The notes beneath the pieces are model-generated. The model was not told the DNA's origin and searched no databases. It was given only the letters and a program-made list of their open reading frames with translations. Positions 1-64,000 of a stretch of 64,000 nucleotides of DNA are shown piece by piece. Position numbers and translations under genes: made by a program. Each line of letters begins with the position of its first letter. The first letter of the stretch is position 1. This stretch comes from an uncultured Gammaproteobacteria bacterium (GTDB taxonomy: Bacteria; Patescibacteriota; Microgenomatia; UBA8517). The DNA is taken from positions 17,640 to 81,639 of the forward strand of contig CAZRJH010000003.1 in the NCBI GenBank assembly GCA_964600575.1. The letters are read 5' to 3'.

Positions 1-175
1 TCAACGATGCGAACCGTACCGGCTCCTTGCCCACTTTGCGAGTAACACTCGGACGCTCCCCGCGCCGCAAGGAAACCATGCCCCGCCGCCGCATTTTGGG
101 CGACAACCAACGCCGCGTCATTGGCGACCCCGGGGACGAGTAATCCCTCTTCGTGAGACTCACACTTAACGTGTG
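1..175 (+). ncRNA. GC-rich (~60-65% GC) non-coding segment in an AT-rich genome with no ORF of 60 aa or more; possibly the 3' portion of a structured RNA gene truncated by the window edge (identity unresolved)
   Basis: Strong compositional contrast with downstream DNA, no long ORF on either strand, and a hairpin plus T-run immediately downstream; no confident match to RNase P, tmRNA, SRP or rRNA conserved blocks by eye. Confidence 0.3.
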
Positions 176-180
176 ACAGA

Positions 181-207
181 GCAGGTGGCCTGCAGAGACT
201 TTTTTTT
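181..207 (+). terminator. Putative intrinsic terminator (hairpin gcagg-tgg-cctgc followed by an 8-T run)
   Basis: 5-bp GC stem with 3-nt loop at 181-193, T8 at 200-207; the 6-nt spacer between stem and T-run is longer than ideal. Confidence 0.35.
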
Positions 208-277
208 ATAGTCCTGTCAGGCCGCCTGCTCAAACACCACATTTTTAGCATTTATCCTTTATTTTTTAAAACTATAT

Positions 278-1696
278 ATGGAAAGAGGAAAAAATTTCGC
301 AGTTGTAAACGGTCTTGCCATAGGCGAAGAAAGCAAAGGCAACACTGTTCAGGCACTAGTTAGAGAACTAAGTGCTCATACCGTTTGGCGCTCGGGCGGT
401 TGGCAAGGCGGCCATCATATTATTCACGACGACGGTCGCGAAATGGCCCTAAGCCATTTTGGAGCAGGAATTTTCGAAGGAGCAGACACATACCTCAAAC
501 ATATGGTTATTAGCCCGGTAGAACTTTTTGAAGAATCAGAGATACTCCGCGAACTGGGTATCGATAAACCCTTAAATCACATATATATAGACGAAACTTG
601 CTTGGTTACAACTCCGTTTCATAGATCGATAAGTAGGTTTAGGGAAATACTTAGGGGAGATAACAAGAAAGGAACAATAGGAACGGGTGTGGGGGAAGCC
701 GTAAGGGATTCGAGTGATCCCGAGCTAGCCATAAGAGCATGTGAGTTGGGTGACAAAATTTTGATATTAAGAAAAGCAGAAAATATAAGATTATCTAAGT
801 TAAAGATTGCTCAGGATTTACTTGAAAATTACAAAGGAACTCCTCCCCCGGAAGTTTACGAAGAGATGAGCTTTTTGAAAGATAGTTCTCTCACAGAACT
901 AGTTGCCGAAAGCTTTGAAATGTTTTCCGGCATTGCCAGAATTGTGGGGAGCGACCATCTTCAGAAACTGCTAAAAAGAGGAGGATCGGTTGTTAACGAA
1001 GTTTCTCATGGCACACTTCACCACCCCAGGCACGGTTTTTTGCCACATATCACTCAAATAGATCCCACTTCGGCCGATGTTCTAAAAACAATTAAGGCGG
1101 CAAATTACGATGGAAATATTATTAGGCTTGGCGTTGTCAGGTCTTACATAACACGCCACGGAGCGGGTCCTTTGGTCAGTTTTGAGCCTTCACTCGCAAA
1201 CATTTTTGATGAAAAACATAACACTGGAGCCGAGGAGTGGCTTGGTCCTTTTAGAGCTGGTTATTTTGATATTGTTGCCCTAAAGTATGCCGTAGAAATA
1301 GGCGGAGGAAAATCGGCCTATAACGGGCTTTATCTAAGTTTTATGGATTTAGTTGAAAAAAGTAGCGAATGGGGGGTTGTTGAAGCATACGAGTATAAGG
1401 GTAAGCCTACCAATCTCAGCGAATTTTTCGATATATCAAACGGGCAAATTAGAGGCATAAAATTTGAACATGATAACGGCGAAACACATACCAAGCGACA
1501 AATGGAGCTCACAAAACTTCTAAACGAATGTAGGCCAATACTAACCAAGCTCAAAGCAGGCGGCGGTCAAAGTTTAGACAAGGTTTTTTTGAACTATGTA
1601 ACACAAAAGCTGGGCATACCAGTTGTGGGTATAGCTCGCGGCCCTAAAGTTACTCAAAAAGAATTTTTCCCTGCCTGGAAAAATGTAGTTAAGTAA
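278..1696 (+). CDS. Adenylosuccinate synthetase (PurA) family protein, highly divergent
   Basis: N-terminal P-loop-like AVVNGLAIGEESKGN (compare VVLGTQWGDEGKGK); SGGWQGGHH (compare YQGGHNAGH); KGTIGTGVGEAV (compare GTTGRGIGPAY); RHGAGP (compare RVGAGPF). The Arg-rich IMP-binding loop TTGRRRRTGW is replaced by AEEWLGPFRAGYFD. 472 aa versus about 430 typical. Confidence 0.6.
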   Translation: MERGKNFAVVNGLAIGEESKGNTVQALVRELSAHTVWRSGGWQGGHHIIHDDGREMALSHFGAGIFEGADTYLKHMVISPVELFEESEILRELGIDKPLNHIYIDETCLVTTPFHRSISRFREILRGDNKKGTIGTGVGEAVRDSSDPELAIRACELGDKILILRKAENIRLSKLKIAQDLLENYKGTPPPEVYEEMSFLKDSSLTELVAESFEMFSGIARIVGSDHLQKLLKRGGSVVNEVSHGTLHHPRHGFLPHITQIDPTSADVLKTIKAANYDGNIIRLGVVRSYITRHGAGPLVSFEPSLANIFDEKHNTGAEEWLGPFRAGYFDIVALKYAVEIGGGKSAYNGLYLSFMDLVEKSSEWGVVEAYEYKGKPTNLSEFFDISNGQIRGIKFEHDNGETHTKRQMELTKLLNECRPILTKLKAGGGQSLDKVFLNYVTQKLGIPVVGIARGPKVTQKEFFPAWKNVVK

Positions 1697-3491
1697 TTTC
1701 TTCCGATAGATCGGGCAAAAACACTTTATTCAAGAACAAGACGGAAGCCAAATGTCTATAGCCGTTATCCCAAAAAGCACTTCTGTAATCAATGATTTTA
1801 CCTAAAGGAGGCTCGGTGTTTTTGTCTTCCGGATAAAGTCTTCTGTAGCCTTTATGCATAAGTCTATATTGCAAGGTGTCTATCTCCAGCTGTCTCAAAA
1901 GACTTCTTCTGATATTTTCTTTGCGGCCGCCAAACTTAGAAAGATCCAGATATAAATTAAAGACATCGGTTCTAACTTTGTTTATTTCTTCGTTTTCTCC
2001 CACCCATATCCCACCAAAGATAAAGTGTATCTGCGGTAGTCCGACAACCTCGATAGCTGCGTTATCGGGAATTTCTTTCAGCCCGTATTTACCACTCTCA
2101 TCCGAAGTCCAGTATTCCAGGACCTTGTCTACTTTTCCAAGTTCGGGTAAACGTTCTTTTATTCTTGCCAGCATTTTTTCTCTTTGTGTAAAATCAGCGT
2201 TAGGTCTAAAAAATATAGCCATATCAAAGTCTCCCTTTTGGTTTGCGTAGCCTTTTATCTTGGATCCAAAAACCAAAACAAACGGGAAAATTATATTTTT
2301 TAACTCGTTGTCGGCATTAATTTTTTCGGCAATTTGTACCAAAAACGCACCTTCGTCTTCAACAAAACCTTGAATATTAACTGGCTCGGGTTGTCTAACA
2401 TCGACAGCGTTTCCCCTGAAATAGCCAAGCCGTATAAAGTGGAACATGGCTCTTTCCGCTTCCGCCTTTTCAGTGAACGAACCTGATTTTGTCAGTTTTG
2501 TTAACACGCCACGGGCTTTATCTGCTAGTGTTTTGGCTTGTTTACCGTCGCTTTTAGCTAATGTTTCAACCGATTTGATAACTGCTCTAGTTCCTGGTGT
2601 GCCAAAGCTAAAAATTTCCTTTAAGGGGGCTTTTTTGTTAATCAAAAAAACAGACAACAGACTCGAAACTTCCTCATAAACCGCGTCCAGCTCCATGTCT
2701 TTTTTCCAGTCGGCTCTTTTCCTGGAAATCCGCTTGCTTTCGGCCAATCCGGGTTTGTATTTATTTTCAACATAACTTATTTGGGAATGCAGATAATCTT
2801 TAATTTCATCTATGGTTGACATCTCTTTTGCTTGTGATGGCTTTTCCCCTAGAAGCTTGCCTAAGCCGGCGTTTTGAGCAACTTTGGATATCTTTTGCCA
2901 GGAAACGTTGTCAAAAAGACCCAGTGCATTTGCAACCAACGAGCCTTCGGTCATTGATTCGATAAGCTCTTTGTCACCGGAGTTAAATTCCATTATTTGA
3001 ACAATATCCGTTTGAGAGATGATGCCTCGATCAAGCAGGGGAAAAATCAAGTGCGCGGCTTTTCTTGTTCTCGGGGGATTACCCATGCCGGGCTCTAGTA
3101 CATCGCCGTCATCAAAATCGCCGCGGGCATTGCTGTCAAAAAGCAGCCTAATAAAACCCTCTCTTATTGCCTCCGTTGTTTTTTGAGATGTCGGGGAAGG
3201 GATTTCTTTAATATCGGGTAAAACTTCAAATGGCAGGTACAAGATGATTCTGGCATTATTCTCATCGCGAGAAAGAAAACTTCCCAGCCTTTCATAAAAA
3301 ATATCTTTATTTTTACCTTTGACAGCCTCGTCCAGGAGCTCGGACAGTTCTCGCCTTTGAGATGCCTCATGCCATATTCTGCTGGGGAGTGGGGAAGAAT
3401 CATTCCCGGCCGAGGCGAGATCTTTCGCGAGGCTTCCCAAAACTGCTAAGCCTTTGCCGACACCTGCTTCTTTATTTTTCTTTCTTTCCAT
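1689..3491 (-). CDS. Large Pol-beta-superfamily nucleotidyltransferase-domain protein; ~385 aa unknown N-terminal region, NTase core, helical C-terminus
   Basis: hG[GS]-x11-DxD motif VFGSKIKGYANQKGDFDMAIFF resembles OAS/cGAS/SMODS-type minimal NTases. ATG at 3491 sits 7 nt after a consensus TATAAT. The ORF stays open upstream to TTG at 3527, so 1689..3527 is the alternative. Confidence 0.5.
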   Translation of the reverse strand: MERKKNKEAGVGKGLAVLGSLAKDLASAGNDSSPLPSRIWHEASQRRELSELLDEAVKGKNKDIFYERLGSFLSRDENNARIILYLPFEVLPDIKEIPSPTSQKTTEAIREGFIRLLFDSNARGDFDDGDVLEPGMGNPPRTRKAAHLIFPLLDRGIISQTDIVQIMEFNSGDKELIESMTEGSLVANALGLFDNVSWQKISKVAQNAGLGKLLGEKPSQAKEMSTIDEIKDYLHSQISYVENKYKPGLAESKRISRKRADWKKDMELDAVYEEVSSLLSVFLINKKAPLKEIFSFGTPGTRAVIKSVETLAKSDGKQAKTLADKARGVLTKLTKSGSFTEKAEAERAMFHFIRLGYFRGNAVDVRQPEPVNIQGFVEDEGAFLVQIAEKINADNELKNIIFPFVLVFGSKIKGYANQKGDFDMAIFFRPNADFTQREKMLARIKERLPELGKVDKVLEYWTSDESGKYGLKEIPDNAAIEVVGLPQIHFIFGGIWVGENEEINKVRTDVFNLYLDLSKFGGRKENIRRSLLRQLEIDTLQYRLMHKGYRRLYPEDKNTEPPLGKIIDYRSAFWDNGYRHLASVLFLNKVFLPDLSEEIT

Positions 3492-3498
3492 GGGCACG

Positions 3499-3527
3499 AT
3501 TATAGTCTTTTCGAGCTCAAAAGTCAA
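3499..3527 (-). promoter_or_regulatory. Consensus sigma70-type promoter TTGACT-17-TATAAT driving a leaderless transcript of the NTase gene
   Basis: Minus strand reads TTGACT tttgagctcgaaaagac TATAAT cgtgccc ATG; -35 at 3522-3527, -10 at 3499-3504. Confidence 0.55.
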
Positions 3528-3561
3528 TACTACAGGATATTACATTAATATTTTTGACCAC

Positions 3562-3595
3562 AAAAAAAGCGGGCACCTTTTTAATGGGTACCCGC
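3562..3595 (-). terminator. Intrinsic terminator between the small upstream gene and the NTase gene (minus strand)
   Basis: Imperfect 9-bp stem gcgggcacc/ggtacccgc with 9-nt loop; A7 on plus strand means a T-run follows the hairpin on the minus strand. Confidence 0.45.
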
Positions 3596-3624
3596 TAGGC
3601 CAGAAATATAAAACCTAAATGTTG

Positions 3625-4065
3625 TTAGGAAAACGAAAGTTTCATCTTTCTCACGACCTTAATCTTGCTGGAAGGAATGTCGTTTCCAATGAAACCGTCT
3701 TCATAAAACATGATGAGCTCGCCGCCGCCGTCGTATTTGCCGTTTTTTAGACGCCTGGCTTCCACATGCCAAGACTCACCTGCGGGGTAAGCCTGTTCAA
3801 CGACAAATTCTGCATTCTCTCGTGACGGATCAGTCCCGCTTATAACTTTTTCGTAAAAGTCCAATTTGGGAAAGTTTCCGTGCTCGCGATAATAAGCGAG
3901 TTTTTCCTCGTCCGTGTAATGAATAAGGAATGTGGTTCCCGATTCTCTGCCTACATGAACTATTTTATTTTCCACGTCTTCGATTCTGTGGTGCCTGCCG
4001 TGAACAAACCATTCCGACATGAGCACAAAACCTTGGCGCAGAGTGGCTTTCGAGGGCTGTCTCAT
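3625..4065 (-). CDS. Hypothetical protein, ~146 aa, no TM segment, no recognised domain
   Basis: ORF on minus strand; ATG at 4065 is preceded by AAAGAGG 6 nt upstream. The longer ORF to 4125 starts at TTG inside the promoter region. Confidence 0.45.
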   Translation of the reverse strand: MRQPSKATLRQGFVLMSEWFVHGRHHRIEDVENKIVHVGRESGTTFLIHYTDEEKLAYYREHGNFPKLDFYEKVISGTDPSRENAEFVVEQAYPAGESWHVEARRLKNGKYDGGGELIMFYEDGFIGNDIPSSKIKVVRKMKLSFS

Positions 4066-4135
4066 ATAACCTCTTTTTAATTTAGGGTGCACAATTATAT
4101 TAAACCCAAAAGTAGAATTAGTCAAGATTATAGGT

Positions 4136-4141
4136 TATAAT
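4136..4141 (+). promoter_or_regulatory. -10 box TATAAT placed 6 nt before the ATG of the 4148 gene (leaderless arrangement)
   Basis: ggtTATAATatcgatATG; weak -35 candidate TAGAAT 17 nt upstream. Confidence 0.4.
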
Positions 4142-4147
4142 ATCGAT

Positions 4148-4975
4148 ATGACCGAAAAATTTTACGAGCAGGACAAAGACTATGCCCACGCCTGTGCAAA
4201 CTTGCTTCACGACCTTCACAGGGAAGGGGTTTTAAGTGTCAACGATTTACAAAAGTTCGGTAACGACCAAATAGAGGAGTTGGTCTTAAGAATTCACAAA
4301 AACGGATTCCCCGCGAGGACCTCCAAAATGAAACTCGGCAATCACGATGAAAAAATTCAAACTATTTTTGCCTCCGATATTGTACCGGCATCGGAAACAC
4401 CCGATAAAAAAGAAATAACTGCTTTTGTATCCGACTTTTTGCAGTATATACGCTCAATAGGCTACGACGAGGTTACGGGCGCTTTGGTCTATGGCAGTCT
4501 TTTGGACAAACGGAAAAAGCCCAGATCCACAAGCGATTTAGATATAACACTCTTGGTGAGTAGCTCCTCGGGAGCCGTGCATTTGGAAAATGCATGGCTC
4601 AGAAACCCCAACTCGGAAGTGGGTTCAGGTGATATACCTACCGAGTCAAGATACTATGACCTAACTGAAGATGCATACAAATTTGCAAAATTAAAACACC
4701 CTAAATTTGCAGACAGAGAGTTTTCTATAAATAACGTATTAAACAAAGAACTTTTCAATTATCGCATGGACCCTTTTGATAAAAAAGAAGCTCCCTGGTG
4801 GCTATATTCAACGGGAATATTTGCCGTGGGCGGTTTTCCTGGAGTTTCGGAGGCAGCACTTAATAATACTCTGCAAAAAGCACTAAAGTCTAAGTGGTTG
4901 GCAGAACTTAAACAAAGGACCATTAACGATATCAAAAAAGATCTGGATCATAATTTTGGAAAAATGGGGAAATAA
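4148..4975 (+). CDS. Nucleotidyltransferase-domain protein of the kanamycin/lincosamide NTase (ANT/MNT-like) type
   Basis: GALVYGSLLDKRKKPRSTSDLDITLLV matches the hG[GS]-x12-DhD Pol-beta fold signature (compare KNTase YGSLARGE..SDIDLLV); 275 aa. Confidence 0.55.
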   Translation: MTEKFYEQDKDYAHACANLLHDLHREGVLSVNDLQKFGNDQIEELVLRIHKNGFPARTSKMKLGNHDEKIQTIFASDIVPASETPDKKEITAFVSDFLQYIRSIGYDEVTGALVYGSLLDKRKKPRSTSDLDITLLVSSSSGAVHLENAWLRNPNSEVGSGDIPTESRYYDLTEDAYKFAKLKHPKFADREFSINNVLNKELFNYRMDPFDKKEAPWWLYSTGIFAVGGFPGVSEAALNNTLQKALKSKWLAELKQRTINDIKKDLDHNFGKMGK

Positions 4976-4996
4976 ACTGTTTAGGCAGGGTCATGA

Positions 4997-5776
4997 TTAA
5001 TTTTTTGGCCAATAGGTTTTGGCCGGGTTTTTGAGGTTTGCGTCGCTGTGTTCAGTTGTGTGAATAACAACAGGAATCAGAGTTGGACTCACCCCCGCGT
5101 AAGTATCTGTGTCCAGATAAGAATTGCAGGACATAAAATAAACTCCACCATAGCGCGCAATGTTTCCTGTTTTTACATTTGAAACTTGAGAAATTAAAGT
5201 ATTTGCTAAAATTTCTTCGTCGTTTGCACCATTTATAGCTAGATTAAATACTCCGTCTTCACTAAAAACTCTTCCGTGAGCATTGAAAACGGCTATTCTT
5301 TTGCCGTCTTTTGCTAAGTTATGAAGCACAGCAAGCGCCTCGAGTGAGTCTTTGCAGTTTGTTTCTATTGCCGTTCTCCTTATCCTTGCAAGAGATTTTG
5401 TTAAGCAAAAAGGAGCGTTGATTGTAAGGATTTGTCTGTTAATGGTTTTTTTAGAATAAATATCGTTCAGAGTAGTTGCTTTTTCATCCGCTTTCTTTAT
5501 ATCTTCGGTTAAGTCGTCAACTGTTGTAAAAAGGTCATATTTGTAGGCAGTGCCAAAAAAATAAGAAACAACATCAGGAATGTAGACAAAATTTCTGTGC
5601 AATGGTGTTTTGTTGGTCTCGGAAGGTAATTGTATAAACAAGTTTTTACTCATTTCTTGCTTTTTAGCCATCGAAAAGTCGGCCTCGGCTGAATAACTTT
5701 TGTTCTGCCACGGGCCTGCGCCTAGGCACGAACTAAGTGCAAATCTTTGTTGAGAATAAATTGTAGCTTCAAACAT
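4997..5776 (-). CDS. Hypothetical protein (259 aa)
   Basis: Long ORF; ATG at 5776 sits 6 nt downstream of a consensus TATAAT; no recognised motif. Confidence 0.5.
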   Translation of the reverse strand: MFEATIYSQQRFALSSCLGAGPWQNKSYSAEADFSMAKKQEMSKNLFIQLPSETNKTPLHRNFVYIPDVVSYFFGTAYKYDLFTTVDDLTEDIKKADEKATTLNDIYSKKTINRQILTINAPFCLTKSLARIRRTAIETNCKDSLEALAVLHNLAKDGKRIAVFNAHGRVFSEDGVFNLAINGANDEEILANTLISQVSNVKTGNIARYGGVYFMSCNSYLDTDTYAGVSPTLIPVVIHTTEHSDANLKNPAKTYWPKN

Positions 5777-5782
5777 CCTATA

Positions 5783-5810
5783 ATTATATACTTTCTGAAC
5801 TCAAAGTCAA
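5783..5810 (-). promoter_or_regulatory. Consensus promoter TTGACT-16-TATAAT for the 4997..5776 gene (leaderless)
   Basis: Minus strand reads cccTATAATaTTGACTttgagttcagaaagtaTATAATtataggATG; the spacer closely resembles that of the 3499-3527 promoter. Confidence 0.5.
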
Positions 5811-5939
5811 TATTATAGGGTTAAATTTATAATCTGATAATCTTGGTCAACAAACTCAATTAGGTTTGAACGAATACAAGACAATTTAAATTGAAATATT
5901 TTTTAGCATACTCAAAACTTATCTGCTAAAATAATCGTT

Positions 5940-8630
5940 GTGTTGAATATATTTTCTAAACTTTTGGATCTAAATCAGAGAGAAGTCGACCGCATCAAAA
6001 AAATAGTAGAAAAAGTTAACGCTTTAGAACCCAAGACAAAAAAACTAAAAGATTCCGATTTTTCCAAAAAAACTCAAGAATTTAAAAAGAGATTGGAAAA
6101 AGGTGAAACTTTGGAGTCGATACTACCCGAAGCCTATGCACTTGTAAGGGAAGCGTCCTACAGAATTTTAGGCAAGAGGCATTACGATGTACAGCTTGTT
6201 GCCGCGGTTGCCTTGTTCGAAGGCCGTGTTGCCGAACAAAAAACAGGAGAAGGTAAAACTTTGTCTGCTGTTCCTGCACTTTATTTACGCGCTTTAACTG
6301 GGCAAGGAGTTCATTTGGTTACCGTTAACGATTATTTGGCCCGTCGTGACGCGGGTTGGAATGCTCCGATTTTTCATCTTTTAGGTCTAACCACGGGTGC
6401 AATAATCCAGGAAACAAAATCTTTTGTCTACGACCCAAAGTTTTCCGACTCCAGCCACGGTGACGAACGCTTGGCACATCTCAAACCGACAGAAAGAAAA
6501 GAAGCATATAAATCCGACATTTTATACGGTACCAATAACGAATTCGGATTTGATTATTTGCGCGACAACATGGTTAACGCCTTATCCGAGATGGTTCAGC
6601 GCGGACATTATTTTGCAATAGTAGACGAGGTGGACTCCGTACTTATCGACGAGGCAAGAACCCCTCTAATTATTTCTGCCCCCGATACCGAGCCCACAAA
6701 AAAATATTACGAGTTTGCATCTTTAGTCGAAAAACTTAATCCAGATACAGATTTTAAAATCGACGAAAAAGCAAAAAGCGCAACTTTAACCGAAACGGGA
6801 ATAACAAGAGTAGAAAAACTTTTAGGAATAGACAATCTTTACGAAAAAGACTTCGACAGTATTCATCATATAGAAAACGCATTACGCGCAAAAACTCTTT
6901 ATTTAAGAGATCGTGACTATGTAGTTAAAGATAATCAAATAACTATAGTAGACGAATTTACGGGGCGTCTTATGGTGGGCAGACGCTGGAGCGACGGACT
7001 CCACCAAGCCGTGGAAGCAAAAGAAAATGTAACTATTCAGCAAGAAAGTAGGACGCTGGCAACTATTTCTTTCCAGAATTATTTTAGGATGTACGAACAT
7101 TTGTCGGGTATGACGGGTACTGCCTCAACCGAGTCGGAAGAATTTAGAAAGATTTATAAGCTGGAAGTTATCGTTATACCCACCCACAGACAAATGGTAA
7201 GAATTGACAAAAGCGACATGATCTTTAAAACCTTGCGCGGAAAATACGGAGCGATTGTAGAAGAAGTAGCAGAAAGAAGCGAAGCTGGGCAACCGGTTCT
7301 TATTGGTACCACCTCCATCGAGAAAAACGAAATTATTTCCGAATTTCTCAAACGCAAGAAAGTTCCACACAATGTTTTAAACGCCAAAAATCACGAAAAA
7401 GAGGCCGAGATTATTGCCGAAGCCGGTAAACCGGGGGCTGTAACAGTTGCTACCAATATGGCAGGCCGCGGTGTTGATATCGTTTTGGGCGGTGCTATGC
7501 CCGACAGAAAAAACGGGGAAACAAACGAAAAATACGAATCCAGTCGTGAATATAAAGATTGGCAAAAAATTCATAATCAGGTACTCGATGCAGGCGGGCT
7601 TTATGTAATCGGAACCGAACGCCACGAAGCACGTCGCGTTGATAACCAGTTAAGAGGTCGTTCTGGTAGGCAGGGCGACAGCGGAACTTCCAGATTTTAT
7701 CTTTCTTTGGAAGACGATCTTATGAGAATTTTCGGCGGCGAGCAAATATCGGGAATTATGGACAGACTTAATTTGCCCGAGGACCAACCGATAGAAAATT
7801 CCTTAATAAGTAGGGCAATCGAACAAGCCCAGGTTAAAGTAGAAGGTTTCCACTTTGACATCAGAAAACGACTAGTTGAGTTTGACGATGTGGCCAATCA
7901 ACAAAGAGATATTGTTTATAAACTACGAAGAAGAATCCTTGAATCAACCGATGTTAAAGAAGAGGTTTTAGAAAAACTCCATCATCAGCTGGAAAAAACA
8001 CTTTTGTTGGCAACTGGGGTAGAAGACGAAAAAGTAGATGACGATCAACTGGCGGTAGGTCTTGCCGAAATGGTACCTTTTGACGACGACTCCCTTAAGC
8101 GTATTAAAGGCGAGATCCAAAAACAGGAAAATAAACTGGAGTTTTTGAAGAGTGTTCTCAAAGATATTTACACAGCCCGCGAAAAAGATTTGGGAGAAAA
8201 GGTTATGCGGGAGGTAGAAAAGTATGCATATTTAGGGGCAATAGATCATCTTTGGATGGATCATATAGACCACATAGACGATCTTCGGGAAGGTGTAACT
8301 CTTAGGGCATACGGCCAAAGGGACCCCTTGGTAGAGTTTAAAAACGAAGCATATAGGCTTTTCGAAACCTTAATAGATAAAATAGACGAAGAGCTTTCTC
8401 ATAGGATATTTAGAATAGGCGTTGCTATGCCCCAAAGCGAAATCCCCTTAAATCTTGCAAGGGAAAACTTGGACAAAACCGACCTAACGGGGCTTTCGGG
8501 TGGTGCCGACGAAACCGCAAAATCAGGAGCCAAAGCCTTTGATAAATCCAAACTTTCCAGAAACGACCCCTGTTGGTGCGGCAGCGGCAAAAAGTGGAAG
8601 AAGTGCCACTACCCCAAGCTTCCCGCTTAA
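5940..8630 (+). CDS. secA: Preprotein translocase ATPase subunit SecA
   Basis: DEAD-motor Walker A (AEQKTGEGKTL) and Walker B (VDEVDSVLIDEARTPLIIS), then GRGVDIVLGG and LRGRSGRQGDSG; C-terminal zinc finger CWCGSGKKWKKCH; 896 aa. Confidence 0.95.
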   Translation: MLNIFSKLLDLNQREVDRIKKIVEKVNALEPKTKKLKDSDFSKKTQEFKKRLEKGETLESILPEAYALVREASYRILGKRHYDVQLVAAVALFEGRVAEQKTGEGKTLSAVPALYLRALTGQGVHLVTVNDYLARRDAGWNAPIFHLLGLTTGAIIQETKSFVYDPKFSDSSHGDERLAHLKPTERKEAYKSDILYGTNNEFGFDYLRDNMVNALSEMVQRGHYFAIVDEVDSVLIDEARTPLIISAPDTEPTKKYYEFASLVEKLNPDTDFKIDEKAKSATLTETGITRVEKLLGIDNLYEKDFDSIHHIENALRAKTLYLRDRDYVVKDNQITIVDEFTGRLMVGRRWSDGLHQAVEAKENVTIQQESRTLATISFQNYFRMYEHLSGMTGTASTESEEFRKIYKLEVIVIPTHRQMVRIDKSDMIFKTLRGKYGAIVEEVAERSEAGQPVLIGTTSIEKNEIISEFLKRKKVPHNVLNAKNHEKEAEIIAEAGKPGAVTVATNMAGRGVDIVLGGAMPDRKNGETNEKYESSREYKDWQKIHNQVLDAGGLYVIGTERHEARRVDNQLRGRSGRQGDSGTSRFYLSLEDDLMRIFGGEQISGIMDRLNLPEDQPIENSLISRAIEQAQVKVEGFHFDIRKRLVEFDDVANQQRDIVYKLRRRILESTDVKEEVLEKLHHQLEKTLLLATGVEDEKVDDDQLAVGLAEMVPFDDDSLKRIKGEIQKQENKLEFLKSVLKDIYTAREKDLGEKVMREVEKYAYLGAIDHLWMDHIDHIDDLREGVTLRAYGQRDPLVEFKNEAYRLFETLIDKIDEELSHRIFRIGVAMPQSEIPLNLARENLDKTDLTGLSGGADETAKSGAKAFDKSKLSRNDPCWCGSGKKWKKCHYPKLPA

Positions 8631-8657
8631 GCAAAAATACCGACAGCACGACCTTTT

Positions 8658-8666
8658 TGATATAAT
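8658..8666 (+). promoter_or_regulatory. Extended -10 promoter TGaTATAAT, 6 nt before ATG 8673 (leaderless)
   Basis: tttTGaTATAATctccatATG. Confidence 0.45.
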
Positions 8667-8672
8667 CTCCAT

Positions 8673-9446
8673 ATGGAATCTACAAACAAAAGAAGTAGCA
8701 GGCAGGAGTTGGCTAGTACAGGCCCAGCCGTGTACCAAGTCTTTAAAGAGCTAATACTTCATCCCAGAAGAAATGATAGCCATGGAAACTTGTACTACAA
8801 ACCGGGGGAAAAGTGGACAAGACCGGGCTGGGTCGACTTCGAAAAAGATGTCTCCAAAGATCATGGGCGTTTGAGTGCGTTCAATAACGAGCAGGAGAAA
8901 TATATAGATCAGTGCCGCATATTCTTGAGAGATTCTATAACAGATAGCGAAACATCACTTGCGAAGAGATTTGCCAAAAAGTGGGAAGCTTCCAACAAAA
9001 CCAAAGCCGAGTTCGAGGACTTACTCTGTGATTCCTTTTTGGATTGTTTTAACGAAGCAGTCGATAAAGAACCACATCTACTACCTGCATTCTATGGCTT
9101 TTTAGTCTCCTCTTTTAACGGTGTCGAAGGTCTCGAACTTGCACTCACAATGAGTATTTATTCGGATAGCATTGCCAATACAAGGTTAAATGAAAATATG
9201 AATAAATTTGTCGATATGCATGAGGATAAAAATGAACTGGGTGCCCCTAAAACATACGAAGTTCAATGTGCCGCACCTCTTCTTGCTATGAAAATAATTG
9301 ATCAAGGCAGGGAATGCTTAAAAAATGCAGGACTCACACAGGGCGATAAATCTATTAAAAATTCTAAGTCTAAATTGGCAGGACTTGCCACTGACCTGAG
9401 AACCGACTTAATGGTAAGAATGATTAAAGCCGGATTCCAAATCTGA
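8673..9446 (+). CDS. Hypothetical protein, member of an in-window paralogous pair (family A, copy 1)
   Basis: Shares colinear blocks with the 16676..17470 product: YQVFKELILHPRR / YQIYKDLIENPGR; LPAFYGFLVSSFNGVEGLELAL / TPAFYAFLISSGAGSEGLMIAL; YEVQCAAPLLAMKII / YEVQCAAPALTLKII. Confidence 0.6.
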   Translation: MESTNKRSSRQELASTGPAVYQVFKELILHPRRNDSHGNLYYKPGEKWTRPGWVDFEKDVSKDHGRLSAFNNEQEKYIDQCRIFLRDSITDSETSLAKRFAKKWEASNKTKAEFEDLLCDSFLDCFNEAVDKEPHLLPAFYGFLVSSFNGVEGLELALTMSIYSDSIANTRLNENMNKFVDMHEDKNELGAPKTYEVQCAAPLLAMKIIDQGRECLKNAGLTQGDKSIKNSKSKLAGLATDLRTDLMVRMIKAGFQI

Positions 9447-9486
9447 TTTGTTATTGCTTCACATTCTGTCTAGAATTCAGTAATCG

Positions 9487-10077
9487 ATGATTTTCAAATA
9501 TATTTTTTTCGATTGGCACAAAACATTGTCAAATGATATTTTTTGGCCCGATGACGATTTGATCTCCTTCCAGGTATTTAGAGCAAATTCTGATCTTGCG
9601 GAAAAGTGGATGAGAGGCGCATTGTCATCCGAACAGGTGGCTCTTTTTGTTAGTAATAAAACCGGTATCTCGGAAAAAGTCATCTTGGAAAAACTGGAAA
9701 AGGGCTGTAGGTCAATGAGTTTTTCCATTCCAAAAATGCGGGAGTATATAAAAAAACTAAAAGAGAAAAAAATAAGCTTAGGCATTGCAACCGACAATAT
9801 GGATACTTTTTCCAGGTATACGGTTCCGGCCTTAAACCTTAAAGAAATGTTTGATATATTTTTAATTTCTTCTGATTTGGGCTTTCTCAAAAATGATCTT
9901 GTCAAAGGTCGTCCCGTCTTTTTCGAAAAGTTTCTCAAAGATAATAGTTTAAATTATTCGGATATATTATTAATAGACGACTCACAGAAGGTTGCGAATA
10001 CCTACAAACCTCTTGGAATGAAAATAATAAATGTTACAAAAGACGGAGACCTGGAAACTTTTCTAAAATCGGTATGA
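9487..10077 (+). CDS. HAD-superfamily-like hydrolase with degenerate motif I
   Basis: FFDWHKTL (HAD motif I with His in place of the second Asp), GIATDN, LLIDDSQ (motif IV); 196 aa. Confidence 0.4.
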   Translation: MIFKYIFFDWHKTLSNDIFWPDDDLISFQVFRANSDLAEKWMRGALSSEQVALFVSNKTGISEKVILEKLEKGCRSMSFSIPKMREYIKKLKEKKISLGIATDNMDTFSRYTVPALNLKEMFDIFLISSDLGFLKNDLVKGRPVFFEKFLKDNSLNYSDILLIDDSQKVANTYKPLGMKIINVTKDGDLETFLKSV

Positions 10078-11546
10078 AATTTAGATTTAATAAAGAAAGT
10101 ATTTTTATTTTAGCGGTAGTTGTGTTTGCCTTTTTATTACGGGTTTATGGCATAGATAAAGACCTGCTTTATCACAGAGACCAGGGTTTGGTTGCCATGG
10201 ATATTTATAAAATTTGGCACGACAAAAAAATATCTCTGATAGGTGCCCCCACGGATGTTGACGGCTTGTATCATTCACCAGTTTATTATTGGATTTTGAC
10301 ACCACTTTATTGGCTGGGTAGGGGAGATGTTGTTTATCCCGCAATATTTCAAATTTTGCTGGAAATGCTATCATTGCCGCTTTTGTATTTTGGAGTAAAA
10401 AAACTGTTTGATAAAAAAACTGCTATTTTTACTTTAATTTTATATTCGGTTTCATACGGACTAATTTCTTATAGCAGGTGGTTTATAACGGTTCCTTTTA
10501 TACTCCCGCTGGCCAATATTCTTATATATTTTCTGTCAAAAGGGAAAAATATTTTTCGAGAATCGCTTTTGGTGGGAATGATATCTCAAACAAACGCTGC
10601 CGCAGGTGTCTTCTATATACCTTTTATCTTGTTTAGGTACAGAAAAGAAATAAATTTAGTCAATCTAATCAAATCGGCTACTGCATTCATAATACCCGCA
10701 ATTCCACTTGTTGTTTTTCAGTTCCGTCACGATTTTGTTATTTTCAAAACGGTCGCCGCCTATTCGTCGGGATCTGCTGGACTAGGGTTTAGCCTTTCGG
10801 TTTACGCAAAAAATCTGGTAATCTTTTTGCAGGAAATTAATCACATCATTTATTACCCGTTTGCGGCGCTTACTACATTCTTATTCATATACGGCCTATC
10901 TAAAATAAAACAGCATAAAGAACTAATATTTTCTTACATTTTTATACCGTTTGTTTTTCTGGGACTTTATCAAAGGGGGGCTATTAGTTTTTTCTTTATG
11001 GCGGCACTGCCCATGCTTTTATCGGTTGTTGTATTTGGAATAACGAAGTTTCCGTTATTATTGAGAAATTTATTTTTGATAACTGTTATTGTGTCAAATC
11101 TGTTACTTTTAAAAAATGTTTACGAGCCAAATAATGCACTCATTCCCATAGGTGACAGAAATGTGATAACCATTTCTGACAGAAAGAAAATTATTGATTG
11201 GATGTATAAAAAAGCCGAAGGAAAAGATTTCTCTTTGTGGATTTATACAATTCCTTATTTTCAGGACTACCCATGGGACTATCTATTTACAACTTACGCT
11301 CTACCTAAGTACGGATATCTTCCCGAAAAAACTGGATCGTTTTCCAAAAACGACCTAAACAAATCCGTTTACTTTTTTAATGTCTATGAAGTTGATCATG
11401 ACAACTCGTCGAGGCAGGATTCCTGGTTTTTTGATATTCAAAACAATTTCGGTAAAACAAAGGAATATGTCGGGTATCATGACGTTCACATAGAACTTAG
11501 ATCTTGGAGCGCGACTGTCGACTCTTCGAAAAAGAAAACCTTTTAA
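10074..11546 (+). CDS. Polytopic membrane protein, GT39 (PMT/ArnT-like, GT-C fold) glycosyltransferase-like; paralog 1 of 3
   Basis: Many TM segments; N-terminal loop DQGLVAMD...LIGAPTDVDGLYHSPVYYWILTPLYWLG is colinear with the 49178 and 51668 products. Confidence 0.6.
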   Translation: MKFRFNKESIFILAVVVFAFLLRVYGIDKDLLYHRDQGLVAMDIYKIWHDKKISLIGAPTDVDGLYHSPVYYWILTPLYWLGRGDVVYPAIFQILLEMLSLPLLYFGVKKLFDKKTAIFTLILYSVSYGLISYSRWFITVPFILPLANILIYFLSKGKNIFRESLLVGMISQTNAAAGVFYIPFILFRYRKEINLVNLIKSATAFIIPAIPLVVFQFRHDFVIFKTVAAYSSGSAGLGFSLSVYAKNLVIFLQEINHIIYYPFAALTTFLFIYGLSKIKQHKELIFSYIFIPFVFLGLYQRGAISFFFMAALPMLLSVVVFGITKFPLLLRNLFLITVIVSNLLLLKNVYEPNNALIPIGDRNVITISDRKKIIDWMYKKAEGKDFSLWIYTIPYFQDYPWDYLFTTYALPKYGYLPEKTGSFSKNDLNKSVYFFNVYEVDHDNSSRQDSWFFDIQNNFGKTKEYVGYHDVHIELRSWSATVDSSKKKTF

Positions 11547-11586
11547 GTTTATTCTCTGCGGTTAGAAATCTCTGCTAAGATTACAT

Positions 11587-12558
11587 GTGGCAGAAAAATC
11601 GGGTGAATCGTCACTTCAACTATCTTTGGAAAGAAATAAGAGCCTTGGCGATAGACTTATGTTTGTAACATTGGAAAAACAGGGTGGGGGAGAACACTGG
11701 TTGCAATGGCGCGACCCAAATCTTGCCCAACAAATAGCCGACGAGACTTATGGACCCCAATACGAAAATGACAAAAAACAAATAGACGCCTCAAAAGATA
11801 TCAAAGGGCGACCTGTCACTTACTGGAGGAGTATGAGCATAGAAGCATTTTTAAAAATTCTTAAAAACGGCGAAATTACTTCTATGGATTACCATCGCGA
11901 TGTGTTGGACGACGAGGACAAAAAACAACTACAAGTCTATCTCGCAGACTACGACCGCTATTTAAAGTACGAATCGGGTATAAAATACTACGGCAAAGAC
12001 TTTGACCAAAAGCGAGCAATGTCAGCATTGGATTTGGCAAGGTATTTATTCCCAAAAAAAGATCCGGATGAATTAGAGAAGCTTTTTTTAAAGGATGCAG
12101 ACGTTACGTGGACATCCTTAATGCGCTTTTTAGACGAAAATTTGGAAGAGGGTTATATAAAAGGCAGACACGCAGGCGGGGTTATGAAAAGATTTTCACC
12201 TTTCTTGTCGCTTAGTATCGCAACACCCAGAGAGTCAGTAATTGATTCAACGGAGGTTATTGTAGAGTTTGTAGTTCCAGACTCGACTTTCATTTTTAAT
12301 GATAGGAATGGCGCCGTTGGTGAGAGGGAATTTCTTGCTAAAAAATTAAAATCAAACTGGATTGCCAGAGTTTACATTGATACAAATGTTTTTTATAAAG
12401 ATTTTGTAAATAATCCCGATACACCAATGGGTCAATATAAAAATGACTCTGAAAACAAAGAAGCAATCAGAAGTCGCGGAAGTGTTGTAGAATCTTTTAG
12501 ATGGGATGTGCCCATATCCGAAACACTGCCTGCTTCTGGGGGTGTAAGCATAACTTAG
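11587..12558 (+). CDS. Hypothetical protein (323 aa)
   Basis: ORF begins with GTG in the track; internal ATG at codon 25 (MFVTLEK) is an alternative start; no recognised domain. Confidence 0.45.
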   Translation: MAEKSGESSLQLSLERNKSLGDRLMFVTLEKQGGGEHWLQWRDPNLAQQIADETYGPQYENDKKQIDASKDIKGRPVTYWRSMSIEAFLKILKNGEITSMDYHRDVLDDEDKKQLQVYLADYDRYLKYESGIKYYGKDFDQKRAMSALDLARYLFPKKDPDELEKLFLKDADVTWTSLMRFLDENLEEGYIKGRHAGGVMKRFSPFLSLSIATPRESVIDSTEVIVEFVVPDSTFIFNDRNGAVGEREFLAKKLKSNWIARVYIDTNVFYKDFVNNPDTPMGQYKNDSENKEAIRSRGSVVESFRWDVPISETLPASGGVSIT

Positions 12559-13418
12559 ATAAGCGTAAGTACTATGCCAACTACAACTATGACTACACCG
12601 ATAATTTTTTGAGTAATCTTTTCCTTTTCTTTCAATATAAATATTCCATAAAATACGGAAAATATTGTCATCGCCTGATACAACCCCACAACTTTACTGG
12701 CGTCGGCCACCGCCAGCGCCTTAACTAAAAGAAAAGAAGAAATTATATTAAATGCACCTGCGGCAATCATTTGGGGAAACTTTTTTACAGCGACCATGGT
12801 TATCTGTTTGGCCGGTTTTTGCATCAAAAACGGCAGGACTATCAAAGGTAGAATTCCTTGCGACATAACTATAAATTCACTGGAGGCAAGACCGCTAACA
12901 TTTTTTAGGACGGTGCTCAAAAGTGCACTGGAAAAAGAAAACAAAAATGCGGTTTTGATTCCCTTGTCTCTTTTAATTTCTTTAGGCGAAGAAACAACTG
13001 CAATACCTGCAAATATGGCAACTATCCCCGCGTATTCGGAAACATTCAACCTTTCTCCTATTAAAAGATATGCAAGAATAGGAGACCATACAACTCGAAG
13101 GCGAGAAATTATGGAGGATATGGAAAGTTCCGTTAATGCATGCATTTTCATAAATACATAAACGGAAAACAGTTCGGTAAGTCCTACAAGTGCAAACATT
13201 CCAAGGGAATGTAAATTCAGGTTCGGGAATCCTTTGAACAAAACTATAAATAGAAAAAATCCTGACCTGATAAATTCAAACCACCAGGCATAAGCCGTAT
13301 AATCCCCCTTATCTTTAAGTGCGGTTCTGTTGGTGATATTAAAGCCGTTAGAGGCCAAGCCGGCAACGGCTGCGAGAATAAACCAATTCATAGTAATATA
13401 ATATGCGCTCTCCGCCAC
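12555..13418 (-). CDS. EamA/DMT-family transporter (drug/metabolite exporter)
   Basis: About 10 TM segments in two repeated halves; 287 aa; start may be at the internal Met (MNWFIL). Confidence 0.7.
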   Translation of the reverse strand: MAESAYYITMNWFILAAVAGLASNGFNITNRTALKDKGDYTAYAWWFEFIRSGFFLFIVLFKGFPNLNLHSLGMFALVGLTELFSVYVFMKMHALTELSISSIISRLRVVWSPILAYLLIGERLNVSEYAGIVAIFAGIAVVSSPKEIKRDKGIKTAFLFSFSSALLSTVLKNVSGLASSEFIVMSQGILPLIVLPFLMQKPAKQITMVAVKKFPQMIAAGAFNIISSFLLVKALAVADASKVVGLYQAMTIFSVFYGIFILKEKEKITQKIIGVVIVVVGIVLTLI

Positions 13419-13440
13419 AAACGGAATAACTTTTTTCGCT

Positions 13441-14616
13441 ATGAAAAAAATACTGGTAGTCTCATCTCCTTTTGGCGGTCATCTTACAATTCTTAAGGAG
13501 TTTATCGGTCGGTTCAAAGATTCATACAATATAGAGCTTCTCATTACGGGCTGGGATAACATTGAACCCGATTTGTCGGGAGTCACTGTGCCGATAAAAA
13601 TCCTGTCGGCGGGGATATTAAGGGAAACCGATCCGGGACTTTGGACGTTTCCTAGGGTAGAAATTCTTATCGAACAAGTTCTCGCTTATACAAAAAACTA
13701 CAATCCCGACTTAATTTTTTACGATTTTTTTAGTTTAGAAGCATATTTTGTAAGCCGTTTGTTGCATATTCCCGCGTGGTCATCGATTCCTTCGATGGTT
13801 GGTCCGTCTGATAAAAATTATCTGCAAGAAAAAATGAACAATTCGGAGAATGTAAAATCTTTAGAAAATTTGGAAAATAAATATGGTGACATTTTTGTAA
13901 ATTTCAAAACGGAAACCGTTTCCGATGGGATACACATACCGGCTCAAAAAAATATAGTTTGGTCGTATAAATCCGTTGTCTCACCAAATTGGCATCAAGG
14001 TAGAGATAAATCTATGTACATTTTTGTCGGAAACATTAGAGGTAAAAATATTAAAAAAGAAAAGACTATCAAAACAATATATTTTTCACTGGGCACTGTT
14101 GTTATGAATAATATTTGGAACCAACAAGCGGAAACAAGAGATAAATTAAAAGAGTTTATTACCGAACTGTCTAAAGTTTGGGATAGGAACGATTTGAAGA
14201 TAATTTTTTCAGGTCAAGGTAAAGAGATTTTTGATACCGATCCTTCTAATTGGGAGGTGGAAATTAATCCCGACCAAATCGAATGTTTATCAAGATCGCA
14301 TGTCTTTGTAACTCACGGAGGCAGTAATAGCTTCCACGAAGCATTGATACAAAATGTTCCTATGATTGTATTACCTTTTTTTGGTGACCAACCGTTAACA
14401 GGGGAAAGAGTGGAATTTTTAGGTTTGGGTTTTAATATATTTAAAGATCAGACAGTTGATACTCATAAAGAAAAAGTTCTTATAGATAGAGAAACGGCTT
14501 ACAAAGTTGCTCAAAAAGCCGATTATATATTTAGTAATTACGATTTATTCTTATCAAACTTTGCTAAACTGGATTTAAGTCACGAGAGTCTTATCAACCT
14601 GCTAAAAACTATATGA
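13441..14616 (+). CDS. GT1-family (UDP-glycosyltransferase / MGT-like) glycosyltransferase
   Basis: C-terminal UDPGT-like signature HVFVTHGGSNSFHEALIQNVPMIVLPFFGDQPLTGERVE; N-terminal GGH motif; 391 aa. Confidence 0.8.
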   Translation: MKKILVVSSPFGGHLTILKEFIGRFKDSYNIELLITGWDNIEPDLSGVTVPIKILSAGILRETDPGLWTFPRVEILIEQVLAYTKNYNPDLIFYDFFSLEAYFVSRLLHIPAWSSIPSMVGPSDKNYLQEKMNNSENVKSLENLENKYGDIFVNFKTETVSDGIHIPAQKNIVWSYKSVVSPNWHQGRDKSMYIFVGNIRGKNIKKEKTIKTIYFSLGTVVMNNIWNQQAETRDKLKEFITELSKVWDRNDLKIIFSGQGKEIFDTDPSNWEVEINPDQIECLSRSHVFVTHGGSNSFHEALIQNVPMIVLPFFGDQPLTGERVEFLGLGFNIFKDQTVDTHKEKVLIDRETAYKVAQKADYIFSNYDLFLSNFAKLDLSHESLINLLKTI

Positions 14617-15557
14617 CGGCGGATATCAAACGGTCGGAAAGGGAGCCTTTTTTAGGAGTTACCGAGTGGGGTTTGGCAAACGGCATTAATCTAAAAATTA
14701 AAACCGATTTTCCGCTTAGTGTATCTCAAAAAAATATTCTGATGGCGGAGTCATACCTGCCGGGCTTTCGCGGCGAACCGTCCAAAAAACCCGAAGGGGA
14801 AGTTGTAATGGATTTGCGTCAAGCGCAAAACACTGTTATTTTCCAGGAACCTCACAAATTAACTTGGAGGGGTATGTGGAACGAAAGTTTAAATCTCGAT
14901 TTTTTCCACGCGGCTTATGCAATGGAAAGACTTTCACTTATCGATGTAAAACTTTTCCCGACCCATGCTGCTTGTGTCGGAACAATAGACGGGGGTTATA
15001 TGCTTTTGGCCGCGTATCCCAGTAACGGTAAAACTTCGACGCTTTTAAATTTAGTCGGGGAGTACGGCCAGAAAGTTTTTTCGGGAGATAAAACAGTAAT
15101 CTCCTTTTCGGGCAATTCCCTAACTGCGGAGGCAGGGACCAAAGCCGTAACTGCAAGACCTATCGTCTTCGAGCGATATGCCCCCAAAATTTCTAAAACG
15201 GGATACCTGGACAGAAATGCGACTTTTTTGCCGCCGGATTTTTACGAAACAAGCGATAAAGTTAATATCTCAAGAATTGCAATTATTAGAGAGGACCCCG
15301 CCGTTAGTGAATCGGAATATTTACCTGAAGTTAGCGCCGCACATAAACTTTTTCCTTTTTTTATGGATGTTACTAATGCGGATAAACTTATATACGGTGC
15401 AAACGGGGCAATGACGGGGTTTGTAAACGGAACGGTTCCCGAAGAGTCCAGAATGTATCTCGGTAGAAAACTAATAAGAGTTACCGAAAACATCAAAACA
15501 CAAATGGTTACGGGTTCTATAGAATTCATAACGGAAAAACTAATGAATCAAAAATGA
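14613..15557 (+). CDS. P-loop protein resembling the HPr kinase/phosphorylase C-terminal domain
   Basis: LAAYPSNGKTSTLLNLVGEYGQKVFSGDKTV resembles the HprK block GxSGxGKSExALEL..GHxLVADD; ATGA overlap with the upstream GT1 gene. Confidence 0.4.
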   Translation: MTADIKRSEREPFLGVTEWGLANGINLKIKTDFPLSVSQKNILMAESYLPGFRGEPSKKPEGEVVMDLRQAQNTVIFQEPHKLTWRGMWNESLNLDFFHAAYAMERLSLIDVKLFPTHAACVGTIDGGYMLLAAYPSNGKTSTLLNLVGEYGQKVFSGDKTVISFSGNSLTAEAGTKAVTARPIVFERYAPKISKTGYLDRNATFLPPDFYETSDKVNISRIAIIREDPAVSESEYLPEVSAAHKLFPFFMDVTNADKLIYGANGAMTGFVNGTVPEESRMYLGRKLIRVTENIKTQMVTGSIEFITEKLMNQK

Positions 15558-16672
15558 AGAAAATATTATTCGGCATAACGGGAATCGGTTTTGGACACAC
15601 TTATAGACAGATGCCTTTGGTAGAACACTTTTTAGAAAAAGGCGATAAGGTAGCGATTTTTGCTTACGACGAAAGTCTTGTTATCTTTCAAAAGCAATTT
15701 GCAGACGTAAAAAATATTAAAGTTGTCGAGGTGGCAGTTCCCTTTTTTGCAGGCGGGCCTACGGGTCTGGATTTTCGGACGGCCTCAACAATGGCTTACA
15801 ACACAAAAGACTTTTATGTCACAAATTTCAAAGCGTGGGCCGAAGCCAAGGAATTTGTAGGAAAACCGGACTTGGTTATTAGCGATTACGACCCGGTTAG
15901 CGCCCAGTATGCATATTCACAAAATTCTCCGCTTGTTACATACGACCAGCAAAGCAAATATTTGGTTGGAGATTTTCCCGAGAACATTTCCGGTACGGGT
16001 TTTGCCGATGAGGTTGAGAGACTTCATATGTTTTTCCCTAAGGTTTCGGCAAGAATTGCCTCGTCATTTTTTAATTTTGAGAAAATTAATAATGGGGATG
16101 AGGTATCAATATTTCCTCCGACGATAAACAAAACTTTGTTAAATTCGACAATGGGTGCAAATAAAACCAAAGAAAATAAGGTACTGGTACATATATCGAA
16201 AGCAAAATCTTTCAATCAACCTTTATCAGAAATCTTTGATGTTTTTAACTCTGCCGCCGATTTTAAATTTTACGTTTTTACCGAACCTTCCCAAGTCAAA
16301 GAATATTCCAATAAATTCAAAAATATAAATTTTTTTGAACACGATACCGATACTTTTCATAAACTTCTACCTGAATGTTCTGCTGTTGTTTCCAGTGCGG
16401 GACATTCGCTTATTTCCGAAGCGTTGTACCTAAACACACCTCTAATGCTTGTTCCAATATCAACATATGAGCAATACATGAATGCCAAAAAGGTGGAAGA
16501 GGGCGGTTTCGGGGTTTCGGTCGAAAAAATAACCTCTGAAAACCTTAAATCTTTTTTAAGAAATTTAGGTAAGTATGTATTAAATATTCAAAATGACACA
16601 AAAATAATTCTTAAAGGCGTAGGACAGGAGAAAATAATTGAATTTTTGAACAGAAAGTTTTTAAATCGATAA
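15554..16672 (+). CDS. GT-B glycosyltransferase (GT28/MurG-like or GT1-like)
   Basis: N-terminal GITGIGFGHTYRQMP (MurG-like G-loop); C-terminal SSAGHSLISEALYLNTPLMLVP; ATGA overlap with the upstream gene. Confidence 0.7.
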   Translation: MKKILFGITGIGFGHTYRQMPLVEHFLEKGDKVAIFAYDESLVIFQKQFADVKNIKVVEVAVPFFAGGPTGLDFRTASTMAYNTKDFYVTNFKAWAEAKEFVGKPDLVISDYDPVSAQYAYSQNSPLVTYDQQSKYLVGDFPENISGTGFADEVERLHMFFPKVSARIASSFFNFEKINNGDEVSIFPPTINKTLLNSTMGANKTKENKVLVHISKAKSFNQPLSEIFDVFNSAADFKFYVFTEPSQVKEYSNKFKNINFFEHDTDTFHKLLPECSAVVSSAGHSLISEALYLNTPLMLVPISTYEQYMNAKKVEEGGFGVSVEKITSENLKSFLRNLGKYVLNIQNDTKIILKGVGQEKIIEFLNRKFLNR

Positions 16673-16675
16673 AAT

Positions 16676-17470
16676 ATGGCTGATAGATTAAACGGAGAAG
16701 TTCCAAAAAGGTTAAAAATAGAAGAGATAACTTCTCATCGAGAAGTCTATCAAATCTATAAGGATTTAATAGAAAATCCGGGCCGAGGCAGGCAGGAGAC
16801 GGATAAACCCACCTACTACAAACCACCGCAATCATATCGTTACGAAAACGGGAGAGAAGATTTCCCAATAGACCATGCATTTAGGCGGAAGACTTCATTT
16901 ACAGAAAAGCAGGAGATATATAACGATCTCTTGCGTGTAACCCTCCGCAACGAAATTGCAGATCCCGACAGCGGTCTTGTCGGCGGATTCAAAAAACGGT
17001 GGGATAAAGACCCCAACCCAGCAAAATTTGAAAATCATTTGGTAGAAGCTTACATGGAAAGTCTCAAAAAAGCTTTTGATAAAAACCCTAACTTAACTCC
17101 CGCGTTTTATGCATTTCTGATTTCCTCGGGTGCCGGGTCCGAAGGTTTGATGATTGCACTAAGAGAGGGTGTTTTTCCAAGATTAACAGGCAGAAAAGAT
17201 CGGGATCAATATATGGCCTTTGTTGGTATGCATTTAACAGAAAAGGAAAAACCTCAAAAATTGGAATACGAAGTGCAGTGTGCCGCTCCCGCACTTACTC
17301 TGAAAATAATAAAGGAAGTTGAGACATGTCTACAGCATACAGGCAGAACCATGCGGGATTTGGAAATGGGAACTTTCGACGGACCATGGATGAACATATC
17401 TTCCGGTGTCAAAAAAATTTTAAAAGAAAAAATGAAAGATTTGGGTTATACAAACCTCAAAGAATCTTAA
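16676..17470 (+). CDS. Hypothetical protein, paralog of the 8673..9446 product (family A, copy 2)
   Basis: See the shared blocks listed for 8673..9446; 264 aa; 3-bp gap after the upstream GT gene suggests co-transcription. Confidence 0.6.
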   Translation: MADRLNGEVPKRLKIEEITSHREVYQIYKDLIENPGRGRQETDKPTYYKPPQSYRYENGREDFPIDHAFRRKTSFTEKQEIYNDLLRVTLRNEIADPDSGLVGGFKKRWDKDPNPAKFENHLVEAYMESLKKAFDKNPNLTPAFYAFLISSGAGSEGLMIALREGVFPRLTGRKDRDQYMAFVGMHLTEKEKPQKLEYEVQCAAPALTLKIIKEVETCLQHTGRTMRDLEMGTFDGPWMNISSGVKKILKEKMKDLGYTNLKES

Positions 17471-17494
17471 ATAGTTAGACTATAAGTTATTTTA

Positions 17495-18169
17495 ATGTTA
17501 AAATCCGCCGTTATGACGGAAATTTTAAGATTAGCCCCTGACGTAATTGTTTTTGACCGAAAAATCGAAAAAAGTTTTACTTCGGTTGATTTTAAACTCA
17601 AAGTTGTTGACTGGCAGGAAGTCGACTTGATGGTTAGGCACGGATCACTTTTGATTAACGACGAAGAAGCCAGAAGTGTTATTGCCGAAACTGACTTCAT
17701 TTCCAAAGAAAACATACTTAAGGAAAGGTCCTCAAGACCTCCCGACGACGACAGAGTTTTTGCACGGAGACAATGGCAATACAGGCGATATTTATCTCAA
17801 AAGATTGGAGAAAAAGACCCGTTGGATTACTCGGCTCTGCAATGGATGACTAAAGATTTGGCGCAGTCGGAAGAGCGACATGTTTTTGAAAACGGAATGC
17901 GGTTGGAAATTCCAGAAATTGATTTTATTCCGGGTGCCGTTTTAGAAGTTCATCAAGTGAGCGGTGACACCTTTTACTATAAGTTTCCAAATATTGTGTC
18001 GGAAAATAACATCCGCCTTATGGTTCAAGTTCCTTCGGATAAGATCCAAAGTGGAAAATATAAAGTAATGACGCCTTCTGATATTAGAAACGCATTTGAA
18101 TTGTATGGTGCCGTAAACGGTCTAACCTATTCCTGGGTTCTGGCGGACAGCATTATAAAAATGCAATGA
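17495..18169 (+). CDS. Hypothetical protein (224 aa)
   Basis: Long ORF in the operon context; no recognised motif. Confidence 0.45.
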   Translation: MLKSAVMTEILRLAPDVIVFDRKIEKSFTSVDFKLKVVDWQEVDLMVRHGSLLINDEEARSVIAETDFISKENILKERSSRPPDDDRVFARRQWQYRRYLSQKIGEKDPLDYSALQWMTKDLAQSEERHVFENGMRLEIPEIDFIPGAVLEVHQVSGDTFYYKFPNIVSENNIRLMVQVPSDKIQSGKYKVMTPSDIRNAFELYGAVNGLTYSWVLADSIIKMQ

Positions 18170-18233
18170 CATCCTCCTCACACGAAAGTGCGAGATTCAC
18201 ACAATGAGGATGACGCACCAATTGTTCAATTTG

Positions 18234-18262
18234 TACTCGCATTTATAAGCGAGTTTTTTTAA
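18234..18262 (+). terminator. Intrinsic terminator (actcgc-atttataa-gcgagt plus T7)
   Basis: 6-bp stem, 8-nt loop, T7 at 18255-18261; preceded by a second imperfect hairpin at 18172-18216. Confidence 0.6.
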
Positions 18263-18267
18263 ACAAT

Positions 18268-18276
18268 TGGTATAAT
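18268..18276 (+). promoter_or_regulatory. Extended -10 promoter TGgTATAAT, 6 nt before ATG 18283 (leaderless)
   Basis: attGGTATAATgtttgtATG. Confidence 0.45.
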
Positions 18277-18282
18277 GTTTGT

Positions 18283-19746
18283 ATGGAAAAAGCTGGCCGC
18301 GGTCTCATCTTCGATAAAGCCGTAAAAATTGACGATATCCTTTATCAAACCGCTGTTGATAAGTCTTCGATGATTGTCGCAATTCCGGATGGTTCAAAAC
18401 GACTTGATGTGTTCGAAGGTCCATATAGAGTTGGTATAGAAACTGCCGCAGAATTTAAAAAAGGAGCAAATATAGTTGTAATAGAAAGACCCGATCCCGA
18501 ATCTTGGGCACAAAAAAATTGCGAGAATTTAGAAGCTATTATTTTTGACGAGATGGAAGGCAAACCAAGGTATAGGGTTAATTCAGATATCTTAACGGCG
18601 GGCGGGCATAGCAGCGCCCCGGTTTATAAAAGATCCACCATTTCTTTTGCTCAACAATTTCAGTTTTCTAGAGAAAACGCTCCTCCGGGTGGTTATCTTG
18701 GAATGAACGATTTTAATATTTTTGTCTCAAAAGAAAATATTTCTCTTGAGACATTTTTTAAAGAACATCTGCCTATGTATACGGATACCGATCGCCATCT
18801 TGTTTTTGTAGTTCCTCCGGGCGGCATCGAAACAATTAAGGGGGCGATGTCCAAAACTGGTTTAGACAAAAAGCTAAAGGCGTCATACGACGTAGGTGTC
18901 CGAAGACAAAAGCTTGATTCCAATGTAAATGTTGCGGCTTTAGCCAAGAAAACCCTTGCTTCGGTTTCCGAGTTGGAGGCTAGTGCAAAAACACAAATTG
19001 ATTCAAAAAGATTGGCCGAAAAAGAACGAGAGCTTTTTGAGGTTCCAAAACCCGATAAACGAAAAACTGATTTGGGTTGGAAAGAAAACGCGGCTATAGA
19101 AAAAACTAGAATTGTCAGGGCTGTTGCTACAGAAATTAAACGAGGCATGGGCTCCAAGTACGCACTGGAAAAAGCAGCTGTTGTTTATGCTGCGGGAGAT
19201 CGAATGCGCAAGTGTCCTTTTGTGCCTTCGGGAGTCGGAGTGGCTATGGAAAGTTATATACCCGACGACTTTTTAGGTACACCCGAAATAAAAGTTAAAA
19301 ATGCAGCCATGGACGTTCTTCAGGAGATCTGGAATGATGCACCTGATGTGGTTAGGAATTATATTCAAGCAATGAGCGATATGAGCGGTCTGCCATTTTT
19401 GCGTCACCATGCAGAGTTTATGTGGAAAGAAATCAGAGAGGCTCGTGCAGATATGCAGGAATACGAAAAATATCTTAGGAAAAAGGGCGAAGACTTACCC
19501 CAAAAATATGACCCCGAGTTTATAGCAGAGATGGTTTTTTATGCATTCCCCGAAATTAATTCCAATGAGGGATTTTCCTTTTCCCGTTCACGCAGGGAGC
19601 TTAGACTTGATGTAGGAGAAGACGGTTTAATACCCGATAACGAAAAGTTCGACTTGGTGATATTGGAAAAAGCTGTAAAACTTTATCCCAAAGATCAAAA
19701 ATTAAAAACCTCGCTTGATGATTTACGGAGACATGTAAAAAGGTAA
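18283..19746 (+). CDS. Hypothetical protein (487 aa)
   Basis: Long ORF; no recognised domain. Confidence 0.5.
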   Translation: MEKAGRGLIFDKAVKIDDILYQTAVDKSSMIVAIPDGSKRLDVFEGPYRVGIETAAEFKKGANIVVIERPDPESWAQKNCENLEAIIFDEMEGKPRYRVNSDILTAGGHSSAPVYKRSTISFAQQFQFSRENAPPGGYLGMNDFNIFVSKENISLETFFKEHLPMYTDTDRHLVFVVPPGGIETIKGAMSKTGLDKKLKASYDVGVRRQKLDSNVNVAALAKKTLASVSELEASAKTQIDSKRLAEKERELFEVPKPDKRKTDLGWKENAAIEKTRIVRAVATEIKRGMGSKYALEKAAVVYAAGDRMRKCPFVPSGVGVAMESYIPDDFLGTPEIKVKNAAMDVLQEIWNDAPDVVRNYIQAMSDMSGLPFLRHHAEFMWKEIREARADMQEYEKYLRKKGEDLPQKYDPEFIAEMVFYAFPEINSNEGFSFSRSRRELRLDVGEDGLIPDNEKFDLVILEKAVKLYPKDQKLKTSLDDLRRHVKR

Positions 19747-19754
19747 ACTAAGCA

Positions 19755-20327
19755 ATGACTGCTCGTACTCATAATGCATTTGCGTTCGCTTCGCTTATAA
19801 CTGCCGCCGCATTTATTCCCGTAGATAAAATTAACACCACAACCTTAATATTTGCGGTTATTGGTACAAACATAGGTGCTCTTATTCCTGATATGGATAC
19901 TTCGGGAAATTACCTTTGGGGACTTTTGCCTCAGGGAGATATCTTAGGAAGTTATCTTCGAAGAATCTTTTATAAACACCGAACAATAACCCACTCTCTT
20001 TTGGGATTTTTCTTGATATTTAAGTCTTTGGAGTGGCTTTTGACCAAACTTTTAAACCCCGGTTTTGTGGACCCTTATGTGATTTTGGTAGCAATAATGA
20101 TAGGGTATGCTTCACATCTTCTTTCGGATAGTCTTACCGAGGAAGGCATTCCCCTTCTTTTTCCTTTGCATTTAACTTTTGGAATACCGCCTATCAAAAA
20201 AGTCAGAATAAAAACAGGCGGGTGGTTCGAAAATCTGGTTATATTCCCCGCAATCTGGATTTATTTGGTTTGGTTTGTAAACTTGAATAAAGATACTTTT
20301 CTTTCAATATTTAAAAAACTAGTTTAG
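19755..20327 (+). CDS. Membrane-bound metal-dependent hydrolase-like protein (YdjM/DUF457-like)
   Basis: HRTITHSLLG motif, several TM segments, 190 aa. Confidence 0.45.
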   Translation: MTARTHNAFAFASLITAAAFIPVDKINTTTLIFAVIGTNIGALIPDMDTSGNYLWGLLPQGDILGSYLRRIFYKHRTITHSLLGFFLIFKSLEWLLTKLLNPGFVDPYVILVAIMIGYASHLLSDSLTEEGIPLLFPLHLTFGIPPIKKVRIKTGGWFENLVIFPAIWIYLVWFVNLNKDTFLSIFKKLV

Positions 20328-20339
20328 TTTTCCCCACAA

Positions 20340-20378
20340 AAAAGCCCCCGTTGGAGAAATTCCTAGGGGGCCTGGCGG
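20340..20378 (-). terminator. Intrinsic terminator for the minus-strand nucleosidase gene; hairpin overlaps its stop codon
   Basis: gccccc-N16-gggggc stem; the minus-strand reading is followed by TTTTTTGTGG. Confidence 0.5.
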
Positions 20379-21109
20379 GCAAAATACATAAGTACAAATC
20401 GGAGTGCAACATCGGCGCTGTTTTCTGCAGCTTCCTGATAATGAGATTTGTCTTTCTCACCGTCTGCGTAATCGCTCACGCTTCTAACGGCGATAAAAGG
20501 CACACCATTTTCGGAAGCAACTTTGGCAGCCCAATAAGATTCCATATCCACGACACTGCCGCGGAAGTTTGTTCGGATCACCTCGACTGTTTCCGGGTTG
20601 GAAACAAATACATCGGAAGTAACGCCGCTTTCGGGAATTCCTACATTGGTTAAGCCATGCGCAATTTGGACAAAATCGTCGTTGATATCAATAACATTTC
20701 CGCTTCCAAGATCGTACCAACTGGTTGGAACAACGGTGTCACCGATAGCAAGACTTTCATCAATCCCTCCCGCTATGCCGGAAAAAACTATTGCCTCAAC
20801 ATCAAAATTTTCAATTGTCTTTTGAGTTGAGTTTACGGCGTTTTCGGGACCGACACCTGTTGAGAAGATTACTATTTCGTAACCTCTAAGATCGGCAACG
20901 GTATATAGGATTTCGTCCTCTAAGCACTGAGAAATGATATCCACTCTGCTTTCGACCGCTTGTCGTTCCATCCCAAAGGCGGTAGCCACAAAAATATGGC
21001 TTTGGCCGCTTATTTCGGGGTAACAGGTATTTTGGTTTCCGTTGGAAACGCAACCCGTTAAAAGAACCAAAGAGACAAGTAGTGCAAAGATATGTTTGGA
21101 CACAAACAC
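20363..21109 (-). CDS. PNP/UDP-1 family nucleosidase (MTA/SAH-nucleosidase-like) with lipoprotein-type signal peptide
   Basis: FSGIAGGI, VDMES, VRSVSD motifs (MtnN/Pfs-like); N-terminal hydrophobic segment ending LLTGC (lipobox); GTG start. Confidence 0.6.
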   Translation of the reverse strand: MFVSKHIFALLVSLVLLTGCVSNGNQNTCYPEISGQSHIFVATAFGMERQAVESRVDIISQCLEDEILYTVADLRGYEIVIFSTGVGPENAVNSTQKTIENFDVEAIVFSGIAGGIDESLAIGDTVVPTSWYDLGSGNVIDINDDFVQIAHGLTNVGIPESGVTSDVFVSNPETVEVIRTNFRGSVVDMESYWAAKVASENGVPFIAVRSVSDYADGEKDKSHYQEAAENSADVALRFVLMYFARQAP

Positions 21110-21158
21110 TCCTCGTTACAAGTTAATAATGTCAAACTATGCAAGCTGACAAGGCTAA

Positions 21159-21187
21159 ATTCTAGCAGAAAACTCTCAAGAAGTCAA
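21159..21187 (-). promoter_or_regulatory. Promoter TTGACT-17-TAGAAT upstream of the nucleosidase gene
   Basis: Minus strand reads cccatagtaTTGACTtcttgagagttttctgcTAGAAT. Confidence 0.4.
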
Positions 21188-21209
21188 TACTATGGGGTTA
21201 CAAAATAAA

Positions 21210-21719
21210 CTACCCAAGAAGCTTTTCAAGTTTATCGAGGGCCTCGTTGAAGTCGTCCGCGTTGTCCAAATTCAATCTACCTTCGGTCGTGTAGTTCTTC
21301 TTAAGCGTCATGCGGGACGATTCGGGGGAAATAACAATATAGTCCATTACCACCTCTCTGGGCTCGTCTGTTCCTACAATAAATTTCCCGAAATAGGCTT
21401 CCTCGTCACCGTAACTATTTGGGTTGTAATACGGCAAAATGATAATAGTTAGTCCTTTTTTGTGCGAAAGTTCGGCTCCAACACCTACGGCTTCTTGGCC
21501 GGGAAGAATATAATCAAAAAAAGCTAGCGCTATGGCCAGGCCAGGTTTGTGGGAATTCAGAGCTTCTGCAATGTTTTTTCCATGCTTAAGATCTGCCTCC
21601 AAAGATATAATTTTGATTTCATGCTTAAAACCTTCGGCTAGTTGCTTTATGCGTGAGTCCATCCTTATAGCGTCGGCAAAAGCCGTTACCACAAGCGATT
21701 CCTTTGTTTCTTTTTCCAT
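21210..21719 (-). CDS. Hypothetical protein (169 aa), possibly a Rossmann-like fold
   Basis: Long ORF; no confident motif. Confidence 0.4.
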   Translation of the reverse strand: MEKETKESLVVTAFADAIRMDSRIKQLAEGFKHEIKIISLEADLKHGKNIAEALNSHKPGLAIALAFFDYILPGQEAVGVGAELSHKKGLTIIILPYYNPNSYGDEEAYFGKFIVGTDEPREVVMDYIVISPESSRMTLKKNYTTEGRLNLDNADDFNEALDKLEKLLG

Positions 21720-21906
21720 TTGCGAATTTTACCATGCATTTCAAGAAAACCACGTCATTTAACGGCATGGATGAATTGAACGCAGGGCGAAAATTGGTTT
21801 TGCAACCTTAAAAAACGGAGTATATTTTACTTCGGCAGTTTTACACCTTTTCCTGTAAAAAGCATAAAAAAGATGGTAGTATCTTTTTGCGGGTATAGTT
21901 TTATAT

Positions 21907-22470
21907 ATGGAAAATCAAGCTCAACAAAACAGTCCCCCTTACGAATTTTCAGAAAACAAAACAAATCTTATTGCTCTCGGTATTGCTTTGGGTTTAGTAG
22001 CTTTGGGATTTTTCTTTTTTACAAAAATGAATTCAAAGCAAGAAAAAATTAGCGACTATACAAGTCCTACTTCGGCAGCTACAATAACATCTGGTTCGGC
22101 CCCGACGCCTCAAACTTCGGTAGCCGCCAAAAAACAAATTATGGATAACGGGCTAGAAATTCAAGATTTGGTAGTAGGAACAGGGGCAGAAGCAACTGTA
22201 GGAAAAAAGATTACCGTTAACTATACGGGAACACTTACCGACGGCACAAAGTTTGATAGCTCCAAAGATCATGGAACACCTTTTAGCTTTACACTTGGCG
22301 CGGGACAGGTCATCCAAGGTTGGGATCAGGGATTTGCAGGAATGAAAATAGGCGGAAAAAGAAAACTCACTATCCCGGCAAGTTTGGGTTATGGCGATAG
22401 CGGTGTACCTGGTGCTATTCCTCCCGGGGCAACTTTGATATTCGAAGTTGAACTTCTTAAGGTTGAATAA
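21907..22470 (+). CDS. FKBP-type peptidyl-prolyl cis-trans isomerase with N-terminal membrane anchor
   Basis: [57 protein letters not shown] is the canonical FKBP domain. Confidence 0.85.
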
Positions 22471-22545
22471 CTTTATAACCGATAGTTTGCAAACAAAAAC
22501 TTCTTTTTGTACAATTCAGCGGTTCAGATTTAAAATGGAGAAGCT

Positions 22546-23064
22546 ATGAGCTCGTTTAAAAATTCCAAACTGTTAGGGCTTTTGGTTGCGGTAGCCATTT
22601 CGGGTTTGATTATCATTTTTCGAGAGCAAATTGCGGCGCTTGCGGGATACGGCTATGCAGGCCTGTTTCTTTTGAATGTTTTCGGAAGCGCGACGCTTTT
22701 TTTGCCGACACCGCTATTTCTAACTACCGTTGCTGCAGCTTCGGTTCTCAATCCTTTTTGGGTAACAATTGTTGCGGCAGCAGGCGGGACCATTGGTGAG
22801 CTGACTGGTTATTTGGCTGGCAAAAGCGGTTCAGAGATTGTAAGCAGTCATGCGGAACGCATACAAGGGTGGATGGAAAAGTATGGAGCCTTTGCCCTTT
22901 TTGTGCTAGCCGCAATCCCAAACCCGTTGTTTGACATAGCCGGAATTATCGCTGGAGCAACAGGTATTCCTGTTTGGAAATATCTGCTGGCTCTTTTTTT
23001 CGGCAAAATAATCAAATTCGGCGCTTTGGCGTTTTTTGGTTACCAAACCATCAAGTTGTTTTAG
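22546..23064 (+). CDS. DedA/YqaA-family (SNARE-associated, TVP38-like) membrane protein
   Basis: Small 4-TM protein with LNPFWV.....GGTIGELTGYLAG pattern. Confidence 0.65.
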   Translation: MSSFKNSKLLGLLVAVAISGLIIIFREQIAALAGYGYAGLFLLNVFGSATLFLPTPLFLTTVAAASVLNPFWVTIVAAAGGTIGELTGYLAGKSGSEIVSSHAERIQGWMEKYGAFALFVLAAIPNPLFDIAGIIAGATGIPVWKYLLALFFGKIIKFGALAFFGYQTIKLF

Positions 23065-23068
23065 GTCC

Positions 23069-23107
23069 AAAGGCCTGCACTTTTTAACGGTGCAGGCCTT
23101 TTTTTGT
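23069..23107 (+). terminator. Strong intrinsic terminator
   Basis: aaggcctgcac-tttttaacg-gtgcaggcctt with 10-bp perfect stem, followed by T8. Confidence 0.75.
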
Positions 23108-23166
23108 TAATAAACCTTGCAAACCTGTTAAACTGGAATAATAATTTAGAAAAGGAGGTGATTTTG

Positions 23167-23580
23167 ATGATTAATTTATCAACTAATTGGTTGCCTATAG
23201 CTGCTTCTGCAATTGCATCTATGGTTTTGGGATTTGTTTGGTATTCAAAAGTACTTTTCGGTCAGGAGTGGGCGGAGCTCACAAAAATCCCCCTAAAAGA
23301 AATGACACCCAAAAAAGGTGCAGCAAAAGTTTATTTATTGGGGACTATAAGCGCATTTGTTACCGCTTTTGTTCTAAAACAATTTATAGATCTTTTTTAT
23401 ATTGTTAATGTAATGGACGCCCTGCAGCTTGCTTTTTGGATTTGGTTTGGTTTTTGTGCAACCGTCTTACTAACGGGTGTTTTGTATAAAAAAGAATCCT
23501 GGAAGCTTTTTATAATTAATGCGGGCTATCAGTTGGCAAGCCTAATGGCTATGGCTGCCATCTTTAGTTATTGGCAGTAA
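23167..23580 (+). CDS. DUF1761-like small membrane protein
   Basis: MINLSTNWLPIAASAIASMVLGFVWYS N-terminus; SD AAGGAGGTG 8 nt upstream of ATG 23167; the track ORF starts further upstream at 23104. Confidence 0.5.
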   Translation: MINLSTNWLPIAASAIASMVLGFVWYSKVLFGQEWAELTKIPLKEMTPKKGAAKVYLLGTISAFVTAFVLKQFIDLFYIVNVMDALQLAFWIWFGFCATVLLTGVLYKKESWKLFIINAGYQLASLMAMAAIFSYWQ

Positions 23581-23594
23581 GTAAATAAAAGAAA

Positions 23595-24173
23595 ATGGGA
23601 AAATTCCTGCTCGGTATATTTGCTTTGGCCGTATTCGCCGGGGCTATCTATCTTTTTGCGTTTCATAAAAACGGATTTGAATTTAGCTCGGGTGGTATTT
23701 CTATCGGCCGTGCAACAATGTCTTTTAGTAGTCAGGAATTTAGAAACGGCGGGGAGATTCCTATACGCTTCACTTGCGATGGAGAAAATGTAATCCCTCC
23801 TATGACTATAGACAGAACCCCGGGTGATGCTTCGAGTTTGGTGATAATTATAGAAGACACAAATTCAAAACCGGAGGGATTTACTCATTGGCTTATCTAT
23901 AATATCGATCCCTCGAGGCAAAATATAGAATTTGGCAAGACCCCGGAAGAAGCCGAAACCGGCAGAAACGATTTTGGTAATGTGGGCTACGGCGGTCCTT
24001 GCCCACCTCAGGCGGAGGCGCATAAATACAACTTTAAAGTTTATGCTCTTAAAACAAAGCTTGCCATCGAAGGTAACGCCACCCGTACAGAAGTAGAAAG
24101 GGCAATGCAAGGAATGATAATTGCCCAAGGTGGTTTTAGCGGAATTTACACCAACCAGTTCGCAACCAGATGA
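23595..24173 (+). CDS. PEBP (YbhB/YbcL) family protein with N-terminal membrane anchor
   Basis: GYGGPCPP..HKYNFKVYAL signature of bacterial PEBP/Raf-kinase-inhibitor-like proteins. Confidence 0.8.
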   Translation: MGKFLLGIFALAVFAGAIYLFAFHKNGFEFSSGGISIGRATMSFSSQEFRNGGEIPIRFTCDGENVIPPMTIDRTPGDASSLVIIIEDTNSKPEGFTHWLIYNIDPSRQNIEFGKTPEEAETGRNDFGNVGYGGPCPPQAEAHKYNFKVYALKTKLAIEGNATRTEVERAMQGMIIAQGGFSGIYTNQFATR

Positions 24174-24185
24174 TACAATCCTCGG

Positions 24186-25286
24186 GTGAGAAATAAATTT
24201 TTTAAATATAAAGGCGGCAAGCTCCAACTCCCCGTATTTTTCCCCGACGCAACACGGGGTGTTCTAAAATCTTTAGATAGTTTAGATATCAAAAATACAC
24301 AAACTCCCGGAGTTCTCGTAAATACTTATCATTTATGGCACGGCCTTCCTCAAAAAATACTTAACGAATTTGGAGGGATTAGGCAATTTATGAATTGGCA
24401 GGGTGCTGTTATATCGGATTCGGGAGGATTCCAGGTTATGTCTGTTATTAAAAAGGGTGTCACCAAAGGAAAAATAAAAGACGAAGGAATTGTTATGTAT
24501 CCCGGTAAAAACAGAAGGTTGGTTTTTAGCCCCGAAGATTCAATAAGATTTCAGATGAACCTGGAAACGGATATGGTTGTGGTTTTAGACGATTTTACAG
24601 ATCCCGACGGAGATAAATCGGATGCTACAGAATCCGTAGAAAGAACTGTTATGTGGGCCGAAAGGTCAAAAAAAGAATTCGAAAAAATTTGCAAAAAGAA
24701 GGGTTTATCCAAAGAAGAAAGGCCATATCTATTGGGAGTAGTTCAGGGTGGGGAGTTTGCCGATGTTCGCAAAGATTGTGCAGTTAGACTAGGGAGAATA
24801 GGCTTCGACGGCTTTGGTTGGGGCGGTTGGCCAATAAACAAAGAGGGAAATTTGGATTTGGAAAGCGCAAAAATTATTTCGGAAAACGCACCCGAAGATT
24901 ATTTACTTTATGGTTTGGGAGTGGGTAAGCCCGAAGATATTGTTGAGAGCGTTAAATTGGGATTTGGAATTTTTGACTGTGTTTTGCCCACCAGGGACGG
25001 GAGACACGGCAGATTGTATGTTTTTGATGCTCCCGATATCTCGCAAATAAATTTACAAAACTCTGACTTCTATCATTTTTATGATGCAAAAAAAGAGAAA
25101 CATTTAACCGATAAGTCGCCCGTAAGTACTGCTTGCGATTGTCTTTTGTGCACAAATTACTCACGCGGCTATCTGTCACATTTATTTAAAATAGGAGATG
25201 TAACCGCTATGCGTTTGGCTTCTATTCACAACCTGCGTTTCTACTCAATTCTCATGGAGAAGCTTAAAGATAGTTCTCCATTCTAA
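24186..25286 (+). CDS. tgt: tRNA-guanine transglycosylase (queuine tRNA-ribosyltransferase) family
   Basis: SDSGGFQV, LVFSPE, DCVLPTRDGRHG, Zn motif CDCLLC..H. Confidence 0.75.
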   Translation: MRNKFFKYKGGKLQLPVFFPDATRGVLKSLDSLDIKNTQTPGVLVNTYHLWHGLPQKILNEFGGIRQFMNWQGAVISDSGGFQVMSVIKKGVTKGKIKDEGIVMYPGKNRRLVFSPEDSIRFQMNLETDMVVVLDDFTDPDGDKSDATESVERTVMWAERSKKEFEKICKKKGLSKEERPYLLGVVQGGEFADVRKDCAVRLGRIGFDGFGWGGWPINKEGNLDLESAKIISENAPEDYLLYGLGVGKPEDIVESVKLGFGIFDCVLPTRDGRHGRLYVFDAPDISQINLQNSDFYHFYDAKKEKHLTDKSPVSTACDCLLCTNYSRGYLSHLFKIGDVTAMRLASIHNLRFYSILMEKLKDSSPF

Positions 25287-25315
25287 ATTTTTAATCAAAC
25301 CTATTTTGCGAGGGG

Positions 25316-25343
25316 TTGACAAATGCAATCATGGGCATATATA
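25316..25343 (+). promoter_or_regulatory. Promoter TTGACA-16-TATATA for the LytR_C gene
   Basis: ggggTTGACAaatgcaatcatgggcaTATATAct, about 30 nt before ATG 25374. Confidence 0.45.
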
Positions 25344-25373
25344 CTGACGCACTTGTAAGGGTAGCCTTAAAAA

Positions 25374-26054
25374 ATGGAAGAAAATCAAAATTCACAACCT
25401 CAAGAAACATATAGTCCTCAAGAACAAAGCGGCGTTTCCTTTCCCACAATAAATCCCGAACCAAAAAAATCAGGCGGACCAAAAATGTTTTTGATAATCG
25501 GAATTTTAATCCTGGTTGCAATACTCGGTTTTGTTATTTATAAAAGTGCGACTAAAAAATCAGATGCCCCCGAAGCTACTCCTTTTGCAAATTTAACAAC
25601 CACTGACACACCAAGCAGTTTCCCTACACCCACACCCACACCCGTCGGAACACCTAAAGCTTCTATAGATAAATCTAAAATAGTTATCGAGATTCAAAAT
25701 GGAACAGGAATAACAGGTGAAGCGGGTTATTTGCAAACACAACTCAAAAGCTTGGGTTACACAAATACCAAAGTTGGAAACGCGCCGACTCAGGATGCAA
25801 CGGCAACAACGGTTACTTTTTCTTCCAAACTTGATGCAAGCATAGTTTCGGAACTTACACAAAAATTAAATTCTCTTTATCAAACAGTTACAACCAAAAC
25901 ATCAACATCTCAAACCTCCGATGTTATCGTGGTAACGGGAGTCAGAAAAGGAGCATCGGCTTCTTCTACGGCAACCCCAAGAGCAACCGCATCCCCAACG
26001 GGAACACCTAAGGCAACTGTTTCTCCAACTCCCAAGGCAACAACAACCCCTTAA
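25374..26054 (+). CDS. LytR C-terminal (LytR_C) domain protein; membrane anchor, Pro/Thr-rich linkers
   Basis: IEIQNGTGITGEAGYLQTQLKSLGY is the typical LytR_C core; TM at residues ~38-56; PTPTPTP and C-terminal TPK repeats. Confidence 0.65.
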   Translation: MEENQNSQPQETYSPQEQSGVSFPTINPEPKKSGGPKMFLIIGILILVAILGFVIYKSATKKSDAPEATPFANLTTTDTPSSFPTPTPTPVGTPKASIDKSKIVIEIQNGTGITGEAGYLQTQLKSLGYTNTKVGNAPTQDATATTVTFSSKLDASIVSELTQKLNSLYQTVTTKTSTSQTSDVIVVTGVRKGASASSTATPRATASPTGTPKATVSPTPKATTTP

Positions 26055-26080
26055 TTTCCCCTGTGCTAGAATGATTCTAA

Positions 26081-26536
26081 ATGGAGCTCTTTTTTGAGTA
26101 TTTTTCAAAGACTATTGATGTGGACCTGTTGGGCAAAAACATTCCTGTTCCTTACGTACAAGTTTCACTTCTCGTTTTTCTTATCTTTCTCTTGATTCTT
26201 ACAATGGCTCAGTACAGAAGACATACAGTTGACTACTCATTCAAAGGTGCAGGCTTCGGAATACTTTTTGGTTTTATGCTGGCCCTTACCCTTGAAGGTT
26301 TTTTACTGGTAAAGGGAAGTACTGCAATTACCTCACTATTAGGCTGGAAAAATGCACCCAAGCCGATAAGTGTTATGCTTGATTCGGGTAGAACAAAGCT
26401 GGAGCAAGTTTTGGGCATGCAGGATAGTGCCCAAGCAGTTGTTAAATCCAGTATTCCCCAAGAAGCAATAAAAGTTTTTCAAGGTCTTACCCCCCAGGAT
26501 AGAGAGAAAATTAAGAGCCTAATTTGTACTCCGTAA
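26081..26536 (+). CDS. Hypothetical membrane protein (151 aa)
   Basis: Two or three hydrophobic segments; no motif. Confidence 0.4.
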   Translation: MELFFEYFSKTIDVDLLGKNIPVPYVQVSLLVFLIFLLILTMAQYRRHTVDYSFKGAGFGILFGFMLALTLEGFLLVKGSTAITSLLGWKNAPKPISVMLDSGRTKLEQVLGMQDSAQAVVKSSIPQEAIKVFQGLTPQDREKIKSLICTP

Positions 26537-26575
26537 AGCCTTCCAATTTACGATTTAGATAAGTAGCCTATAATC

Positions 26576-26604
26576 TTGACATTTGATCAAAAATACTGTA
26601 TGAT
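26576..26604 (+). promoter_or_regulatory. Promoter TTGACA-17-TATGAT at the AT-rich left edge of the GC-rich island
   Basis: gccTATAATcTTGACAtttgatcaaaaatactgTATGAT; implies a ~190-nt leader before ATG 26799. Confidence 0.45.
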
Positions 26605-26798
26605 TCCCACTGGAGTTAGGTCTTTGTCCTTTTTGGGAATGTAAGCCCTAACTTTATTTTTGTTTGTACATTAACAAACCAAGAATATAAAAAAACAAGT
26701 TAAAAGGTTTTCTCCTTTTGGTGCCGACGAAAGAGACCAGCTCTGAAACATTAGAGATGGCATCTTTTAATCGGCATCAAGAAATATGGAAGGAGCCT

Positions 26799-28847
26799 AT
26801 GAAAGTTAACAACCGTTTGTTTTGGGTTCTTTTGGTGTTCGTCGGTGCGCTTACATTTGCTTCCATAGCATGTGGTTCCAGCGCTCCCGAGACTCCTCAA
26901 GGTCCCACTGTAACACCCGGTCCAATGCCCACACCTACGCTGCGTGCATACGTGCCACCCCCTGATGAAGGGCCAAAGTACGGAATTTCGCAGATATCTA
27001 CGGGTGCTGGAAACATTTCCAACGAGGTGATCGGTAGCCGCATGAACCAGAACGCTTTTACAATTGGTTTGGCGGTCGGATTGATCATTATCGCTATTGG
27101 AATCTGGTTTGTCCCCGCTAACTGGTGGTTAATTGCACTTCTTGTTGTTTCGTATGTTGGCGGAAATATCACCAACAACAGTATCCAAAGTGGGATACCG
27201 CAGAAACAATCCGAAGTTGCGCAGGTACTGCAAAATGACTCGATCACGAACGGCATGAGTTTCGCCGCCCGGGCTCAAGCTCAAAATAACCAGTATATTT
27301 ATGCAACCATCAAGCAAATCGGGATCGACAGCGTTCCTTGCCAAGGCGGAGATCACGGTTATCGCGATTTCTGTGGACAAAACACCCCCTACTACAATCA
27401 CTGGACCACAGACTACCCATGTGGTACTGATGAAGACGGGGACACAATCTACTGTGATGAAGATCACTACGAGAATTGGCTGGACCGCATCGACAAATAC
27501 TGGATCGTTTTGGACACCAAGGCTAAATACCTTGATGAACAGATCTATCATCAGAAATGCATGTCACCCGACGGTAAGACGGTTTCCGAATGTCATCGCG
27601 ATGAGTACGGTAAGATAGATGACAAAAGTAATCCGGTTTTCTACCTCCACGGCGACTGGCGTGCCCCTGAAGATGTAAACGCTCACAGACAGTCCAGTTC
27701 ATCGATCTTTGGCACAAGCTATGTTGATATGGGACAGGTGAATAACCGTGTACCCCTCGACTGGGCCAATGTCCGAGACAATAGCGTGTCCTGCAACGGA
27801 ACCGATTACTGCGGCAGCAACTTTGTTGCTACGGTGGTTGGTCCCTACCTTAACTACGGTTTTGCCTCTGGATCACAGCTTTTCGAACCGGTGACGAACC
27901 ACTACCAAAAGCTATTACAGCTGGCGGTTTTGCCAACTCCCCACGGCGCGGCTTTCCAAGAGAAAGATGCGTTCGGCAAAGACTCGGTTTTACAGACCAG
28001 TCTCTATGGAGTTGATGCCGACTTGCCACTTCACCTCGACCCTGTGGCTATCGTCGGATCTTGTATTTCTCAGGACAACATCGCCGGCTTCTCGGCTTAT
28101 GCGATGCAGTTCCAGGGGAGTTTCGGACCGATCAAGCAAGGAAGTGCGCGTTGGTATATTGTTTGCGACAGCATCGTTGCACAAATGAGTGGAATGCAAA
28201 ACACGGTTACAGCCATCAAGGCCTACGAACGTGATCCCAATGTGCACGGCAAGTTCTCTATGCCCAAAAATCTGGTCGACATTGTTATATCCGTAAGTGA
28301 GGATGGGCAGTGTATAACCGGACGCGGTATGGAAACCGGTATGCCTGCAGGCAACGACCAAGTCCAAATGGACATGCTCGAATCAATTCCTGGCGGCCAG
28401 TGTGTCCCGTTCACGAAAGAAAACGTGTTCGGTACATTTACCTCTGGCTATACGGGAACGACATCAACCCAAACCAATGCGAATGTCGCCGAAGGAAGCG
28501 TAAGTACTTCTACCATTCTGAGCTATCAGTACTCTGACATGACTCAGGCGGGCGGTACGATCGGCATCCTCTACGCGACAGACCCGAACTATGTGCCCCC
28601 CGATCCGTCGGCTCCGGGATGTGTAATTCCAAAGGCTGACCACAAGGGTTTTGTTCGATATGATCCTTGTAACTACTTCTACCAACAGTCGGATGTTCAA
28701 ATTAATCAGGACGGATACGACTTGATTATGCGGGATATTCAGACCAAGGCGGTCGATTATGTGGATGTAATCTGGGGTTGGGTTTGGCTCGTCTTGGCTG
28801 TGGTCATACTGATCTTATCAGCCGGCGGGAAACTGCAACTTTTCTAA
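26799..28847 (+). CDS. Large secreted/membrane protein (~682 aa) with Cys-rich ectodomain, N-terminal signal/lipobox-like sequence, TM hairpin and C-terminal TM anchor; GC-rich island gene 1
   Basis: SD GGAAGGAG 5 nt before ATG 26799; FASIACGSS signal; hydrophobic segments at ~aa 105-150 and the extreme C-terminus (WGWVWLVLAVVILIL); many Cys/Asp/His (DEDGDTIYCDEDHYENW); ~52% GC. Confidence 0.5.
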   Translation: MKVNNRLFWVLLVFVGALTFASIACGSSAPETPQGPTVTPGPMPTPTLRAYVPPPDEGPKYGISQISTGAGNISNEVIGSRMNQNAFTIGLAVGLIIIAIGIWFVPANWWLIALLVVSYVGGNITNNSIQSGIPQKQSEVAQVLQNDSITNGMSFAARAQAQNNQYIYATIKQIGIDSVPCQGGDHGYRDFCGQNTPYYNHWTTDYPCGTDEDGDTIYCDEDHYENWLDRIDKYWIVLDTKAKYLDEQIYHQKCMSPDGKTVSECHRDEYGKIDDKSNPVFYLHGDWRAPEDVNAHRQSSSSIFGTSYVDMGQVNNRVPLDWANVRDNSVSCNGTDYCGSNFVATVVGPYLNYGFASGSQLFEPVTNHYQKLLQLAVLPTPHGAAFQEKDAFGKDSVLQTSLYGVDADLPLHLDPVAIVGSCISQDNIAGFSAYAMQFQGSFGPIKQGSARWYIVCDSIVAQMSGMQNTVTAIKAYERDPNVHGKFSMPKNLVDIVISVSEDGQCITGRGMETGMPAGNDQVQMDMLESIPGGQCVPFTKENVFGTFTSGYTGTTSTQTNANVAEGSVSTSTILSYQYSDMTQAGGTIGILYATDPNYVPPDPSAPGCVIPKADHKGFVRYDPCNYFYQQSDVQINQDGYDLIMRDIQTKAVDYVDVIWGWVWLVLAVVILILSAGGKLQLF

Positions 28848-28867
28848 AAATTCATCAAGGAGAAAAT

Positions 28868-29791
28868 ATGAATCAGCTCAAAAAGCTTTTTCTTTTCTTT
28901 GCGGCGGCAACAATTTTGCTGTCCGCCTGCGCTCCATCGGCCCCATCGCCGGTGAATACTGTCCTTCCTGGTGTAGATCTCACAAAGAGTATCCAGGATT
29001 TCAATGCTTGGTACACCAAAACGGTCAACCAACAGGCTGATCTTCAGGTCAATGTACTCGCCTTTGACGGCGTGTACTCCAAGTATTACTCGACAATGAG
29101 TGCGCTGGTTGCCAACAACGCGAACTGCTACGTGAATGTCAAAAACACAGAGCAACCGCTTCTCGAGGCAACTTTTAACCCGAATCAAGATCAAGGCACG
29201 CTCATCAACGCGCTGGTCACCAACACCATTGGCGGCGAGCTGGCGACAAGTATTTGTGCCGAAGGTAACGAGAAAATTGCGAATTTCGTGATCAGCGGAC
29301 GCCAGGAAGTCTACGATGCCTACATCAAAATGCAGGAATCGGCAGTGTTCTTCGTTCGCGACCTGAACAACACCATTCCTGTCAAAGTCGGCAACGATTT
29401 CCTGCAGACCTATGGCGACCCGAACATTGCGGAGCAGAAAATGCGTGACGCCGGAATTCCCGGACTCACAGATTTTCAATTTCCTCCCAACGAGCAACTC
29501 TTCTATGTGATGCCCGGCAATAAGGAAATTTGTGATTACTACATCACAGGCGCATTCAAGCAATATCTGCCTCCTCCGATCTTGAACAAGTTCTATGGGC
29601 ACGACGAATCGCTTATGCGACGCTACGGCGCCCAGTGGACACCTCCACTCGGTGGGTCGAACGGATCTTGCAAGTTGTTCGCTCAGGCGGCGCTTGATCA
29701 AATCATGACCCCGATCATGAATCAAAATGCCTCCAACGCCATCAATACCGGCGTTGACAACGGCAATGAGATTCCGACGGTAACCCCATAG
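28868..29791 (+). CDS. Putative lipoprotein (~307 aa); island gene 2
   Basis: SD AAGGAGAAAA before ATG 28868; signal peptide ending LLSAC (lipobox); GC-rich codon usage. Confidence 0.5.
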   Translation: MNQLKKLFLFFAAATILLSACAPSAPSPVNTVLPGVDLTKSIQDFNAWYTKTVNQQADLQVNVLAFDGVYSKYYSTMSALVANNANCYVNVKNTEQPLLEATFNPNQDQGTLINALVTNTIGGELATSICAEGNEKIANFVISGRQEVYDAYIKMQESAVFFVRDLNNTIPVKVGNDFLQTYGDPNIAEQKMRDAGIPGLTDFQFPPNEQLFYVMPGNKEICDYYITGAFKQYLPPPILNKFYGHDESLMRRYGAQWTPPLGGSNGSCKLFAQAALDQIMTPIMNQNASNAINTGVDNGNEIPTVTP

Positions 29792-29807
29792 GTTAGGAGA
29801 GAATATC

Positions 29808-30494
29808 ATGAACCTTTTAACAATCGGATTTGCAGTGACCGGCCTTCTGGCCGCATTCTCGTTCATTGGCTCGAACCTCCGGGGAACTTTCCTGGAATCG
29901 GACGGTGACGGTTTGCAACCTTTGGGCTGGGGAGCGGTGTTTTACTTCCTGAGCTTTGCCGTGGCACCACTTGATGTGGCCGCCGGCTACTTGCTCAGTG
30001 GACTCGGAATGCTGTTTGTGGTCTACGGACTTTTTGTCCTCATTCCGGACCCGATCACCGACTTCCTTCTGCACCCTGTCGCAGGCATCGTCTACGCTTT
30101 GGTCGCCGCGGTTATTTTCCTTTCAACCCCGCATGCCATGGCATTGACAGCCGGATATGTTCTGCGCCTGACCCTGCCGACCTCCGCCGCCGCTATTCTG
30201 GCAACCTTCGCCGCCCTTTCGCTTACAACCTCGTCCTTCAAGGACAAGCTTGAACAGCAGGTTGGTGGTGTTGTTTTGCTTTTGGCTGGCATCGTGTTCG
30301 GCATCCTGGCACCCTTTGCAGGGACCGTTATTCTCGCAGTGACTGCGGCCGGGCTCGGCGGACTTCTGTTCGCATTGGGCTTATTGGTCGCCATTGACGA
30401 CGACACGGTCGAGCGTTTCTTGACCCCTGCGGGTCTTATCGCCTATTTGCCCCTTCTGGGATTGGCGGTATACATCGCTCGCATGCTGTTCTAA
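29808..30494 (+). CDS. Polytopic membrane protein (~7 TM, 228 aa); island gene 3
   Basis: SD AGGAGAG before ATG; Gly/Ala/Leu-rich hydrophobic helices throughout. Confidence 0.5.
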   Translation: MNLLTIGFAVTGLLAAFSFIGSNLRGTFLESDGDGLQPLGWGAVFYFLSFAVAPLDVAAGYLLSGLGMLFVVYGLFVLIPDPITDFLLHPVAGIVYALVAAVIFLSTPHAMALTAGYVLRLTLPTSAAAILATFAALSLTTSSFKDKLEQQVGGVVLLLAGIVFGILAPFAGTVILAVTAAGLGGLLFALGLLVAIDDDTVERFLTPAGLIAYLPLLGLAVYIARMLF

Positions 30495-30529
30495 CAAACA
30501 GCCCTCGCAAGTATATTCTTGGTTTTAAC

Positions 30530-30561
30530 GGGAGACCGACATCAAAAAATGTCGGTCTCCC
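30530..30561 (+). terminator. Perfect 13-bp-stem hairpin (gggagaccgacat-caaaaa-atgtcggtctccc); terminator or processing site inside the island operon
   Basis: Perfect inverted repeat; only a weak T tract follows (ctacttctttt). Confidence 0.35.
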
Positions 30562-30733
30562 TGCACTACTTCTTTTAACTTCTTAAAATTGACTTCAATA
30601 ATCTAAAAATATAAACTTCACGCGTTAGTTTTTTCCAATTTGTACATTTAAATATTTCAAAAGCACTTTTTGGAGACTTGAAAGATGGACCGACTTTTGG
30701 GTCGATCAGTCATAAAGTCTCCAAGGAGAAACA

Positions 30734-31327
30734 ATGAATTCCAACAAATGGTTCAATCTTGTTTGTCTGGTTGTAACGGTGATTGCCGTTATTGCGGCAT
30801 GTAGCCCCAACGATCAGGCAAGGCAACACGCAAATCAGGCGAACTTGGAATATGCACCGTACGCAATCCAAAACTTCATTGATCAGCGCAACTATAGTTG
30901 GCGTCTGGAAATGAGCGACGATCCGTCGACGATTTTGTGGTGTACGATTTTCCCAGTAACACCGGGTGTTAAGCCAATGACCCTTCCGATCACAGGCAAG
31001 CTCACCTCAAGCGGCAAGCGACCCTTCTCGGGTGATTCAACCTTGCAGGTTGATGATCAGGCTATGTATGGTAGTTCTACAGAATACCGCTACGGCTTTG
31101 GTCCTACAGGCAAAGCAGAGTATTACGATATTACGGGCATGGACACGCTTTGCACCACTCAGCCTTTGGTTTGGCAGTCGCAGTTGACTGTTTTGATTCA
31201 ATCCAAGGACAATACGCTCCTGGCTGCATCCCAACAGGCACATGACCTTTTGGTCCAAGGACGCGGCGCGGAAGCCCAAGCTGTATTGGATGCCGCAATG
31301 GCACAAGCACAAGGAGTTTTACCATGA
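30734..31327 (+). CDS. Putative lipoprotein (197 aa); island gene 4
   Basis: SD AAGGAGAAAC before ATG; signal peptide ending VIAAC (lipobox). Confidence 0.5.
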   Translation: MNSNKWFNLVCLVVTVIAVIAACSPNDQARQHANQANLEYAPYAIQNFIDQRNYSWRLEMSDDPSTILWCTIFPVTPGVKPMTLPITGKLTSSGKRPFSGDSTLQVDDQAMYGSSTEYRYGFGPTGKAEYYDITGMDTLCTTQPLVWQSQLTVLIQSKDNTLLAASQQAHDLLVQGRGAEAQAVLDAAMAQAQGVLP

Positions 31328-31743
31328 GCACCAAAAAGTTCATCCTCTATGCGATTCTCGTGATTTTTGCTTTCGCCGCGCTCGACCTGGCCCTCGGCTG
31401 GGGACTTCTGCCTTTTGAGAAGGCATCGGTCGCCAATGTGGAGAAGCAATTCACCTGGGGTTACGAGCAAATGGGAGCTTTGGAAACCACAGCCCGTTCG
31501 GTCTGTACGGCCCAAAAAGCCTACGACATGGAAACGGACAAGGATTACAAAGCACAGCGTCTCTCTCAGCTTACGGGTTATCAGTCCAACTATAACCGTT
31601 TGCAGGGTGAATACGATGCCTGGGCCGCCAATATCTTTACGGGTAAAGTAGTCCGGCCTTCGGATCTTCCCGAAAGGGCGCCCAACCTCGATCAGATGAT
31701 GGCCAAGCTTTGTCCGCCTTCAACTCCGACACCGGCTCCATAA
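31324..31743 (+). CDS. Small membrane-anchored protein (139 aa); island gene 5
   Basis: ATGA start/stop overlap with the upstream gene; N-terminal TM; C-terminal PSTPTPAP. Confidence 0.45.
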   Translation: MSTKKFILYAILVIFAFAALDLALGWGLLPFEKASVANVEKQFTWGYEQMGALETTARSVCTAQKAYDMETDKDYKAQRLSQLTGYQSNYNRLQGEYDAWAANIFTGKVVRPSDLPERAPNLDQMMAKLCPPSTPTPAP

Positions 31744-31782
31744 CCAAAATCGCGATTTCAAAAGCTTTTGAAGTTTAAAAAA

Positions 31783-31830
31783 AACGGGACCGGCGGTCTT
31801 TTGCTTTTAGCAGACAGACTTCCGGTCCCG
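31783..31830 (+). terminator. Long hairpin (cgggaccgg...ccggtcccg) with internal gaccggcggtc-TTTTGCTTTT; probable terminator of the island operon
   Basis: 9-bp outer inverted repeat enclosing a T-rich tract. Confidence 0.4.
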
Positions 31831-31842
31831 ATCTATTTCTCC

Positions 31843-31878
31843 ACAAAAAATCCCCGTCCATGAAATTCACGAACGGGG
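31843..31878 (-). terminator. Intrinsic terminator for the minus-strand small membrane-protein gene
   Basis: Minus strand reads ccccgt-tcgtgaatttcatgg-acgggg followed by ATTTTTTGTGG. Confidence 0.55.
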
Positions 31879-31892
31879 AAAAACCCGGAAAT

Positions 31893-32246
31893 TTAGTTGA
31901 ACATTGCGTCGTTGGCGTCTAAACCAAAGATTGTCGCAACTGCGACAACGATCGCCGGTGCTATGTAGGTTGCAAGGACAAAAAGCAGCAACGCCTCGAT
32001 TATCTGGCCTGTGATCCAGAGCACTGCACCAATTAGTCCCAGAATCCATATCGAGCTAAAGACATTGGCGAAATAAGCCATGATTCCTGCCCAAAATACC
32101 AGGCTAACCACATCAAGTGGTTCAGCTGGGAAAAAGGCGCTCAGAGCAATAAGAATCACAACCACTTTCATCAGTGTCGAGAGGTTTTTGAAGACTGCAA
32201 AAGGCCAATCATTCAAATTGTCGAACAGATCTGTCAACTGTGACAT
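31893..32246 (-). CDS. Small membrane protein (117 aa, 3-4 TM); island gene 6 on the opposite strand
   Basis: SD AAGGAGA 5 nt upstream of ATG on the minus strand; hydrophobic helices. Confidence 0.45.
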   Translation of the reverse strand: MSQLTDLFDNLNDWPFAVFKNLSTLMKVVVILIALSAFFPAEPLDVVSLVFWAGIMAYFANVFSSIWILGLIGAVLWITGQIIEALLLFVLATYIAPAIVVAVATIFGLDANDAMFN

Positions 32247-32334
32247 GTAGTCTCCTTAAGGTACAAACGGTTCGAGAGTGAATTTTAACACATTGTTACA
32301 CATTGCCCGTATTTTTGGGTTATACTTGGCATAT

Positions 32335-33417
32335 ATGCAGGAAATAAAACAAAAAATAGCCGAACTTTTGACTCGTTTGGCAGATCTTACCAACGCACTC
32401 AACATTCCCGAAAAAAAACAAAAAATTGACAACCTTACAGTTAAAGCGGCCGATCCGAATCTTTGGAACAATCAGGAAGAGGCAAGAAATGTTACTCAGG
32501 AACTTTCCGACCTAAAAAAGGAATTGGATGAAGTTTTGGAGCTTACACAAAACTTGGAAATAATTAAAGTTCTTTCAGAAGACTCGTCCGAAGAAGCAAG
32601 TTTACAATCCGAAGTCTCAAAGGCCGAAAAGTTTATGGAAAAGCTGGAGCTTAAGTCATTTTTGTCGGGAGAATACGACGGCAAAAATGCAATTCTTTCT
32701 ATACACGCGGGCCAGGGTGGGACCGAAGCAATGGATTGGTCGAATATGATTTATAGAATGTATACCCGTTTTTGTGAAATTAGGGATTGGAAAACACAAG
32801 TTTTGGAATATTCAGCAGGGGAAGAAGCGGGTATTAAAAGCGTAACAATAAAAGTAATAGGCCATTATGCTTACGGATATTTAAAAGGCGAGGCAGGTAC
32901 CCACAGGCTTGTTAGACAATCTCCTTTTAACGCGGACAAACTTCGTCAAACCTCTTTTGCACTGGTGGAGGTAATGCCCGAACTGTCCGATGTTGATCTT
33001 CGTGATATAGAAATCAAAGAAGACGATCTTGATTGGCAATTTATTCACGCAGGCGGACACGGAGGCCAAAACGTAAATAAAGTTGCAACTGCGGTTCGTT
33101 TAACTCATATTCCTTCGGGTATTGTTATAACTGCATCCACCGAAAGGTTTCAGGAACAAAACAGAAAGATTGCCTTGGACTTACTTCGCGGAAAACTTTG
33201 GCTTATGCAACAGGAAATTGCCAAAGGTCTCAAAAAAGAACTCAAAGGAGATTACAGGCCCGCATCCTGGGGAACTCAAATCAGAAGCTACGTACTTCAT
33301 CCTTATAAAATGGTTAAAGACTTAAGAACTGATGTAGAAACGGGTAATACCGAGGCTGTGTTGGATGGCGAGATAGATGAATTTATAGACGCCGAGCTAA
33401 AAAACACTTCCGCCTAA
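32335..33417 (+). CDS. prfB: Peptide chain release factor 2 (no programmed frameshift)
   Basis: SPF tripeptide (RF2-specific), GGQ motif (GGHGGQNVNK), RF PCRF domain; continuous ORF; ATG 32335 (MQEIKQK) preferred over the upstream track start at 32278. Confidence 0.85.
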   Translation: MQEIKQKIAELLTRLADLTNALNIPEKKQKIDNLTVKAADPNLWNNQEEARNVTQELSDLKKELDEVLELTQNLEIIKVLSEDSSEEASLQSEVSKAEKFMEKLELKSFLSGEYDGKNAILSIHAGQGGTEAMDWSNMIYRMYTRFCEIRDWKTQVLEYSAGEEAGIKSVTIKVIGHYAYGYLKGEAGTHRLVRQSPFNADKLRQTSFALVEVMPELSDVDLRDIEIKEDDLDWQFIHAGGHGGQNVNKVATAVRLTHIPSGIVITASTERFQEQNRKIALDLLRGKLWLMQQEIAKGLKKELKGDYRPASWGTQIRSYVLHPYKMVKDLRTDVETGNTEAVLDGEIDEFIDAELKNTSA

Positions 33418-33426
33418 AAACTATAT

Positions 33427-33455
33427 TTGCCAACGTATAACTCATTTGATATATT
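33427..33455 (+). promoter_or_regulatory. Promoter TTGCCA-17-TATATT, 6 nt before ATG 33462 (leaderless)
   Basis: TTGCCAacgtataactcatttgaTATATTgaatccATG. Confidence 0.45.
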
Positions 33456-33461
33456 GAATCC

Positions 33462-33926
33462 ATGCAACAAATATCTCCAAATTTGGGTGGAGTTCAAAAG
33501 CAAGTTTCAAAAGCGGTAAGTAACTTTGATTTCAAAAAACAATGGATGTATGTGGTAGGCGCACTTTTAGTTGTTTTGGCAGGTGTCGGAGCAGCCACAT
33601 TTATTAATCAAAAATTATTGGGAGGTACAACCGATACAAAAGTTGCAGCACCGGGCGCTAAAGTAAGTTCTACAGAGGCGGGAATGTTGGATGCAAACAC
33701 AAAATACGACGAAGCAACTGGAGATCTTAAAGATGGCGGAATAGGCAACGAAGGCACACACCACTTGGAACGAGAGGGTGGCCCTAGTAAATATGTTTAC
33801 CTAACTTCAAGCGTAATAGATCTTCAAAGTTATGTCGGCAAAAAAGTACAAGTATGGGGGCAGACACTTGCTTCCAAAAAAGCCGGCTGGATGATGGATG
33901 TCTCCAAAATAAAAGTAGTGCAATAA
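33462..33926 (+). CDS. Hypothetical membrane-anchored protein (154 aa)
   Basis: Single TM near residues 28-47; no motif. Confidence 0.45.
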   Translation: MQQISPNLGGVQKQVSKAVSNFDFKKQWMYVVGALLVVLAGVGAATFINQKLLGGTTDTKVAAPGAKVSSTEAGMLDANTKYDEATGDLKDGGIGNEGTHHLEREGGPSKYVYLTSSVIDLQSYVGKKVQVWGQTLASKKAGWMMDVSKIKVVQ

Positions 33927-33981
33927 TTTTAGGTTTCGGGGTGGAAATTATGCTTTTCACTTGGTATTGTAAATTCTGCTA

Positions 33982-34659
33982 ATGACTGAAGAAAAAAAAG
34001 AAATGGTCTTATTTAAAAACGTTACAAAACGTTTTGGTTCCGTTACAGCAGTTCACGATATAGATTTTCAGGTTAAAAAAGGCGAATTTGTTTTTCTCAC
34101 TGGTCCGTCAGGAGCAGGCAAAACTACAATTCTTAAAATGATTTTGGGTGAATATGCTCCCAGTAGCGGCCAAATTGTAGTAGACGGACAAAATGTCCAC
34201 AATCTTAAATCTTCCGAAATTCCACATTATCGTCAAAAAATAGGGACAGTTTTTCAGGATTTTAAAATTCTTCCCGAGCGAACGGTCGGGGAAAATGTGG
34301 AAGTTGCGCTTGCAGTTATTGGACTTCCCGAAAGCAGCTGGCAAGATCGGGTAATGCATGTTCTAAAACTCGTAGGGTTAGGTAAAAGCGTCAATATGTT
34401 TCCTTCCCAGCTTTCTGGCGGGGAACTTCAAAGAGTCTCTTTGGCAAGGGCACTTTCGGTTAATCCAAAACTTCTTTTGGCGGATGAGCCAACAGGGAAT
34501 CTAGACTGGGAAACTTCCGATAATATGATGGATTTATTCGAAAAAATTTGCGGAGAAGGAAAAACAATAATTATGGCTACTCACAACATGGAGATTGTCA
34601 AAAAGTATAAAAAACGGGTAATTCATATAGTTGGTGGTAATATAGATTCTAAATCCTGA
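33982..34659 (+). CDS. ftsE: Cell-division ABC transporter ATP-binding protein FtsE
   Basis: Walker A GPSGAGKTT, signature LSGGELQRV, Walker B LLLADEPTGNLD; 225 aa; followed immediately by ftsX. Confidence 0.9.
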   Translation: MTEEKKEMVLFKNVTKRFGSVTAVHDIDFQVKKGEFVFLTGPSGAGKTTILKMILGEYAPSSGQIVVDGQNVHNLKSSEIPHYRQKIGTVFQDFKILPERTVGENVEVALAVIGLPESSWQDRVMHVLKLVGLGKSVNMFPSQLSGGELQRVSLARALSVNPKLLLADEPTGNLDWETSDNMMDLFEKICGEGKTIIMATHNMEIVKKYKKRVIHIVGGNIDSKS

Positions 34660-34660
34660 C

Positions 34661-35578
34661 ATGGCAAATATTCACTTTAAAACAGCACTGGGATATGTAA
34701 GAAGATCACCGTTTCAGGCAATGGCTGCAATTTCGGTTTTAACCCTTACTTTTTTTGTGGCCACTTTGGTTTCGGTCCTAGTCTATTCGTCTTCAAAATT
34801 AATATCTTATTTCGAAACAAGGCCTCAAGTTATTGCTTTTCTTAAAAGTGATGCAAAAGAAGACGAGATAGCCTCTTTGCAACACAAACTCCAATCGGAC
34901 TCAAGAGTAAAAGAAGTTAAGTATGTGAGCAAAGAAGAAGCTCTATCTATTTACAAAACCGCAACCAGCGACAACCCGCTACTGGGGCAACTCGTAAGTC
35001 CCTCAATTTTTCCGGCATCTTTGGAGTTTTCGGTGGCGGACCTTAACTTTGCACAAAAAGTTATAGAAGAAGTAAAAAGCGAAAGTGTTGTTGATTCCGT
35101 CGGCTTTACCGCCGCTTTGGGCGGGGAAACAAGTCTTAAAGATGTTGTTTCCAGACTAAAAACTATTACTTCTTATGTAAAGATCGGGGGAATTTCCTTT
35201 GTCGGAATTCTCGGGCTAACGTCATTTGTCGTTCTTTTGATAATTATTAGCCTTAGGATGACGACACGGCGCGACGAGGTAGAAATATTAAATTTAATTG
35301 GTGCAACCAGCGGATTTATCAGAAGCCCGATTATTATAGAAGCAATTGTCTATGCCGGCTTGGGGGTATTTTTAGGTTGGGCAACAACCTTTATAGCAGT
35401 ACTTTATTTTGCCCCTTCGGCTGTAACATATTTTGGCGAAATTCCGGTATTACCAAAAGACGCTCTTGGAATATTCCAACTCTTTGGAATTATTCTCGCG
35501 GTAGAGCTTGCCGCAGGTTTTATGCTCGCTCTTTCAGGGAGTCTTCTTGCCGTTTCCAGAGTCAAGAAAGCAAAATGA
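34661..35578 (+). CDS. ftsX: Cell-division permease FtsX
   Basis: N-terminal TM, large extracytoplasmic loop, three C-terminal TM segments; 2-nt gap after ftsE. Confidence 0.85.
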   Translation: MANIHFKTALGYVRRSPFQAMAAISVLTLTFFVATLVSVLVYSSSKLISYFETRPQVIAFLKSDAKEDEIASLQHKLQSDSRVKEVKYVSKEEALSIYKTATSDNPLLGQLVSPSIFPASLEFSVADLNFAQKVIEEVKSESVVDSVGFTAALGGETSLKDVVSRLKTITSYVKIGGISFVGILGLTSFVVLLIIISLRMTTRRDEVEILNLIGATSGFIRSPIIIEAIVYAGLGVFLGWATTFIAVLYFAPSAVTYFGEIPVLPKDALGIFQLFGIILAVELAAGFMLALSGSLLAVSRVKKAK

Positions 35579-36759
35579 CATTAAAACTAAATGGAACAAA
35601 GATATTCATCTTTATACTCGGCCTAGTAATTTTTTTGGGCCTGGCTTCTTATTCAGTAATTTCGGCAGACGACTGTGACAACATCCCCGCCGACAAAGAC
35701 CACATAACTCAAAAGATTCAGTGTTTAACGGGAAAGATAGGCCAACTTAACTCGCAATCTATCACGCTTAAAAACCAGATCTCTCAGTTTGATGCTCAAA
35801 TAAAACTTACAACATTAAAAATTACGGACACGCAAAACAAAATCGAACTTCTAGGGGGAAGAATCGATCAACTAGAGGTTTCCATGAACGACTTGTCTAA
35901 AGCTTTTTCGGGAAGAGCTATCGAAACATATAAAATGTCCAGATTTGCCGAAAGTGTAATGTTTATAATGACTGCGAACGATTTAACCCGTGCTGTCTCA
36001 AGGTATCATTATCTCCAAAAAATTCAGGAAGCCGACAGAAGCTTACTTACAAGACTTCAAGAAACGCAAACAATGTATCAAGGCCAAAAGACAGATCAGG
36101 AGAGTCTGCAAAAACAACTCAAAGATCAACAAACAAATCTTAATTCACAAAAGGTTGCTAAAGCCAGGCTCCTTAAAGACACTCAAAATAGTGAAGTTAA
36201 ATATCAACAGCTTTTAGCCGAGGCAAAAGCCGAGTACGAGGCTATTCAGGGAATTCTTGCAGGCAAAGGAAAAGAAACAGAGGTGGGTAAGGTGAGTGCA
36301 GGTGAAAAAATTGCAAGCATTATTCAAGGCCCTTCTTGTAACTCGGGGGGAACACATTTGCACTTTACCGTTAGCCAGGGCGGGGTTACTCAAAATCCTT
36401 TTAATTACCTTAAAGGCGGAATCGAATATTCAAACTGTTCGGGGTCGAGTTGTGGTTCGAGCGACGGAGATAGTTTTAATCCAAGCGGCTCATGGGATTG
36501 GCCTATAAACGCTAAAATCCAGTTTAACCAAGGTTACGGTTCCACCTGGGCAACCAGAAACACCTATGTAGGAAGAATCTATAGCGCCCATAACGGTATA
36601 GACATCAATAGTTCCTCTCCTGATGTAAAATCCGTCAAAGGGGGGACTCTGTTTAGGGGTAGTTATGTAGGGGGCGGCGGGTGCTCGCTTAGATATGTTA
36701 GAGTTAGGAACGACGACGGCTTGGACCAATTCTATCTCCATGTAAATTACGTTTTATAA
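35575..36759 (+). CDS. EnvC-like coiled-coil protein with M23 (LytM) metallopeptidase domain whose motif order appears permuted
   Basis: ATGA overlap with the ftsX stop; N-terminal TM; ~230 aa Gln/Leu-rich coiled coil; GTHLHFTV (HxH block) lies about 85 aa before AHNGIDI (HxxxD block). Confidence 0.65.
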   Translation: MTLKLNGTKIFIFILGLVIFLGLASYSVISADDCDNIPADKDHITQKIQCLTGKIGQLNSQSITLKNQISQFDAQIKLTTLKITDTQNKIELLGGRIDQLEVSMNDLSKAFSGRAIETYKMSRFAESVMFIMTANDLTRAVSRYHYLQKIQEADRSLLTRLQETQTMYQGQKTDQESLQKQLKDQQTNLNSQKVAKARLLKDTQNSEVKYQQLLAEAKAEYEAIQGILAGKGKETEVGKVSAGEKIASIIQGPSCNSGGTHLHFTVSQGGVTQNPFNYLKGGIEYSNCSGSSCGSSDGDSFNPSGSWDWPINAKIQFNQGYGSTWATRNTYVGRIYSAHNGIDINSSSPDVKSVKGGTLFRGSYVGGGGCSLRYVRVRNDDGLDQFYLHVNYVL

Positions 36760-36793
36760 TTGCTTAAAACATATTTTGTTTTAATATGACTAT

Positions 36794-37585
36794 ATGAATT
36801 TTTTAAAATTTGTCAGGCTTCTACTTGTTACTGCGGTTTTGTTTGCAACAGTCGGTACAAATGTGATTCAGGCCGGTCTTGTTATAAACGAAATTTCCCC
36901 GTCAACCAATCCCGAATGGGTAGAAATTTTTAACGATAGCGGTAGCGAAGTTAATTTGGCGGGTTATCTCTTGGAAGACGGAAACAATATCACAATCGAT
37001 GATATTATTCTTTACGGATTAATTCCTGCCCATGGTTTTTTGGTGTTTACTCATGCGGAGGGCTGGTTAAATAACGACGGAGACACATTAAAATTTTATA
37101 ATAATGCCACACCCTCGGCTATTTTAGACCAATATTCTTTCGGAAGTCTCGACTCATCAAAGACTTTTGCCAAGATCCCCAACGGCGGGCCTTGGCAGAC
37201 AACATCAAATATTACAAATGGTTCATCAAACCCCACACCAACACCTGCCCCAACACCGACTCCTACTCCAACAATCTTTCCGACAACTACACCTTCACCG
37301 ACTCCTTCAAAATCTCCAACACCGACCCCTGTTAAAACAAAATCACCGACACCAAGCCCTACTCTGGAATCGCAGGTATTGTCTGCAGAAACTACTTCTT
37401 CGCCTTCTGCTCCTCAAACAGACACATCTATCGAAGTTCAAGATTCGGTAAACGATATGGATAAAAAACAGTCAAATCCCAGGAAAAATGTTATGGTAGT
37501 AGCCCTTACTCTAATGGGTTTTGGTTCCGTATTGTTTGGGGTTGGCGGTGTTGCGATATATCGAAAGTCAAAACAACCAAGTTAG
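36794..37585 (+). CDS. Lamin-tail-domain (LTD) surface protein with Pro/Thr-rich linker and C-terminal TM anchor
   Basis: LVINEISPSTNPEWVEIFN and GYLLEDG match the LTD core; PTPTPAPTPTPTPT linker; C-terminal VMVVALTLMGFGSVLFGVGGVAIY. Confidence 0.65.
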   Translation: MNFLKFVRLLLVTAVLFATVGTNVIQAGLVINEISPSTNPEWVEIFNDSGSEVNLAGYLLEDGNNITIDDIILYGLIPAHGFLVFTHAEGWLNNDGDTLKFYNNATPSAILDQYSFGSLDSSKTFAKIPNGGPWQTTSNITNGSSNPTPTPAPTPTPTPTIFPTTTPSPTPSKSPTPTPVKTKSPTPSPTLESQVLSAETTSSPSAPQTDTSIEVQDSVNDMDKKQSNPRKNVMVVALTLMGFGSVLFGVGGVAIYRKSKQPS

Positions 37586-37604
37586 GCTTTGGTATAATTT
37601 GTTA

Positions 37605-38027
37605 GTGAAAGATCAAATATTTAAAAAAGTTTATCTTTGGGCGCCACCTCTGCTTTGGATGCTTTTAATCTTCAAGTTTTCATCAGGAAGTGTTCCAACG
37701 GCTTCGGCTGTTTATTGGCAGGATTTTGCGGTTAAAAAGACGGGTCATGTTTTGCTTTTCGGCGGCCTTGCAGTTTTGTATTACAGAGCGTTGATAGGAG
37801 AAGGAATTAGTAAAAAAAGTGCCGTAATTTCGGCCATTATTGCTTCAACTATTTATGGAGCAAGCGATGAGCTTCACCAAACTTTTACCCAAGGACGAGA
37901 AGCCAAGATTAGAGATGTTTTTATAGACGGGGCCGGTGCAACCCTTTTTGGCTATCTAACCTATTTTGTATTGCCAAGATTGCCCAAAAAAATTAAAATG
38001 TTGGGCGAGAGATTCGGATTTATTTAA
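37605..38027 (+). CDS. VanZ-family membrane protein
   Basis: ASDELHQTFTQGREAKIRDVFIDGAG matches the VanZ-like core; start assigned to GTG 37605 after the upstream stop (the track ORF begins at 37521 inside the previous gene). Confidence 0.55.
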   Translation: MKDQIFKKVYLWAPPLLWMLLIFKFSSGSVPTASAVYWQDFAVKKTGHVLLFGGLAVLYYRALIGEGISKKSAVISAIIASTIYGASDELHQTFTQGREAKIRDVFIDGAGATLFGYLTYFVLPRLPKKIKMLGERFGFI

Positions 38028-38029
38028 AT

Positions 38030-39019
38030 ATGAAAAAAATTTTAGTCACAGGCGGCGCAGGTTATATCGGAAGTTTCATGGTTCGTGCTTTGGAAAACAA
38101 AGGCTACAATGTAACAATAGTCGACGATCTATCTTCGGGTCATAGGCATGCGGTTAAGGATTTTCGTTTAGAACAAATAAACTTATTAACTCAAAAAGAT
38201 TTACTAAACGACCTTTTTGCAAAGGAAAAATTCGACGGTGTAATACATATGGCCGCGTTTATCCAAATGGGAGAATCTTTTGTTAATCCGTCTAAGTATT
38301 ACCGTAATAATGTCATGGGATTTTTAAATCTTATGGACTCCATGAGAGATAACGGTTGCACAAATATAATTATTTCTTCTAGTGCGGGCGTTTACGGTAA
38401 TCCTCAAAGATTGCCGATAGAAGAAGACGATCCAAAAAACCCGCTTAATCCGTACGGGGAAACAAAGTATATGATGGAAAGAATTTGCGAAGACTACGAA
38501 GCTGCACACGGCATTAAATTTGTAAGTTTAAGATATTTTAACGCTTCGGGCGCTGCTCTTGACGGCTCTATAGGAGAGGCTCATCCGGAAGAAAGCCATT
38601 TAATACCTAATGTTATTTCCTCAGTTTTATCGGATAAAGAATTTACACTCTTTGGTGATGACTACCAAACACCCGACGGTACCTGCATAAGGGATTATGT
38701 GCATGTACTCGACCTTTCAGACTCACATGTTTTGGCTTTGGAATCCATACTAGGAGGGGGTAAAAGTGATTATTACAATATCGGCTTGGGTAAGGGTTAT
38801 TCCAATAAAGAAGTAATATCTCAAATAGAAGAAGTCTCGGGCAAAAAAGTTAGGTTAAAGATAATGCCAAAAAGACCCGGCGATGCAAACGCTTTATATG
38901 CAAAAATAGATAAAATAAAAAACGCACTGGGCTGGTCACCTAAATACGGAATAAAAGAAATTATAGAGTCTGCTTACAAATGGCACTTGCAAAACAAAAA
39001 CGGATATTCCTCCATTTGA
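38030..39019 (+). CDS. galE: UDP-glucose 4-epimerase
   Basis: VTGGAGYIGS Rossmann motif, YGETKYMMER (YxxxK), 329 aa. Confidence 0.85.
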   Translation: MKKILVTGGAGYIGSFMVRALENKGYNVTIVDDLSSGHRHAVKDFRLEQINLLTQKDLLNDLFAKEKFDGVIHMAAFIQMGESFVNPSKYYRNNVMGFLNLMDSMRDNGCTNIIISSSAGVYGNPQRLPIEEDDPKNPLNPYGETKYMMERICEDYEAAHGIKFVSLRYFNASGAALDGSIGEAHPEESHLIPNVISSVLSDKEFTLFGDDYQTPDGTCIRDYVHVLDLSDSHVLALESILGGGKSDYYNIGLGKGYSNKEVISQIEEVSGKKVRLKIMPKRPGDANALYAKIDKIKNALGWSPKYGIKEIIESAYKWHLQNKNGYSSI

Positions 39020-39050
39020 TTCCGACAGCTTCAGAGTTTAATATGAGTTA

Positions 39051-40049
39051 ATGAAACTATTGGAAAGAATAGCACATCTTTTTTTTCCGCGTGAATCTAA
39101 TAATCAAAAAGCAAAACTATTGCATCCAATAGGATTGGGTGTGTTGGCAACTTTAGTTATTGCTTTCCAAGTCGTTCTTAATTTTGTCCCTAAAACTTTT
39201 CCACAAGTTTTAGGTTACGCCGCAAACATCATTCCTTTCGATATCGTAAAACTGACAAACGAAAAACGTGCCCAAAACGGAATGCATGCTTTGGTTCTTG
39301 ATTCCACACTTTCCGCGGCGGCAATCGCAAAAGGAAACGATATGTTAGCAAAAGGTTATTGGGCTCACTTTGCACCGGACGGAACTTCGCCATGGAGCTT
39401 CTTTTTAAGTTTTGGTTATAAGTATAAATATGCCGGTGAAAATCTGGCGCGGGATTTTGCATCCTCTCAGGCGGCTATGGATGCTTGGATGAATAGCCCT
39501 TCTCACAAGGACAATATCCTTAACGACAGTTACAACGACATAGGTATTGGGGTAGTAGAAGGAAAGTTAAATGGTGTAGATACAACCATTATTGTCCAGT
39601 TTTTTGGAACAAAAATGCAAACGGAACCCAGTGTTGCCGCCGCACAGTTTTCCTCGGTTTTATCAACCCCAACCCCGTCAACCCTATTGGATGTAGCTAA
39701 AGAAAAATCACAAGAAGCCGCACTCCCCATCACTATAGAAACACCCGAGCCTACGCCTAGCCCAACCCCCGAATCCACTCCCACCCCGGAACCAACATTT
39801 ATTCCCGTAGCCATTGCTTCAACCGATCAAGTAACATCTTCTTCTTCGGGGAAACTGTCGCCATTTCTAACTACTAAAAATATCGCAATAGCTGTTGTTG
39901 CGGTTCTGCTTTTGGTGCTGGCAATCGACATAATAGTTATCAGACAAAAGCGAATAAATAGAGTCGGCGGTAGAACTTTGGCACACCTCGGTTTTTTTGG
40001 AATGATTTTCGCAGTTATAATTATTCTTAAAGCCGGAAAGATTATTTAA
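39051..40049 (+). CDS. CAP/SCP (PR-1-like) domain protein with N-terminal TM, Pro/Thr/Glu-rich linker and C-terminal TM
   Basis: KGYWAHFAPDG...GENLA...SPSHKDNIL..NDIGIGV is typical of the bacterial CAP domain. Confidence 0.7.
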   Translation: MKLLERIAHLFFPRESNNQKAKLLHPIGLGVLATLVIAFQVVLNFVPKTFPQVLGYAANIIPFDIVKLTNEKRAQNGMHALVLDSTLSAAAIAKGNDMLAKGYWAHFAPDGTSPWSFFLSFGYKYKYAGENLARDFASSQAAMDAWMNSPSHKDNILNDSYNDIGIGVVEGKLNGVDTTIIVQFFGTKMQTEPSVAAAQFSSVLSTPTPSTLLDVAKEKSQEAALPITIETPEPTPSPTPESTPTPEPTFIPVAIASTDQVTSSSSGKLSPFLTTKNIAIAVVAVLLLVLAIDIIVIRQKRINRVGGRTLAHLGFFGMIFAVIIILKAGKII

Positions 40050-40050
40050 T

Positions 40051-40311
40051 ATGAAAAAATTTGCAAAACATCTGCCGCACTTTCTGCTTTTAGCAGGTAT
40101 ACTTTTCGCTGGATTTGCAGGGTTAATTTTGTTTTCTCATAATTCAAAGTTTCAAGGGGCGGTCGCACTTGCAACGGCTTCGGCTTATGTGGCTTGGGGA
40201 ATTATGCATCATTATCTTCATAAAGATCTGCATTGGGAGGTCTTTGTAGAGTACGTGGCCGTGGCTGCACTCGGCCTTGCGATTCTTTTTTCCTTGATTT
40301 TGGGACAATAA
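40051..40311 (+). CDS. Small membrane protein (86 aa, 2-3 TM)
   Basis: Hydrophobic helices; tight spacing within the operon. Confidence 0.4.
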   Translation: MKKFAKHLPHFLLLAGILFAGFAGLILFSHNSKFQGAVALATASAYVAWGIMHHYLHKDLHWEVFVEYVAVAALGLAILFSLILGQ

Positions 40312-40329
40312 CAAAATATACTTTCAGTT

Positions 40330-41262
40330 ATGCTTTCAGGCACAAATATGTCGTCAGGCACGAATTTAAAAAAGGTCAGAAAGGCCGTAATTCCGGCAGC
40401 AGGGTTTGGAACAAGATTTCTTCCTCAAACCAAGGCAATGCCTAAAGAAATGCTTCCTATAGTAGATAAACCTGTAATTCAATATGTTGTAGAAGAGCTG
40501 GTGGAAGCGGGTATTCAAGACATTTTTATTGTTACAGGCTACCACAAGCGAGGAATAGAAGACCATTTTGATTCACCCAATCTGGATCTTATAGAAAATC
40601 TCAAAATGGGCGGGGAAAAGAAAAAACCGCTTTTGGAAGAAGTAGAAAAAATCTCCAATATGGCAAACTTCGTCTATGTTAGACAAAAAGGCCCCTACGG
40701 CAACGGTACGCCTCTTTTGAATGTCAGACATCTAATCGGGGACGAGCCCTTTATCTACACATGGAGCGACGACTTTATAAAAGCCGAACCCAACAGGTTC
40801 AAACAGCTTATTTCCGCCTATGAAAAATACGGAGCAAGTTGTTTGGCAAGTCTTAAAGCAACCAAAGACGAAGACTACGAACGCTACGGAAACTCAGGTG
40901 GAACTTTTTTGGAAGACGGAATAATGGATGTAGACAACATTATAGAAAAACCCGGTAAAGATAAAGCACTTTCGGATTTGGTTAATGTTTCCGGTTATCT
41001 ATTTACTCCCGACATTTTTAATTATCTAGATACCGCACTTAAAAATCTCAAACAGGGTGACGAACTTTACTACAACGATGCGCTCAAGTTAATGCTCGAA
41101 GATGGTAAAAAAGTAATGGCTGTAGAGATTAAAAACGGAAAATACTACGATACGGGTAACAAGATGGAGTATCTTAAGACGGTGGTTGAGTTTGCTTTGG
41201 CTCGCCCGGATATAAACGGCAAGTTTAGGGATTATCTCAAAAGCCTCAATTTAGACGGGTAA
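40330..41262 (+). CDS. galU: UTP-glucose-1-phosphate uridylyltransferase
   Basis: KAVIPAAGFGTRFLPQTKAMPKEMLPIVDKPVIQY is the GalU signature. Confidence 0.85.
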   Translation: MLSGTNMSSGTNLKKVRKAVIPAAGFGTRFLPQTKAMPKEMLPIVDKPVIQYVVEELVEAGIQDIFIVTGYHKRGIEDHFDSPNLDLIENLKMGGEKKKPLLEEVEKISNMANFVYVRQKGPYGNGTPLLNVRHLIGDEPFIYTWSDDFIKAEPNRFKQLISAYEKYGASCLASLKATKDEDYERYGNSGGTFLEDGIMDVDNIIEKPGKDKALSDLVNVSGYLFTPDIFNYLDTALKNLKQGDELYYNDALKLMLEDGKKVMAVEIKNGKYYDTGNKMEYLKTVVEFALARPDINGKFRDYLKSLNLDG

Positions 41263-41271
41263 TTATTCAAT

Positions 41272-43197
41272 ATGAAGATTTTTGTAACTGGAGCTGCAGG
41301 TTTTATCGGGTCCAACTTTGTGCATTATTGGCACAAAAAACATCCCAAAGATAAGATAGTCGTAATCGACTCGCTTACCTATGCTGGCAATATCGAAAAC
41401 CTAAATTCGATCAAAAACGACATAGAATTTATACACGCTGATATCAACGATAGGGCAAAAGTCTCCGAAGGTTTAAAAGGTGTGGATGCTGTAGTCCACT
41501 TTGCAGCCGAAAGCCATGTCGATAGAAGTGTTTTTGATCCTAGCAGGTATTGGGCAACCAATGTTCACGGGACCGTAACACTTTTGGAAGAGGCCCACAA
41601 AATAGGAATAAAAAGGTTTCATCATATATCAACCGACGAGGTTTACGGCGAACTTCCCTTAGATTCGGACCTAAAATTCACAGAAAAGACTCCGTATTCC
41701 CCCAGACCCGATAATTTGTATGCACTTTCAAAAGCAGAAGCTGACAAAGTTGTATTGGAATTTTACAAAAAGACGGATATGTATATAACAATTTCCAACT
41801 GTTCAAATAATTACGGACCTTTCCAGTTCCCCGAAAAATTTATGCCGATTGTAATTACCAATTTAATAGACAACATTAAAGTTCCTATTCATGGCGACGG
41901 AAGAAATGTAAGAGATTGGATTCATGCCTGGGACCACTCGTCGGCAATAGACCTTATTCTAAACAAAGGTAAAAGTGGCCAGACATATTTGGTAGGTTCC
42001 AATAACGATAGAGACAATAACTACATTGCCGAGAAGTTGGTAAATCTTTACGGCCAGGATATGTCAGTAATCAGGCATGTACCGGATAGGCACTCCAACG
42101 ATAGAAGATATGCAATTGATGCAACAAAAATAATAGAAGAACTCGGCTGGCAGCCCGAAATTGGCAGAGACAATTTTGACGACGGACTAAAAGAAACTGT
42201 CGATTGGTACAAAGCAAATCAAGATTGGTGGAGACCACTGCTCAAAAGAAAAGCTTCAATTTCGGACGAAGAAGGAACTTTAAGTGCGTATATATCTCTC
42301 GACAGAGAAACTGGGAAAACAAAATTTACTTTCGGTAAACTGGAAAAAACCGAAGGGGCCCTTCAGACGCCCGAGGATGTTAAAGAGCATTTTGTAGAAC
42401 AAAATCTGGTAAGGTACGAAATTGTAATGAAAAATCTCGAGTCTAAAAAGTGGTTTAAAGCTACCGCAACTTCCATTAAAAATAAAGTTAAGGCATTAGC
42501 TCTTAACCCGTCAACATTTGGTTACGTAGAAGATTTGGCCGCACGCGAAGACAAAATAGTAAGCGATACAATTTTGCGCATTGTGGAAGTCGATCACGCC
42601 AGACCGGAATTTGGAATATACGGAATTGCCACATGGTTCGAAGTTGTAAATCTGGAAGGAGTAATCAGGTCGGAAGGTTTTTATTCTTGGGGTTGGGGTC
42701 CAAAATCGGGGGCAAAACTTTTAGTACTAGTTAGACGTGGTGGCGAAATAACCCACCTCGCCTTACAAAGAGAAGAAAAATTTCCCACAGGTTCAATGGT
42801 TTATAACCTTGCAGGAGGGTTTCCCAAGCTCAACGAAAGCGTTCTAAATTTTATCATCAGATCACTAAAAAAAGATTTAGACATAAGTATTAAAAACGGA
42901 GGTGTTACTCTTAATGAAATTGTAAGTCTTGGTCGCGTTGCACCGGATTCTGGTATGACAAATAATCACCCCAATCTTTACGGAGTAATTCTAGACTTCG
43001 AAGACAGCTATTTCCCCACAATTAGAGCAGGGGAGAAGTTCGAAAAAGGATCGGGAATAGTTTTGTGGCCAGTTTCCCAAATATCTGATATTGTTAGTAA
43101 GTGTGACGATTCTTATTTCTTGTCCGCAATGGCAAGAATAACTCTTTCGGGTATCTATACAATCAACCTGGCGGAGAAAAATAGCAGCCAAAGCTAA
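41272..43197 (+). CDS. rfbB: dTDP-glucose 4,6-dehydratase fused to a ~300-aa C-terminal domain of unknown function
   Basis: N-terminal 330 aa: GAAGFIGSN, YALSKAEADKV (YxxxK), RmlB-like throughout; residues ~335-641 have no recognisable SDR motif. Confidence 0.75.
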   Translation: MKIFVTGAAGFIGSNFVHYWHKKHPKDKIVVIDSLTYAGNIENLNSIKNDIEFIHADINDRAKVSEGLKGVDAVVHFAAESHVDRSVFDPSRYWATNVHGTVTLLEEAHKIGIKRFHHISTDEVYGELPLDSDLKFTEKTPYSPRPDNLYALSKAEADKVVLEFYKKTDMYITISNCSNNYGPFQFPEKFMPIVITNLIDNIKVPIHGDGRNVRDWIHAWDHSSAIDLILNKGKSGQTYLVGSNNDRDNNYIAEKLVNLYGQDMSVIRHVPDRHSNDRRYAIDATKIIEELGWQPEIGRDNFDDGLKETVDWYKANQDWWRPLLKRKASISDEEGTLSAYISLDRETGKTKFTFGKLEKTEGALQTPEDVKEHFVEQNLVRYEIVMKNLESKKWFKATATSIKNKVKALALNPSTFGYVEDLAAREDKIVSDTILRIVEVDHARPEFGIYGIATWFEVVNLEGVIRSEGFYSWGWGPKSGAKLLVLVRRGGEITHLALQREEKFPTGSMVYNLAGGFPKLNESVLNFIIRSLKKDLDISIKNGGVTLNEIVSLGRVAPDSGMTNNHPNLYGVILDFEDSYFPTIRAGEKFEKGSGIVLWPVSQISDIVSKCDDSYFLSAMARITLSGIYTINLAEKNSSQS

Positions 43198-43198
43198 T

Positions 43199-43786
43199 AT
43201 GATGCGTTTCGACCCCGATAAGCATATTAAAAAAACTTCAATTCCGGGCGTCGTGTTAATCGAACGTCCTATTTTGGGCGATGCAAGGGGTTTTTTACAC
43301 GAGCCATACAACAGGGAAGAACTAAAAGCTGCAACAGGGGTGGAGTTTAATCCTGTCCAGTGGACTCACGCCTACATAAAACCGGGGGTTGTAAAAGCGG
43401 TGCATTCAGAAAACTGGAATAAGTTAATATACCCCGTTACGGGTGTTTTATATGCGCCCATTGTTGACTTGCGCCCCGAAAGCGAAACTTTCGGTAAAGT
43501 TGAATATATAACTATAGATAACACAAAAGAGGATTCTCCTAGGCATGCTCTGTTTTTACCCGCAGGCGGCATCGGTAATTCAATTACCGTTTTAGGCAAC
43601 GAAATGATGCATTATTTTTATCTGATAGATGAATATTGGGATGATGCAAAAGCAAGTGGTGTGGCATGGGACGACCCAGATCTAAATATAAAGTGGCCGA
43701 TAGAAAATCCAATTCTCTCCGAACGAGATAAAACCAACCCCACCTTAAGGCAGATGTTCCCTCATAAGTTTAAAAACCAAAAATGA
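43199..43786 (+). CDS. rfbC: dTDP-4-dehydrorhamnose 3,5-epimerase
   Basis: RmlC cupin blocks GDARGFLHE, HSENWNKLIYPVTG, FLPAGGIGNSI. Confidence 0.85.
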   Translation: MMRFDPDKHIKKTSIPGVVLIERPILGDARGFLHEPYNREELKAATGVEFNPVQWTHAYIKPGVVKAVHSENWNKLIYPVTGVLYAPIVDLRPESETFGKVEYITIDNTKEDSPRHALFLPAGGIGNSITVLGNEMMHYFYLIDEYWDDAKASGVAWDDPDLNIKWPIENPILSERDKTNPTLRQMFPHKFKNQK

Positions 43787-44688
43787 AAAAGCTTTTTGTT
43801 GTCGGCGGAAGCGGGATGGTTGCTTCTAGAGTAATCGAATTAATCGGAGCAGATTTCGAAGTCACCTCGTTAGACGAAAAGACTTTGGACATAACCGACT
43901 CTCAAAAAGTTAACGAATTTTTTGAGAAAAACGAATTTGATATTATTGCCAACTTTGCCGCTTTTACAAATGTTGACGCAGCCGAAAAAGAAAGCGGCGA
44001 TCAAAACGGATTAGTTTACCGACTAAACGTAGAAGGTCCAAAAAATTTGGCAGCGGCTTGCAAAAGCAAAGGAAAGTTTTTGCTGCATATTTCTACAGAC
44101 TTTGTTTTTAAAGGATCGTTGGATGCAGCAGGCCCTTATATGGAAAACTCCGAACTACCCCAAACCAACGAAGGAATCGGATGGTACGGTTGGACTAAAA
44201 ATCTTGCAGAGAAAGAACTCGCCGGGATAGAAGGACTAAAATATGCCGTAATAAGATACGGCTATCCCTTTAGGGCAAAAGTTTTTGAGGCTAAAAAAGA
44301 TTGGGCAAGAAATTTGATCAGTTTGTACAACGAACAAAAATTATACCCGTTATTTAATGACCAAGTACAAAGCGTACTTTTTGTGGACGACCTTGCAGAA
44401 CCGTTCGCCAAAATATGCGATAAAGAACTTGCGGGCGTATTCCATATAGCCTCTTCCGACACTGTAACTCCGTTTGAGGCGGCTAAATATCTCTTGGAAA
44501 GTTATTCAAAAAAGGATGTGGAGCTTGCCGAAGGGTATATGGTAGATTTTTTGAATGCTCCAGGAAGAACGCCAAGGCCAAGGTTGGGCGGGCTAGATGT
44601 AACTCAAACCGAAGAATCACTGCAAATGGAGTTTCGGTCCTGGAGAGAGATGATAGACGAGTTTGTTCTTCAATCGTCTAGTGAATAA
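43783..44688 (+). CDS. rfbD: dTDP-4-dehydrorhamnose reductase
   Basis: GGSGMVAS Rossmann motif, RmlD-like length and blocks; ATGA overlap with rfbC. Confidence 0.8.
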   Translation: MKKLFVVGGSGMVASRVIELIGADFEVTSLDEKTLDITDSQKVNEFFEKNEFDIIANFAAFTNVDAAEKESGDQNGLVYRLNVEGPKNLAAACKSKGKFLLHISTDFVFKGSLDAAGPYMENSELPQTNEGIGWYGWTKNLAEKELAGIEGLKYAVIRYGYPFRAKVFEAKKDWARNLISLYNEQKLYPLFNDQVQSVLFVDDLAEPFAKICDKELAGVFHIASSDTVTPFEAAKYLLESYSKKDVELAEGYMVDFLNAPGRTPRPRLGGLDVTQTEESLQMEFRSWREMIDEFVLQSSSE

Positions 44689-44987
44689 TCCGAAGGTCTT
44701 AACCCGAATATTAGCTGGGCCCTCTGGCTCAGAAAGTTCAAACTAGCCTCTCGTATTGCAAAATCTTTAGAAGTTTCCTGGAGAAGTTTAGCCCCTACAA
44801 TGTCTCCGTTAGAGTTTTTCCCTACCGCTATGTGGTACATTCTTGATTCCGCATCTGCAGGTATTAGATCAGGAAATCCAAATGCCTGGGCCAAAAGGCG
44901 ATTCCAGTCTTCAACTTCTGCCTGAACAACCACTTTATTTCCGGGTATCATTTCGGGAACGGGAACACTATAACAAGTCTCTTTCAT
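44670..44987 (-). CDS. Hypothetical small protein (105 aa) downstream of trmD
   Basis: ORF only; not ribosomal protein L19 by sequence. Confidence 0.3.
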   Translation of the reverse strand: MKETCYSVPVPEMIPGNKVVVQAEVEDWNRLLAQAFGFPDLIPADAESRMYHIAVGKNSNGDIVGAKLLQETSKDFAIREASLNFLSQRAQLIFGLRPSDYSLDD

Positions 44988-44999
44988 GGATGAGGGATA

Positions 45000-45629
45000 T
45001 TAGTTCTTTTTTCGCCACAAGTCAATTTCTTTATGATTCCCCGATAACAGCACTTTAGGAACTTCCCAGCCGTTATATTTCTCGGGTCTTGTGTATTGGG
45101 GATATTCCAGATAACCCGGATATTTATGTGACTCGTCAACCGAAGACTCATCTTTGCCCAGAACACCGGGAATTAGCCTAATTACGCTATCCACCAAAAG
45201 CATTGACGCAAGCTCGCCGCCAGTTAAGACAAAATCTCCTACGGAGATTACTTCATCAACAAGGTGTTCGTGGACTCTGTGATCAATTCCTTCGTAATGT
45301 CCGGCTATTAAAACTAAATTTTTTTCCGTGCTTAAGCTTTGAGACTTTGTCTGGACCAATCTTTCACCGGTCGCGTCTAAAAGTATCACTTTTGATTCTT
45401 TGGTTCTAATTTCTTTTAGGGCATTGTCTATTACATCAACTCTTAAAATCATACCGACTCCGCCGCCGTAGGGTCTGTCGTCAACATTTCTTCTTTCCGT
45501 ATCACCCCATTTTCTAAGGTCATGAACCCTGATTTTAACCAGCTTTTTGCTTTCGGCTCTTTTGATAATCGAGGCATCAAAAGGCCCTTTATACATGTCA
45601 GGGAAGAGTGTTAGTATGTCAATTTCCAT
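45000..45629 (-). CDS. trmD: tRNA (guanine37-N1)-methyltransferase
   Basis: LTLFPDMY, DDRPYGGGVGM, LIAGHYEGIDHRV, GDFVLTGGELA are TrmD SPOUT blocks. Confidence 0.9.
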   Translation of the reverse strand: MEIDILTLFPDMYKGPFDASIIKRAESKKLVKIRVHDLRKWGDTERRNVDDRPYGGGVGMILRVDVIDNALKEIRTKESKVILLDATGERLVQTKSQSLSTEKNLVLIAGHYEGIDHRVHEHLVDEVISVGDFVLTGGELASMLLVDSVIRLIPGVLGKDESSVDESHKYPGYLEYPQYTRPEKYNGWEVPKVLLSGNHKEIDLWRKKN

Positions 45630-45653
45630 ACGGGTATTGTATCATTTGTTGAA

Positions 45654-46817
45654 ATGGACAAGGTTGTAATTGTGATGCCGGCTTATAACGAATCTCAGAA
45701 TATTGCACTGATGATTCACGAACTTTTCGAAAACGAATTTCCTAAAATAGAGGGGGCCCAAATGCATTTGTTGGTGGTGGATGATTATTCTCCCGACGGA
45801 ACGGGGGATGTGGTCAAAAAACTAATGCCCAAATATAAAAATCTTCACATACTCCAAAAAAACAAAGAAGGTTTGGGCTGGGCTTACATCAGAGGTTTTG
45901 AATATGCGGTAGAGAAAATAAATGCCGATGCTGTTGTCGAAATGGATGCCGATTTTCAACATCCGCCAAGATTTGTTAAACCGATGGTTGATGCCTATAT
46001 CGACGGAGCAGACTATGTTATCGGCAGTAGATATATAAAAGGAGGATCTGTCCCAAAAGAATGGGCTTTTTTTAGAAAAGCCATTAGTGCACTAGGTAAT
46101 CTTTTTATACGTTTGGTTCTAATTAAACCCCAAATACACGATTTAACCACGGGCTTTCGGCTTACACGGGTTAAAGGAGTTTTGGATAAGATAAACCTAA
46201 ACGGTCTTATGGAACCGGAGAGATTTGCCTATAAAGTTGATCTTTTATACCAAAGCATAAAAAATTCTAAAAAAACCGTAGAAGTCCCATTGGAATTCGC
46301 GGCACGTACAAAAGAAAAATCCAAATTTAATACTAAAGAAATGGTTTCCACTTTTAAAATAGCGGTGATTTTGGGAATCAAAGACAAAATAAGGCTCATT
46401 AAGTTTGCAATAGTCGGTTTTGTCGGCTTTTTGGTTAACTATTTAAGCTTGGAATTTCTAAAAAGTATTGGTGTTTCCACCTACTTATCGGCACTGTTCG
46501 CAACGGAGGTTGCAATCGTCTCTAACTTTACATTCAATAATATCTGGACATTTAGGGATAAAGAAATTGTAAGAGTTAAAGACATAGTCATTCAATTTCT
46601 TAAATTTAATTTGTCATCGATGGTGGCCGTTATCGTACAACCTTTGATAGTTACTTTGGCAGTTAAGCTGGCCGGTGATACCCCGCTTGTTCATCTTGGA
46701 GGCCTGCTTTTTGCGCTTCTTTTCATAATAGTTCCATATAACTATGTGGTTTATAACTTGTTTATCTGGAAAACATGGAAGCTTCCAAAATTCAACGGGA
46801 AGAAAAAGGAACTCTAA
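45654..46817 (+). CDS. GT2 polyprenol-phosphate sugar synthase (DPM1-like) fused to a C-terminal GtrA-like membrane domain
   Basis: VVIVMPAYNE..VVDDYSPDGT..DADFQHPP (GT2-A); C-terminal FAIVGFVGFLVNYLSLEFL...ATEVAIVSNFTFNNIWTFRD (GtrA-like, 4 TM). Confidence 0.8.
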   Translation: MDKVVIVMPAYNESQNIALMIHELFENEFPKIEGAQMHLLVVDDYSPDGTGDVVKKLMPKYKNLHILQKNKEGLGWAYIRGFEYAVEKINADAVVEMDADFQHPPRFVKPMVDAYIDGADYVIGSRYIKGGSVPKEWAFFRKAISALGNLFIRLVLIKPQIHDLTTGFRLTRVKGVLDKINLNGLMEPERFAYKVDLLYQSIKNSKKTVEVPLEFAARTKEKSKFNTKEMVSTFKIAVILGIKDKIRLIKFAIVGFVGFLVNYLSLEFLKSIGVSTYLSALFATEVAIVSNFTFNNIWTFRDKEIVRVKDIVIQFLKFNLSSMVAVIVQPLIVTLAVKLAGDTPLVHLGGLLFALLFIIVPYNYVVYNLFIWKTWKLPKFNGKKKEL

Positions 46818-47202
46818 ACTTGTATCCGTAGTTAATTAATCCCTTGTCACCATCTTCATTTAACTTTCTGGTTACCATTTCCACACTTGTTCCTATTTCT
46901 ATAGGTTTTGTCGGGTCCTCCAAATCCGTTATCTGCGCAGTTATCATTGGCCCTTCTTCTAATTTAATTAACGCGACCTGGTATGGAGTATTTTCTTCAA
47001 AGCCGGCCGGAGCCTCAAAAACAACAGTTGATGAATAAATGGTCCCTTTTCCGCTAAAGTTGAAAGGTATCTTGGCTTCGCCGTGACAGTCAGGGCAGAC
47101 GTCTCTCGGTGGAAAAACTTTATGCCCCTCGTTACAGACTTCACCTACCAGTCGGTATCTTTGGCTTTTTAGACGCCAATGTCGTGGAATTTCATGACTC
47201 AT
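46792..47202 (-). CDS. DUF35-family Zn-ribbon plus OB-fold protein
   Basis: CNEGH...CPDCH zinc ribbon followed by an OB-fold-like C-terminus; 136 aa. Confidence 0.6.
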   Translation of the reverse strand: MSHEIPRHWRLKSQRYRLVGEVCNEGHKVFPPRDVCPDCHGEAKIPFNFSGKGTIYSSTVVFEAPAGFEENTPYQVALIKLEEGPMITAQITDLEDPTKPIEIGTSVEMVTRKLNEDGDKGLINYGYKFRVPFSSR

Positions 47203-47241
47203 ACATAAATTAGTCTATAGTGGCAGGGAAAAACCCACGAT

Positions 47242-48399
47242 TTAAAGAAATGGAGCCCAATTGCTAATCGGCATTACATTTTGAGATATAAAGCTGACTG
47301 CAAATAAATATACGGGTAAAAGCAGAAGTAAAAACACGGGTCTATATGCCTTTTTTGTAATTTGTTGGCCAAACGCAATAAACAAAAACGGAACAACGGG
47401 CAAAAAGTACCTTAATATATCCCTATGCGAAACAAAAAGTATAAAAAAGTAAAAAACTCCGGCAAAAGTTGCCAACTCAAATTCCTTCATTCTTATCAGT
47501 TTTAAAACTCCGACTGCACCAACCGCATATATAAACAATATTTCTTCTAACCAACTTGTACCAACCCAAGCAGAAGCATAATTAAAAATCTGAAAGGGGG
47601 GAAACCCCAAATGAATATTGTCCCCGGAATTAAAGTATGCCCAAAAGTCTCCCGTCCTAAAATAATAAAGTGAAAATACTGCGATCAGTGCTGTCGGGAT
47701 AAGGAAAATCGGAAGCGTTTTAGGTAGGTTAAAGTTTTTTAGTATATTTTTAAGTGATAGCTTCTCCATCTTTAAGTTTGGAATTGTCAAATAAATAAAA
47801 TAAGAAATAAAAAGTAAAATTCCGGCTGATTTAGTTAATTGTGCAATCATGCCCCAAATTCCCGAAGGCAAATAATTTTTATGTTTAAAGTAATAAACCG
47901 AAGCAATAATTGATGCCACAAAAAGCGGGTCTGCACTTCCCACAGTTCTAACAATCAACCAACGTGCCGGTAGTACCGAAAAAACAAATGTTAAAAAGTA
48001 TGCGGAACTTTCATCAAAATAGTCGTCGGCAAGCTTTTTGAAAAAATAAATTGATATAAACGAAGAAACTAAGGTTACGGAAAGCATTGCATAAGGAAAA
48101 TTGGTAACTAAGGAAAAAAGTCTGATCAAGGCGGGAAAGAGCGGAAAGTGAGCTGCATAATATTCAGAAGGTAGGGGGAATTGATAGTTGGCCTCGATCA
48201 ACGGCTTGTCATAAAAGGTCTTAGAAACAACCATATATAAAGGGCCGTCAAAATTAGAGACTATTGAAGCCATTCCCATATCCGGAATAGGGATTCCCCA
48301 AACAGAGGGTAAACGCAAAAAAAACGGTAGCCACAAAAGTACAACGGGAAAAAGAGTAAAAATCCCAATCGCTACAAACTCCTTTATTCTTTTTGGCAT
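47242..48399 (-). CDS. Polytopic membrane protein (385 aa), possible GT-C-like glycosyltransferase
   Basis: About 10 TM segments; no specific motif. Confidence 0.45.
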   Translation of the reverse strand: MPKRIKEFVAIGIFTLFPVVLLWLPFFLRLPSVWGIPIPDMGMASIVSNFDGPLYMVVSKTFYDKPLIEANYQFPLPSEYYAAHFPLFPALIRLFSLVTNFPYAMLSVTLVSSFISIYFFKKLADDYFDESSAYFLTFVFSVLPARWLIVRTVGSADPLFVASIIASVYYFKHKNYLPSGIWGMIAQLTKSAGILLFISYFIYLTIPNLKMEKLSLKNILKNFNLPKTLPIFLIPTALIAVFSLYYFRTGDFWAYFNSGDNIHLGFPPFQIFNYASAWVGTSWLEEILFIYAVGAVGVLKLIRMKEFELATFAGVFYFFILFVSHRDILRYFLPVVPFLFIAFGQQITKKAYRPVFLLLLLPVYLFAVSFISQNVMPISNWAPFL

Positions 48400-48470
48400 A
48401 CTTCTATGCCTAGCTTAACACATTCATAAGTAGTTTTTCTACAAAGCGGGATATATGCTAGACTTCGTAT

Positions 48471-49181
48471 GTGAAGGAAAAAATTAAAGAAATATCGGTA
48501 TTTTTACCTACTTTCAACGAAAGAGATAATATTTCCGATGTTGTCCTCAAAACAAAAACAGTTCTTTCCGGTGTGGCACAGACCTGGGAACTTATCGTTG
48601 TAAACGACGGTTCCAGCGACGGCACAAAAGAGGTTGTTTCCGGTTTATCAAAATCCGATAACCGTATAAAACTTATTAATCACGATCAAAATAAAGGCTA
48701 CGGAGCATCGCTTCGCTCGGGTTTTTACGGCGCTAAATACTCCTGGATAGCTTTTATAGATTCCGACGGACAATTTGATTTTTCCGAAATAGATAAGTTC
48801 ATAAGCAAGCAAAAAGAGACGGGTAGCGATATGGTAATCGGATACTATAAAAAAAGAAGAGTATCTCTTGCTAAAATTGTCACGAGCCGAATGTGGGAAT
48901 TTGCCGTATGGGCCCTTTTCGGGTTAAAAGTTAAAGATATAGATTGCGGATTTAAGTTCGTTTCCAAAAAGGTTATAGACGGAATTGCCAAACTGGAAAG
49001 CGAAAGGGGAGCGTTTATATCCAGCGAACTTTTAATAAAAGCCAAAAAGTCTGGATTTAAAATAGTCGAAGTGCCTGTTACTCATTATCCCAGGACAAAA
49101 GGTGCGGGAACAGGAAGAAGGCTTAACGTTATAATTAAAAGCTTTATAGATCTTGCGAGACTTTACAAAAACTTAAGATGA
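48471..49181 (+). CDS. GT2 glycosyltransferase (polyprenol-phosphate glycosyltransferase-like)
   Basis: ISVFLPTFNE..VVNDGSSDGT..DSDGQFD GT2-A motifs; 236 aa. Confidence 0.8.
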   Translation: MKEKIKEISVFLPTFNERDNISDVVLKTKTVLSGVAQTWELIVVNDGSSDGTKEVVSGLSKSDNRIKLINHDQNKGYGASLRSGFYGAKYSWIAFIDSDGQFDFSEIDKFISKQKETGSDMVIGYYKKRRVSLAKIVTSRMWEFAVWALFGLKVKDIDCGFKFVSKKVIDGIAKLESERGAFISSELLIKAKKSGFKIVEVPVTHYPRTKGAGTGRRLNVIIKSFIDLARLYKNLR

Positions 49182-50698
49182 AAAAAATATTTACAAATTT
49201 AAAAAAATGGAAACAGCAAAATCCTAAGGAATTTTGGATAATTACCATAATCTTGGTTCTGTCTGCGGTTTTCCGATTTTTTAAGATAGATCAATATATG
49301 ACTTTTTTGGGAGACGAAGGTCGCGATGTCATTATTGTCAAAAGGCTCTTAACCGAAGCCCATCCACCTTTGATAGGTCCGGGTACTTCCATCGGAGGAA
49401 TGTATTTAGGTCCGCTTTATTATTATATGATGGCACCTGCCCTACTTTTGGCGGGTTTTTCACCTATCGGCCCGGCCACAATGGTTGCCGTTTTGGGTGT
49501 AATTACGGTATTTTTTGTTTGGTATGTTGCGAGAGAATGGTTTGGTACCAAAGCGGCCGCAATTTCTGCGTTTCTTTACGCCATATCTCCGACTGTTATA
49601 ATTTTTTCGCGATCTTCCTGGAACCCCAACATTATGCCTTTCTTTTCTTTGCTTTCGGTTTATTCAATTTGGAGAGTTTGGAAACATAACGAATATAAGT
49701 GGCTTATTGTTCTTGGGATAGCATTTGCCTTTGTAATGCAGTCTCACTATTTGGGACTTTTACTTGCTCCTACATTATTTATTTATTGGCTTATTTCATA
49801 TTTAAAGAACAAAAAAGCGGGTATAGATAAAAAAATGTTCAAATATTCTTTGTTGGGATACGGTTTATTTTTACTCCTAATGAGTCCACTTTTGATTTTT
49901 GATTTAAGGCACGATTTTATGAACTCGAGAGCGATGTATCAATTTTTTACCGTAAGACAGACAACTGTTTCTGCAAAACCGTGGAGTGCGGTTCCAAAAG
50001 TTCCCGAAATATTTAAACAAATTAATACAAGTTTGGTGGGGGCAAAAAATAACCAACTTGCTTCTTTTTCTTCTTTGTTCATAGCGATAGGAATCTTATT
50101 TGTAATATTTAGAAAAGTTAAAAATAGGGAGCAGTATATTCTTTTGACATTGTGGTATCTTTTTGGCCTCATCGGGTTTGGCGTCTACAAACAATCCATC
50201 TATGATCATTATTTCGGTTTTGTGTTTGTAATTCCGTTTTTGTTTTTGGGTGGTTTTTTGAGTTCCTTACTAGACAAAAAAGGTTTTGTAAAATTTGCCT
50301 CTTTTTTGTTTTTGGCTTACTTGGTTTATATGAATCTTTTAGAAAACCCGCTTAGATTTTCTCCAAACAATCAATTGCAACGAAGTATAAATGTATCTCA
50401 AAAAGTTATCGACGAGTCGAGCGGAAACAAATTTAATCTGGCAGTGCTTGCCGAAAGAAATTACGAAGACGGGTATAGATACTTTTTAGAACTTAAGGGC
50501 GCAAAAGTCTTACATGCAGACAGATGGAACCAGGAAACTATATCAGATCAATTGTTTGTGATTTGCGAAATGGAAGAAAAAAAGTGCGACCCAACGCATT
50601 CTCCAAAAGCCGAGGTTGCAAATTTTGGCATGACTAAAATAGATAAGCAATGGAATGTTAACGGGGTTATAATATACCGTTTGTTGCATACAAAATGA
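49178..50698 (+). CDS. GT39 (PMT/ArnT-like) membrane glycosyltransferase-like; paralog 2 of 3
   Basis: DEGRDVIIVKRLL..LIGPGTSIGGMYLGPLYYYMMAP is colinear with the 10074 and 51668 products; ATGA overlap with the upstream GT2 gene. Confidence 0.65.
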   Translation: MKKIFTNLKKWKQQNPKEFWIITIILVLSAVFRFFKIDQYMTFLGDEGRDVIIVKRLLTEAHPPLIGPGTSIGGMYLGPLYYYMMAPALLLAGFSPIGPATMVAVLGVITVFFVWYVAREWFGTKAAAISAFLYAISPTVIIFSRSSWNPNIMPFFSLLSVYSIWRVWKHNEYKWLIVLGIAFAFVMQSHYLGLLLAPTLFIYWLISYLKNKKAGIDKKMFKYSLLGYGLFLLLMSPLLIFDLRHDFMNSRAMYQFFTVRQTTVSAKPWSAVPKVPEIFKQINTSLVGAKNNQLASFSSLFIAIGILFVIFRKVKNREQYILLTLWYLFGLIGFGVYKQSIYDHYFGFVFVIPFLFLGGFLSSLLDKKGFVKFASFLFLAYLVYMNLLENPLRFSPNNQLQRSINVSQKVIDESSGNKFNLAVLAERNYEDGYRYFLELKGAKVLHADRWNQETISDQLFVICEMEEKKCDPTHSPKAEVANFGMTKIDKQWNVNGVIIYRLLHTK

Positions 50699-51684
50699 AT
50701 TACGCAAAATCAAAAACCGTACTCAAAGAAATAACTAAAGCAAAAAAGATTCTGATAAATTGTCACAGAAGCCCGGATCCCGACAGTTGTGGCGGCGCTT
50801 TGGCAATGAGGAGAGTGCTTTTGGATATGGATAAAGAAGTTAAAGTTATTTGTCCGGACCCGATTGGGGACGATTCTGAATTTCTTAAAAATTCGGTTTT
50901 TGTAGAACAAATAGACTATGAAAATTTCGATTTTTCGGAATACGATCTTTTCTTGATTCAAGATTCATCGGAGTGGAGCCAAGTTACTGGTTTTGGTAAA
51001 GGAGAAGTAAAGGGTATCAAAACAATCGTAATCGATCATCACTACACTAACTCTGGTTTTGGCGACATAAACTTATTAGACGGCGACAGGAGCTCAACAT
51101 GCGAAGTTCTTTATAGAATTTTTTCCGATTGGAAGATAAGTATAAATTCCGAAGTTGCGGAAGACCTTTTGGCCGGTTTAATTTATGACACCTCCTCTCT
51201 CATGCACTCAAGTGCCGACGCAGAAACGGCAAAAACATATTCGCGGCTCATGGAGCTGGGGGCCGATAAAGACAAAATTATATTAAATATTTTTAGAAAT
51301 ATAAGTTTCGAAAATATAAAATTGATGGGAGAAATATTGAAAAATATGGATACGGATGAAGAAGCCGGATTTGTATATTCGGCCATACCTTACGAAACAT
51401 TTTCCACATACGGAACAACTTCGGGTGTCAAAAGTATGGCGGCAACGCTTTATGCGTCTTCGGTTAGAAACACTAATTATGGAATGATTATGGTCGAAGA
51501 AAAGAAAAATAATCTAAGCATAAGCTTGCGTGCAAAAGAGGGTTACGATATTTCAAAAGTTGCCGAAGTTTTAGGTGGCGGCGGACATAAACAGGCTGGA
51601 GCTGTATTGATGAGAAATGTAAAATTCGACAATGCAGTTATGAAAGCACTCGAAGCTGCGCGTAAATATGTCAGGAAAGCTTAA
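50695..51684 (+). CDS. nrnA: DHH-family phosphoesterase (NrnA-like oligoribonuclease/pAp phosphatase)
   Basis: HRSPDPDSCG, IDHH, GGGHKQAGA (DHHA1 GGGH) motifs; 329 aa. Confidence 0.75.
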   Translation: MNYAKSKTVLKEITKAKKILINCHRSPDPDSCGGALAMRRVLLDMDKEVKVICPDPIGDDSEFLKNSVFVEQIDYENFDFSEYDLFLIQDSSEWSQVTGFGKGEVKGIKTIVIDHHYTNSGFGDINLLDGDRSSTCEVLYRIFSDWKISINSEVAEDLLAGLIYDTSSLMHSSADAETAKTYSRLMELGADKDKIILNIFRNISFENIKLMGEILKNMDTDEEAGFVYSAIPYETFSTYGTTSGVKSMAATLYASSVRNTNYGMIMVEEKKNNLSISLRAKEGYDISKVAEVLGGGGHKQAGAVLMRNVKFDNAVMKALEAARKYVRKA

Positions 51685-53161
51685 AAGGTATCTAACTCCT
51701 TTCAACATTCTAATAGCGGTTGTTCTACTTATCGGGCTTTTGGTGAGGGTGTATCGGATAGACCAACTTTTAGGTTTTTATTACGACCAAGGTAGGGACG
51801 CCCTTGTTATTTGGGACCTAATTCATAAAGGTAAACTTTTTCTAATCGGACCCACCACCGGAATAGCGGGTATATTTAGAGGCCCCTGGTACTATTGGCT
51901 TATAACCCCATTTTACTTTTTGGGGAAGGGCGACCCTTTGTGGCCTTCGATATTTTTGTCGATTACAACAATGGCGGCGGTTTACCTGATGTATAAAATT
52001 GCATTGGAAATTGGCGGAAAGATGTCGGGATTTTTGGCCGCAATTATCGGCAGTCTTTCTTTATATATTGTCTATGCAAGCAGGTGGCTAAGTAACCCCA
52101 CCCCAATGCTTTTGATAAGCATGGGTGTAATTTATTCGCTTTTTCAGATAATCAAAAAGAAAGAAAACTACTGGGTTCTTTTGGCTTTTCTAATGGGTAT
52201 GTCTATGCAATTCGGGAGCAGCGGCGAAGTTTTTTATTTCCCGGCGGTTCTTATCATCATGTGGTGGAAAAAGCTTTGGCCAAAACCCAAGACATTACTG
52301 ATTTCCATAGCTATCTTTTCTGTCAGTTTTTTGCCGCAGGTAGCATTTGATATTAAACACAACGGGATATTAAGAGAGAATGTCTATAAATTTATTTTTG
52401 GAGAGGGAAGTTTTAAAGCTTCGTTTTGGGAAACAGTAAAGTTGAGATTTCCTTTTTATCTTGAAGTTTTTGGATCAAAAGTTTTTCCCCAGACGCCTTT
52501 GTATCAAAAGCTGTTAATTTTAATTTCGGGATTATTAATATTTTCTAAAAGAAAAAAACTTTTTTCCGATTACAAGTTTCCTGTGGTTTTGATATTTATT
52601 CTTTCACCAATTGTCGGTATGCTTTTTTTCCAGGGTAATTTTGGCAATGTATATGACTATTATTTTACGGGTTATTATTTTATTTTTATCCTTTTAGTGT
52701 CTGTTCTTTTAGGGATTAATACAGGAACAGTGTTCGGAAAAATTATATTTGTTGCATTCATTTTTTTATTTTTAAACGATAACATTCCGCAAGTTAGAAA
52801 TTACATAATATCCGGCGTAGACGGCCCGACGACTGTGGCTTACGGAAACCAAAAACAAGGAGTAGATTGGGTCTATCAAAAGGCGGCAGGCAGGCAGTTT
52901 AACATTGATGTTTATGTCCCTCCAGTGATACCTCATACATACGATTACCTTTTTAAATGGTACGGCCCAAAAAACTATAACTACAAACCTTTGGACGATA
53001 AGGTTGAACTTTTATATACTTTATATGAGGTAGATCCCGACCACCCCGAACGCTTGGATGCATGGCTAAAAAGACAAGAATCTATAGGAAAAGTGTTGGT
53101 TCAGGAAAAATTAGGAGGTGTAGTAGTTCAGGAAAGACTGCGTGCCAAAGATAAAAAATGA
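51668..53161 (+). CDS. GT39 (PMT/ArnT-like) membrane glycosyltransferase-like; paralog 3 of 3
   Basis: DQGRDALVIWDLIHKGKLFLIGPTTGIAGIFRGPWYYWLITPFYFLG; 497 aa polytopic. Confidence 0.65.
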   Translation: MSGKLKRYLTPFNILIAVVLLIGLLVRVYRIDQLLGFYYDQGRDALVIWDLIHKGKLFLIGPTTGIAGIFRGPWYYWLITPFYFLGKGDPLWPSIFLSITTMAAVYLMYKIALEIGGKMSGFLAAIIGSLSLYIVYASRWLSNPTPMLLISMGVIYSLFQIIKKKENYWVLLAFLMGMSMQFGSSGEVFYFPAVLIIMWWKKLWPKPKTLLISIAIFSVSFLPQVAFDIKHNGILRENVYKFIFGEGSFKASFWETVKLRFPFYLEVFGSKVFPQTPLYQKLLILISGLLIFSKRKKLFSDYKFPVVLIFILSPIVGMLFFQGNFGNVYDYYFTGYYFIFILLVSVLLGINTGTVFGKIIFVAFIFLFLNDNIPQVRNYIISGVDGPTTVAYGNQKQGVDWVYQKAAGRQFNIDVYVPPVIPHTYDYLFKWYGPKNYNYKPLDDKVELLYTLYEVDPDHPERLDAWLKRQESIGKVLVQEKLGGVVVQERLRAKDKK

Positions 53162-53904
53162 AACCTTATTTAAGTGTAATAATTCCCGCTTACAACGAAG
53201 AATATAATCTAAGAACGGGTGTTCTGGGGTCGGTCTACGACTATTTAAAAAAACAAAAATATTCTTGGGAAATTCTTTTTGTAAACGACGGCTCAACGGA
53301 TAAAACTTTGCAAATAGCCGAGGACTTTGCAAAAGGACATCCAAAGTTTTTTGTAATAAACGAACCTCATAGGGGAAAAGGCGGTACCGTAATTTCCGGA
53401 GTTTTAAAAGCTAAAGGTGATGTGATAATTTTTACCGATACCGACCAGGCCACACCCATTGATCAGCTGGAGAAAATTCTTCCCAAATTCAAAGAAGGCT
53501 ATAGTGTTGTAATCGGTTCAAGAACCGGTAGAGAGGGTGCCCCTATCATCAGAAAAGTAATGGCTTACGGTTTTTCCATATTAAGACTACTAGTCCTAAG
53601 GCTTCCGTTTAAAGATACTCAGTGCGGTTTCAAAGCTTTCTCTCAAAAAGCCGCCAAAGATATTTTTGGCAAACTTCAGATTTTTTCTAATAAAACACAA
53701 ACTTCAGGGGCATCGGTAACGGCGGGTTTTGATTTGGAGGTTTTGTATATTGCCAGAAAACTGGGATTTAAGGTGGCGGAAGTTGCAGTGGATTGGCATC
53801 ACAAAGAGGGAACAAAAGTTGACCCGCTTAAAGACTCCCTTGAAGGCCTCAAGGGCCTTTTAATGGTTAGATTTAATTCCTTGACGGGAAAATACGGACT
53901 TTAG
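53158..53904 (+). CDS. GT2 glycosyltransferase (polyprenol-phosphate glycosyltransferase-like)
   Basis: LSVIIPAYNEE..FVNDGSTDKT..DTDQATP GT2-A motifs; ATGA overlap with the upstream gene. Confidence 0.8.
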   Translation: MKPYLSVIIPAYNEEYNLRTGVLGSVYDYLKKQKYSWEILFVNDGSTDKTLQIAEDFAKGHPKFFVINEPHRGKGGTVISGVLKAKGDVIIFTDTDQATPIDQLEKILPKFKEGYSVVIGSRTGREGAPIIRKVMAYGFSILRLLVLRLPFKDTQCGFKAFSQKAAKDIFGKLQIFSNKTQTSGASVTAGFDLEVLYIARKLGFKVAEVAVDWHHKEGTKVDPLKDSLEGLKGLLMVRFNSLTGKYGL

Positions 53905-53943
53905 TGGACTTGAGTGCTAGATTTGTATAATATATAGAAATCA

Positions 53944-54573
53944 ATGAACAAAAAATATTTGTTGATTGGCATCATTGCCCTCCTTCTTTTAATCGGCGGT
54001 TATTTTGTATTTAAAAAATCATCTCCTACAAATTCTCCCGGAAACCAAAATTCTCAAGCGCCTAAATCACTTAAAGACTTATTTACGGCAGGTATTGCGC
54101 AAAAGTGTACTTTTTCTACCGGGGGTGATTCTTCCGCACAAGACGGAACAACTTACATTGCAAACGGCAAGCTAAGGGGTGATTTTGTCACCGACATAGA
54201 CGGAAAAAGCACCCAGACACATATGATTGTTGTTTCCAACACAAGTTACATTTGGATGGATGGTCAGAATACGGGTTTCAAATCAACATTTAACCCTTCA
54301 GATTACGAGGCGGCAGAGTCCGGGGATTCCGGTAAAGATACAACAGCAGGACTTGACTTCAACAAGCAAGCCGACTACAAATGTAGTGCCTGGGTGGTTG
54401 ATGACTCGCTTTTTACACCACCTGTAGATGTTAAATTCAGCGATTTTTCGGAACTCATGAAGCCGGCAGCGGTTACTCCGGGTGAGCCTTCTTCCGGTAC
54501 GCAGTGTTCCGTTTGTGACTCACTCTCGGGTGAGGATAAGACGCAGTGTAGAACGGCACTTAGTTGTAAATAA
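53944..54573 (+). CDS. Secreted/membrane-anchored hypothetical protein (209 aa) with Cys-containing C-terminus
   Basis: N-terminal TM/signal; no motif. Confidence 0.45.
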   Translation: MNKKYLLIGIIALLLLIGGYFVFKKSSPTNSPGNQNSQAPKSLKDLFTAGIAQKCTFSTGGDSSAQDGTTYIANGKLRGDFVTDIDGKSTQTHMIVVSNTSYIWMDGQNTGFKSTFNPSDYEAAESGDSGKDTTAGLDFNKQADYKCSAWVVDDSLFTPPVDVKFSDFSELMKPAAVTPGEPSSGTQCSVCDSLSGEDKTQCRTALSCK

Positions 54574-54577
54574 ATTC

Positions 54578-54886
54578 ATGTTGACAGTAATACTTCTCAT
54601 ACTCGTAGTGTTTTGGTTTTTGGGCTACGGCCCTCTCACGGCACTAAAGATTCCGTTAATTATTCTGGGTAGGGTTAAAATAGATCTTTGGGAAATAATA
54701 ATATTTCTTTTGATAATTTGGATAATAGATCTACTCCCGCAACCTTTGCGTGAAATTGCAATCGTACTTATGATTATTTGGTTGTTGTCTGTTTTTGGAA
54801 TTATTGCAATCCCTATGTTTTCGAATGTAATAGTTATTGCGATCATCGTCGGTTTGGGGATTTATCTGCTTGGTTCAAGACACTGA
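54578..54886 (+). CDS. Small hydrophobic membrane protein (~102 aa)
   Basis: ATG 54578 follows the upstream stop; 3 TM segments; the track ORF begins earlier at 54482. Confidence 0.35.
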   Translation: MLTVILLILVVFWFLGYGPLTALKIPLIILGRVKIDLWEIIIFLLIIWIIDLLPQPLREIAIVLMIIWLLSVFGIIAIPMFSNVIVIAIIVGLGIYLLGSRH

Positions 54887-54912
54887 GTTTCTCCTTGTGC
54901 TAAAATTTCTCA

Positions 54913-56421
54913 ATGTTTAGTTTTCTAAAAAGTAAAAAGTATCTCCTGGCTTTTTCCTTTGTTTTTGCCTTGTTTTTTTTGCGTTTCTTTAATCTAAAAT
55001 CACTCCCGGTCTTTGCGGATGAGGCTATCTATGTCAGGTGGGCGCAGGTTATGAAAGCAGAGGAAACGTTAAGGTTTTTGCCGCTTTCAGACGGTAAACA
55101 ACCCTTTTATATGTGGGCGACAATCCCGGTTTTAAAAATCATCTCCGATCCTTTGGTTGCCGCAAGGTCGTTGTCGATACTTTGCGGCCTAATGTCTATG
55201 ATCGGGGTTGGATATCTTTCACTTTTGTTGTTTAAATCCAAAAGAGCCTCGCTTGCTTCGGTTCTAATGTACTCACTGTCATCTTACACTTTCTTTTTTG
55301 ACAGAATGGCACTTGCCGATTCTATGTTGGCAATGTTTGGTATTTGGACTTTTATTTTTTCATATCTATCAATAAAGACGGAAAGATTAGATTTTTCAAT
55401 GTTGGCGGGGTTTGCTTTAGGGGGTGCATGGTTAACAAAATCTCCTGCTTTATTTTTTGCTTTAATGCTACCCGTCTTTTGGGTGTTCAGCTCATCCTTA
55501 AAAAAACTTCCTAAATCCGTTTTTTTTAGTTTGGTTACTTTAGCAATCGGATATTCGATGTATAACATATTAAGGCTCGGACCGAATTTCCACATGATCG
55601 CCTCCAGAAATTTGGATTATGTTTATCCTTTAAATCATCTTTTGACAAGTCCACAGGACCCTTTTAAAACTTTTTTTAAACAATATTTTGAATGGGTTTT
55701 TGCTATGGGCCCTTGGAGCCTTTTGTTGCTTTCTGTACTCGGTATCGTTACTGCTTTCAAAAAAAACTCTTTAGCTATTGGAGTTTTGTTAATTTGGATA
55801 CTTTTTCCTGTTTTAGTTCAGTCGGAATTTGCAAAAGTTTTTACAGCAAGATATGTGCTCTCCTCTATACCGTTTTTAATTGTACTTGCATCAAGTGCTT
55901 TTGTTACGGATTTAAAAAATCAAAAACTTGTAGCTTACCTCATCCTTGCGACAGGAGGTGTTTTTAGTTTGGTTTTTAATTTGAAATTAATATTTAATCC
56001 CGCAACTGCAAATCTACCGTCCGGAGAAAGGTCCGGTTATCTGGAGGAATGGTCGGCCGGACAAGGTATATTCGAAGTGTCGCGTTTAATAAGAACAGAA
56101 CAGCTTGCAAATCCGGAACAAAAGATAGTAGTAGGAACAGAAGGTTATTTTGGAACACTTCCCGACGGATTACAGATGTATCTTAACGACCTAAGACAAA
56201 TCACCGTGATCGGTGTAGGCCTTAATTTAGTAGAAGTTCCCACCTCATTGGTTGAGTCTAAAAAATTCGGCAACAAAACATTTTTGGTTATCAATAACGA
56301 GCGTTTTAAAGGCGACCCCGACAAGCTTGGTCTAAAATTAATAAAAGCATATCCCAAAGCTACCCGCGCAAACGGAACACAACAATCACTTTTGTTTTTC
56401 GAGGTTATGCCTCAAAAATGA
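54913..56421 (+). CDS. ArnT/PMT-family (GT83/GT39, GT-C fold) membrane glycosyltransferase
   Basis: First-loop motif PVFADEAIYVRWAQ (DE..Y of ArnT/PMT); 502 aa polytopic. Confidence 0.65.
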   Translation: MFSFLKSKKYLLAFSFVFALFFLRFFNLKSLPVFADEAIYVRWAQVMKAEETLRFLPLSDGKQPFYMWATIPVLKIISDPLVAARSLSILCGLMSMIGVGYLSLLLFKSKRASLASVLMYSLSSYTFFFDRMALADSMLAMFGIWTFIFSYLSIKTERLDFSMLAGFALGGAWLTKSPALFFALMLPVFWVFSSSLKKLPKSVFFSLVTLAIGYSMYNILRLGPNFHMIASRNLDYVYPLNHLLTSPQDPFKTFFKQYFEWVFAMGPWSLLLLSVLGIVTAFKKNSLAIGVLLIWILFPVLVQSEFAKVFTARYVLSSIPFLIVLASSAFVTDLKNQKLVAYLILATGGVFSLVFNLKLIFNPATANLPSGERSGYLEEWSAGQGIFEVSRLIRTEQLANPEQKIVVGTEGYFGTLPDGLQMYLNDLRQITVIGVGLNLVEVPTSLVESKKFGNKTFLVINNERFKGDPDKLGLKLIKAYPKATRANGTQQSLLFFEVMPQK

Positions 56422-56455
56422 TCGGCTAGATCTTTCTAGCCATTGATCCACCTAT

Positions 56456-58189
56456 TTGCTATTATCAGATATGAGTTTTCTGAGAAAGATTACTAACTCC
56501 ACGCACTTTTGGCCCCTCTTAATCGTTGTTGTCTTTGCCGTTTTGGCAGCCAGAACTCTTATTTTTCAGAGCGGTTATTTTAATATGCATGACGATCTTC
56601 AGATGATGAGACAGTTGGAAATGGAAAAGTGCTTTTTAGACGGCCAAATTCCGTGTAGATGGGTTCCCGACATGGGCTATGGTTACGGTTTTCCCTTGTT
56701 CAATTTTTACCCGCCTTTGCCTTATTTGATAGGTCAGGTTTTCCGAATAGTTAATGTTTCATTTATGGATACGGCAAAATATACTTTTGCGCTTTCATTT
56801 GTGGTTTCCGGTATCACAATGTATTTTTTGTCCAAAGATTTTTTTGGCAGATTGGGTGGTGTAATCTCTTCGGCTTTTTATATATGGGCACCTTATCATT
56901 CGGTTGATGTATATGTCAGAGGTGCAATGAACGAAGCGTGGGCCTTGAGTTGGTTTCCGCTGATTTTATGGACCGCCTACCGACTAATTCAAGAAAAGAA
57001 AAAACCATTTACTTGGATGTTAGGGCTTAGTTTTTCCTGGGTGGGGCTCCTTTTGTCACACAACTTAATGGTTATGATATTCACGCCAGTCTTTGCATGT
57101 TGGGTGCTTATGTTTTGGTTAAAAGATAAAAATTTAAAGAAAGTGTTCCAATTTCTATTTTCGGGTGTTTTGGCTCTTTTTTTAGCTGCATTTTTTACTT
57201 TACCTGCTATTTTGGAACAAAAATTTATTCACGTAGATACGCTTACCCAAGGTTACTACGAATATATTGCTCACTTTGCAACAATAGGACAGCTTTTAAC
57301 CTCTCGTTTTTGGGGTTACGGGCCGTCTGTATGGATGGCAGGCGACGGTATGCCTTTTCAGATCGGTCAGGCTCACTGGATTCTATCCCTTATAATTTTG
57401 GGTCTTGCCCTACTCAGTTACTCAAAAGTTAAAAGCAAACCTTACTTTAAAATAATAGTCTTCGGTTTTGCTTTCGGATGGTTCGCGGCGTTTATGGCTC
57501 ACCAAAATTCAACTTTTATATGGCAAAAAATACGGCCTTTGTCATTTGTTCAATTTCCTTGGAGATTCCTCACTTTAGTGATTTTAGGTATGTCGTTAGT
57601 TGCGGGTGGAATAGTCAAACTTATTCCTGAGTACACAAAAAAAGTTGTCGCCGGAATTTTACTATCCGTTCTTTTGATATTAAATTGGAATTACTTTTTG
57701 CCCCAAACCGGTAAAATGGGGCCTTTAACCGATACGGAAAAGTTTTCCGGTGCGGCATGGGATCTTCAAAGAACCGCAGGAATTTTTGACTATCTTCCTA
57801 AAACAGCAAAGGAGAATCCAAAAGACCCTCCAAATTCCGTAGCCGAATATTTTGAATCCAAAGGTGTAGTATCAAATCCCAAAGCGGGTACTAATTGGGC
57901 CAGTTTTGATACAACATCAAGTGAAGATGGTGTAGTAAGAATAAACTTGTTTGAGTTTCCCGATTGGAGAGTAACCATTGACGATAAAGTTGTTGCCGCC
58001 TATTTGGACAATCAGGAAAAATACGGCAGGATGTATCTCAATGTTCCAAAGGGAGATCATAAAATATATCTAAAACTTCAAAATACCGACATACGTACTT
58101 ATTCAAATGTTTTATCGGTTGTAACTTGGGTTTTGGTTGTACCTCTTCTTTACAAGAAGCGAAATGAAATCAATAAAAAATTGGCTTAA
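56456..58189 (+). CDS. Polytopic membrane protein with large C-terminal extracytoplasmic domain; GT-C-like (YfhO-like?)
   Basis: FNMHDDLQ in the first loop; about 12 TM segments then a ~150-aa soluble C-terminal region. Confidence 0.45.
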   Translation: MLLSDMSFLRKITNSTHFWPLLIVVVFAVLAARTLIFQSGYFNMHDDLQMMRQLEMEKCFLDGQIPCRWVPDMGYGYGFPLFNFYPPLPYLIGQVFRIVNVSFMDTAKYTFALSFVVSGITMYFLSKDFFGRLGGVISSAFYIWAPYHSVDVYVRGAMNEAWALSWFPLILWTAYRLIQEKKKPFTWMLGLSFSWVGLLLSHNLMVMIFTPVFACWVLMFWLKDKNLKKVFQFLFSGVLALFLAAFFTLPAILEQKFIHVDTLTQGYYEYIAHFATIGQLLTSRFWGYGPSVWMAGDGMPFQIGQAHWILSLIILGLALLSYSKVKSKPYFKIIVFGFAFGWFAAFMAHQNSTFIWQKIRPLSFVQFPWRFLTLVILGMSLVAGGIVKLIPEYTKKVVAGILLSVLLILNWNYFLPQTGKMGPLTDTEKFSGAAWDLQRTAGIFDYLPKTAKENPKDPPNSVAEYFESKGVVSNPKAGTNWASFDTTSSEDGVVRINLFEFPDWRVTIDDKVVAAYLDNQEKYGRMYLNVPKGDHKIYLKLQNTDIRTYSNVLSVVTWVLVVPLLYKKRNEINKKLA

Positions 58190-59465
58190 AACTCATACTC
58201 GCGAAGTTGCATTATTTTTTCTACTTTTTGTCGGTTTTGTTGTAAGAATTTATTTGGTGGATAAGGTGGTTGTCGGGGATCTCATGAATTACGCCGAGTG
58301 GGGCGAACACTTGGTAAATAGGGGAGCTTACAACTTATATTTTACAAAAGATTGGTATTACTCCGTTCCTGTATACCCGCCTTTGTCTATTCTTACTTTT
58401 GCAGGGTCATATTGGCTAAACGAACATAGATATGTGTTGGCGGAACTTCATAATATTATTAAATTTCCTCCCGCATTTTTCATTATATATTTTTACAAAT
58501 GGGGTTATATATTTCTACTAAAGTTTTTACCGATAATTTGCGACTTGTTAATTTCGGTTGTTATTTTAAGACTCTCACTTAAGTTGGGATCAGGTTTTAA
58601 AAGAGCTTTTGCAGTCTCGGCTTTTTACTTATTAAATCCGATTACAATTTTTATATCGGGTGCATGGGGTCAAACGGATAGCATTGTGGCACTTTTGGGA
58701 ATACTCTCGTTTTTAAGTTTAGTAGATCGCAAATATCACATATCAATTCCTTTGATGTTTTTGGGGTTATATTTCAAACCCAGTTGGGCAATTCTCGGGA
58801 TTTTTTATTCATTTATTCTTCTTAAATCAAAACCTGATTGGAAAAAGGTAATATTGGGACTTTTTGTCACAGTGATTATTTTTGTAATATCAACAAAACC
58901 TTTTTCGGACGGTAACGTGTTTGCCTACGGCTGGAAACTTTTTAGGGAGCGCTATCCGCTACCGATAGGAATTGACGGCAAAGCTTCAATTTCGGCATTT
59001 AATTTTCAGACAATATTTTTCAAATTGGATATAGATTATTCTCACGAAAAACTTATAGGAATAACTTCGGGTAACTTAGGACTTATTTCTTACATAATTC
59101 TAAATTTGGTTTCCTTTAACATCTACAATAAGTCCGGAAACAAGCTTTTTGGAATGCTTGCAGGCATATTCACAATTGGTTTTGGCAGCTTCCTGTTTAT
59201 GGCAACAATGTTGGAAAGATATTTTTTCCCTGCCTTTATACCTTTGTTTGTTCTATTGGCTGTAAAACCGAAACTTGTTTGGAACTCGGTTGTTATTAAT
59301 GTAATTCTGGCTCTTAACATTCTGTACTCCTTTTACAGAAGAGGGTCGGACGAAATCGGCCGGCCGTTTGTAAACAACAATTTTCTCGTTATACGCATAC
59401 TCTCTGTAGTTCAAACTTTGGCGTTTTTAAACTTCGTAAAAAAGATCTCAACAGGCCGTTCTTAG
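58161..59465 (+). CDS. Polytopic membrane protein, possible GT87/DUF2029-like mannosyltransferase
   Basis: Many TM segments; ATG 58161 (MKSIKNWL) preferred over the upstream track start at 58137. Confidence 0.45.
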   Translation, partial: EMKSIKNWLKTHTREVALFFLLFVGFVVRIYLVDKVVVGDLMNYAEWGEHLVNRGAYNLYFTKDWYYSVPVYPPLSILTFAGSYWLNEHRYVLAELHNIIKFPPAFFIIYFYKWGYIFLLKFLPIICDLLISVVILRLSLKLGSGFKRAFAVSAFYLLNPITIFISGAWGQTDSIVALLGILSFLSLVDRKYHISIPLMFLGLYFKPSWAILGIFYSFILLKSKPDWKKVILGLFVTVIIFVISTKPFSDGNVFAYGWKLFRERYPLPIGIDGKASISAFNFQTIFFKLDIDYSHEKLIGITSGNLGLISYIILNLVSFNIYNKSGNKLFGMLAGIFTIGFGSFLFMATMLERYFFPAFIPLFVLLAVKPKLVWNSVVINVILALNILYSFYRRGSDEIGRPFVNNNFLVIRILSVVQTLAFLNFVKKISTGRS

Positions 59466-59484
59466 CCTCTTTCTGTGCTACAAT

Positions 59485-60978
59485 TTGAGAGTGATTGAGA
59501 CCCAGGACCACCTGGACCCGACCGGCGAAATAACGATCGAAACAGTACGAGAGAGAACCGTAAAAGGAATTGTTGCTTTAACGGGTAGATATTTTGTTCT
59601 TTACCTTATAACCATTTTTGCTCAAGGTTTGTTGGGAGCTTTTTTAACAACAGCTCAGTTTGGTATTTTCGGTATAGTCTCGGCAATCATTAACTTTTTA
59701 GTTTATTTTTCGGATATCGGATTGGCTGCTTCGCTTATACAGAAAAGACAAAAATTAGAGGAAGACGATCTAGCCACAACATTCACCGTCCAGCAGATAC
59801 TGGTGTTTGTTTTGGTTATCTCTCTCTTTTTACTTTCCCCGACTATTAAAAGGGTTTACGGTTTGGATCAGGCTTCTATTTATCTGCTTTACGCTTTGGG
59901 GGCTTCTTTTGTTATGTCTTCTTTAAAAACAATTCCCTCCGTGCTTTTGGAGAGGGGGTTAAGGTTCGAGATATTGGCCATAACAAATATCTTAGAAAAT
60001 CTTATATATAACTTTATTCTGGTTTATTTAGCTTGGAAAGGTTTTGGGATAACTAGCTTTACATTTGCCGTACTGGCAAGGGGTGTTGTTGGTTTAGCAA
60101 CTCTTTATCTTTTTAGACCTTGGAAACCCAAACTAAAAATCTCACGAAAATCGCTAGCGAATCTTCTTAGGTTTGGTATTCCTTATCAAATAAACACTTT
60201 TATTGCCGTTCTAAAAGATGACGGACTAACGATTGTTTTAGGAAAAGTATTGGGTGTTGATGCACTCGGGATTTTGGTTTGGGCCCAAAAATGGATTCAA
60301 ATACCTTTGAGAGTCGTTTTGGACAATGTAACACGGGTAACATTCCCGGCTTTCTCAAGGTTGCAGGACGACAAAAAGAATCTGGAAAGAACAGTTACAA
60401 GATCAATATTTTTTATTACCTTTTTAGTGTTTCCGGCTGTTACTGGAATTGTTATTATTGCACCCGTGCTTTTTGATGCCATTCCTAAATATCATCAATG
60501 GATGCCGGCAGTTATTCCGATGATTTTATTATCTATAAACGTCATTATGGCTTCGGTTTCAACTCAGCTTACCAATCTACTCAACTCGATTGGAAAAATA
60601 AAAGTAACATCGGTGTTTATGGTTATGTGGACGGTGCTTACATGGGCACTTGTGCCATATTTAGCAATTAAATATGGAGTAAACGGGGCTTCTTTTGGGT
60701 ATGCATTGGTAGGATTATCGTCGGTGGTCGTGATATTTATTACCAAAAAATTTGTTGATTTCTCATTATCGGAAAGCATTCTTAGACCGTTTTTGGCAAG
60801 CCTAGCAATGGCGGCGGTGCTTATTGTAATCAGAAACCTTGTACCCCACAATCTTACTAACCTTGGATTGTTGATTGCTGCGGGGGCAACTACATATATA
60901 ATATCTATATTAATTTTAGTAGGACAAAGTTTAATAGAAGATGCAAAAAAAGGAATTAAATCACTCATTACTAAGTAG
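59485..60978 (+). CDS. Wzx-like oligosaccharide flippase (MOP/polysaccharide biosynthesis family)
   Basis: 497 aa, ~12-14 TM, typical PST-family charged-residue pattern. Confidence 0.7.
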   Translation: MRVIETQDHLDPTGEITIETVRERTVKGIVALTGRYFVLYLITIFAQGLLGAFLTTAQFGIFGIVSAIINFLVYFSDIGLAASLIQKRQKLEEDDLATTFTVQQILVFVLVISLFLLSPTIKRVYGLDQASIYLLYALGASFVMSSLKTIPSVLLERGLRFEILAITNILENLIYNFILVYLAWKGFGITSFTFAVLARGVVGLATLYLFRPWKPKLKISRKSLANLLRFGIPYQINTFIAVLKDDGLTIVLGKVLGVDALGILVWAQKWIQIPLRVVLDNVTRVTFPAFSRLQDDKKNLERTVTRSIFFITFLVFPAVTGIVIIAPVLFDAIPKYHQWMPAVIPMILLSINVIMASVSTQLTNLLNSIGKIKVTSVFMVMWTVLTWALVPYLAIKYGVNGASFGYALVGLSSVVVIFITKKFVDFSLSESILRPFLASLAMAAVLIVIRNLVPHNLTNLGLLIAAGATTYIISILILVGQSLIEDAKKGIKSLITK

Positions 60979-61825
60979 CATTTGCCCGATTTGCGGGAAG
61001 AAAGACCTGTCAAAATATTGGGCGATGCCCGGATACGCACTTATGACTTGCAACAGCTGCTCCATGGTATGGGACCCTTTCCCCCCCGATGACGAAAAGG
61101 GCCAATATGATAAGTCTTACTTCGAAAACGATAACCCTAAAGGTGGTTATACCAATTACTTCGAGGGCATGAAAATTAACAAGCGGACTTTTTACGACCG
61201 TCTGAATAAAATCGAAAAACGTTTTGGAAAAGGGAAACTTTTGGATGTAGGTTGTGCCTTGGGCGACTGTTTAACCGAAGCTGTTAAGTTGGGTTGGAAA
61301 GATCCTCAAGGCCTAGAAGTCTCATCGTTTGCTGTAGAAAAAGCCAGAAAGAAAGGGCTAAACGTAAGACGTGGGACATTAGACGATGTTACTTTTAAAC
61401 CCGGAACTTTTGATGTAGTAACTTATCAGGATGTAATAGAACATGTTAAAAATCCTTTAGCGGAGCTTAAAAAGGTCAATAAAATTCTTAAAAAAGACGG
61501 TGTGGTATTTTTGGTTACGCCTGATGTTGGTGGTTTTTGGAAAAAACTCTTGGGATCTTTGTGGTATCACTATAAACCCCGTGAACACATAATGTATTTT
61601 TCCCAAAAAAGCATTGCTCTCGCACTAAAAAAATCGGGATACAAAAATATTGTTACAAAAAGAACATATCATGTTCTAAGTCTGGAGTATATTCTTAGCA
61701 GATTAAGATATTATCTTCCCAACTTTTTCGATTTTCTTCTAAAAATTTCAAAACTTCTGGGAGTTTCGGAAATGTCTTTTAAATCTTACACAGGTGAGAT
61801 AGAGGCTTGGGGTCAAAAAGTATGA
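60941..61825 (+). CDS. Class I SAM-dependent methyltransferase with N-terminal Zn-ribbon
   Basis: CPICG...CNSC zinc ribbon; motif I LLDVGCALGD; motif II/III DVVTYQDVIEH, KDGVVFL. Confidence 0.75.
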   Translation: MQKKELNHSLLSSICPICGKKDLSKYWAMPGYALMTCNSCSMVWDPFPPDDEKGQYDKSYFENDNPKGGYTNYFEGMKINKRTFYDRLNKIEKRFGKGKLLDVGCALGDCLTEAVKLGWKDPQGLEVSSFAVEKARKKGLNVRRGTLDDVTFKPGTFDVVTYQDVIEHVKNPLAELKKVNKILKKDGVVFLVTPDVGGFWKKLLGSLWYHYKPREHIMYFSQKSIALALKKSGYKNIVTKRTYHVLSLEYILSRLRYYLPNFFDFLLKISKLLGVSEMSFKSYTGEIEAWGQKV

Positions 61826-63468
61826 AAGATAGATCGGCTAAGTGGTTATTAATCCTTCTCGGAAGTTTTTCCTGGTGTCTAACAATGTTCAAAAGCGGGT
61901 TTCCCGGAAAGTACGGACTCGGTTTTTGGGGTGCAAACGGTCACGACGGAATATGGCATATAGCCCTTTCTTCAACTCTGGCTAAAAGTTCCTTCTCTAT
62001 GCCCGTTTTCTCGGGAGAATTTATTAAAAATTATCATTTGGGTTTTGATTTTTTAATGGCAATAATACACAACTTAAGCGGCATATCTTTCCTTGATATA
62101 TATTTTAGAGTTATTCCTTTGTTGCTATCAGTTCTTCTTGGACTTATTACATACAAATTTGTTTTTGAATGGTCGGGGAGTTCCAAGTCGGCTTTATGGT
62201 CACTTTTCTTTGTTTATTTCGGCGGCGGTTTTGCGTTTTTGCTGGGGAAAGGTGAGTCAACATTTTGGTCGCAACAGGCAATCTCAACACTTATTAATCC
62301 CCCGTTTGCGCTATCACTGCTCCTCATTATTTTGGGAATGATTCTTGTCAGAAAGGCGTATTTAAGGCCTAGCCTGGTTAATCTAGTATTACCCGTTTTG
62401 GTTTTTGGGACGCTGATAGAAGTTAAAGCTTATGCTGGCTTACTTTCTTTAGTAGCCCTTTTTGCAGCGGGAGGATATGCCTACATCAAAGATAAAAACA
62501 AAAGCCCTCTTTTGATTGCGTTGGGATCAATGCTTCTTAGCTTAATATTGTTAAAAATTGCGAACTTTGAATCTTCGGGTGTTTTTATTTGGCAACCGTT
62601 TTGGTTTTTAGAATCTATGTTGGGCCTATCCGACAGGTTAGATTGGCAACGGTTTTATTCGGCCGTCTCAACTTATAAATCCGGACATATTTTTATAAAG
62701 TTGATACCTGCTTATATTTTTGCATTTGCCATATTCCTGATAGGAAATATGGGCACTAGAGTAACAAGTTTGTTGTATCTTTTAAAAAATCTTAAAAAAT
62801 TTTCCTGGGAACAAATTTTTATCTATACAATACTTTTTGCGGGAATTGCCATTCCAACATTGTTTGTGCAGTCAGGAACCCCTTGGAATTCTATACAGTT
62901 TTTTTATTACTCTTTATTCTTTTCGGCGATTCTGGCCGGTATTTCCATGCAGCACATAAAGCCAAAGTTTTTGTCTGTCTTGATTGTACTTTTAACTATT
63001 CCTACAACTTATCGGGAATTAAAAGTCGTCTATCTTCCACAGAGACCGCCCGCCGTGTTATCTTCGGCCGAACTCGATGCCTTAACTTTTCTAAAAAACC
63101 AACCTGAGGGAATCGTATTAACTTACCCATTTAGCGAAATTGAATCAAAAGAAGCGGAGAAATATCCACCAAGACCTCTCTATTTGTACACATCAACCGC
63201 ATATGTTTCCGCGTTTTCGGAAAAAACAACATATCTAGAAGACACTATAAATTTAAATATCACAGGATTCGACTGGGTAAACCGCAAAAATAAACTAATG
63301 AGTTGGTATACCGAAAATAATCAGGACAAGGCAAGAAAATTTTTAACTGAAAATAATATTAAGTACATTTATTGGGTTAAACCCCAAAGGGCTCTACTTG
63401 GCGAAGGAAATTTGGGACTTTCAAACATCTTTGAAAACAAGACGGTTGTTGTCTACAAAGTCGATTAG
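61807..63468 (+). CDS. Polytopic membrane protein (553 aa), probable glycan-assembly membrane component
   Basis: More than 12 TM segments; WGANGHDGIWH in the first loop; no specific family motif. Confidence 0.45.
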   Translation: MGSKSMKDRSAKWLLILLGSFSWCLTMFKSGFPGKYGLGFWGANGHDGIWHIALSSTLAKSSFSMPVFSGEFIKNYHLGFDFLMAIIHNLSGISFLDIYFRVIPLLLSVLLGLITYKFVFEWSGSSKSALWSLFFVYFGGGFAFLLGKGESTFWSQQAISTLINPPFALSLLLIILGMILVRKAYLRPSLVNLVLPVLVFGTLIEVKAYAGLLSLVALFAAGGYAYIKDKNKSPLLIALGSMLLSLILLKIANFESSGVFIWQPFWFLESMLGLSDRLDWQRFYSAVSTYKSGHIFIKLIPAYIFAFAIFLIGNMGTRVTSLLYLLKNLKKFSWEQIFIYTILFAGIAIPTLFVQSGTPWNSIQFFYYSLFFSAILAGISMQHIKPKFLSVLIVLLTIPTTYRELKVVYLPQRPPAVLSSAELDALTFLKNQPEGIVLTYPFSEIESKEAEKYPPRPLYLYTSTAYVSAFSEKTTYLEDTINLNITGFDWVNRKNKLMSWYTENNQDKARKFLTENNIKYIYWVKPQRALLGEGNLGLSNIFENKTVVVYKVD

Positions 63469-63495
63469 CTTCAGATTTAATGCTACAATTTGGGA

Positions 63496-64000
63496 ATGGC
63501 TGTGAAAATTTCGGTGGTAATAAATACAAGAAATGCGGAAAGCTTGCTTGCCGAGGCAATAACCTCCGTTAAAAAGATTGCAGACGAAGTTGTTGTTTGT
63601 GATATGGAATCGGAAGATGGAACCTTAGACATTGCCAAAAAACTGGGAGCAAAAATTTACAAACATAAAAAAGAGGGATATGTGGAACCTGCCCGTAATT
63701 TTGCCATAAATAAGGCGACAGGTGATTGGGTATTGATTCTCGATGCTGATGAAAAATTAACCCCTCAACTTTTATCGCTGCTTAAAGATAAAGCCTTAAA
63801 TGGAGAAGCCGACTTTTACAGACTTCCCAGGAAAAATCTAATTTTCGGAAAATGGATGAAACATTCAAGGTGGTGGCCAGATTACAATATCAGGTTTTTC
63901 AGAAAAGGTTTTGTAACCTGGAACGAGGTTATTCACTCGGTTCCCATGACAACAGGAAAAGGAGAAGATATTTCGGACTCAGAAGAAAACGCAATTATTC
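63496..64000 (+). CDS. GT2 glycosyltransferase, 5' partial (runs off the window end)
   Basis: Translation MAVKISVVINTRNAESLL..VVCDMESEDGT..ILDADEKL gives GT2-A motifs; no stop before position 64000. Confidence 0.7.
   Translation, partial: MAVKISVVINTRNAESLLAEAITSVKKIADEVVVCDMESEDGTLDIAKKLGAKIYKHKKEGYVEPARNFAINKATGDWVLILDADEKLTPQLLSLLKDKALNGEADFYRLPRKNLIFGKWMKHSRWWPDYNIRFFRKGFVTWNEVIHSVPMTTGKGEDISDSEENAII

Follow-up and report, generated by a model that had tools for sequence, protein, structure and literature searches.

A GC-rich island of envelope-protein genes as a candidate surface-cassette slot in Woesebacteria-type genomes

The window, a 64,000-nucleotide stretch of DNA, contains a GC-rich island of six genes in a low-GC backbone, and the question raised by this locus is how the island came to stand there and what it encodes. 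The GC content per kb is 0.49-0.52 at 27-32 kb and 0.35-0.45 in the rest of the window, with island edges at approximately 26.75 and 32.25 kb and an AT-rich spacer inside the island (30.5-30.73 kb). Tetranucleotide deviation exceeds the mean plus 2 sd only where the island is overlapped. The G+C content at third codon positions (GC3) is 0.51-0.64 in the six island genes versus 0.367 +/- 0.038 in 55 backbone genes, the highest of which reaches 0.473 (z = 3.8-7.3 for the island genes; Mann-Whitney p = 3e-5). A strong Shine-Dalgarno site (SD; AGGAG, GGAGG or GGAGA) precedes all six island genes versus 1 of the 55 backbone genes (Fisher p = 1.3e-7). Since a TAnnnT box lies 3-16 nt 5' of the start codon in 32 of the 55 backbone genes (0/6 in the island), the backbone looks largely leaderless. 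All six island products are lipoproteins or membrane proteins. The sequence-only reading had described the GC-rich island, the switch of third positions to G or C, the SD-led genes in a mostly leaderless setting and the purely envelope-directed products, and these observations were reproduced. Its report of clean borders also held: no tRNA was found at the island borders, no flanking direct or att repeat at the island, and no integrase or recombinase within approximately 11-16 kb in the Pfam tables of the neighbourhoods.

The island consists of two cassettes (A and B) and one divergent gene, P6. Instead of the single self-contained module proposed earlier, the cassettes are two transcription units, each with its own promoter and terminator, and P6 is a vertically inherited gene. 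Cassette A comprises BIG, P2 and P3 and is always accompanied by P6. BIG (26799..28847, + strand) encodes a 682-aa Cys-rich, lipoprotein-like membrane protein with 15 Cys, an N-terminal signal, a TM hairpin at approximately 85-131 and a C-terminal TM segment. Cys25 in the signal is invariant in its six close homologues, and BIG is probably a lipoprotein itself, in addition to the two lipobox lipoproteins to which the earlier count was limited. The ectodomain of approximately 520 aa has a TPM-like fold. The TPM family was formerly described as weak phosphatases, a caveat to the earlier statement that the island encodes no enzyme, which stands insofar as no recognisable enzyme family is present; searches of Pfam, NCBIfam, PHROG and PADLOC gave no family match for any island protein. 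TPM-domain proteins (PF04536) include TLP18.3, Psb32, MOLO-1 and mycobacterial AscF (PMC13456599; bioRxiv 10.1101/2024.10.28.620569, 10.1101/2025.05.08.652833). BIG has no sequence-level match to PF04536 and, unlike these proteins, is about 4x larger and has, besides the TM hairpin and the C-terminal TM segment, a Cys-rich insertion that is rich in beta structure and what is probably a lipid anchor.

P2 (28868..29791, + strand; start corrected to 28868) is a 307-aa lipoprotein with the lipobox LSAC. It is the obligate partner of BIG, which it follows in every locus; its homology to the most distant cassette, L015, is full-length (23% identity, E 3e-5). P3 (29808..30494, + strand) is a Cys-free 228-aa protein with approximately 7 TM segments by hydropathy. 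It evolves very fast, is present in all close cassettes, and yielded only 2 hits in a search of 5.8e9 proteins. P3 is missing from L015, and P4/P5 are missing from L009, to which the window is most closely related.

Woesebacteria are tiny uncultured groundwater bacteria, and loci of related genomes of this type (L001 etc.; W is the window's own locus) place the island in a slot bordered by the gene of a conserved 150-aa membrane protein (TM150) and prfB. BIG-type cassettes stand between these two genes in W, L001, L002, L006, L009, L011 and L015, while in L003 and L010 one side of the slot only is visible. The BIG homologue P0023 (approximately 20% identity) sits at the slot too, and in L022 and L023 the slot holds P4/P5 alone, with no BIG. 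The neighbourhood includes FtsEX, a PcsB-like protein, VanZ, LTD, CAP, rhamnose synthesis genes and glycosyltransferases. Throughout, GC3 is approximately 0.42-0.70 in the cassette genes and thus above that of their flanks (approximately 0.35), and AGGAG-type SDs lead the cassette genes where flanking genes are leaderless. Every genome examined thus has SD-led, GC3-rich envelope-protein cassettes in the slot, the cassette or allele varying. P6 (31893..32246, - strand) encodes a 117-aa protein with 3-4 TM segments and is followed by an intrinsic terminator (31851..31879, - strand; 13-bp stem plus T-run) that is conserved in L009. It is SD-led and GC3-rich, present in all eight BIG-bearing loci that span the slot and missing where P4/P5 alone fill it. 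Its flank-like identity between W and L009 (78%) indicates vertical inheritance with the backbone.

The proteins of W and L009 are 73-92% identical in the flanks, versus 45% for BIG and 31% for P2. BIG and P2 of L009 instead share 79-83% identity with their counterparts in L010 and L011. Between these two loci and L009 the identity of the flanks is 51-75%, and the L011-like segment of L009 (9960-12774) spans both genes. L009 has swapped in another allele of BIG and P2 together. This incongruence with the flanks and the occurrence of P4/P5 on phages indicate that horizontal movement is real; the earlier proposal of horizontally acquired DNA is sound to this extent, but it does not hold for a single recent island, as the slot is lineage-wide.

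The explanation that we favour, with about even confidence, is a replacement-type hypervariable surface slot of Woesebacteria-type (CPR) genomes, located within an envelope-biogenesis neighbourhood, whose cassettes or alleles are horizontally exchanged. The slot would be fed by a phage-linked gene pool, in line with P4/P5 pairs on phages and with phage-protein matches of the BIG model, and foreign composition and SDs would reflect membership of this mobile pool; alternatively, both may stem from a force that acts on this locus, for instance GC-biased gene conversion where recombination is frequent. The island proteins would be exported by Sec, with BIG, P2 and P4 lipidated, and could form a surface-exposed membrane complex in which the TPM-like ectodomain of BIG docks on its partner lipoprotein and on the polytopic proteins. 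Such a complex may be the target or the blocker of phage or host-cell contact, and this role would drive the replacement of alleles. Islands of the replacement type, whose genes for exposed structures are exchanged through homologous recombination, form an established category; the classic ones, described in aquatic prokaryotes by Lopez-Perez et al. (2014), hold mostly glycosyltransferase and polysaccharide genes, are usually GC-poor and were compared within species (PMC4033161). Features in common with these flexible islands are the fixed chromosomal location, the atypical composition, the lack of integrase and att sites, gene sets that are divergent or non-homologous but have equivalent roles by prediction, as exposed components of the envelope, and homologous recombination through conserved flanks. 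Unlike them, the present island combines a high GC content with SD-led genes against a leaderless genome, its cargo is a predicted protein complex, each cassette comes with a leader and a repeat bracket of its own, and the slot recurs across deeply diverged lineages.

A vertically inherited, lineage-specific envelope complex that evolves fast, with its composition held by GC-biased gene conversion or by selection on mRNA structure or translation, is unlikely but deserves the most serious consideration among the alternatives. The identities of BIG, P2 and P6 follow those of the flanks in W-L001, W-L002 and L003-L006 (for BIG, 66% versus 69% for TGT in W-L001, and 74% versus 75% for PrfB in L003-L006), so that much of the history of BIG is vertical, and P6 is backbone-like, as are promoter and leader in their conservation. 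The compositional anomaly is present in all lineages, and 4-fold degenerate sites compared between lineages come close to what is expected at random (observed 0.27-0.31, expected 0.25-0.26). With the slot and the BIG family lineage-wide, the anomaly must have been maintained or re-imported and is no fresh scar, which speaks for the favoured slot as well. As GC at 4-fold sites (GC4) is high in most cassettes despite this near-saturation, a sustained force is required, and P4/P5 show no GC shift on phages, which makes the shift specific to the locus. However, SD-led backbone genes are not GC3-rich (0.39 versus 0.36, p = 0.14), so SD-linked selection fails to account for the island composition. 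Vertical descent is further contradicted by the BIG/P2 alleles of L009, by the slots of L022 and L023 without BIG, and by P4/P5 being in W and not in its closest relative.

Cassette A is preceded by the best match to a sigma-70-type promoter in the region (TTGACA-17-TATGAT, 11/12; 26576..26604, + strand). Its TTGAC and TAnnAT elements are aligned in W, L001, L002, L006, L009, L010, L011 and L015, and the promoter is also present in L022 and L023. Downstream are a conserved box, TGTACATTAACAA, and the left arm of an inverted repeat, AAACCAAGAATATA (26676-26689), together spanning 26665..26689 (+ strand). The right arm, TATATTCTTGGTTT (30512..30525, + strand), begins 18 nt 3' of the P3 stop codon and completes a perfect 14-nt inverted repeat. 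It is followed by the cassette A terminator as read from the sequence, a hairpin GGGAGACCGACA-loop-TGTCGGTCTCCC with a T-rich tail (30530..30575, + strand), so that both arms lie between promoter and terminator; in the relatives, too, hairpins stand 3' of the right arm at the corresponding position. In nine BIG loci the repeat keeps a constant position and its arms co-vary, being perfect over 12-15 nt (shuffle mean approximately 6, control-gene maximum 9), identical within each genome and different between genomes.

Invertible DNA segments include the G segment of phage Mu with Gin, invertons and shufflons. As in these, short inverted repeats flank a segment of surface or host-range genes with a conserved promoter outside the left arm, and identical arms in each genome are expected if recombination homogenises them; weaker inverted repeats also lie around P4/P5. 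A phase-variable segment, flipped off its promoter or behind P6 by an invertase encoded elsewhere, is nevertheless doubtful: one orientation was observed in every instance examined, no invertase or other recombinase lies within approximately 10-16 kb, the far end carries no alternative set of genes, and arms between promoter and terminator fit a role at the RNA level equally well. Pairing between 5' and 3' UTRs is documented for the bacterial mRNAs icaR (PMC3868564), where the SD region is also involved, and hbs (PMC5737220). Here too, the complementary arms lie on one predicted transcript, the first arm 5' of the initial gene and the second immediately ahead of the terminator; the putative duplex differs in that it would span a 3.8-kb three-gene mRNA and leave the SD uncovered.

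Cassette B has a promoter-like site, supported by promoter matches, and a leader (30589..30664, + strand); in this region the GTACATT box recurs in degenerate form, together with the left arm of a weak inverted repeat (30647-30664). This arm is complementary at 78% over 18 nt to 31764-31781, within a right arm and palindrome followed by a terminator hairpin (31764..31838, + strand). Clearer arms, 12 and 10 nt long, are present in L022 and L023, whose slots hold P4/P5 alone. P4 (30734..31327, + strand) is a 197-aa lipoprotein with the lipobox IAAC and 32 homologues; tblastn matched it to the Caulobacter phages CcrBL9 and BL47 and five Gordonia phages (E 1e-16 to 8e-30), and it also occurs on the phage-like contigs L016 and L024. 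P5 (31324..31743, + strand), 139 aa with one N-terminal TM anchor and two invariant Cys, is the translationally coupled partner of P4, which it overlaps by ATGA and always follows immediately on the 3' side. It is 38% identical to CcrBL9 gp406 (E 4e-23) and 26% to Bantam gp74 (E 2e-10). P4/P5 pairs are found in Caulobacter phage CcrBL9, Gordonia phage Bantam, L016 and L024. On phages their composition is fully ameliorated to the carrier, and no carrier of approximately 50-55% GC was seen, which counts against the favoured phage-linked pool.

A phage origin of the whole island, as a decayed prophage or a phage-derived superinfection-exclusion block, would agree with P4/P5 being phage genes, with all genes being SD-led like the phage genes of L016, and with structural relatives of BIG in phage proteomes: the BIG model matched proteins in BFVD from phage Atu_ph07 (E 2e-11) and a phage 'TPM domain-containing protein' (E 6e-8). 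It is improbable, as genes for phage structure, replication or integration are absent, as are att sites, and as the BIG family keeps its synteny and has a partly vertical history. In addition, searches of 50,697 phage genomes and of IMG/VR yielded no sequence match to BIG, P2 or P3, a result that for BIG also counts against the favoured explanation. Superinfection-exclusion lipoproteins of phages include Llp of T5 and Ltp of TP-J34. P4/P5 resemble such morons in combining a small lipoprotein with a membrane-anchored partner, in lying outside the recognisable structural and lysis genes of Bantam and CcrBL9, and in occurring also as an isolated pair in bacterial chromosomes; in contrast to them, they have no homology to any described exclusion protein. 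Under the favoured replacement slot, the phage-type pair might act like a superinfection-exclusion moron; a spanin-like role may also be considered.

Acquisition of the whole as one recent island from a GC-richer donor is quite improbable. The strong contrast in composition and SDs, together with phage-borne P4/P5 missing from the closest relative, would suit it, and the P4/P5 sub-region may indeed be a comparatively recent gain. However, the slot and the BIG family are common to lineages with no more than 55-80% identity in their housekeeping proteins, and the lineage-wide slot with near-saturated synonymous sites contradicts a single recent transfer of cassette A; the absence of integrase, tRNA and att repeat also argues against it. 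A chimeric contig, which the sequence-only reading had considered and in which a GC-rich fragment would have been wrongly assembled into a genome of low GC content, would explain the compositional step alone and is hardly credible, since the gene order with same-backbone flanks recurs in independent NCBI, JGI, ENA and Logan assemblies and the leader 5' of BIG is conserved with the backbone. This recurrence in related Woesebacteria-type genomes is considered to rule out a chimera as well as one recent transfer event.

The leader of BIG (26705..26798, + strand) is predicted to fold into a three-tier hairpin, at the base of which an anti-SD, UUUUCUCC, pairs with the SD GGAAGGAG (26788-26795). Its minimum free energy is -42.6 kcal/mol (z = -7.1), and 0 of 200 shuffles were equally stable. 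The fold is shared by the relatives, with compensatory changes in 9 of 24 pairs of the RNAalifold consensus. No Rfam family matches the leader; a covariance model built for it finds one copy per locus, always 5' of BIG. Translation of BIG might be gated by opening of the SD-sequestering hairpin. Between promoter and cassette, a terminator-like hairpin (GTTAGG...CCCTAAC plus T-run; 26615..26664, + strand) was read from the sequence. The relatives have other hairpin sequences followed by T-runs at the equivalent position, and the element may act as an attenuator, represent a short RNA or terminate the upstream gene.

The locus between the TM150 gene, which encodes a 150-aa membrane protein, and prfB is best described as a replacement-type hypervariable slot for envelope proteins (compare PMC4033161). 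Its protein families are new, it includes a gene pair derived from phages, and its regulatory layout is distinctive. In the window (W) the slot carries cassette A, which consists of BIG (682-aa, Cys-rich, lipoprotein-like), P2 (307-aa lipoprotein) and P3 (about seven TM segments), cassette B, which consists of P4 (197-aa lipoprotein) and P5 (139-aa anchored protein), and the divergent 3-4-TM protein P6. Lipoboxes, TM segments and conserved ectodomain cysteines are predicted features of these proteins. The predicted topologies of all six agree with the sequence-only reading, to which a lipobox-like Cys25 in BIG, invariant among six close homologues, can be added.

The GC content per kb is 0.49-0.52 at 27-32 kb and 0.35-0.45 elsewhere in the window. 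The 200-nt profile climbs from about 26.75 kb and drops at about 32.25 kb, with an AT-rich gap inside at 30.5-30.73 kb. GC at third codon positions (GC3) is 0.51-0.64 in the six island genes versus 0.367 ± 0.038 (maximum 0.473) in the 55 other window genes, the backbone (z = 3.8-7.3; Mann-Whitney p = 3e-5), and tetranucleotide deviation exceeds the mean by more than 2 sd only in windows overlapping the island. An AGGAG-type Shine-Dalgarno (SD) sequence precedes 6/6 island genes versus 1/55 backbone genes (Fisher p = 1.3e-7). The GC-rich island and the SD contrast first noticed by reading the sequence are thus confirmed by the GC, GC3, tetranucleotide and SD counts, the profile being non-uniform and the deviation confined to the island. 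The backbone genes look leaderless because 32 of the 55 have a TAnnnT or TATAAT-like box 3-16 nt ahead of the start codon (e.g. at 8673, 18283, 24186, 26081, 45000 and 54913). Judged from these signals, the genome appears to rely largely on leaderless mRNAs; a full-text literature search found no paper tying leaderless translation to Patescibacteria.

An integrated prophage or integrative island was considered and rejected. The borders had been read as free of integrase, tRNA and direct repeats, and the searches likewise found no tRNA or tmRNA, no bordering direct repeats, no recombinase within 10-16 kb of the slot in the window or in the loci of relatives, and no PHROG match for the six proteins. 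Scans of all six with Pfam, PHROGs, NCBIfam and PADLOC gave nothing significant, nor did PDB sequence searches with the BIG family, P2, P4 and the P5 family. No Rfam family was found in the window at the gathering threshold.

A search of 5.8e9 proteins gave only six homologues of BIG. Their contigs, from NCBI, JGI, ENA and Logan assemblies, share the gene order TGT, LytR_C, TM150, BIG, a lipoprotein of ~305 aa, a polytopic protein of ~232 aa, an opposite-strand protein of ~116 aa, PrfB, FtsE and FtsX. The species-representative genomes, when scanned, contributed three further close loci, one of them in Candidatus Woesebacteria GW2011_GWB1_39_10, as well as the distant relative L012. Among 1.84e9 representative proteins, a profile search returned only 70 BIG relatives; P0023 (~20% identity to BIG), the only distant relative that could be placed, also occupies this slot and shows the GC3 and SD anomaly. 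The slot between the TM150 gene and prfB was found in W and in the loci L001, L002, L006, L009, L011, L015, L022 and L023 of other genomes or contigs, and partially in L003 and L010. In every locus the cassette genes are SD-led with GC3 ~0.42-0.70, and the flanks are leaderless with GC3 ~0.35. The contigs of L009, L010 and L012 are syntenic with the window at 70-75% DNA identity, and their titles, 'uncultured Gammaproteobacteria' or 'Pseudomonadales', look like mislabels.

A chimeric contig, one of the explanations offered at first sight, is contradicted by the occurrence of the same arrangement in the assemblies from all four sources. A one-off acquisition fares no better, as the slot recurs across lineages and four-fold degenerate sites are near random: their identity in BIG is 0.31 for W-L001 (0.26 expected) and 0.28 for W-L002 (0.25 expected), and in the flanking genes it is likewise near random expectation. 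A single ancient transfer that has not been ameliorated since therefore cannot account for the GC3 excess, which must be either kept up actively or imported again and again. Selection for SD use is an unlikely cause, because SD-led backbone genes are not GC3-rich (0.39 versus 0.36, p = 0.14); on the same figures, a general class of GC3-rich SD-led genes found no support in the backbone. This leaves as candidates repeated import from a GC-richer vector not yet seen, and biased gene conversion toward GC at a hotspot of recombination. The genome is a natural case of SD-led and leaderless translation side by side, with a GC3 excess despite near-saturated four-fold sites, which lets amelioration be weighed against GC-biased conversion or recurrent import.

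Exchange of cassette content is seen most clearly in L009, the closest relative of the window. Compared with W, its flanking proteins show identities of 73-92% (PrfB 92%), versus 45% for BIG, 31% for P2, 55% for P3 and 78% for P6. Compared with L010 and L011, the L009 values are 79% for BIG, 82-83% for P2, 39-41% for P3, 31% for P6 (L011) and 51-75% for the flanks, and an L011-like DNA tract at 9960-12774 of L009 spans BIG and P2. These two are regarded as an obligate pair because the homology of P2 is full-length even to its counterpart in the most distant cassette. Between genomes, alleles of BIG share 20-66% identity. In W-L001, W-L002 and L003-L006 the cassette identities follow the flank identities, so that vertical descent and occasional replacement both occur. 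With replacement flexible genomic islands the slot shares the same chromosomal location in different genomes, different genes or strongly divergent alleles of equivalent role, and incongruence between island and flanks (W versus L009; L009 versus L010 and L011).

Other occupants of the slot are P4/P5 alone (L022, L023) and an unrelated SD-led protein of 322-324 aa (L003, L006). An IS200-type Y1 transposase is encoded at 6822-7463 of L003, a 213-aa ORF at the matching place of L011 (14464-15105), an IS4-type DDE transposase at 4745-6238 of L007, a YafQ-like toxin at 88-366 of L008 and a small ribbon-helix-helix antitoxin-like protein, judged by eye from its N-terminal sequence, at 9148-9507 of L010. 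These mobile and selfish genes in the slot of relatives fit a hotspot of insertion and recombination. Extra small SD-led genes stand directly before BIG, after P6 or after prfB in some relatives (L006 7163-7489, 12237-13205 and 14414-14830, the last on the minus strand; L003 413-739 and 5705-6679) and are GC3-rich in L006; the variable zone may extend past the core slot.

P4 has 32 homologues; neither P4 nor P5 is present in L009. The L016 homologue lies on contigs of many small co-oriented ORFs, including PHROG families and phage-type glycosyltransferases, and the L024 homologue on a contig of 118 kb that also encodes an RNA ligase and an HNH endonuclease. In tblastn, P4 matched the Caulobacter phages CcrBL9 and BL47 and five Gordonia phages. 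After gp405 in CcrBL9 comes gp406, a P5 homologue at 38% identity (E 4e-23); Bantam has gp76 and, two genes later, gp74 with 26% identity to P5 (E 2e-10). The pair matches the composition of its carriers, with GC3 ~0.9 in GC-rich phages and 0.38-0.42 in L024, so the GC3 excess belongs to the Woesebacteria slot and not to the genes. The early interpretation of the island was partly right: horizontal movement stands, while the chimera and the single transfer fall. The widespread phage pair gains a bacterial context, and the cultured Gordonia and Caulobacter phages make it tractable experimentally. P5 was also considered as LemA-like, the prompts being a YN..Y[ND]..F motif and the fact that LemA and TPM (PF04536) genes are usually paired. 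The idea was rejected, as a PDB search with the profile of the P5 family gave no LemA chain and Pfam LemA matched none of six P5-family members at E <= 10.

BIG was modeled with AF2 from an alignment of 58 sequences, a 6-sequence alignment being unusable (pLDDT 43). The predicted structure shows the alpha/beta fold of TPM domains, with matches to 3pw9 (TLP18.3, 9.9), 5anp (BA41, 9.0), 7tbr (TPM domain of Rhodothermus marinus, 8.8), 8c7i (Psb32, 8.7) and 6adq_J (mycobacterial supercomplex subunit, 8.0). Whole-length BIG had no match in the PDB. The PF04536 profile did not match BIG at E <= 1 or any of 58 family members at E <= 0.01, and BIG is therefore called TPM-like in fold and not a member of the family. 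The TPM-like part is probably residues ~415-560, because all distant relatives align there. Flavivirus E matches of BIG were noise, and a fusexin or class II fusogen was rejected since the three-domain beta-rich fusion fold was not seen. Some genuine TPM members are without a metal, nucleotide or phosphatase site (PMC13456599), and the TPM proteins known so far sit outside the cytoplasm as accessory subunits that dock on membrane complexes (PMC13456599; bioRxiv 10.1101/2024.10.28.620569, 10.1101/2025.05.08.652833). By analogy, the idea that BIG may be complexed with P2, P3 and P6 is supported, short of proof. BIG itself was found neither in IMG/VR (pattern and tblastn) nor in 50,697 phage genomes (tblastn); among viral models, Foldseek returned a protein of Agrobacterium phage Atu_ph07 (E 2e-11) and a myovirus 'TPM domain-containing protein' (E 6e-8). 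The homologue search with P3 returned P3 itself and one close relative only. A perfect 14-nt string, ACCACTTGATGTGG, is common to P3 (29966-29979, plus strand) and the opposite-strand P6 (32108-32121, inverted) and encodes PLDV beside a TM segment in both; paralogy of the two was rejected, as BLASTP gave no wider homology beyond it.

Upstream of BIG, a stretch of 262 nt is conserved along with the backbone and contains a TTGACA-17-TATGAT promoter, a terminator-like hairpin with T-run and the GTACATTAACAA box. This hairpin (26615-26664) separates the conserved promoter from the cassette, and relatives have different hairpins at the equivalent position; it could act as an attenuator, yield a small RNA of ~55 nt or terminate TM150 transcription. 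The leader itself (26705-26798) is predicted to form a three-tier hairpin that pairs UUUUCUCC with the SD sequence GGAAGGAG (MFE -42.6 kcal/mol, z = -7.1; 0/200 shuffles fold as well). The fold recurs in eight distinct sequences, the RNAalifold consensus has compensatory changes in 9/24 pairs, and the covariance model finds exactly one copy per locus and none beyond BIG genes. Rfam has no match to the leader at E <= 1.

Cassette A is bracketed by an inverted repeat, AAACCAAGAATATA (26676-26689) being perfectly complementary to TATATTCTTGGTTT (30512-30525), which lies 18 nt past the P3 stop codon and just ahead of a terminator hairpin. The same arrangement was found in L001, L002, L003, L006, L007, L009, L010, L011 and L015, and the arms co-vary between genomes (ACCAAGAAT, CTTCAAGAAT, CTTCAAGGA, ATCAGAGAAT). 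In a longest-perfect-match test, used as RNAduplex energies were not useful for the 5'/3' arms, the perfect arms are 12-15 nt versus a shuffle mean of ~6 (maximum 11) and a maximum of 9 in 26 control genes. The arms of the P4/P5 cassette are weaker (12 nt in L022, 10 nt in L023, an imperfect 18 nt in W). One of two readings is a duplex of the 5' and 3' ends of the mRNA, the arms sitting between a predicted promoter and a predicted terminator; by analogy, such pairing has precedents in icaR (PMC3868564) and hbs (PMC5737220). The other is a site of DNA inversion or recombination. Flanking inverted repeats are what an invertible segment (inverton or Mu G-type) would have, but every cassette instance examined has only one orientation, no invertase or recombinase lies within 10-16 kb, and the one resolved swap has no breakpoints at the arms. 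If the cassette were inverted in W, the junction would read ...CATTAACAAACCAAGAATATA joined to CTTGCGAGGGCTGTTTG.

The preferred mechanism for the slot is a variable surface complex that would act in contact with phages or partner cells; the leader hairpin would gate translation, and P4/P5 would work in the manner of an exclusion moron. Woesebacteria and other CPR bacteria are uncultured and thought to be contact-dependent on other cells. To our knowledge, almost nothing is known about their surface proteins and gene regulation. The slot provides a rare predicted surface-complex family that can be modeled structurally and is exchanged between lineages, and is thus a candidate for what determines susceptibility to phages or the recognition of partners. 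It also provides two conserved non-coding devices, the predicted SD-sequestering leader and the cassette-bracketing inverted repeat. A bolder and rather improbable proposal is a Woesebacteria cassette system for surface variation, in which inverted-repeat-bracketed transcription units occupy one slot and are distinct from the leaderless host genome. If it were true, units of promoter, leader, SD-led genes and terminator would be kept compositionally and translationally distinct, the repeats and the GTACATTAACAA box would be handles of an undescribed mechanism of exchange, inversion or RNA processing, and BIG/P2/P3/P6 would form the chief variable surface through which the cell meets phages or, as an episymbiont, its host cell.

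Downstream of the slot, prfB (release factor 2; 32338-33417, plus strand) is a single uninterrupted ORF, and the programmed +1 frameshift common in other bacteria therefore seems absent; PrfB of the relatives has 359-361 aa with PCRF and RF-1 domains. The slot belongs to an envelope-biogenesis neighborhood, which at 33982-47000 encodes FtsE, FtsX, PcsB-like, lamin-tail-domain and CAP-domain proteins and a GT2-GtrA glycosyltransferase, and includes rhamnose synthesis genes at 40330-44688.

What the first reader, a model, noticed from the sequence alone, without database searches (positions are those of the whole stretch)
45654..64000. Very dense extracytoplasmic glycosylation machinery: 3 polyprenol-P-sugar synthases plus at least 7 GT-C-like membrane transferases, a flippase and a methyltransferase
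Within ~18 kb there are three GT2 Dpm1-like synthases (one fused to a GtrA-like 4-TM domain), three paralogous GT39/PMT-like proteins (49178, 51668, plus 10074 elsewhere in the window), an ArnT/PMT-like protein with the DEAxY loop, at least three more large polytopic proteins with acidic first loops (HDDLQ, GHDG), a Wzx flippase, a Zn-ribbon SAM methyltransferase and another GT2 at the window end. Nucleotide-sugar supply genes (galE, galU, rmlBCD) and secreted LTD, CAP and PT-linker surface proteins sit directly upstream. This arrangement resembles lipid-linked-donor protein or S-layer O-glycosylation as in Actinobacteria PMT or archaeal Agl systems, at unusually high density for a small genome. 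The Pro/Thr-rich linkers of the adjacent surface proteins are plausible acceptor sites.
Basis: partly seen in the sequence, partly recalled or inferred. Interest (0 to 1): 0.55.

Follow-up and report, generated by a model that had tools for sequence, protein, structure and literature searches.

The report
Conserved Microgenomates surface-glycan assembly island
A small-genome, uncultivated (Microgenomates/CPR) bacterium carries a large island, conserved across its lineage, of membrane enzymes that build sugars onto its cell surface from lipid-linked donors; one of them, always next to the flippase, belongs to an undescribed family that looks like an oligosaccharyltransferase.

Summary
In 45654-64000, 13 of about 17 genes are glycosylation genes. 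They comprise three GT2 enzymes whose best solved relatives are polyprenyl-phosphate-sugar synthases (one is a full-length match to archaeal type-III DPMS with a GtrA-like membrane domain). They also include seven GT-C-fold membrane transferases, a Wzx-family flippase, a Zn-ribbon methyltransferase and one more GT2. None of the polytopic proteins looks like a transporter.

The island runs at least 10 kb past the window end, adding 5 GT2, 1 GT4 and 3 PMT_2 genes. It is syntenic in 56 of 56 species-level Microgenomates loci examined, so it is lineage-typical, not peculiar to this genome.

[quoted passage not shown] It surrounds a conserved core of Wzx, a Pfam-less STT3-like GT-C (61822-63468) and six cytoplasmic glycosyltransferases. 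That core probably makes, flips and then transfers or polymerises a lipid-linked oligosaccharide.

The acceptor is not established. This is a new variant of a known kind and moderately interesting.

The parts
45654..46817 (+). GT2 fused to a 4-TM GtrA-like domain. It is a type-III DPMS-like polyprenyl-phosphate-hexose synthase and possibly flips its own product.
   Evidence: Pfam GT2 1.2e-26 and GtrA_DPMS_TM 8.8e-19. Full-length match to P. furiosus DPMS 5mlz at 6.4e-46, residues 3-353 against 24-358. PMC12992685 proposes that PfDPMS may flip its product. It lies next to the 385-aa GT-C in L086 and L087 as well.
47242..48399 (-). 385-aa GT-C-fold transferase with no Pfam hit, divergently paired with the DPMS-like gene. 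Loop 1 carries the invariant motif SN(Y/F)DGPLY.
   Evidence: 2061 homologues at about 60% identity; some sources name them 'Gpi18-like mannosyltransferase' or give PF13231. Alignment A3 has 76% mean column identity and invariant D51. AF2 pLDDT 80, pTM 0.85. The top 34 Foldseek PDB hits are all GT-C or GT-C-like: STT3 3e-4, ALG12 4e-4, ArnT 1e-3, PimE TMt 0.52.
48471..49181 (+). Soluble-type GT2 resembling a polyprenyl-phosphate-sugar synthase, translationally coupled to the next gene. It is the GT-A half of a GT-A/GT-C pair.
   Evidence: Pfam GT2 1.9e-26. Best PDB relatives are ArnC 4e-19, DPMS 1e-15 and GtrB 3e-15. There is a 4-bp overlap with 49178. The same pair is present in L086 and L087.
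49178..50698 (+). PMT_2-family GT-C, with GDEGRD after TM1.
   Evidence: PMT_2 1.2e-16, 61.7 bits against a cutoff of 26.1. PMT is at 22.4, just under its 22.7 cutoff. TIGR03663 (Agl23) 3.5e-12 is below its cutoff. Paralogue of 51668 (3e-27) and 10074 (1e-9).
51668..53161 (+). PMT_2-family GT-C, with YDQGRD after TM1. It is the GT-C half of a second GT-A/GT-C pair.
   Evidence: PMT_2 1.3e-10. Paralogue of 10074 at 4e-37. There is a 4-bp overlap with the GT2 at 53158.
53158..53904 (+). Soluble-type GT2 resembling a polyprenyl-phosphate-sugar synthase. It belongs to the conserved part of the island.
   Evidence: Pfam GT2 1.5e-30. Best PDB relatives are GtrB sll0501 1.9e-16, DPMS 1.2e-14 and ArnC 1.9e-11. 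Top NCBIfam hit is PgfS 1.7e-23, below its cutoff. Present in 42 of 56 related loci at 58% identity.
54913..56421 (+). PMT/PMT_2-family GT-C with a DE motif (FADEAIY) in loop 1.
   Evidence: PMT_2 1.8e-10; PMT 5.2e-7, 29.9 bits against a cutoff of 22.7. Present in 46 of 56 related loci at 51% identity.
56471..58189 (+). YfhO/PTPS_related-type GT-C, with MHDDLQ in loop 1.
   Evidence: PTPS_related 5.6e-7, 28.8 against a cutoff of 26.4; YfhO 1.1e-3. The orthologue in L084 carries PF09586 YfhO. Present in 54 of 56 loci.
58164..59465 (+). GT87/PIG-V-like GT-C with invariant GD in loop 1. It is an accessory gene.
   Evidence: 128 homologues, named 'Gpi18-like mannosyltransferase' by JGI. 4 of 30 family members hit GT87, 3 hit Alg6_Alg8 and 1 hits PMT_2. 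Present in 13 of 56 loci. Its fold was not modelled.
59491..60978 (+). Wzx-type (MOP superfamily) flippase.
   Evidence: Polysacc_synt_3 8.1e-55 and Polysacc_synt 8.6e-28. At least 11 hydrophobic segments. Sits immediately upstream of the 61822 family in 56 of 56 loci at 54% identity.
60941..61825 (+). SAM-dependent methyltransferase with an N-terminal Zn ribbon. Probably methylates a sugar.
   Evidence: Methyltransf_23 2.3e-24. CPICGKK...CNSC is in the sequence. A homologue lies within 10 kb in 20 of 56 loci.
61822..63468 (+). Pfam-less GT-C with an STT3-like fold, modelled with 11 TM and a C-terminal extracytoplasmic alpha/beta domain. It is the candidate transferase or polymerase for the Wzx-flipped lipid-linked glycan.
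   Evidence: No Pfam or NCBIfam hit even at E<=5. 1236 homologues, all labelled 'hypothetical'. 1568 clusters at 50% identity. Found in 277 species genomes. AF2 pLDDT 86, pTM 0.88. Foldseek: STT3 4e-9, AglB 7.5e-7, DPY19 1.6e-6, PglB 1.3e-5, ArnT 4e-4. All 64 invariant non-TM residues lie in predicted outside segments.
63496..64000 (+). GT2, cut by the window end (298 aa in full). It is the first of six conserved cytoplasmic glycosyltransferases.
   Evidence: GT2 1.1e-22. The full gene is in L002 11675-12571. Best PDB relative is GmaR 7.6e-14, with DPMS only 4.8e-4. Present in 56 of 56 loci.
10074..11546 (+). Third paralogue of the 49178/51668 PMT_2 GT-C, lying outside the island.
   Evidence: BLASTP 4e-37 to 51668. 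PMT_2 2.4e-5, 25.0 bits, just below the 26.1 cutoff.
38030..44688 (+). Nucleotide-sugar supply genes: GalE-like epimerase (38030-39019), NTP-transferase (40330-41262), RmlB-like (41272-43197), RmlC (43199-43786) and RmlD (43783-44688). A CAP-domain gene (39051-40049) is interleaved.
   Evidence: Pfam results. The same Rml and CAP neighbourhood is seen in L087.
36794..37585 (+). Candidate acceptor protein: signal peptide, LTD domain, a roughly 50-residue Pro/Thr/Ser linker and a C-terminal TM anchor.
   Evidence: LTD 2.1e-10, CAP 1.6e-18 and LytR_C 3.9e-9. The linkers are read directly from the translations. The acceptor role is inference only.

Best explanation
The region is the left two-thirds of a 28-kb-plus cell-surface glycan assembly island that is conserved across Microgenomates (CPR/Patescibacteria). 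It works by lipid-linked donors and has two layers.

**(1) Conserved core (inferred pathway).**
- Six cytoplasmic glycosyltransferases (five GT2, three of them rhamnosyltransferase-like, and one GT4) lie just past the window end. Fed by the adjacent RmlBCD, GalE-like and NTP-transferase genes, they build an oligosaccharide on a polyprenyl phosphate carrier.
- Wzx (59491) flips it.
- The methyltransferase modifies a sugar.

**(2) Decoration or elongation layer.**
- Three DPMS/GtrB/ArnC-like GT2 make polyprenyl-P-monosaccharides. One is fused to a GtrA-type domain; two are soluble and translationally coupled to a GT-C.
- The paired or neighbouring GT-C enzymes (47242, 49178, 51668, 54913, 56471, 58164, and more downstream) add these sugars outside the cell. 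[quoted passage not shown]

**Shown and inferred.** Shown are gene families, folds, topology, pairing and synteny. Inferred are donor identity, order of steps and the acceptor. My commitment on the acceptor is a conserved envelope glycoconjugate, meaning a wall- or membrane-anchored glycopolymer, with surface proteins bearing Pro/Thr linkers as secondary or alternative targets.
For: **Family and fold assignments.**

**Synthase-type GT2.** The three GT2 in the region have ArnC, DPMS and GtrB as best solved relatives. The window-end GT2 does not.

**GT-A/GT-C pairing.** 48471/49178 and 51668/53158 overlap by 4 bp, and 45654 and 47242 are divergent neighbours. All three pairings recur in L086 and L087. 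Adjacent GT-A/GT-C pairs using GtrA- or Wzx-type flippases are the hallmark described in PMC8035078.

**Synteny of the core.**
- Wzx is upstream in 56 of 56 loci.
- Downstream, the GT2 and GT4 genes are present in 49-56 of 56.
- The YfhO-like gene is present in 54 of 56 and PMT_2 54913 in 46 of 56.
- The other PMT_2 paralogues are variable (15-27 of 56).
- Pfam-labelled neighbourhoods in two distant genomes show the same order.

**Physical link.** One homologue, P0400 (1639 aa), joins Wzx to this GT-C in a single protein.

**Conservation.** Wzx is 54% identical and the GT-C 47% identical across species. By the argument in PMC10920833, this suggests a constant donor and acceptor.

**Active-site side.** All invariant polar residues of 61822 map to the predicted outer face. 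Predicted inside loops are 31% K/R with no invariant residue.

**Sugar hints.** Rhamnosyltransferase-like hits for three downstream GT2 sit beside rml genes.
Against: - No priming phosphoglycosyltransferase (PF00953 or PF02397) was seen in the scanned window genes or within 10 kb in L084 and L085. The initiation step is therefore unaccounted for.
- No chain-length regulator or LCP catalytic domain was found.
- Wzx next to a GT-C can also mean flipping of a single-sugar lipid, as with GacK/GacL (PMC8035078). The 'flipped oligosaccharide' step is therefore not forced.
- 61822 has no detectable sequence relation to any characterised enzyme.
- All NCBIfam matches are far below their equivalog cutoffs, so sugar specificities are unknown.
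- Nothing in the data identifies the acceptor.
Confidence: 0.6

Rival explanations
1. One reading: the island is mainly a protein O-glycosylation system. Polyprenyl-P-sugars are transferred by PMT-like GT-C enzymes onto Ser/Thr in the Pro/Thr-rich linkers of secreted or anchored proteins (LTD, CAP, LytR_C) or of an S-layer protein.
For: - 54913 passes the PMT model and has the DE loop motif.
- Pro/Thr/Ser linkers occur in 25374, 36794 and 39051.
- A CAP gene is also adjacent in L087.
- The top NCBIfam hit of 45654 and 53158 is PgfS.
- In streptococci, GtrB with PgtC2, or the Pgf system, glycosylates Ser/Thr-rich disordered regions of LytR, PrsA and PBP1a (PMC12041528).
Against: - PMT_2 also covers enzymes that act on teichoic acids and rhamnan (PMC8035078).
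- At least 11 distinct GT-C, a Wzx and six cytoplasmic glycosyltransferases are more than known O-mannosylation or IDR glycosylation needs.
- The PgfS matches are far below cutoff (76 and 83 bits against 500).
- No acceptor evidence exists.
Confidence: 0.25
2. An Agl/Pgl-like general glycosylation pathway. 61822 is a divergent oligosaccharyltransferase that moves a Wzx-flipped oligosaccharide en bloc onto proteins (N- or O-linked), as AglB, PglB or STT3 do.
For: - The best structural matches are STT3, AglB and PglB, with TM-score 0.49-0.56 normalised to the query.
- The C-terminal domain weakly matches the AglB-S2 C-terminal domain, E 0.12-0.2.
- The cluster composition (several GT2, a methyltransferase, a Wzx-like flippase, extra GT-C) mirrors the Haloferax agl genes as I know them.
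- No phosphoglycosyltransferase is nearby, which would fit a monophosphate-linked glycan.
Against: - There is no PF02516 or STT3 HMM hit.
- There is no WWDYG motif, and loop 1 has HD rather than DxD.
- STT3 chains are over-represented in the PDB, which may inflate the ranking.
- 41 of 150 family representatives carry an N-terminal secreted domain weakly like DUF3863. This may hint at a carbohydrate substrate rather than a protein one.
Confidence: 0.1
3. The polytopic proteins are transporters or unrelated membrane proteins, and the clustering is incidental.
For: Three of them have no Pfam hit, and profile-profile links between them are weak.
Against: - Foldseek places transporters only at E>0.17 with probability <0.25, whereas GT-C enzymes score probability 0.93-1.0.
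- Four pass GT-C-clan Pfam gathering scores.
- Gene order is conserved in 56 of 56 loci.
Confidence: 0.02

Closest known systems
Multi-component (three-component) transmembrane glycosylation systems of Gram-positive bacteria: CsbB/GtcA/YfhO, GtlA/GtlB, CsdAB/CD/EF and GacI/J/K/L (PMC8035078)
   Same: A GT-A polyprenyl-P-sugar synthase, a GtrA- or Wzx-type flippase and a GT-C (PMT_2, YfhO or no Pfam domain) that transfers the sugar outside the membrane. The GT-A and GT-C genes are adjacent, and several pairs share a genome.
   Different: Here at least 11 GT-C and three synthases are packed into one conserved island of a genome of roughly 1 Mb. Two synthases lack any TM segment and one is an archaeal-type DPMS fusion. 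The acceptor polymer is unknown, and there are no teichoic-acid genes nearby.
Mycobacterial/corynebacterial LM, LAM and arabinogalactan assembly (PimE, MptA/B/C, EmbA/B/C, AftA-D with Ppm1 and DPA donors); from my own knowledge plus the PDB hits
   Same: Many different GT-C enzymes extend a glycan outside the membrane from polyprenyl-P-sugars, after a cytoplasmic start by GT-A and GT-B enzymes. The PimE, AftA, AftB and Emb folds are among the structural matches.
   Different: There is no sequence-level relation. The genes are clustered and Wzx-linked here, whereas in Actinobacteria they are largely dispersed and no Wzx is involved.
Oligosaccharyltransferases STT3/AglB/PglB (CAZy GT66)
   Same: 61822 has a GT-C fold with a long first external loop, a C-terminal extracytoplasmic alpha/beta domain and a neighbouring flippase and glycosyltransferase genes.
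   Different: There is no STT3 HMM hit, no WWDYG, HD instead of DxD, and about 11 rather than 13 TM in my topology reading.
Wzx/Wzy-dependent polymerases, especially CAZy clan GT-C3 (GT122-124) (PMC10920833)
   Same: The gene lies next to wzx. A long conserved loop sits near the N-terminus with invariant Asp and His, plus invariant Arg residues on the outer face. Conservation is as high as for the polymerase of enterobacterial common antigen, which has a constant substrate.
   Different: Membership could not be tested because no GT122-124 models are available here. There are no Wzy, EpsG or O-antigen-ligase Pfam hits. Wzy proteins normally lack a 140-residue C-terminal soluble domain.
Streptococcal glycosylation of Ser/Thr-rich disordered regions (GtrB/PgtC2, PgfS/PgfM) (PMC12041528)
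   Same: A GtrB-type GT2 and a GT-C act on extracytoplasmic low-complexity linkers of membrane-anchored proteins, including LytR. Similar linkers are present in the window.
   Different: Those systems use one or two GT-C enzymes and transfer a single sugar. The matches here are sub-threshold.

Membership tests
GT-C fold glycosyltransferase superfamily (seven proteins in 45654-64000) | Polytopic membrane protein with 8-14 TM segments | tested here: met
   6-8 strong hydrophobic segments per protein by a crude Kyte-Doolittle scan. The AF2 models show about 11 TM helices for 61822 and a similar number for 47242.
GT-C fold glycosyltransferase superfamily (seven proteins in 45654-64000) | Conserved acidic residue(s) in the first extracytoplasmic loop after TM1 | tested here: met
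   GDEGRD (49178), YDQGRD (51668), FADEAIY (54913), MHDDLQ (56471), GD (58164, invariant G38 D39), NYDGP (47242 family, invariant D51; NFDGP in the window protein) and GHDG (61822, invariant D42).
GT-C fold glycosyltransferase superfamily (seven proteins in 45654-64000) | HMM match to a GT-C family at the curated threshold | tested here: inconclusive
   Met for 49178, 51668, 54913 (PMT_2) and 56456 (PTPS_related). Not met for 47242, 58164 and 61822. For 58164 the support is only transitive, through family members.
GT-C fold glycosyltransferase superfamily (seven proteins in 45654-64000) | Three-dimensional GT-C fold | tested here: met
   Met for the two proteins modelled, 61822 and 47242. All high-probability Foldseek PDB matches are GT-C enzymes. 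58164 and the PMT_2 proteins were not modelled.
GT-C fold glycosyltransferase superfamily (seven proteins in 45654-64000) | Uses a polyprenyl-phosphate-linked sugar donor | not testable with these tools
   Needs biochemistry.
Protein O-mannosyltransferase (GT39, PF02366) | PF02366 at gathering score, DE motif in loop 1, and a protein Ser/Thr acceptor | tested here: inconclusive
   54913 scores 29.9 bits against a 22.7 cutoff and has DE, but its PMT_2 score is higher (41.7). 49178 scores 22.4, below the cutoff. 51668 has no hit. No sequence match to solved PMTs. The acceptor cannot be tested.
Oligosaccharyltransferase STT3/AglB/PglB (GT66), for 61822-63468 | STT3 HMM (PF02516) match | tested here: not met
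   No Pfam hit even at E<=5. No PDB sequence hit with the family profile.
Oligosaccharyltransferase STT3/AglB/PglB (GT66), for 61822-63468 | WWDYG motif in the C-terminal domain and DxD in loop 1 | tested here: not met
   The consensus and the invariant-column list of A1 contain no WWD. Loop 1 has invariant H41-D42.
Oligosaccharyltransferase STT3/AglB/PglB (GT66), for 61822-63468 | STT3-like fold with a C-terminal extracytoplasmic domain | tested here: met
   Foldseek gives STT3 4.4e-9, AglB 7.5e-7 and PglB 1.3e-5, with TM-score 0.49-0.56 normalised to the query. The AglB-S2 C-terminal domain matches at E 0.12-0.2.
Polyprenyl-phosphate-sugar synthases (Dpm1/GtrB/ArnC-type GT2), for 45654, 48471 and 53158 | Closest characterised relatives are polyprenyl-P-sugar synthases | tested here: met
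   45654: DPMS 6.4e-46, full length. 48471: ArnC 4.4e-19, DPMS, GtrB. 53158: GtrB 1.9e-16, DPMS, ArnC. The control GT2 at the window end has GmaR as its best match.
Polyprenyl-phosphate-sugar synthases (Dpm1/GtrB/ArnC-type GT2), for 45654, 48471 and 53158 | NCBIfam equivalog cutoff for a named enzyme, and a membrane anchor | tested here: not met
   All NCBIfam scores are far below their cutoffs. 48471 and 53158 have no hydrophobic segment. Only 45654 has TM helices.
Multi-component transmembrane glycosylation system | A GT-A synthase, a GtrA/Wzx flippase and a GT-C, with adjacent GT-A/GT-C genes | tested here: met
   The pairs recur in L086 and L087. The definition is taken from PMC8035078.
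Wzx/Wzy-dependent polysaccharide pathway | Wzx flippase | tested here: met
   Polysacc_synt_3 8.1e-55. NCBIfam MOP flippase 5e-44, below its cutoff.
Wzx/Wzy-dependent polysaccharide pathway | An initiating phosphoglycosyltransferase, a recognisable Wzy and a chain-length regulator in the cluster | tested here: not met
   None appears among the scanned window genes or in the Pfam-labelled neighbourhoods L001, L002, L084 and L085. Not every small ORF was scanned, and such genes may lie elsewhere in the genome.
Archaeal Agl pathway | AglB, and Agl-specific equivalogs (AglJ, Agl23, DolP-hexose transferase) | tested here: not met
   There are only sub-threshold matches: AglJ at 45-57 bits against a 325 cutoff, Agl23 at 46 against 126, and DPhHxTase at up to 61 against 375.

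The most novel reading that the evidence does not exclude
The 61822-63468 family is Pfam-less and found in at least 277 species-level genomes and 1568 sequence clusters. It is always the gene after wzx, and in one sequence it is fused to Wzx. On this reading it is a new GT-C family that takes a Wzx-flipped lipid-linked oligosaccharide and transfers or polymerises it. That would make a 'Microgenomates common glycan'. In the boldest version it is a bacterial oligosaccharyltransferase of independent origin that glycosylates surface proteins, so CPR bacteria would have a general protein glycosylation system analogous to archaeal Agl.
Probability: 0.3. Interest if true: 0.75.

Novelty: new variant of a known kind. 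Interest (0 to 1): 0.55.

Why it matters
CPR/Patescibacteria are mostly uncultivated episymbionts whose surface chemistry is essentially unknown, although the surface mediates host attachment. Complete Woesebacteria genomes are 0.81-0.92 Mb. Spending roughly 3% of such a genome on one syntenic island with at least 10 GT-C and 11 GT-A/B enzymes implies a structurally complex, conserved and probably essential surface glycoconjugate.

The island offers concrete handles:
- a conserved antigen for enrichment or imaging of Microgenomates;
- two strongly conserved GT-C families without Pfam coverage for structural and biochemical work;
- a natural test of whether STT3-like enzymes outside GT66 handle flipped oligosaccharides.

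My searches of the held literature found no description of this cluster.

Tried and rejected
**Searches that found nothing.**
- A look-up of the 553-aa TTG-start version of 61807 found nothing. The 548-aa ATG start at 61822 is the one on record.
- Family-profile searches of the PDB for the 61822 and 58164 families gave no hits.
- Single-sequence PDB searches for 54913, 49178 and 56471 gave nothing usable.
- Profile-profile comparisons among the three Pfam-less families and with 54913 and 56471 were weak or null. The best was A1 against A2 over the N-terminal module, E 3.6e-4, probability 37%. I therefore do not claim these families are related by sequence.
- Rfam and tRNA scans of the window were empty.
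- Promoter and terminator scans were at or below the shuffle expectation, so operon structure rests on gene overlaps only.
The taxon is inferred from the names of records that carry homologues.
- Literature searches for CPR/Patescibacteria combined with GT-C, PMT or glycosylation found nothing specific.

**Readings rejected.**
- Transporters, on fold evidence.
- A canonical STT3 oligosaccharyltransferase, because the motifs and HMM match are absent.
- A strain-specific oddity, because the island is conserved across the lineage.
- MurJ identity for the flippase, because the match is to Polysacc_synt_3 and not to MVIN.

Full report
**1. What is in the sequence**

ORF listing shows a tightly packed gene array from 45654 to the window end, almost all on the plus strand. 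Many junctions overlap by 4-38 bp: 49178/49181, 50695/50698, 51668/51684, 53158/53161, 58164/58189, 60941/60978 and 61822/61825.

Pfam assigns the following:
- GT2 to 45654-46817 (with a C-terminal GtrA_DPMS_TM domain), 48471-49181, 53158-53904 and the truncated 63496-64000.
- PMT_2 above its gathering score to 49178-50698, 51668-53161 and 54913-56421. The last also passes the PMT model.
- PTPS_related, with a weak YfhO match, to 56456/56471-58189.
- Polysacc_synt_3 (Wzx type, 8e-55) to 59485/59491-60978.
- Methyltransf_23 to 60941-61825.

Three polytopic proteins have no Pfam hit: 47242-48399 on the minus strand, 58137/58164-59465 and 61807/61822-63468.

Four genes are not recognisable glycosylation genes: 46792-47202 minus strand (ChsH2/DUF35-like), 50695-51684 (DHH/DHHA1), 53944-54573 (a secreted protein with no Pfam hit) and a 102-aa three-TM ORF at 54578-54886.

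The loop motifs it quoted (DEAxY, HDDLQ, GHDG) are in the translations.

**2. Are the unassigned membrane proteins glycosyltransferases or transporters?**

- *61822 family.* It has 1236 homologues, all called 'hypothetical', still above 50% identity at rank 120. An AlphaFold2 model from a 33-sequence alignment has pLDDT 86 and pTM 0.88. Foldseek against the PDB returns STT3 (4e-9 to 6e-7), AglB, the DPY19 C-mannosyltransferase, PglB, AftA, ArnT and Pmt4. Transporters start at E>0.2 with probability at most 0.21.
- *47242 family.* It has 2061 homologues at about 60% identity and 76% mean column identity. The model has pLDDT 80. Its first 34 Foldseek hits are all GT-C or GT-C-like: STT3, ALG12, ArnT, GPI-MT-I, ALG9, PIG-U, Pmt4 and PimE.
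- *58164 family.* It has 128 homologues, and JGI names them 'Gpi18-like mannosyltransferase'. 4 of 30 members hit GT87, 3 hit Alg6_Alg8 and 1 hits PMT_2. This protein is GT-C by transitive homology only; its fold was not modelled.

Every candidate has an acidic residue 10-30 residues after TM1, and that residue is invariant in the three family alignments. The transporter alternative is therefore rejected.

**3. The three 'Dpm1-like' GT2**

- 45654 aligns over its whole length, membrane domain included, with Pyrococcus furiosus type-III DPMS (5mlz, 6.4e-46).
- 48471 and 53158 have ArnC, DPMS and GtrB as their best solved relatives.
- As a control, the GT2 at the window end has GmaR as its best match and DPMS only at 5e-4.

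All NCBIfam matches (PgfS, ArnC, AglJ, DolP-hexose transferase, PpgS) are far below the equivalog cutoffs. The enzyme class is therefore supported but the sugar is not. 48471 and 53158 have no hydrophobic segment. PMC8035078 describes soluble GT-A enzymes that work with a separate membrane partner.

**4. The island is larger than the window and is conserved**

Exact-sequence look-ups place the region on a 67,775-bp Logan contig that continues downstream. The next 10 kb adds five GT2, one GT4 and three more PMT_2 genes. Counting the window and this extension, there are 11 GT-C genes (including 10074) and at least 12 GT-A/B genes.

A scan of one genome per species with the 61822-family alignment found relatives in 277 genomes. 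The 80 loci kept are Woesebacteria, Blackburnbacteria, Amesbacteria and other Microgenomates. Many third-party MAG titles read 'uncultured Gammaproteobacteria', which I take to be mislabelled.

In the 56 loci with full 10-kb flanks:
- Wzx is immediately upstream in 56 of 56.
- The downstream GT2, GT2, GT2, GT4, GT2 and GT2 genes are present in 56, 49, 56, 55, 51 and 50.
- The YfhO-like gene is present in 54, PMT_2 54913 in 46 and GT2 53158 in 42.
- The other PMT_2 paralogues, the GT87-like gene and the methyltransferase are variable (13-27).

Pfam-labelled neighbourhoods from two distant assemblies show the same order. The left part (TrmD, GT2-GtrA, 385-aa GT-C, GT2, PMT_2, DHH, PMT_2, GT2) recurs in two others, once with Rml and CAP genes beside it.

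Related loci have a median of 5 GT-C and 6 GT-A/B genes per 21.6 kb. The density is real but characteristic of the lineage.

**5. How it most likely works**

The three synthase-type GT2 are each adjacent to a GT-C. Two pairs are translationally coupled and one is divergent. [quoted passage not shown] That part of the mechanism is well supported by homology.

The conserved core suggests more: an oligosaccharide assembled in the cytoplasm, flipped, and then handled by the GT-C encoded by the next gene. The evidence is:
- invariant adjacency in 56 of 56 loci;
- one 1639-aa homologue that joins Wzx, an extra domain and this GT-C in a single protein;
- unusually high conservation of both Wzx (54% identity) and the GT-C (47%), which by the reasoning of PMC10920833 points to a constant donor and acceptor;
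- a topology in which all 64 invariant non-TM residues lie in predicted outside segments, including H41, D42, H46, D76, E145, D271, R272, R408 and R451, while predicted inside loops are 31% Lys/Arg.

Three of the downstream GT2 give sub-threshold rhamnosyltransferase matches and sit beside rmlBCD-like genes. This hints at a rhamnose-containing glycan.

Weak points:
- no priming phosphoglycosyltransferase, chain-length regulator or LCP catalytic domain was seen in the genes scanned;
- Wzx next to a GT-C can also serve single-sugar transfer, as with GacK/GacL.

**6. The acceptor**

Nothing in the data identifies it.

The streptococcal precedent, including LytR, is apt (PMC12041528).

Against a purely protein target, the number of distinct GT-C enzymes, the flippase and six cytoplasmic transferases fit better with a complex wall- or membrane-anchored glycopolymer. 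That is the logic of Gram-positive secondary wall polymers or mycobacterial lipoglycans. In addition, 41 of the 150 best representative clusters of the 61822 family carry an N-terminal secreted domain of about 400-450 residues with a weak DUF3863 match. I recall, without having checked, that DUF3863 belongs with carbohydrate-processing folds.

I rank the glycopolymer first, protein O-glycosylation second and an Agl-like en bloc oligosaccharyltransferase third.

**7. Comparison with known systems**

- As a system, it works like multi-component transmembrane glycosylation combined with a Wzx-dependent step.
- 61822 is not a member of GT66. The fold is met, but the STT3 HMM, WWDYG and DxD are not.
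- It shares with CAZy clan GT-C3 polymerases a long conserved N-proximal loop with Asp and His plus outer-face Arg residues (PMC10920833). Membership could not be tested here.
- The PMT_2 proteins cannot be called GT39 on this evidence.

**8. Verdict**

This is a new variant of a known kind: an exceptionally multiplied, lineage-conserved lipid-linked glycosylation island containing at least two strongly conserved GT-C families without Pfam coverage.

I found no description of it in the held literature. Interest is moderate (0.55). It would rise substantially if the 61822 family proved to be a new oligosaccharide-transferring enzyme.

Noticed in passing
window 26000-32000: A block with GC 0.45-0.50, against 0.36-0.43 elsewhere. 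It encodes secreted, lipoprotein-like and 8-TM proteins with no Pfam hit: 26718-28847 (709 aa, Cys-rich), 28778-29791, 29808-30494, 30734-31327 and 31324-31743. It may be foreign DNA. No tRNA lies nearby.
   Followed up: partly
window 50695-51684: A DHH/DHHA1 (NrnA-like) gene is translationally coupled between two PMT_2 genes. The same embedding is seen in L085, L086 and L087. Its conserved position inside a glycosylation operon is unexplained.
   Followed up: partly
window 46792-47202 (-): A ChsH2/DUF35-like OB-fold and Zn-ribbon protein lies between the DPMS-like gene and the 385-aa GT-C. It is absent at this position in L086 and L087. As far as I know, archaeal DUF35 proteins scaffold thiolase and HMG-CoA synthase in isoprenoid synthesis. 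A link to the lipid carrier is speculative.
   Followed up: no
window 41272-43197: The RmlB-like dehydratase is 641 aa. The C-terminal 320 residues or so have no Pfam match. The orthologous gene in L087 encodes 335 aa.
   Followed up: partly
P0363, P0384, P0400; L023 and L024 about 7.9-9.5 kb: 41 of the 150 best representative clusters of the 61822 family carry an N-terminal secreted domain of about 400-450 aa with a weak DUF3863 match (3e-4; PDB 3lm3 0.026). P0400 (1639 aa) joins Wzx, this domain and the GT-C. The domain is absent from the window.
   Followed up: partly
window 8673-9446 and 16676-17470: Two Pfam-less cytoplasmic paralogues (33% identity, 4e-42). One sits before the HAD and PMT_2-like genes at 9487-11546 and the other after the GT1 and GT28-like genes at 13441-16672.
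   Followed up: partly
window 22546-23064: A VTT/DedA-domain membrane protein (1.1e-17). As far as I know, DedA proteins have been implicated in recycling undecaprenyl phosphate, which would matter for a carrier-hungry island.
   Followed up: no
window 54578-54886: A 102-aa three-TM ORF with no Pfam hit lies two genes after the soluble GT2 at 53158. It might be a GacJ-like membrane partner of a soluble GT-A (PMC8035078). This was not tested.
   Followed up: no
L004, L011, L015, L016 and others: Many third-party MAG records titled 'uncultured Gammaproteobacteria' carry this Microgenomates-type gene cluster. The titles look like mislabels.
   Followed up: no
window 13441-16672: Further glycosyltransferases lie outside the flagged region: a GT1/UDPGT-like gene at 13441-14616 and a Glyco_trans_1_3/GT28-like gene at 15554-16672, with an EamA transporter at 12555-13418 on the minus strand.
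   Followed up: no
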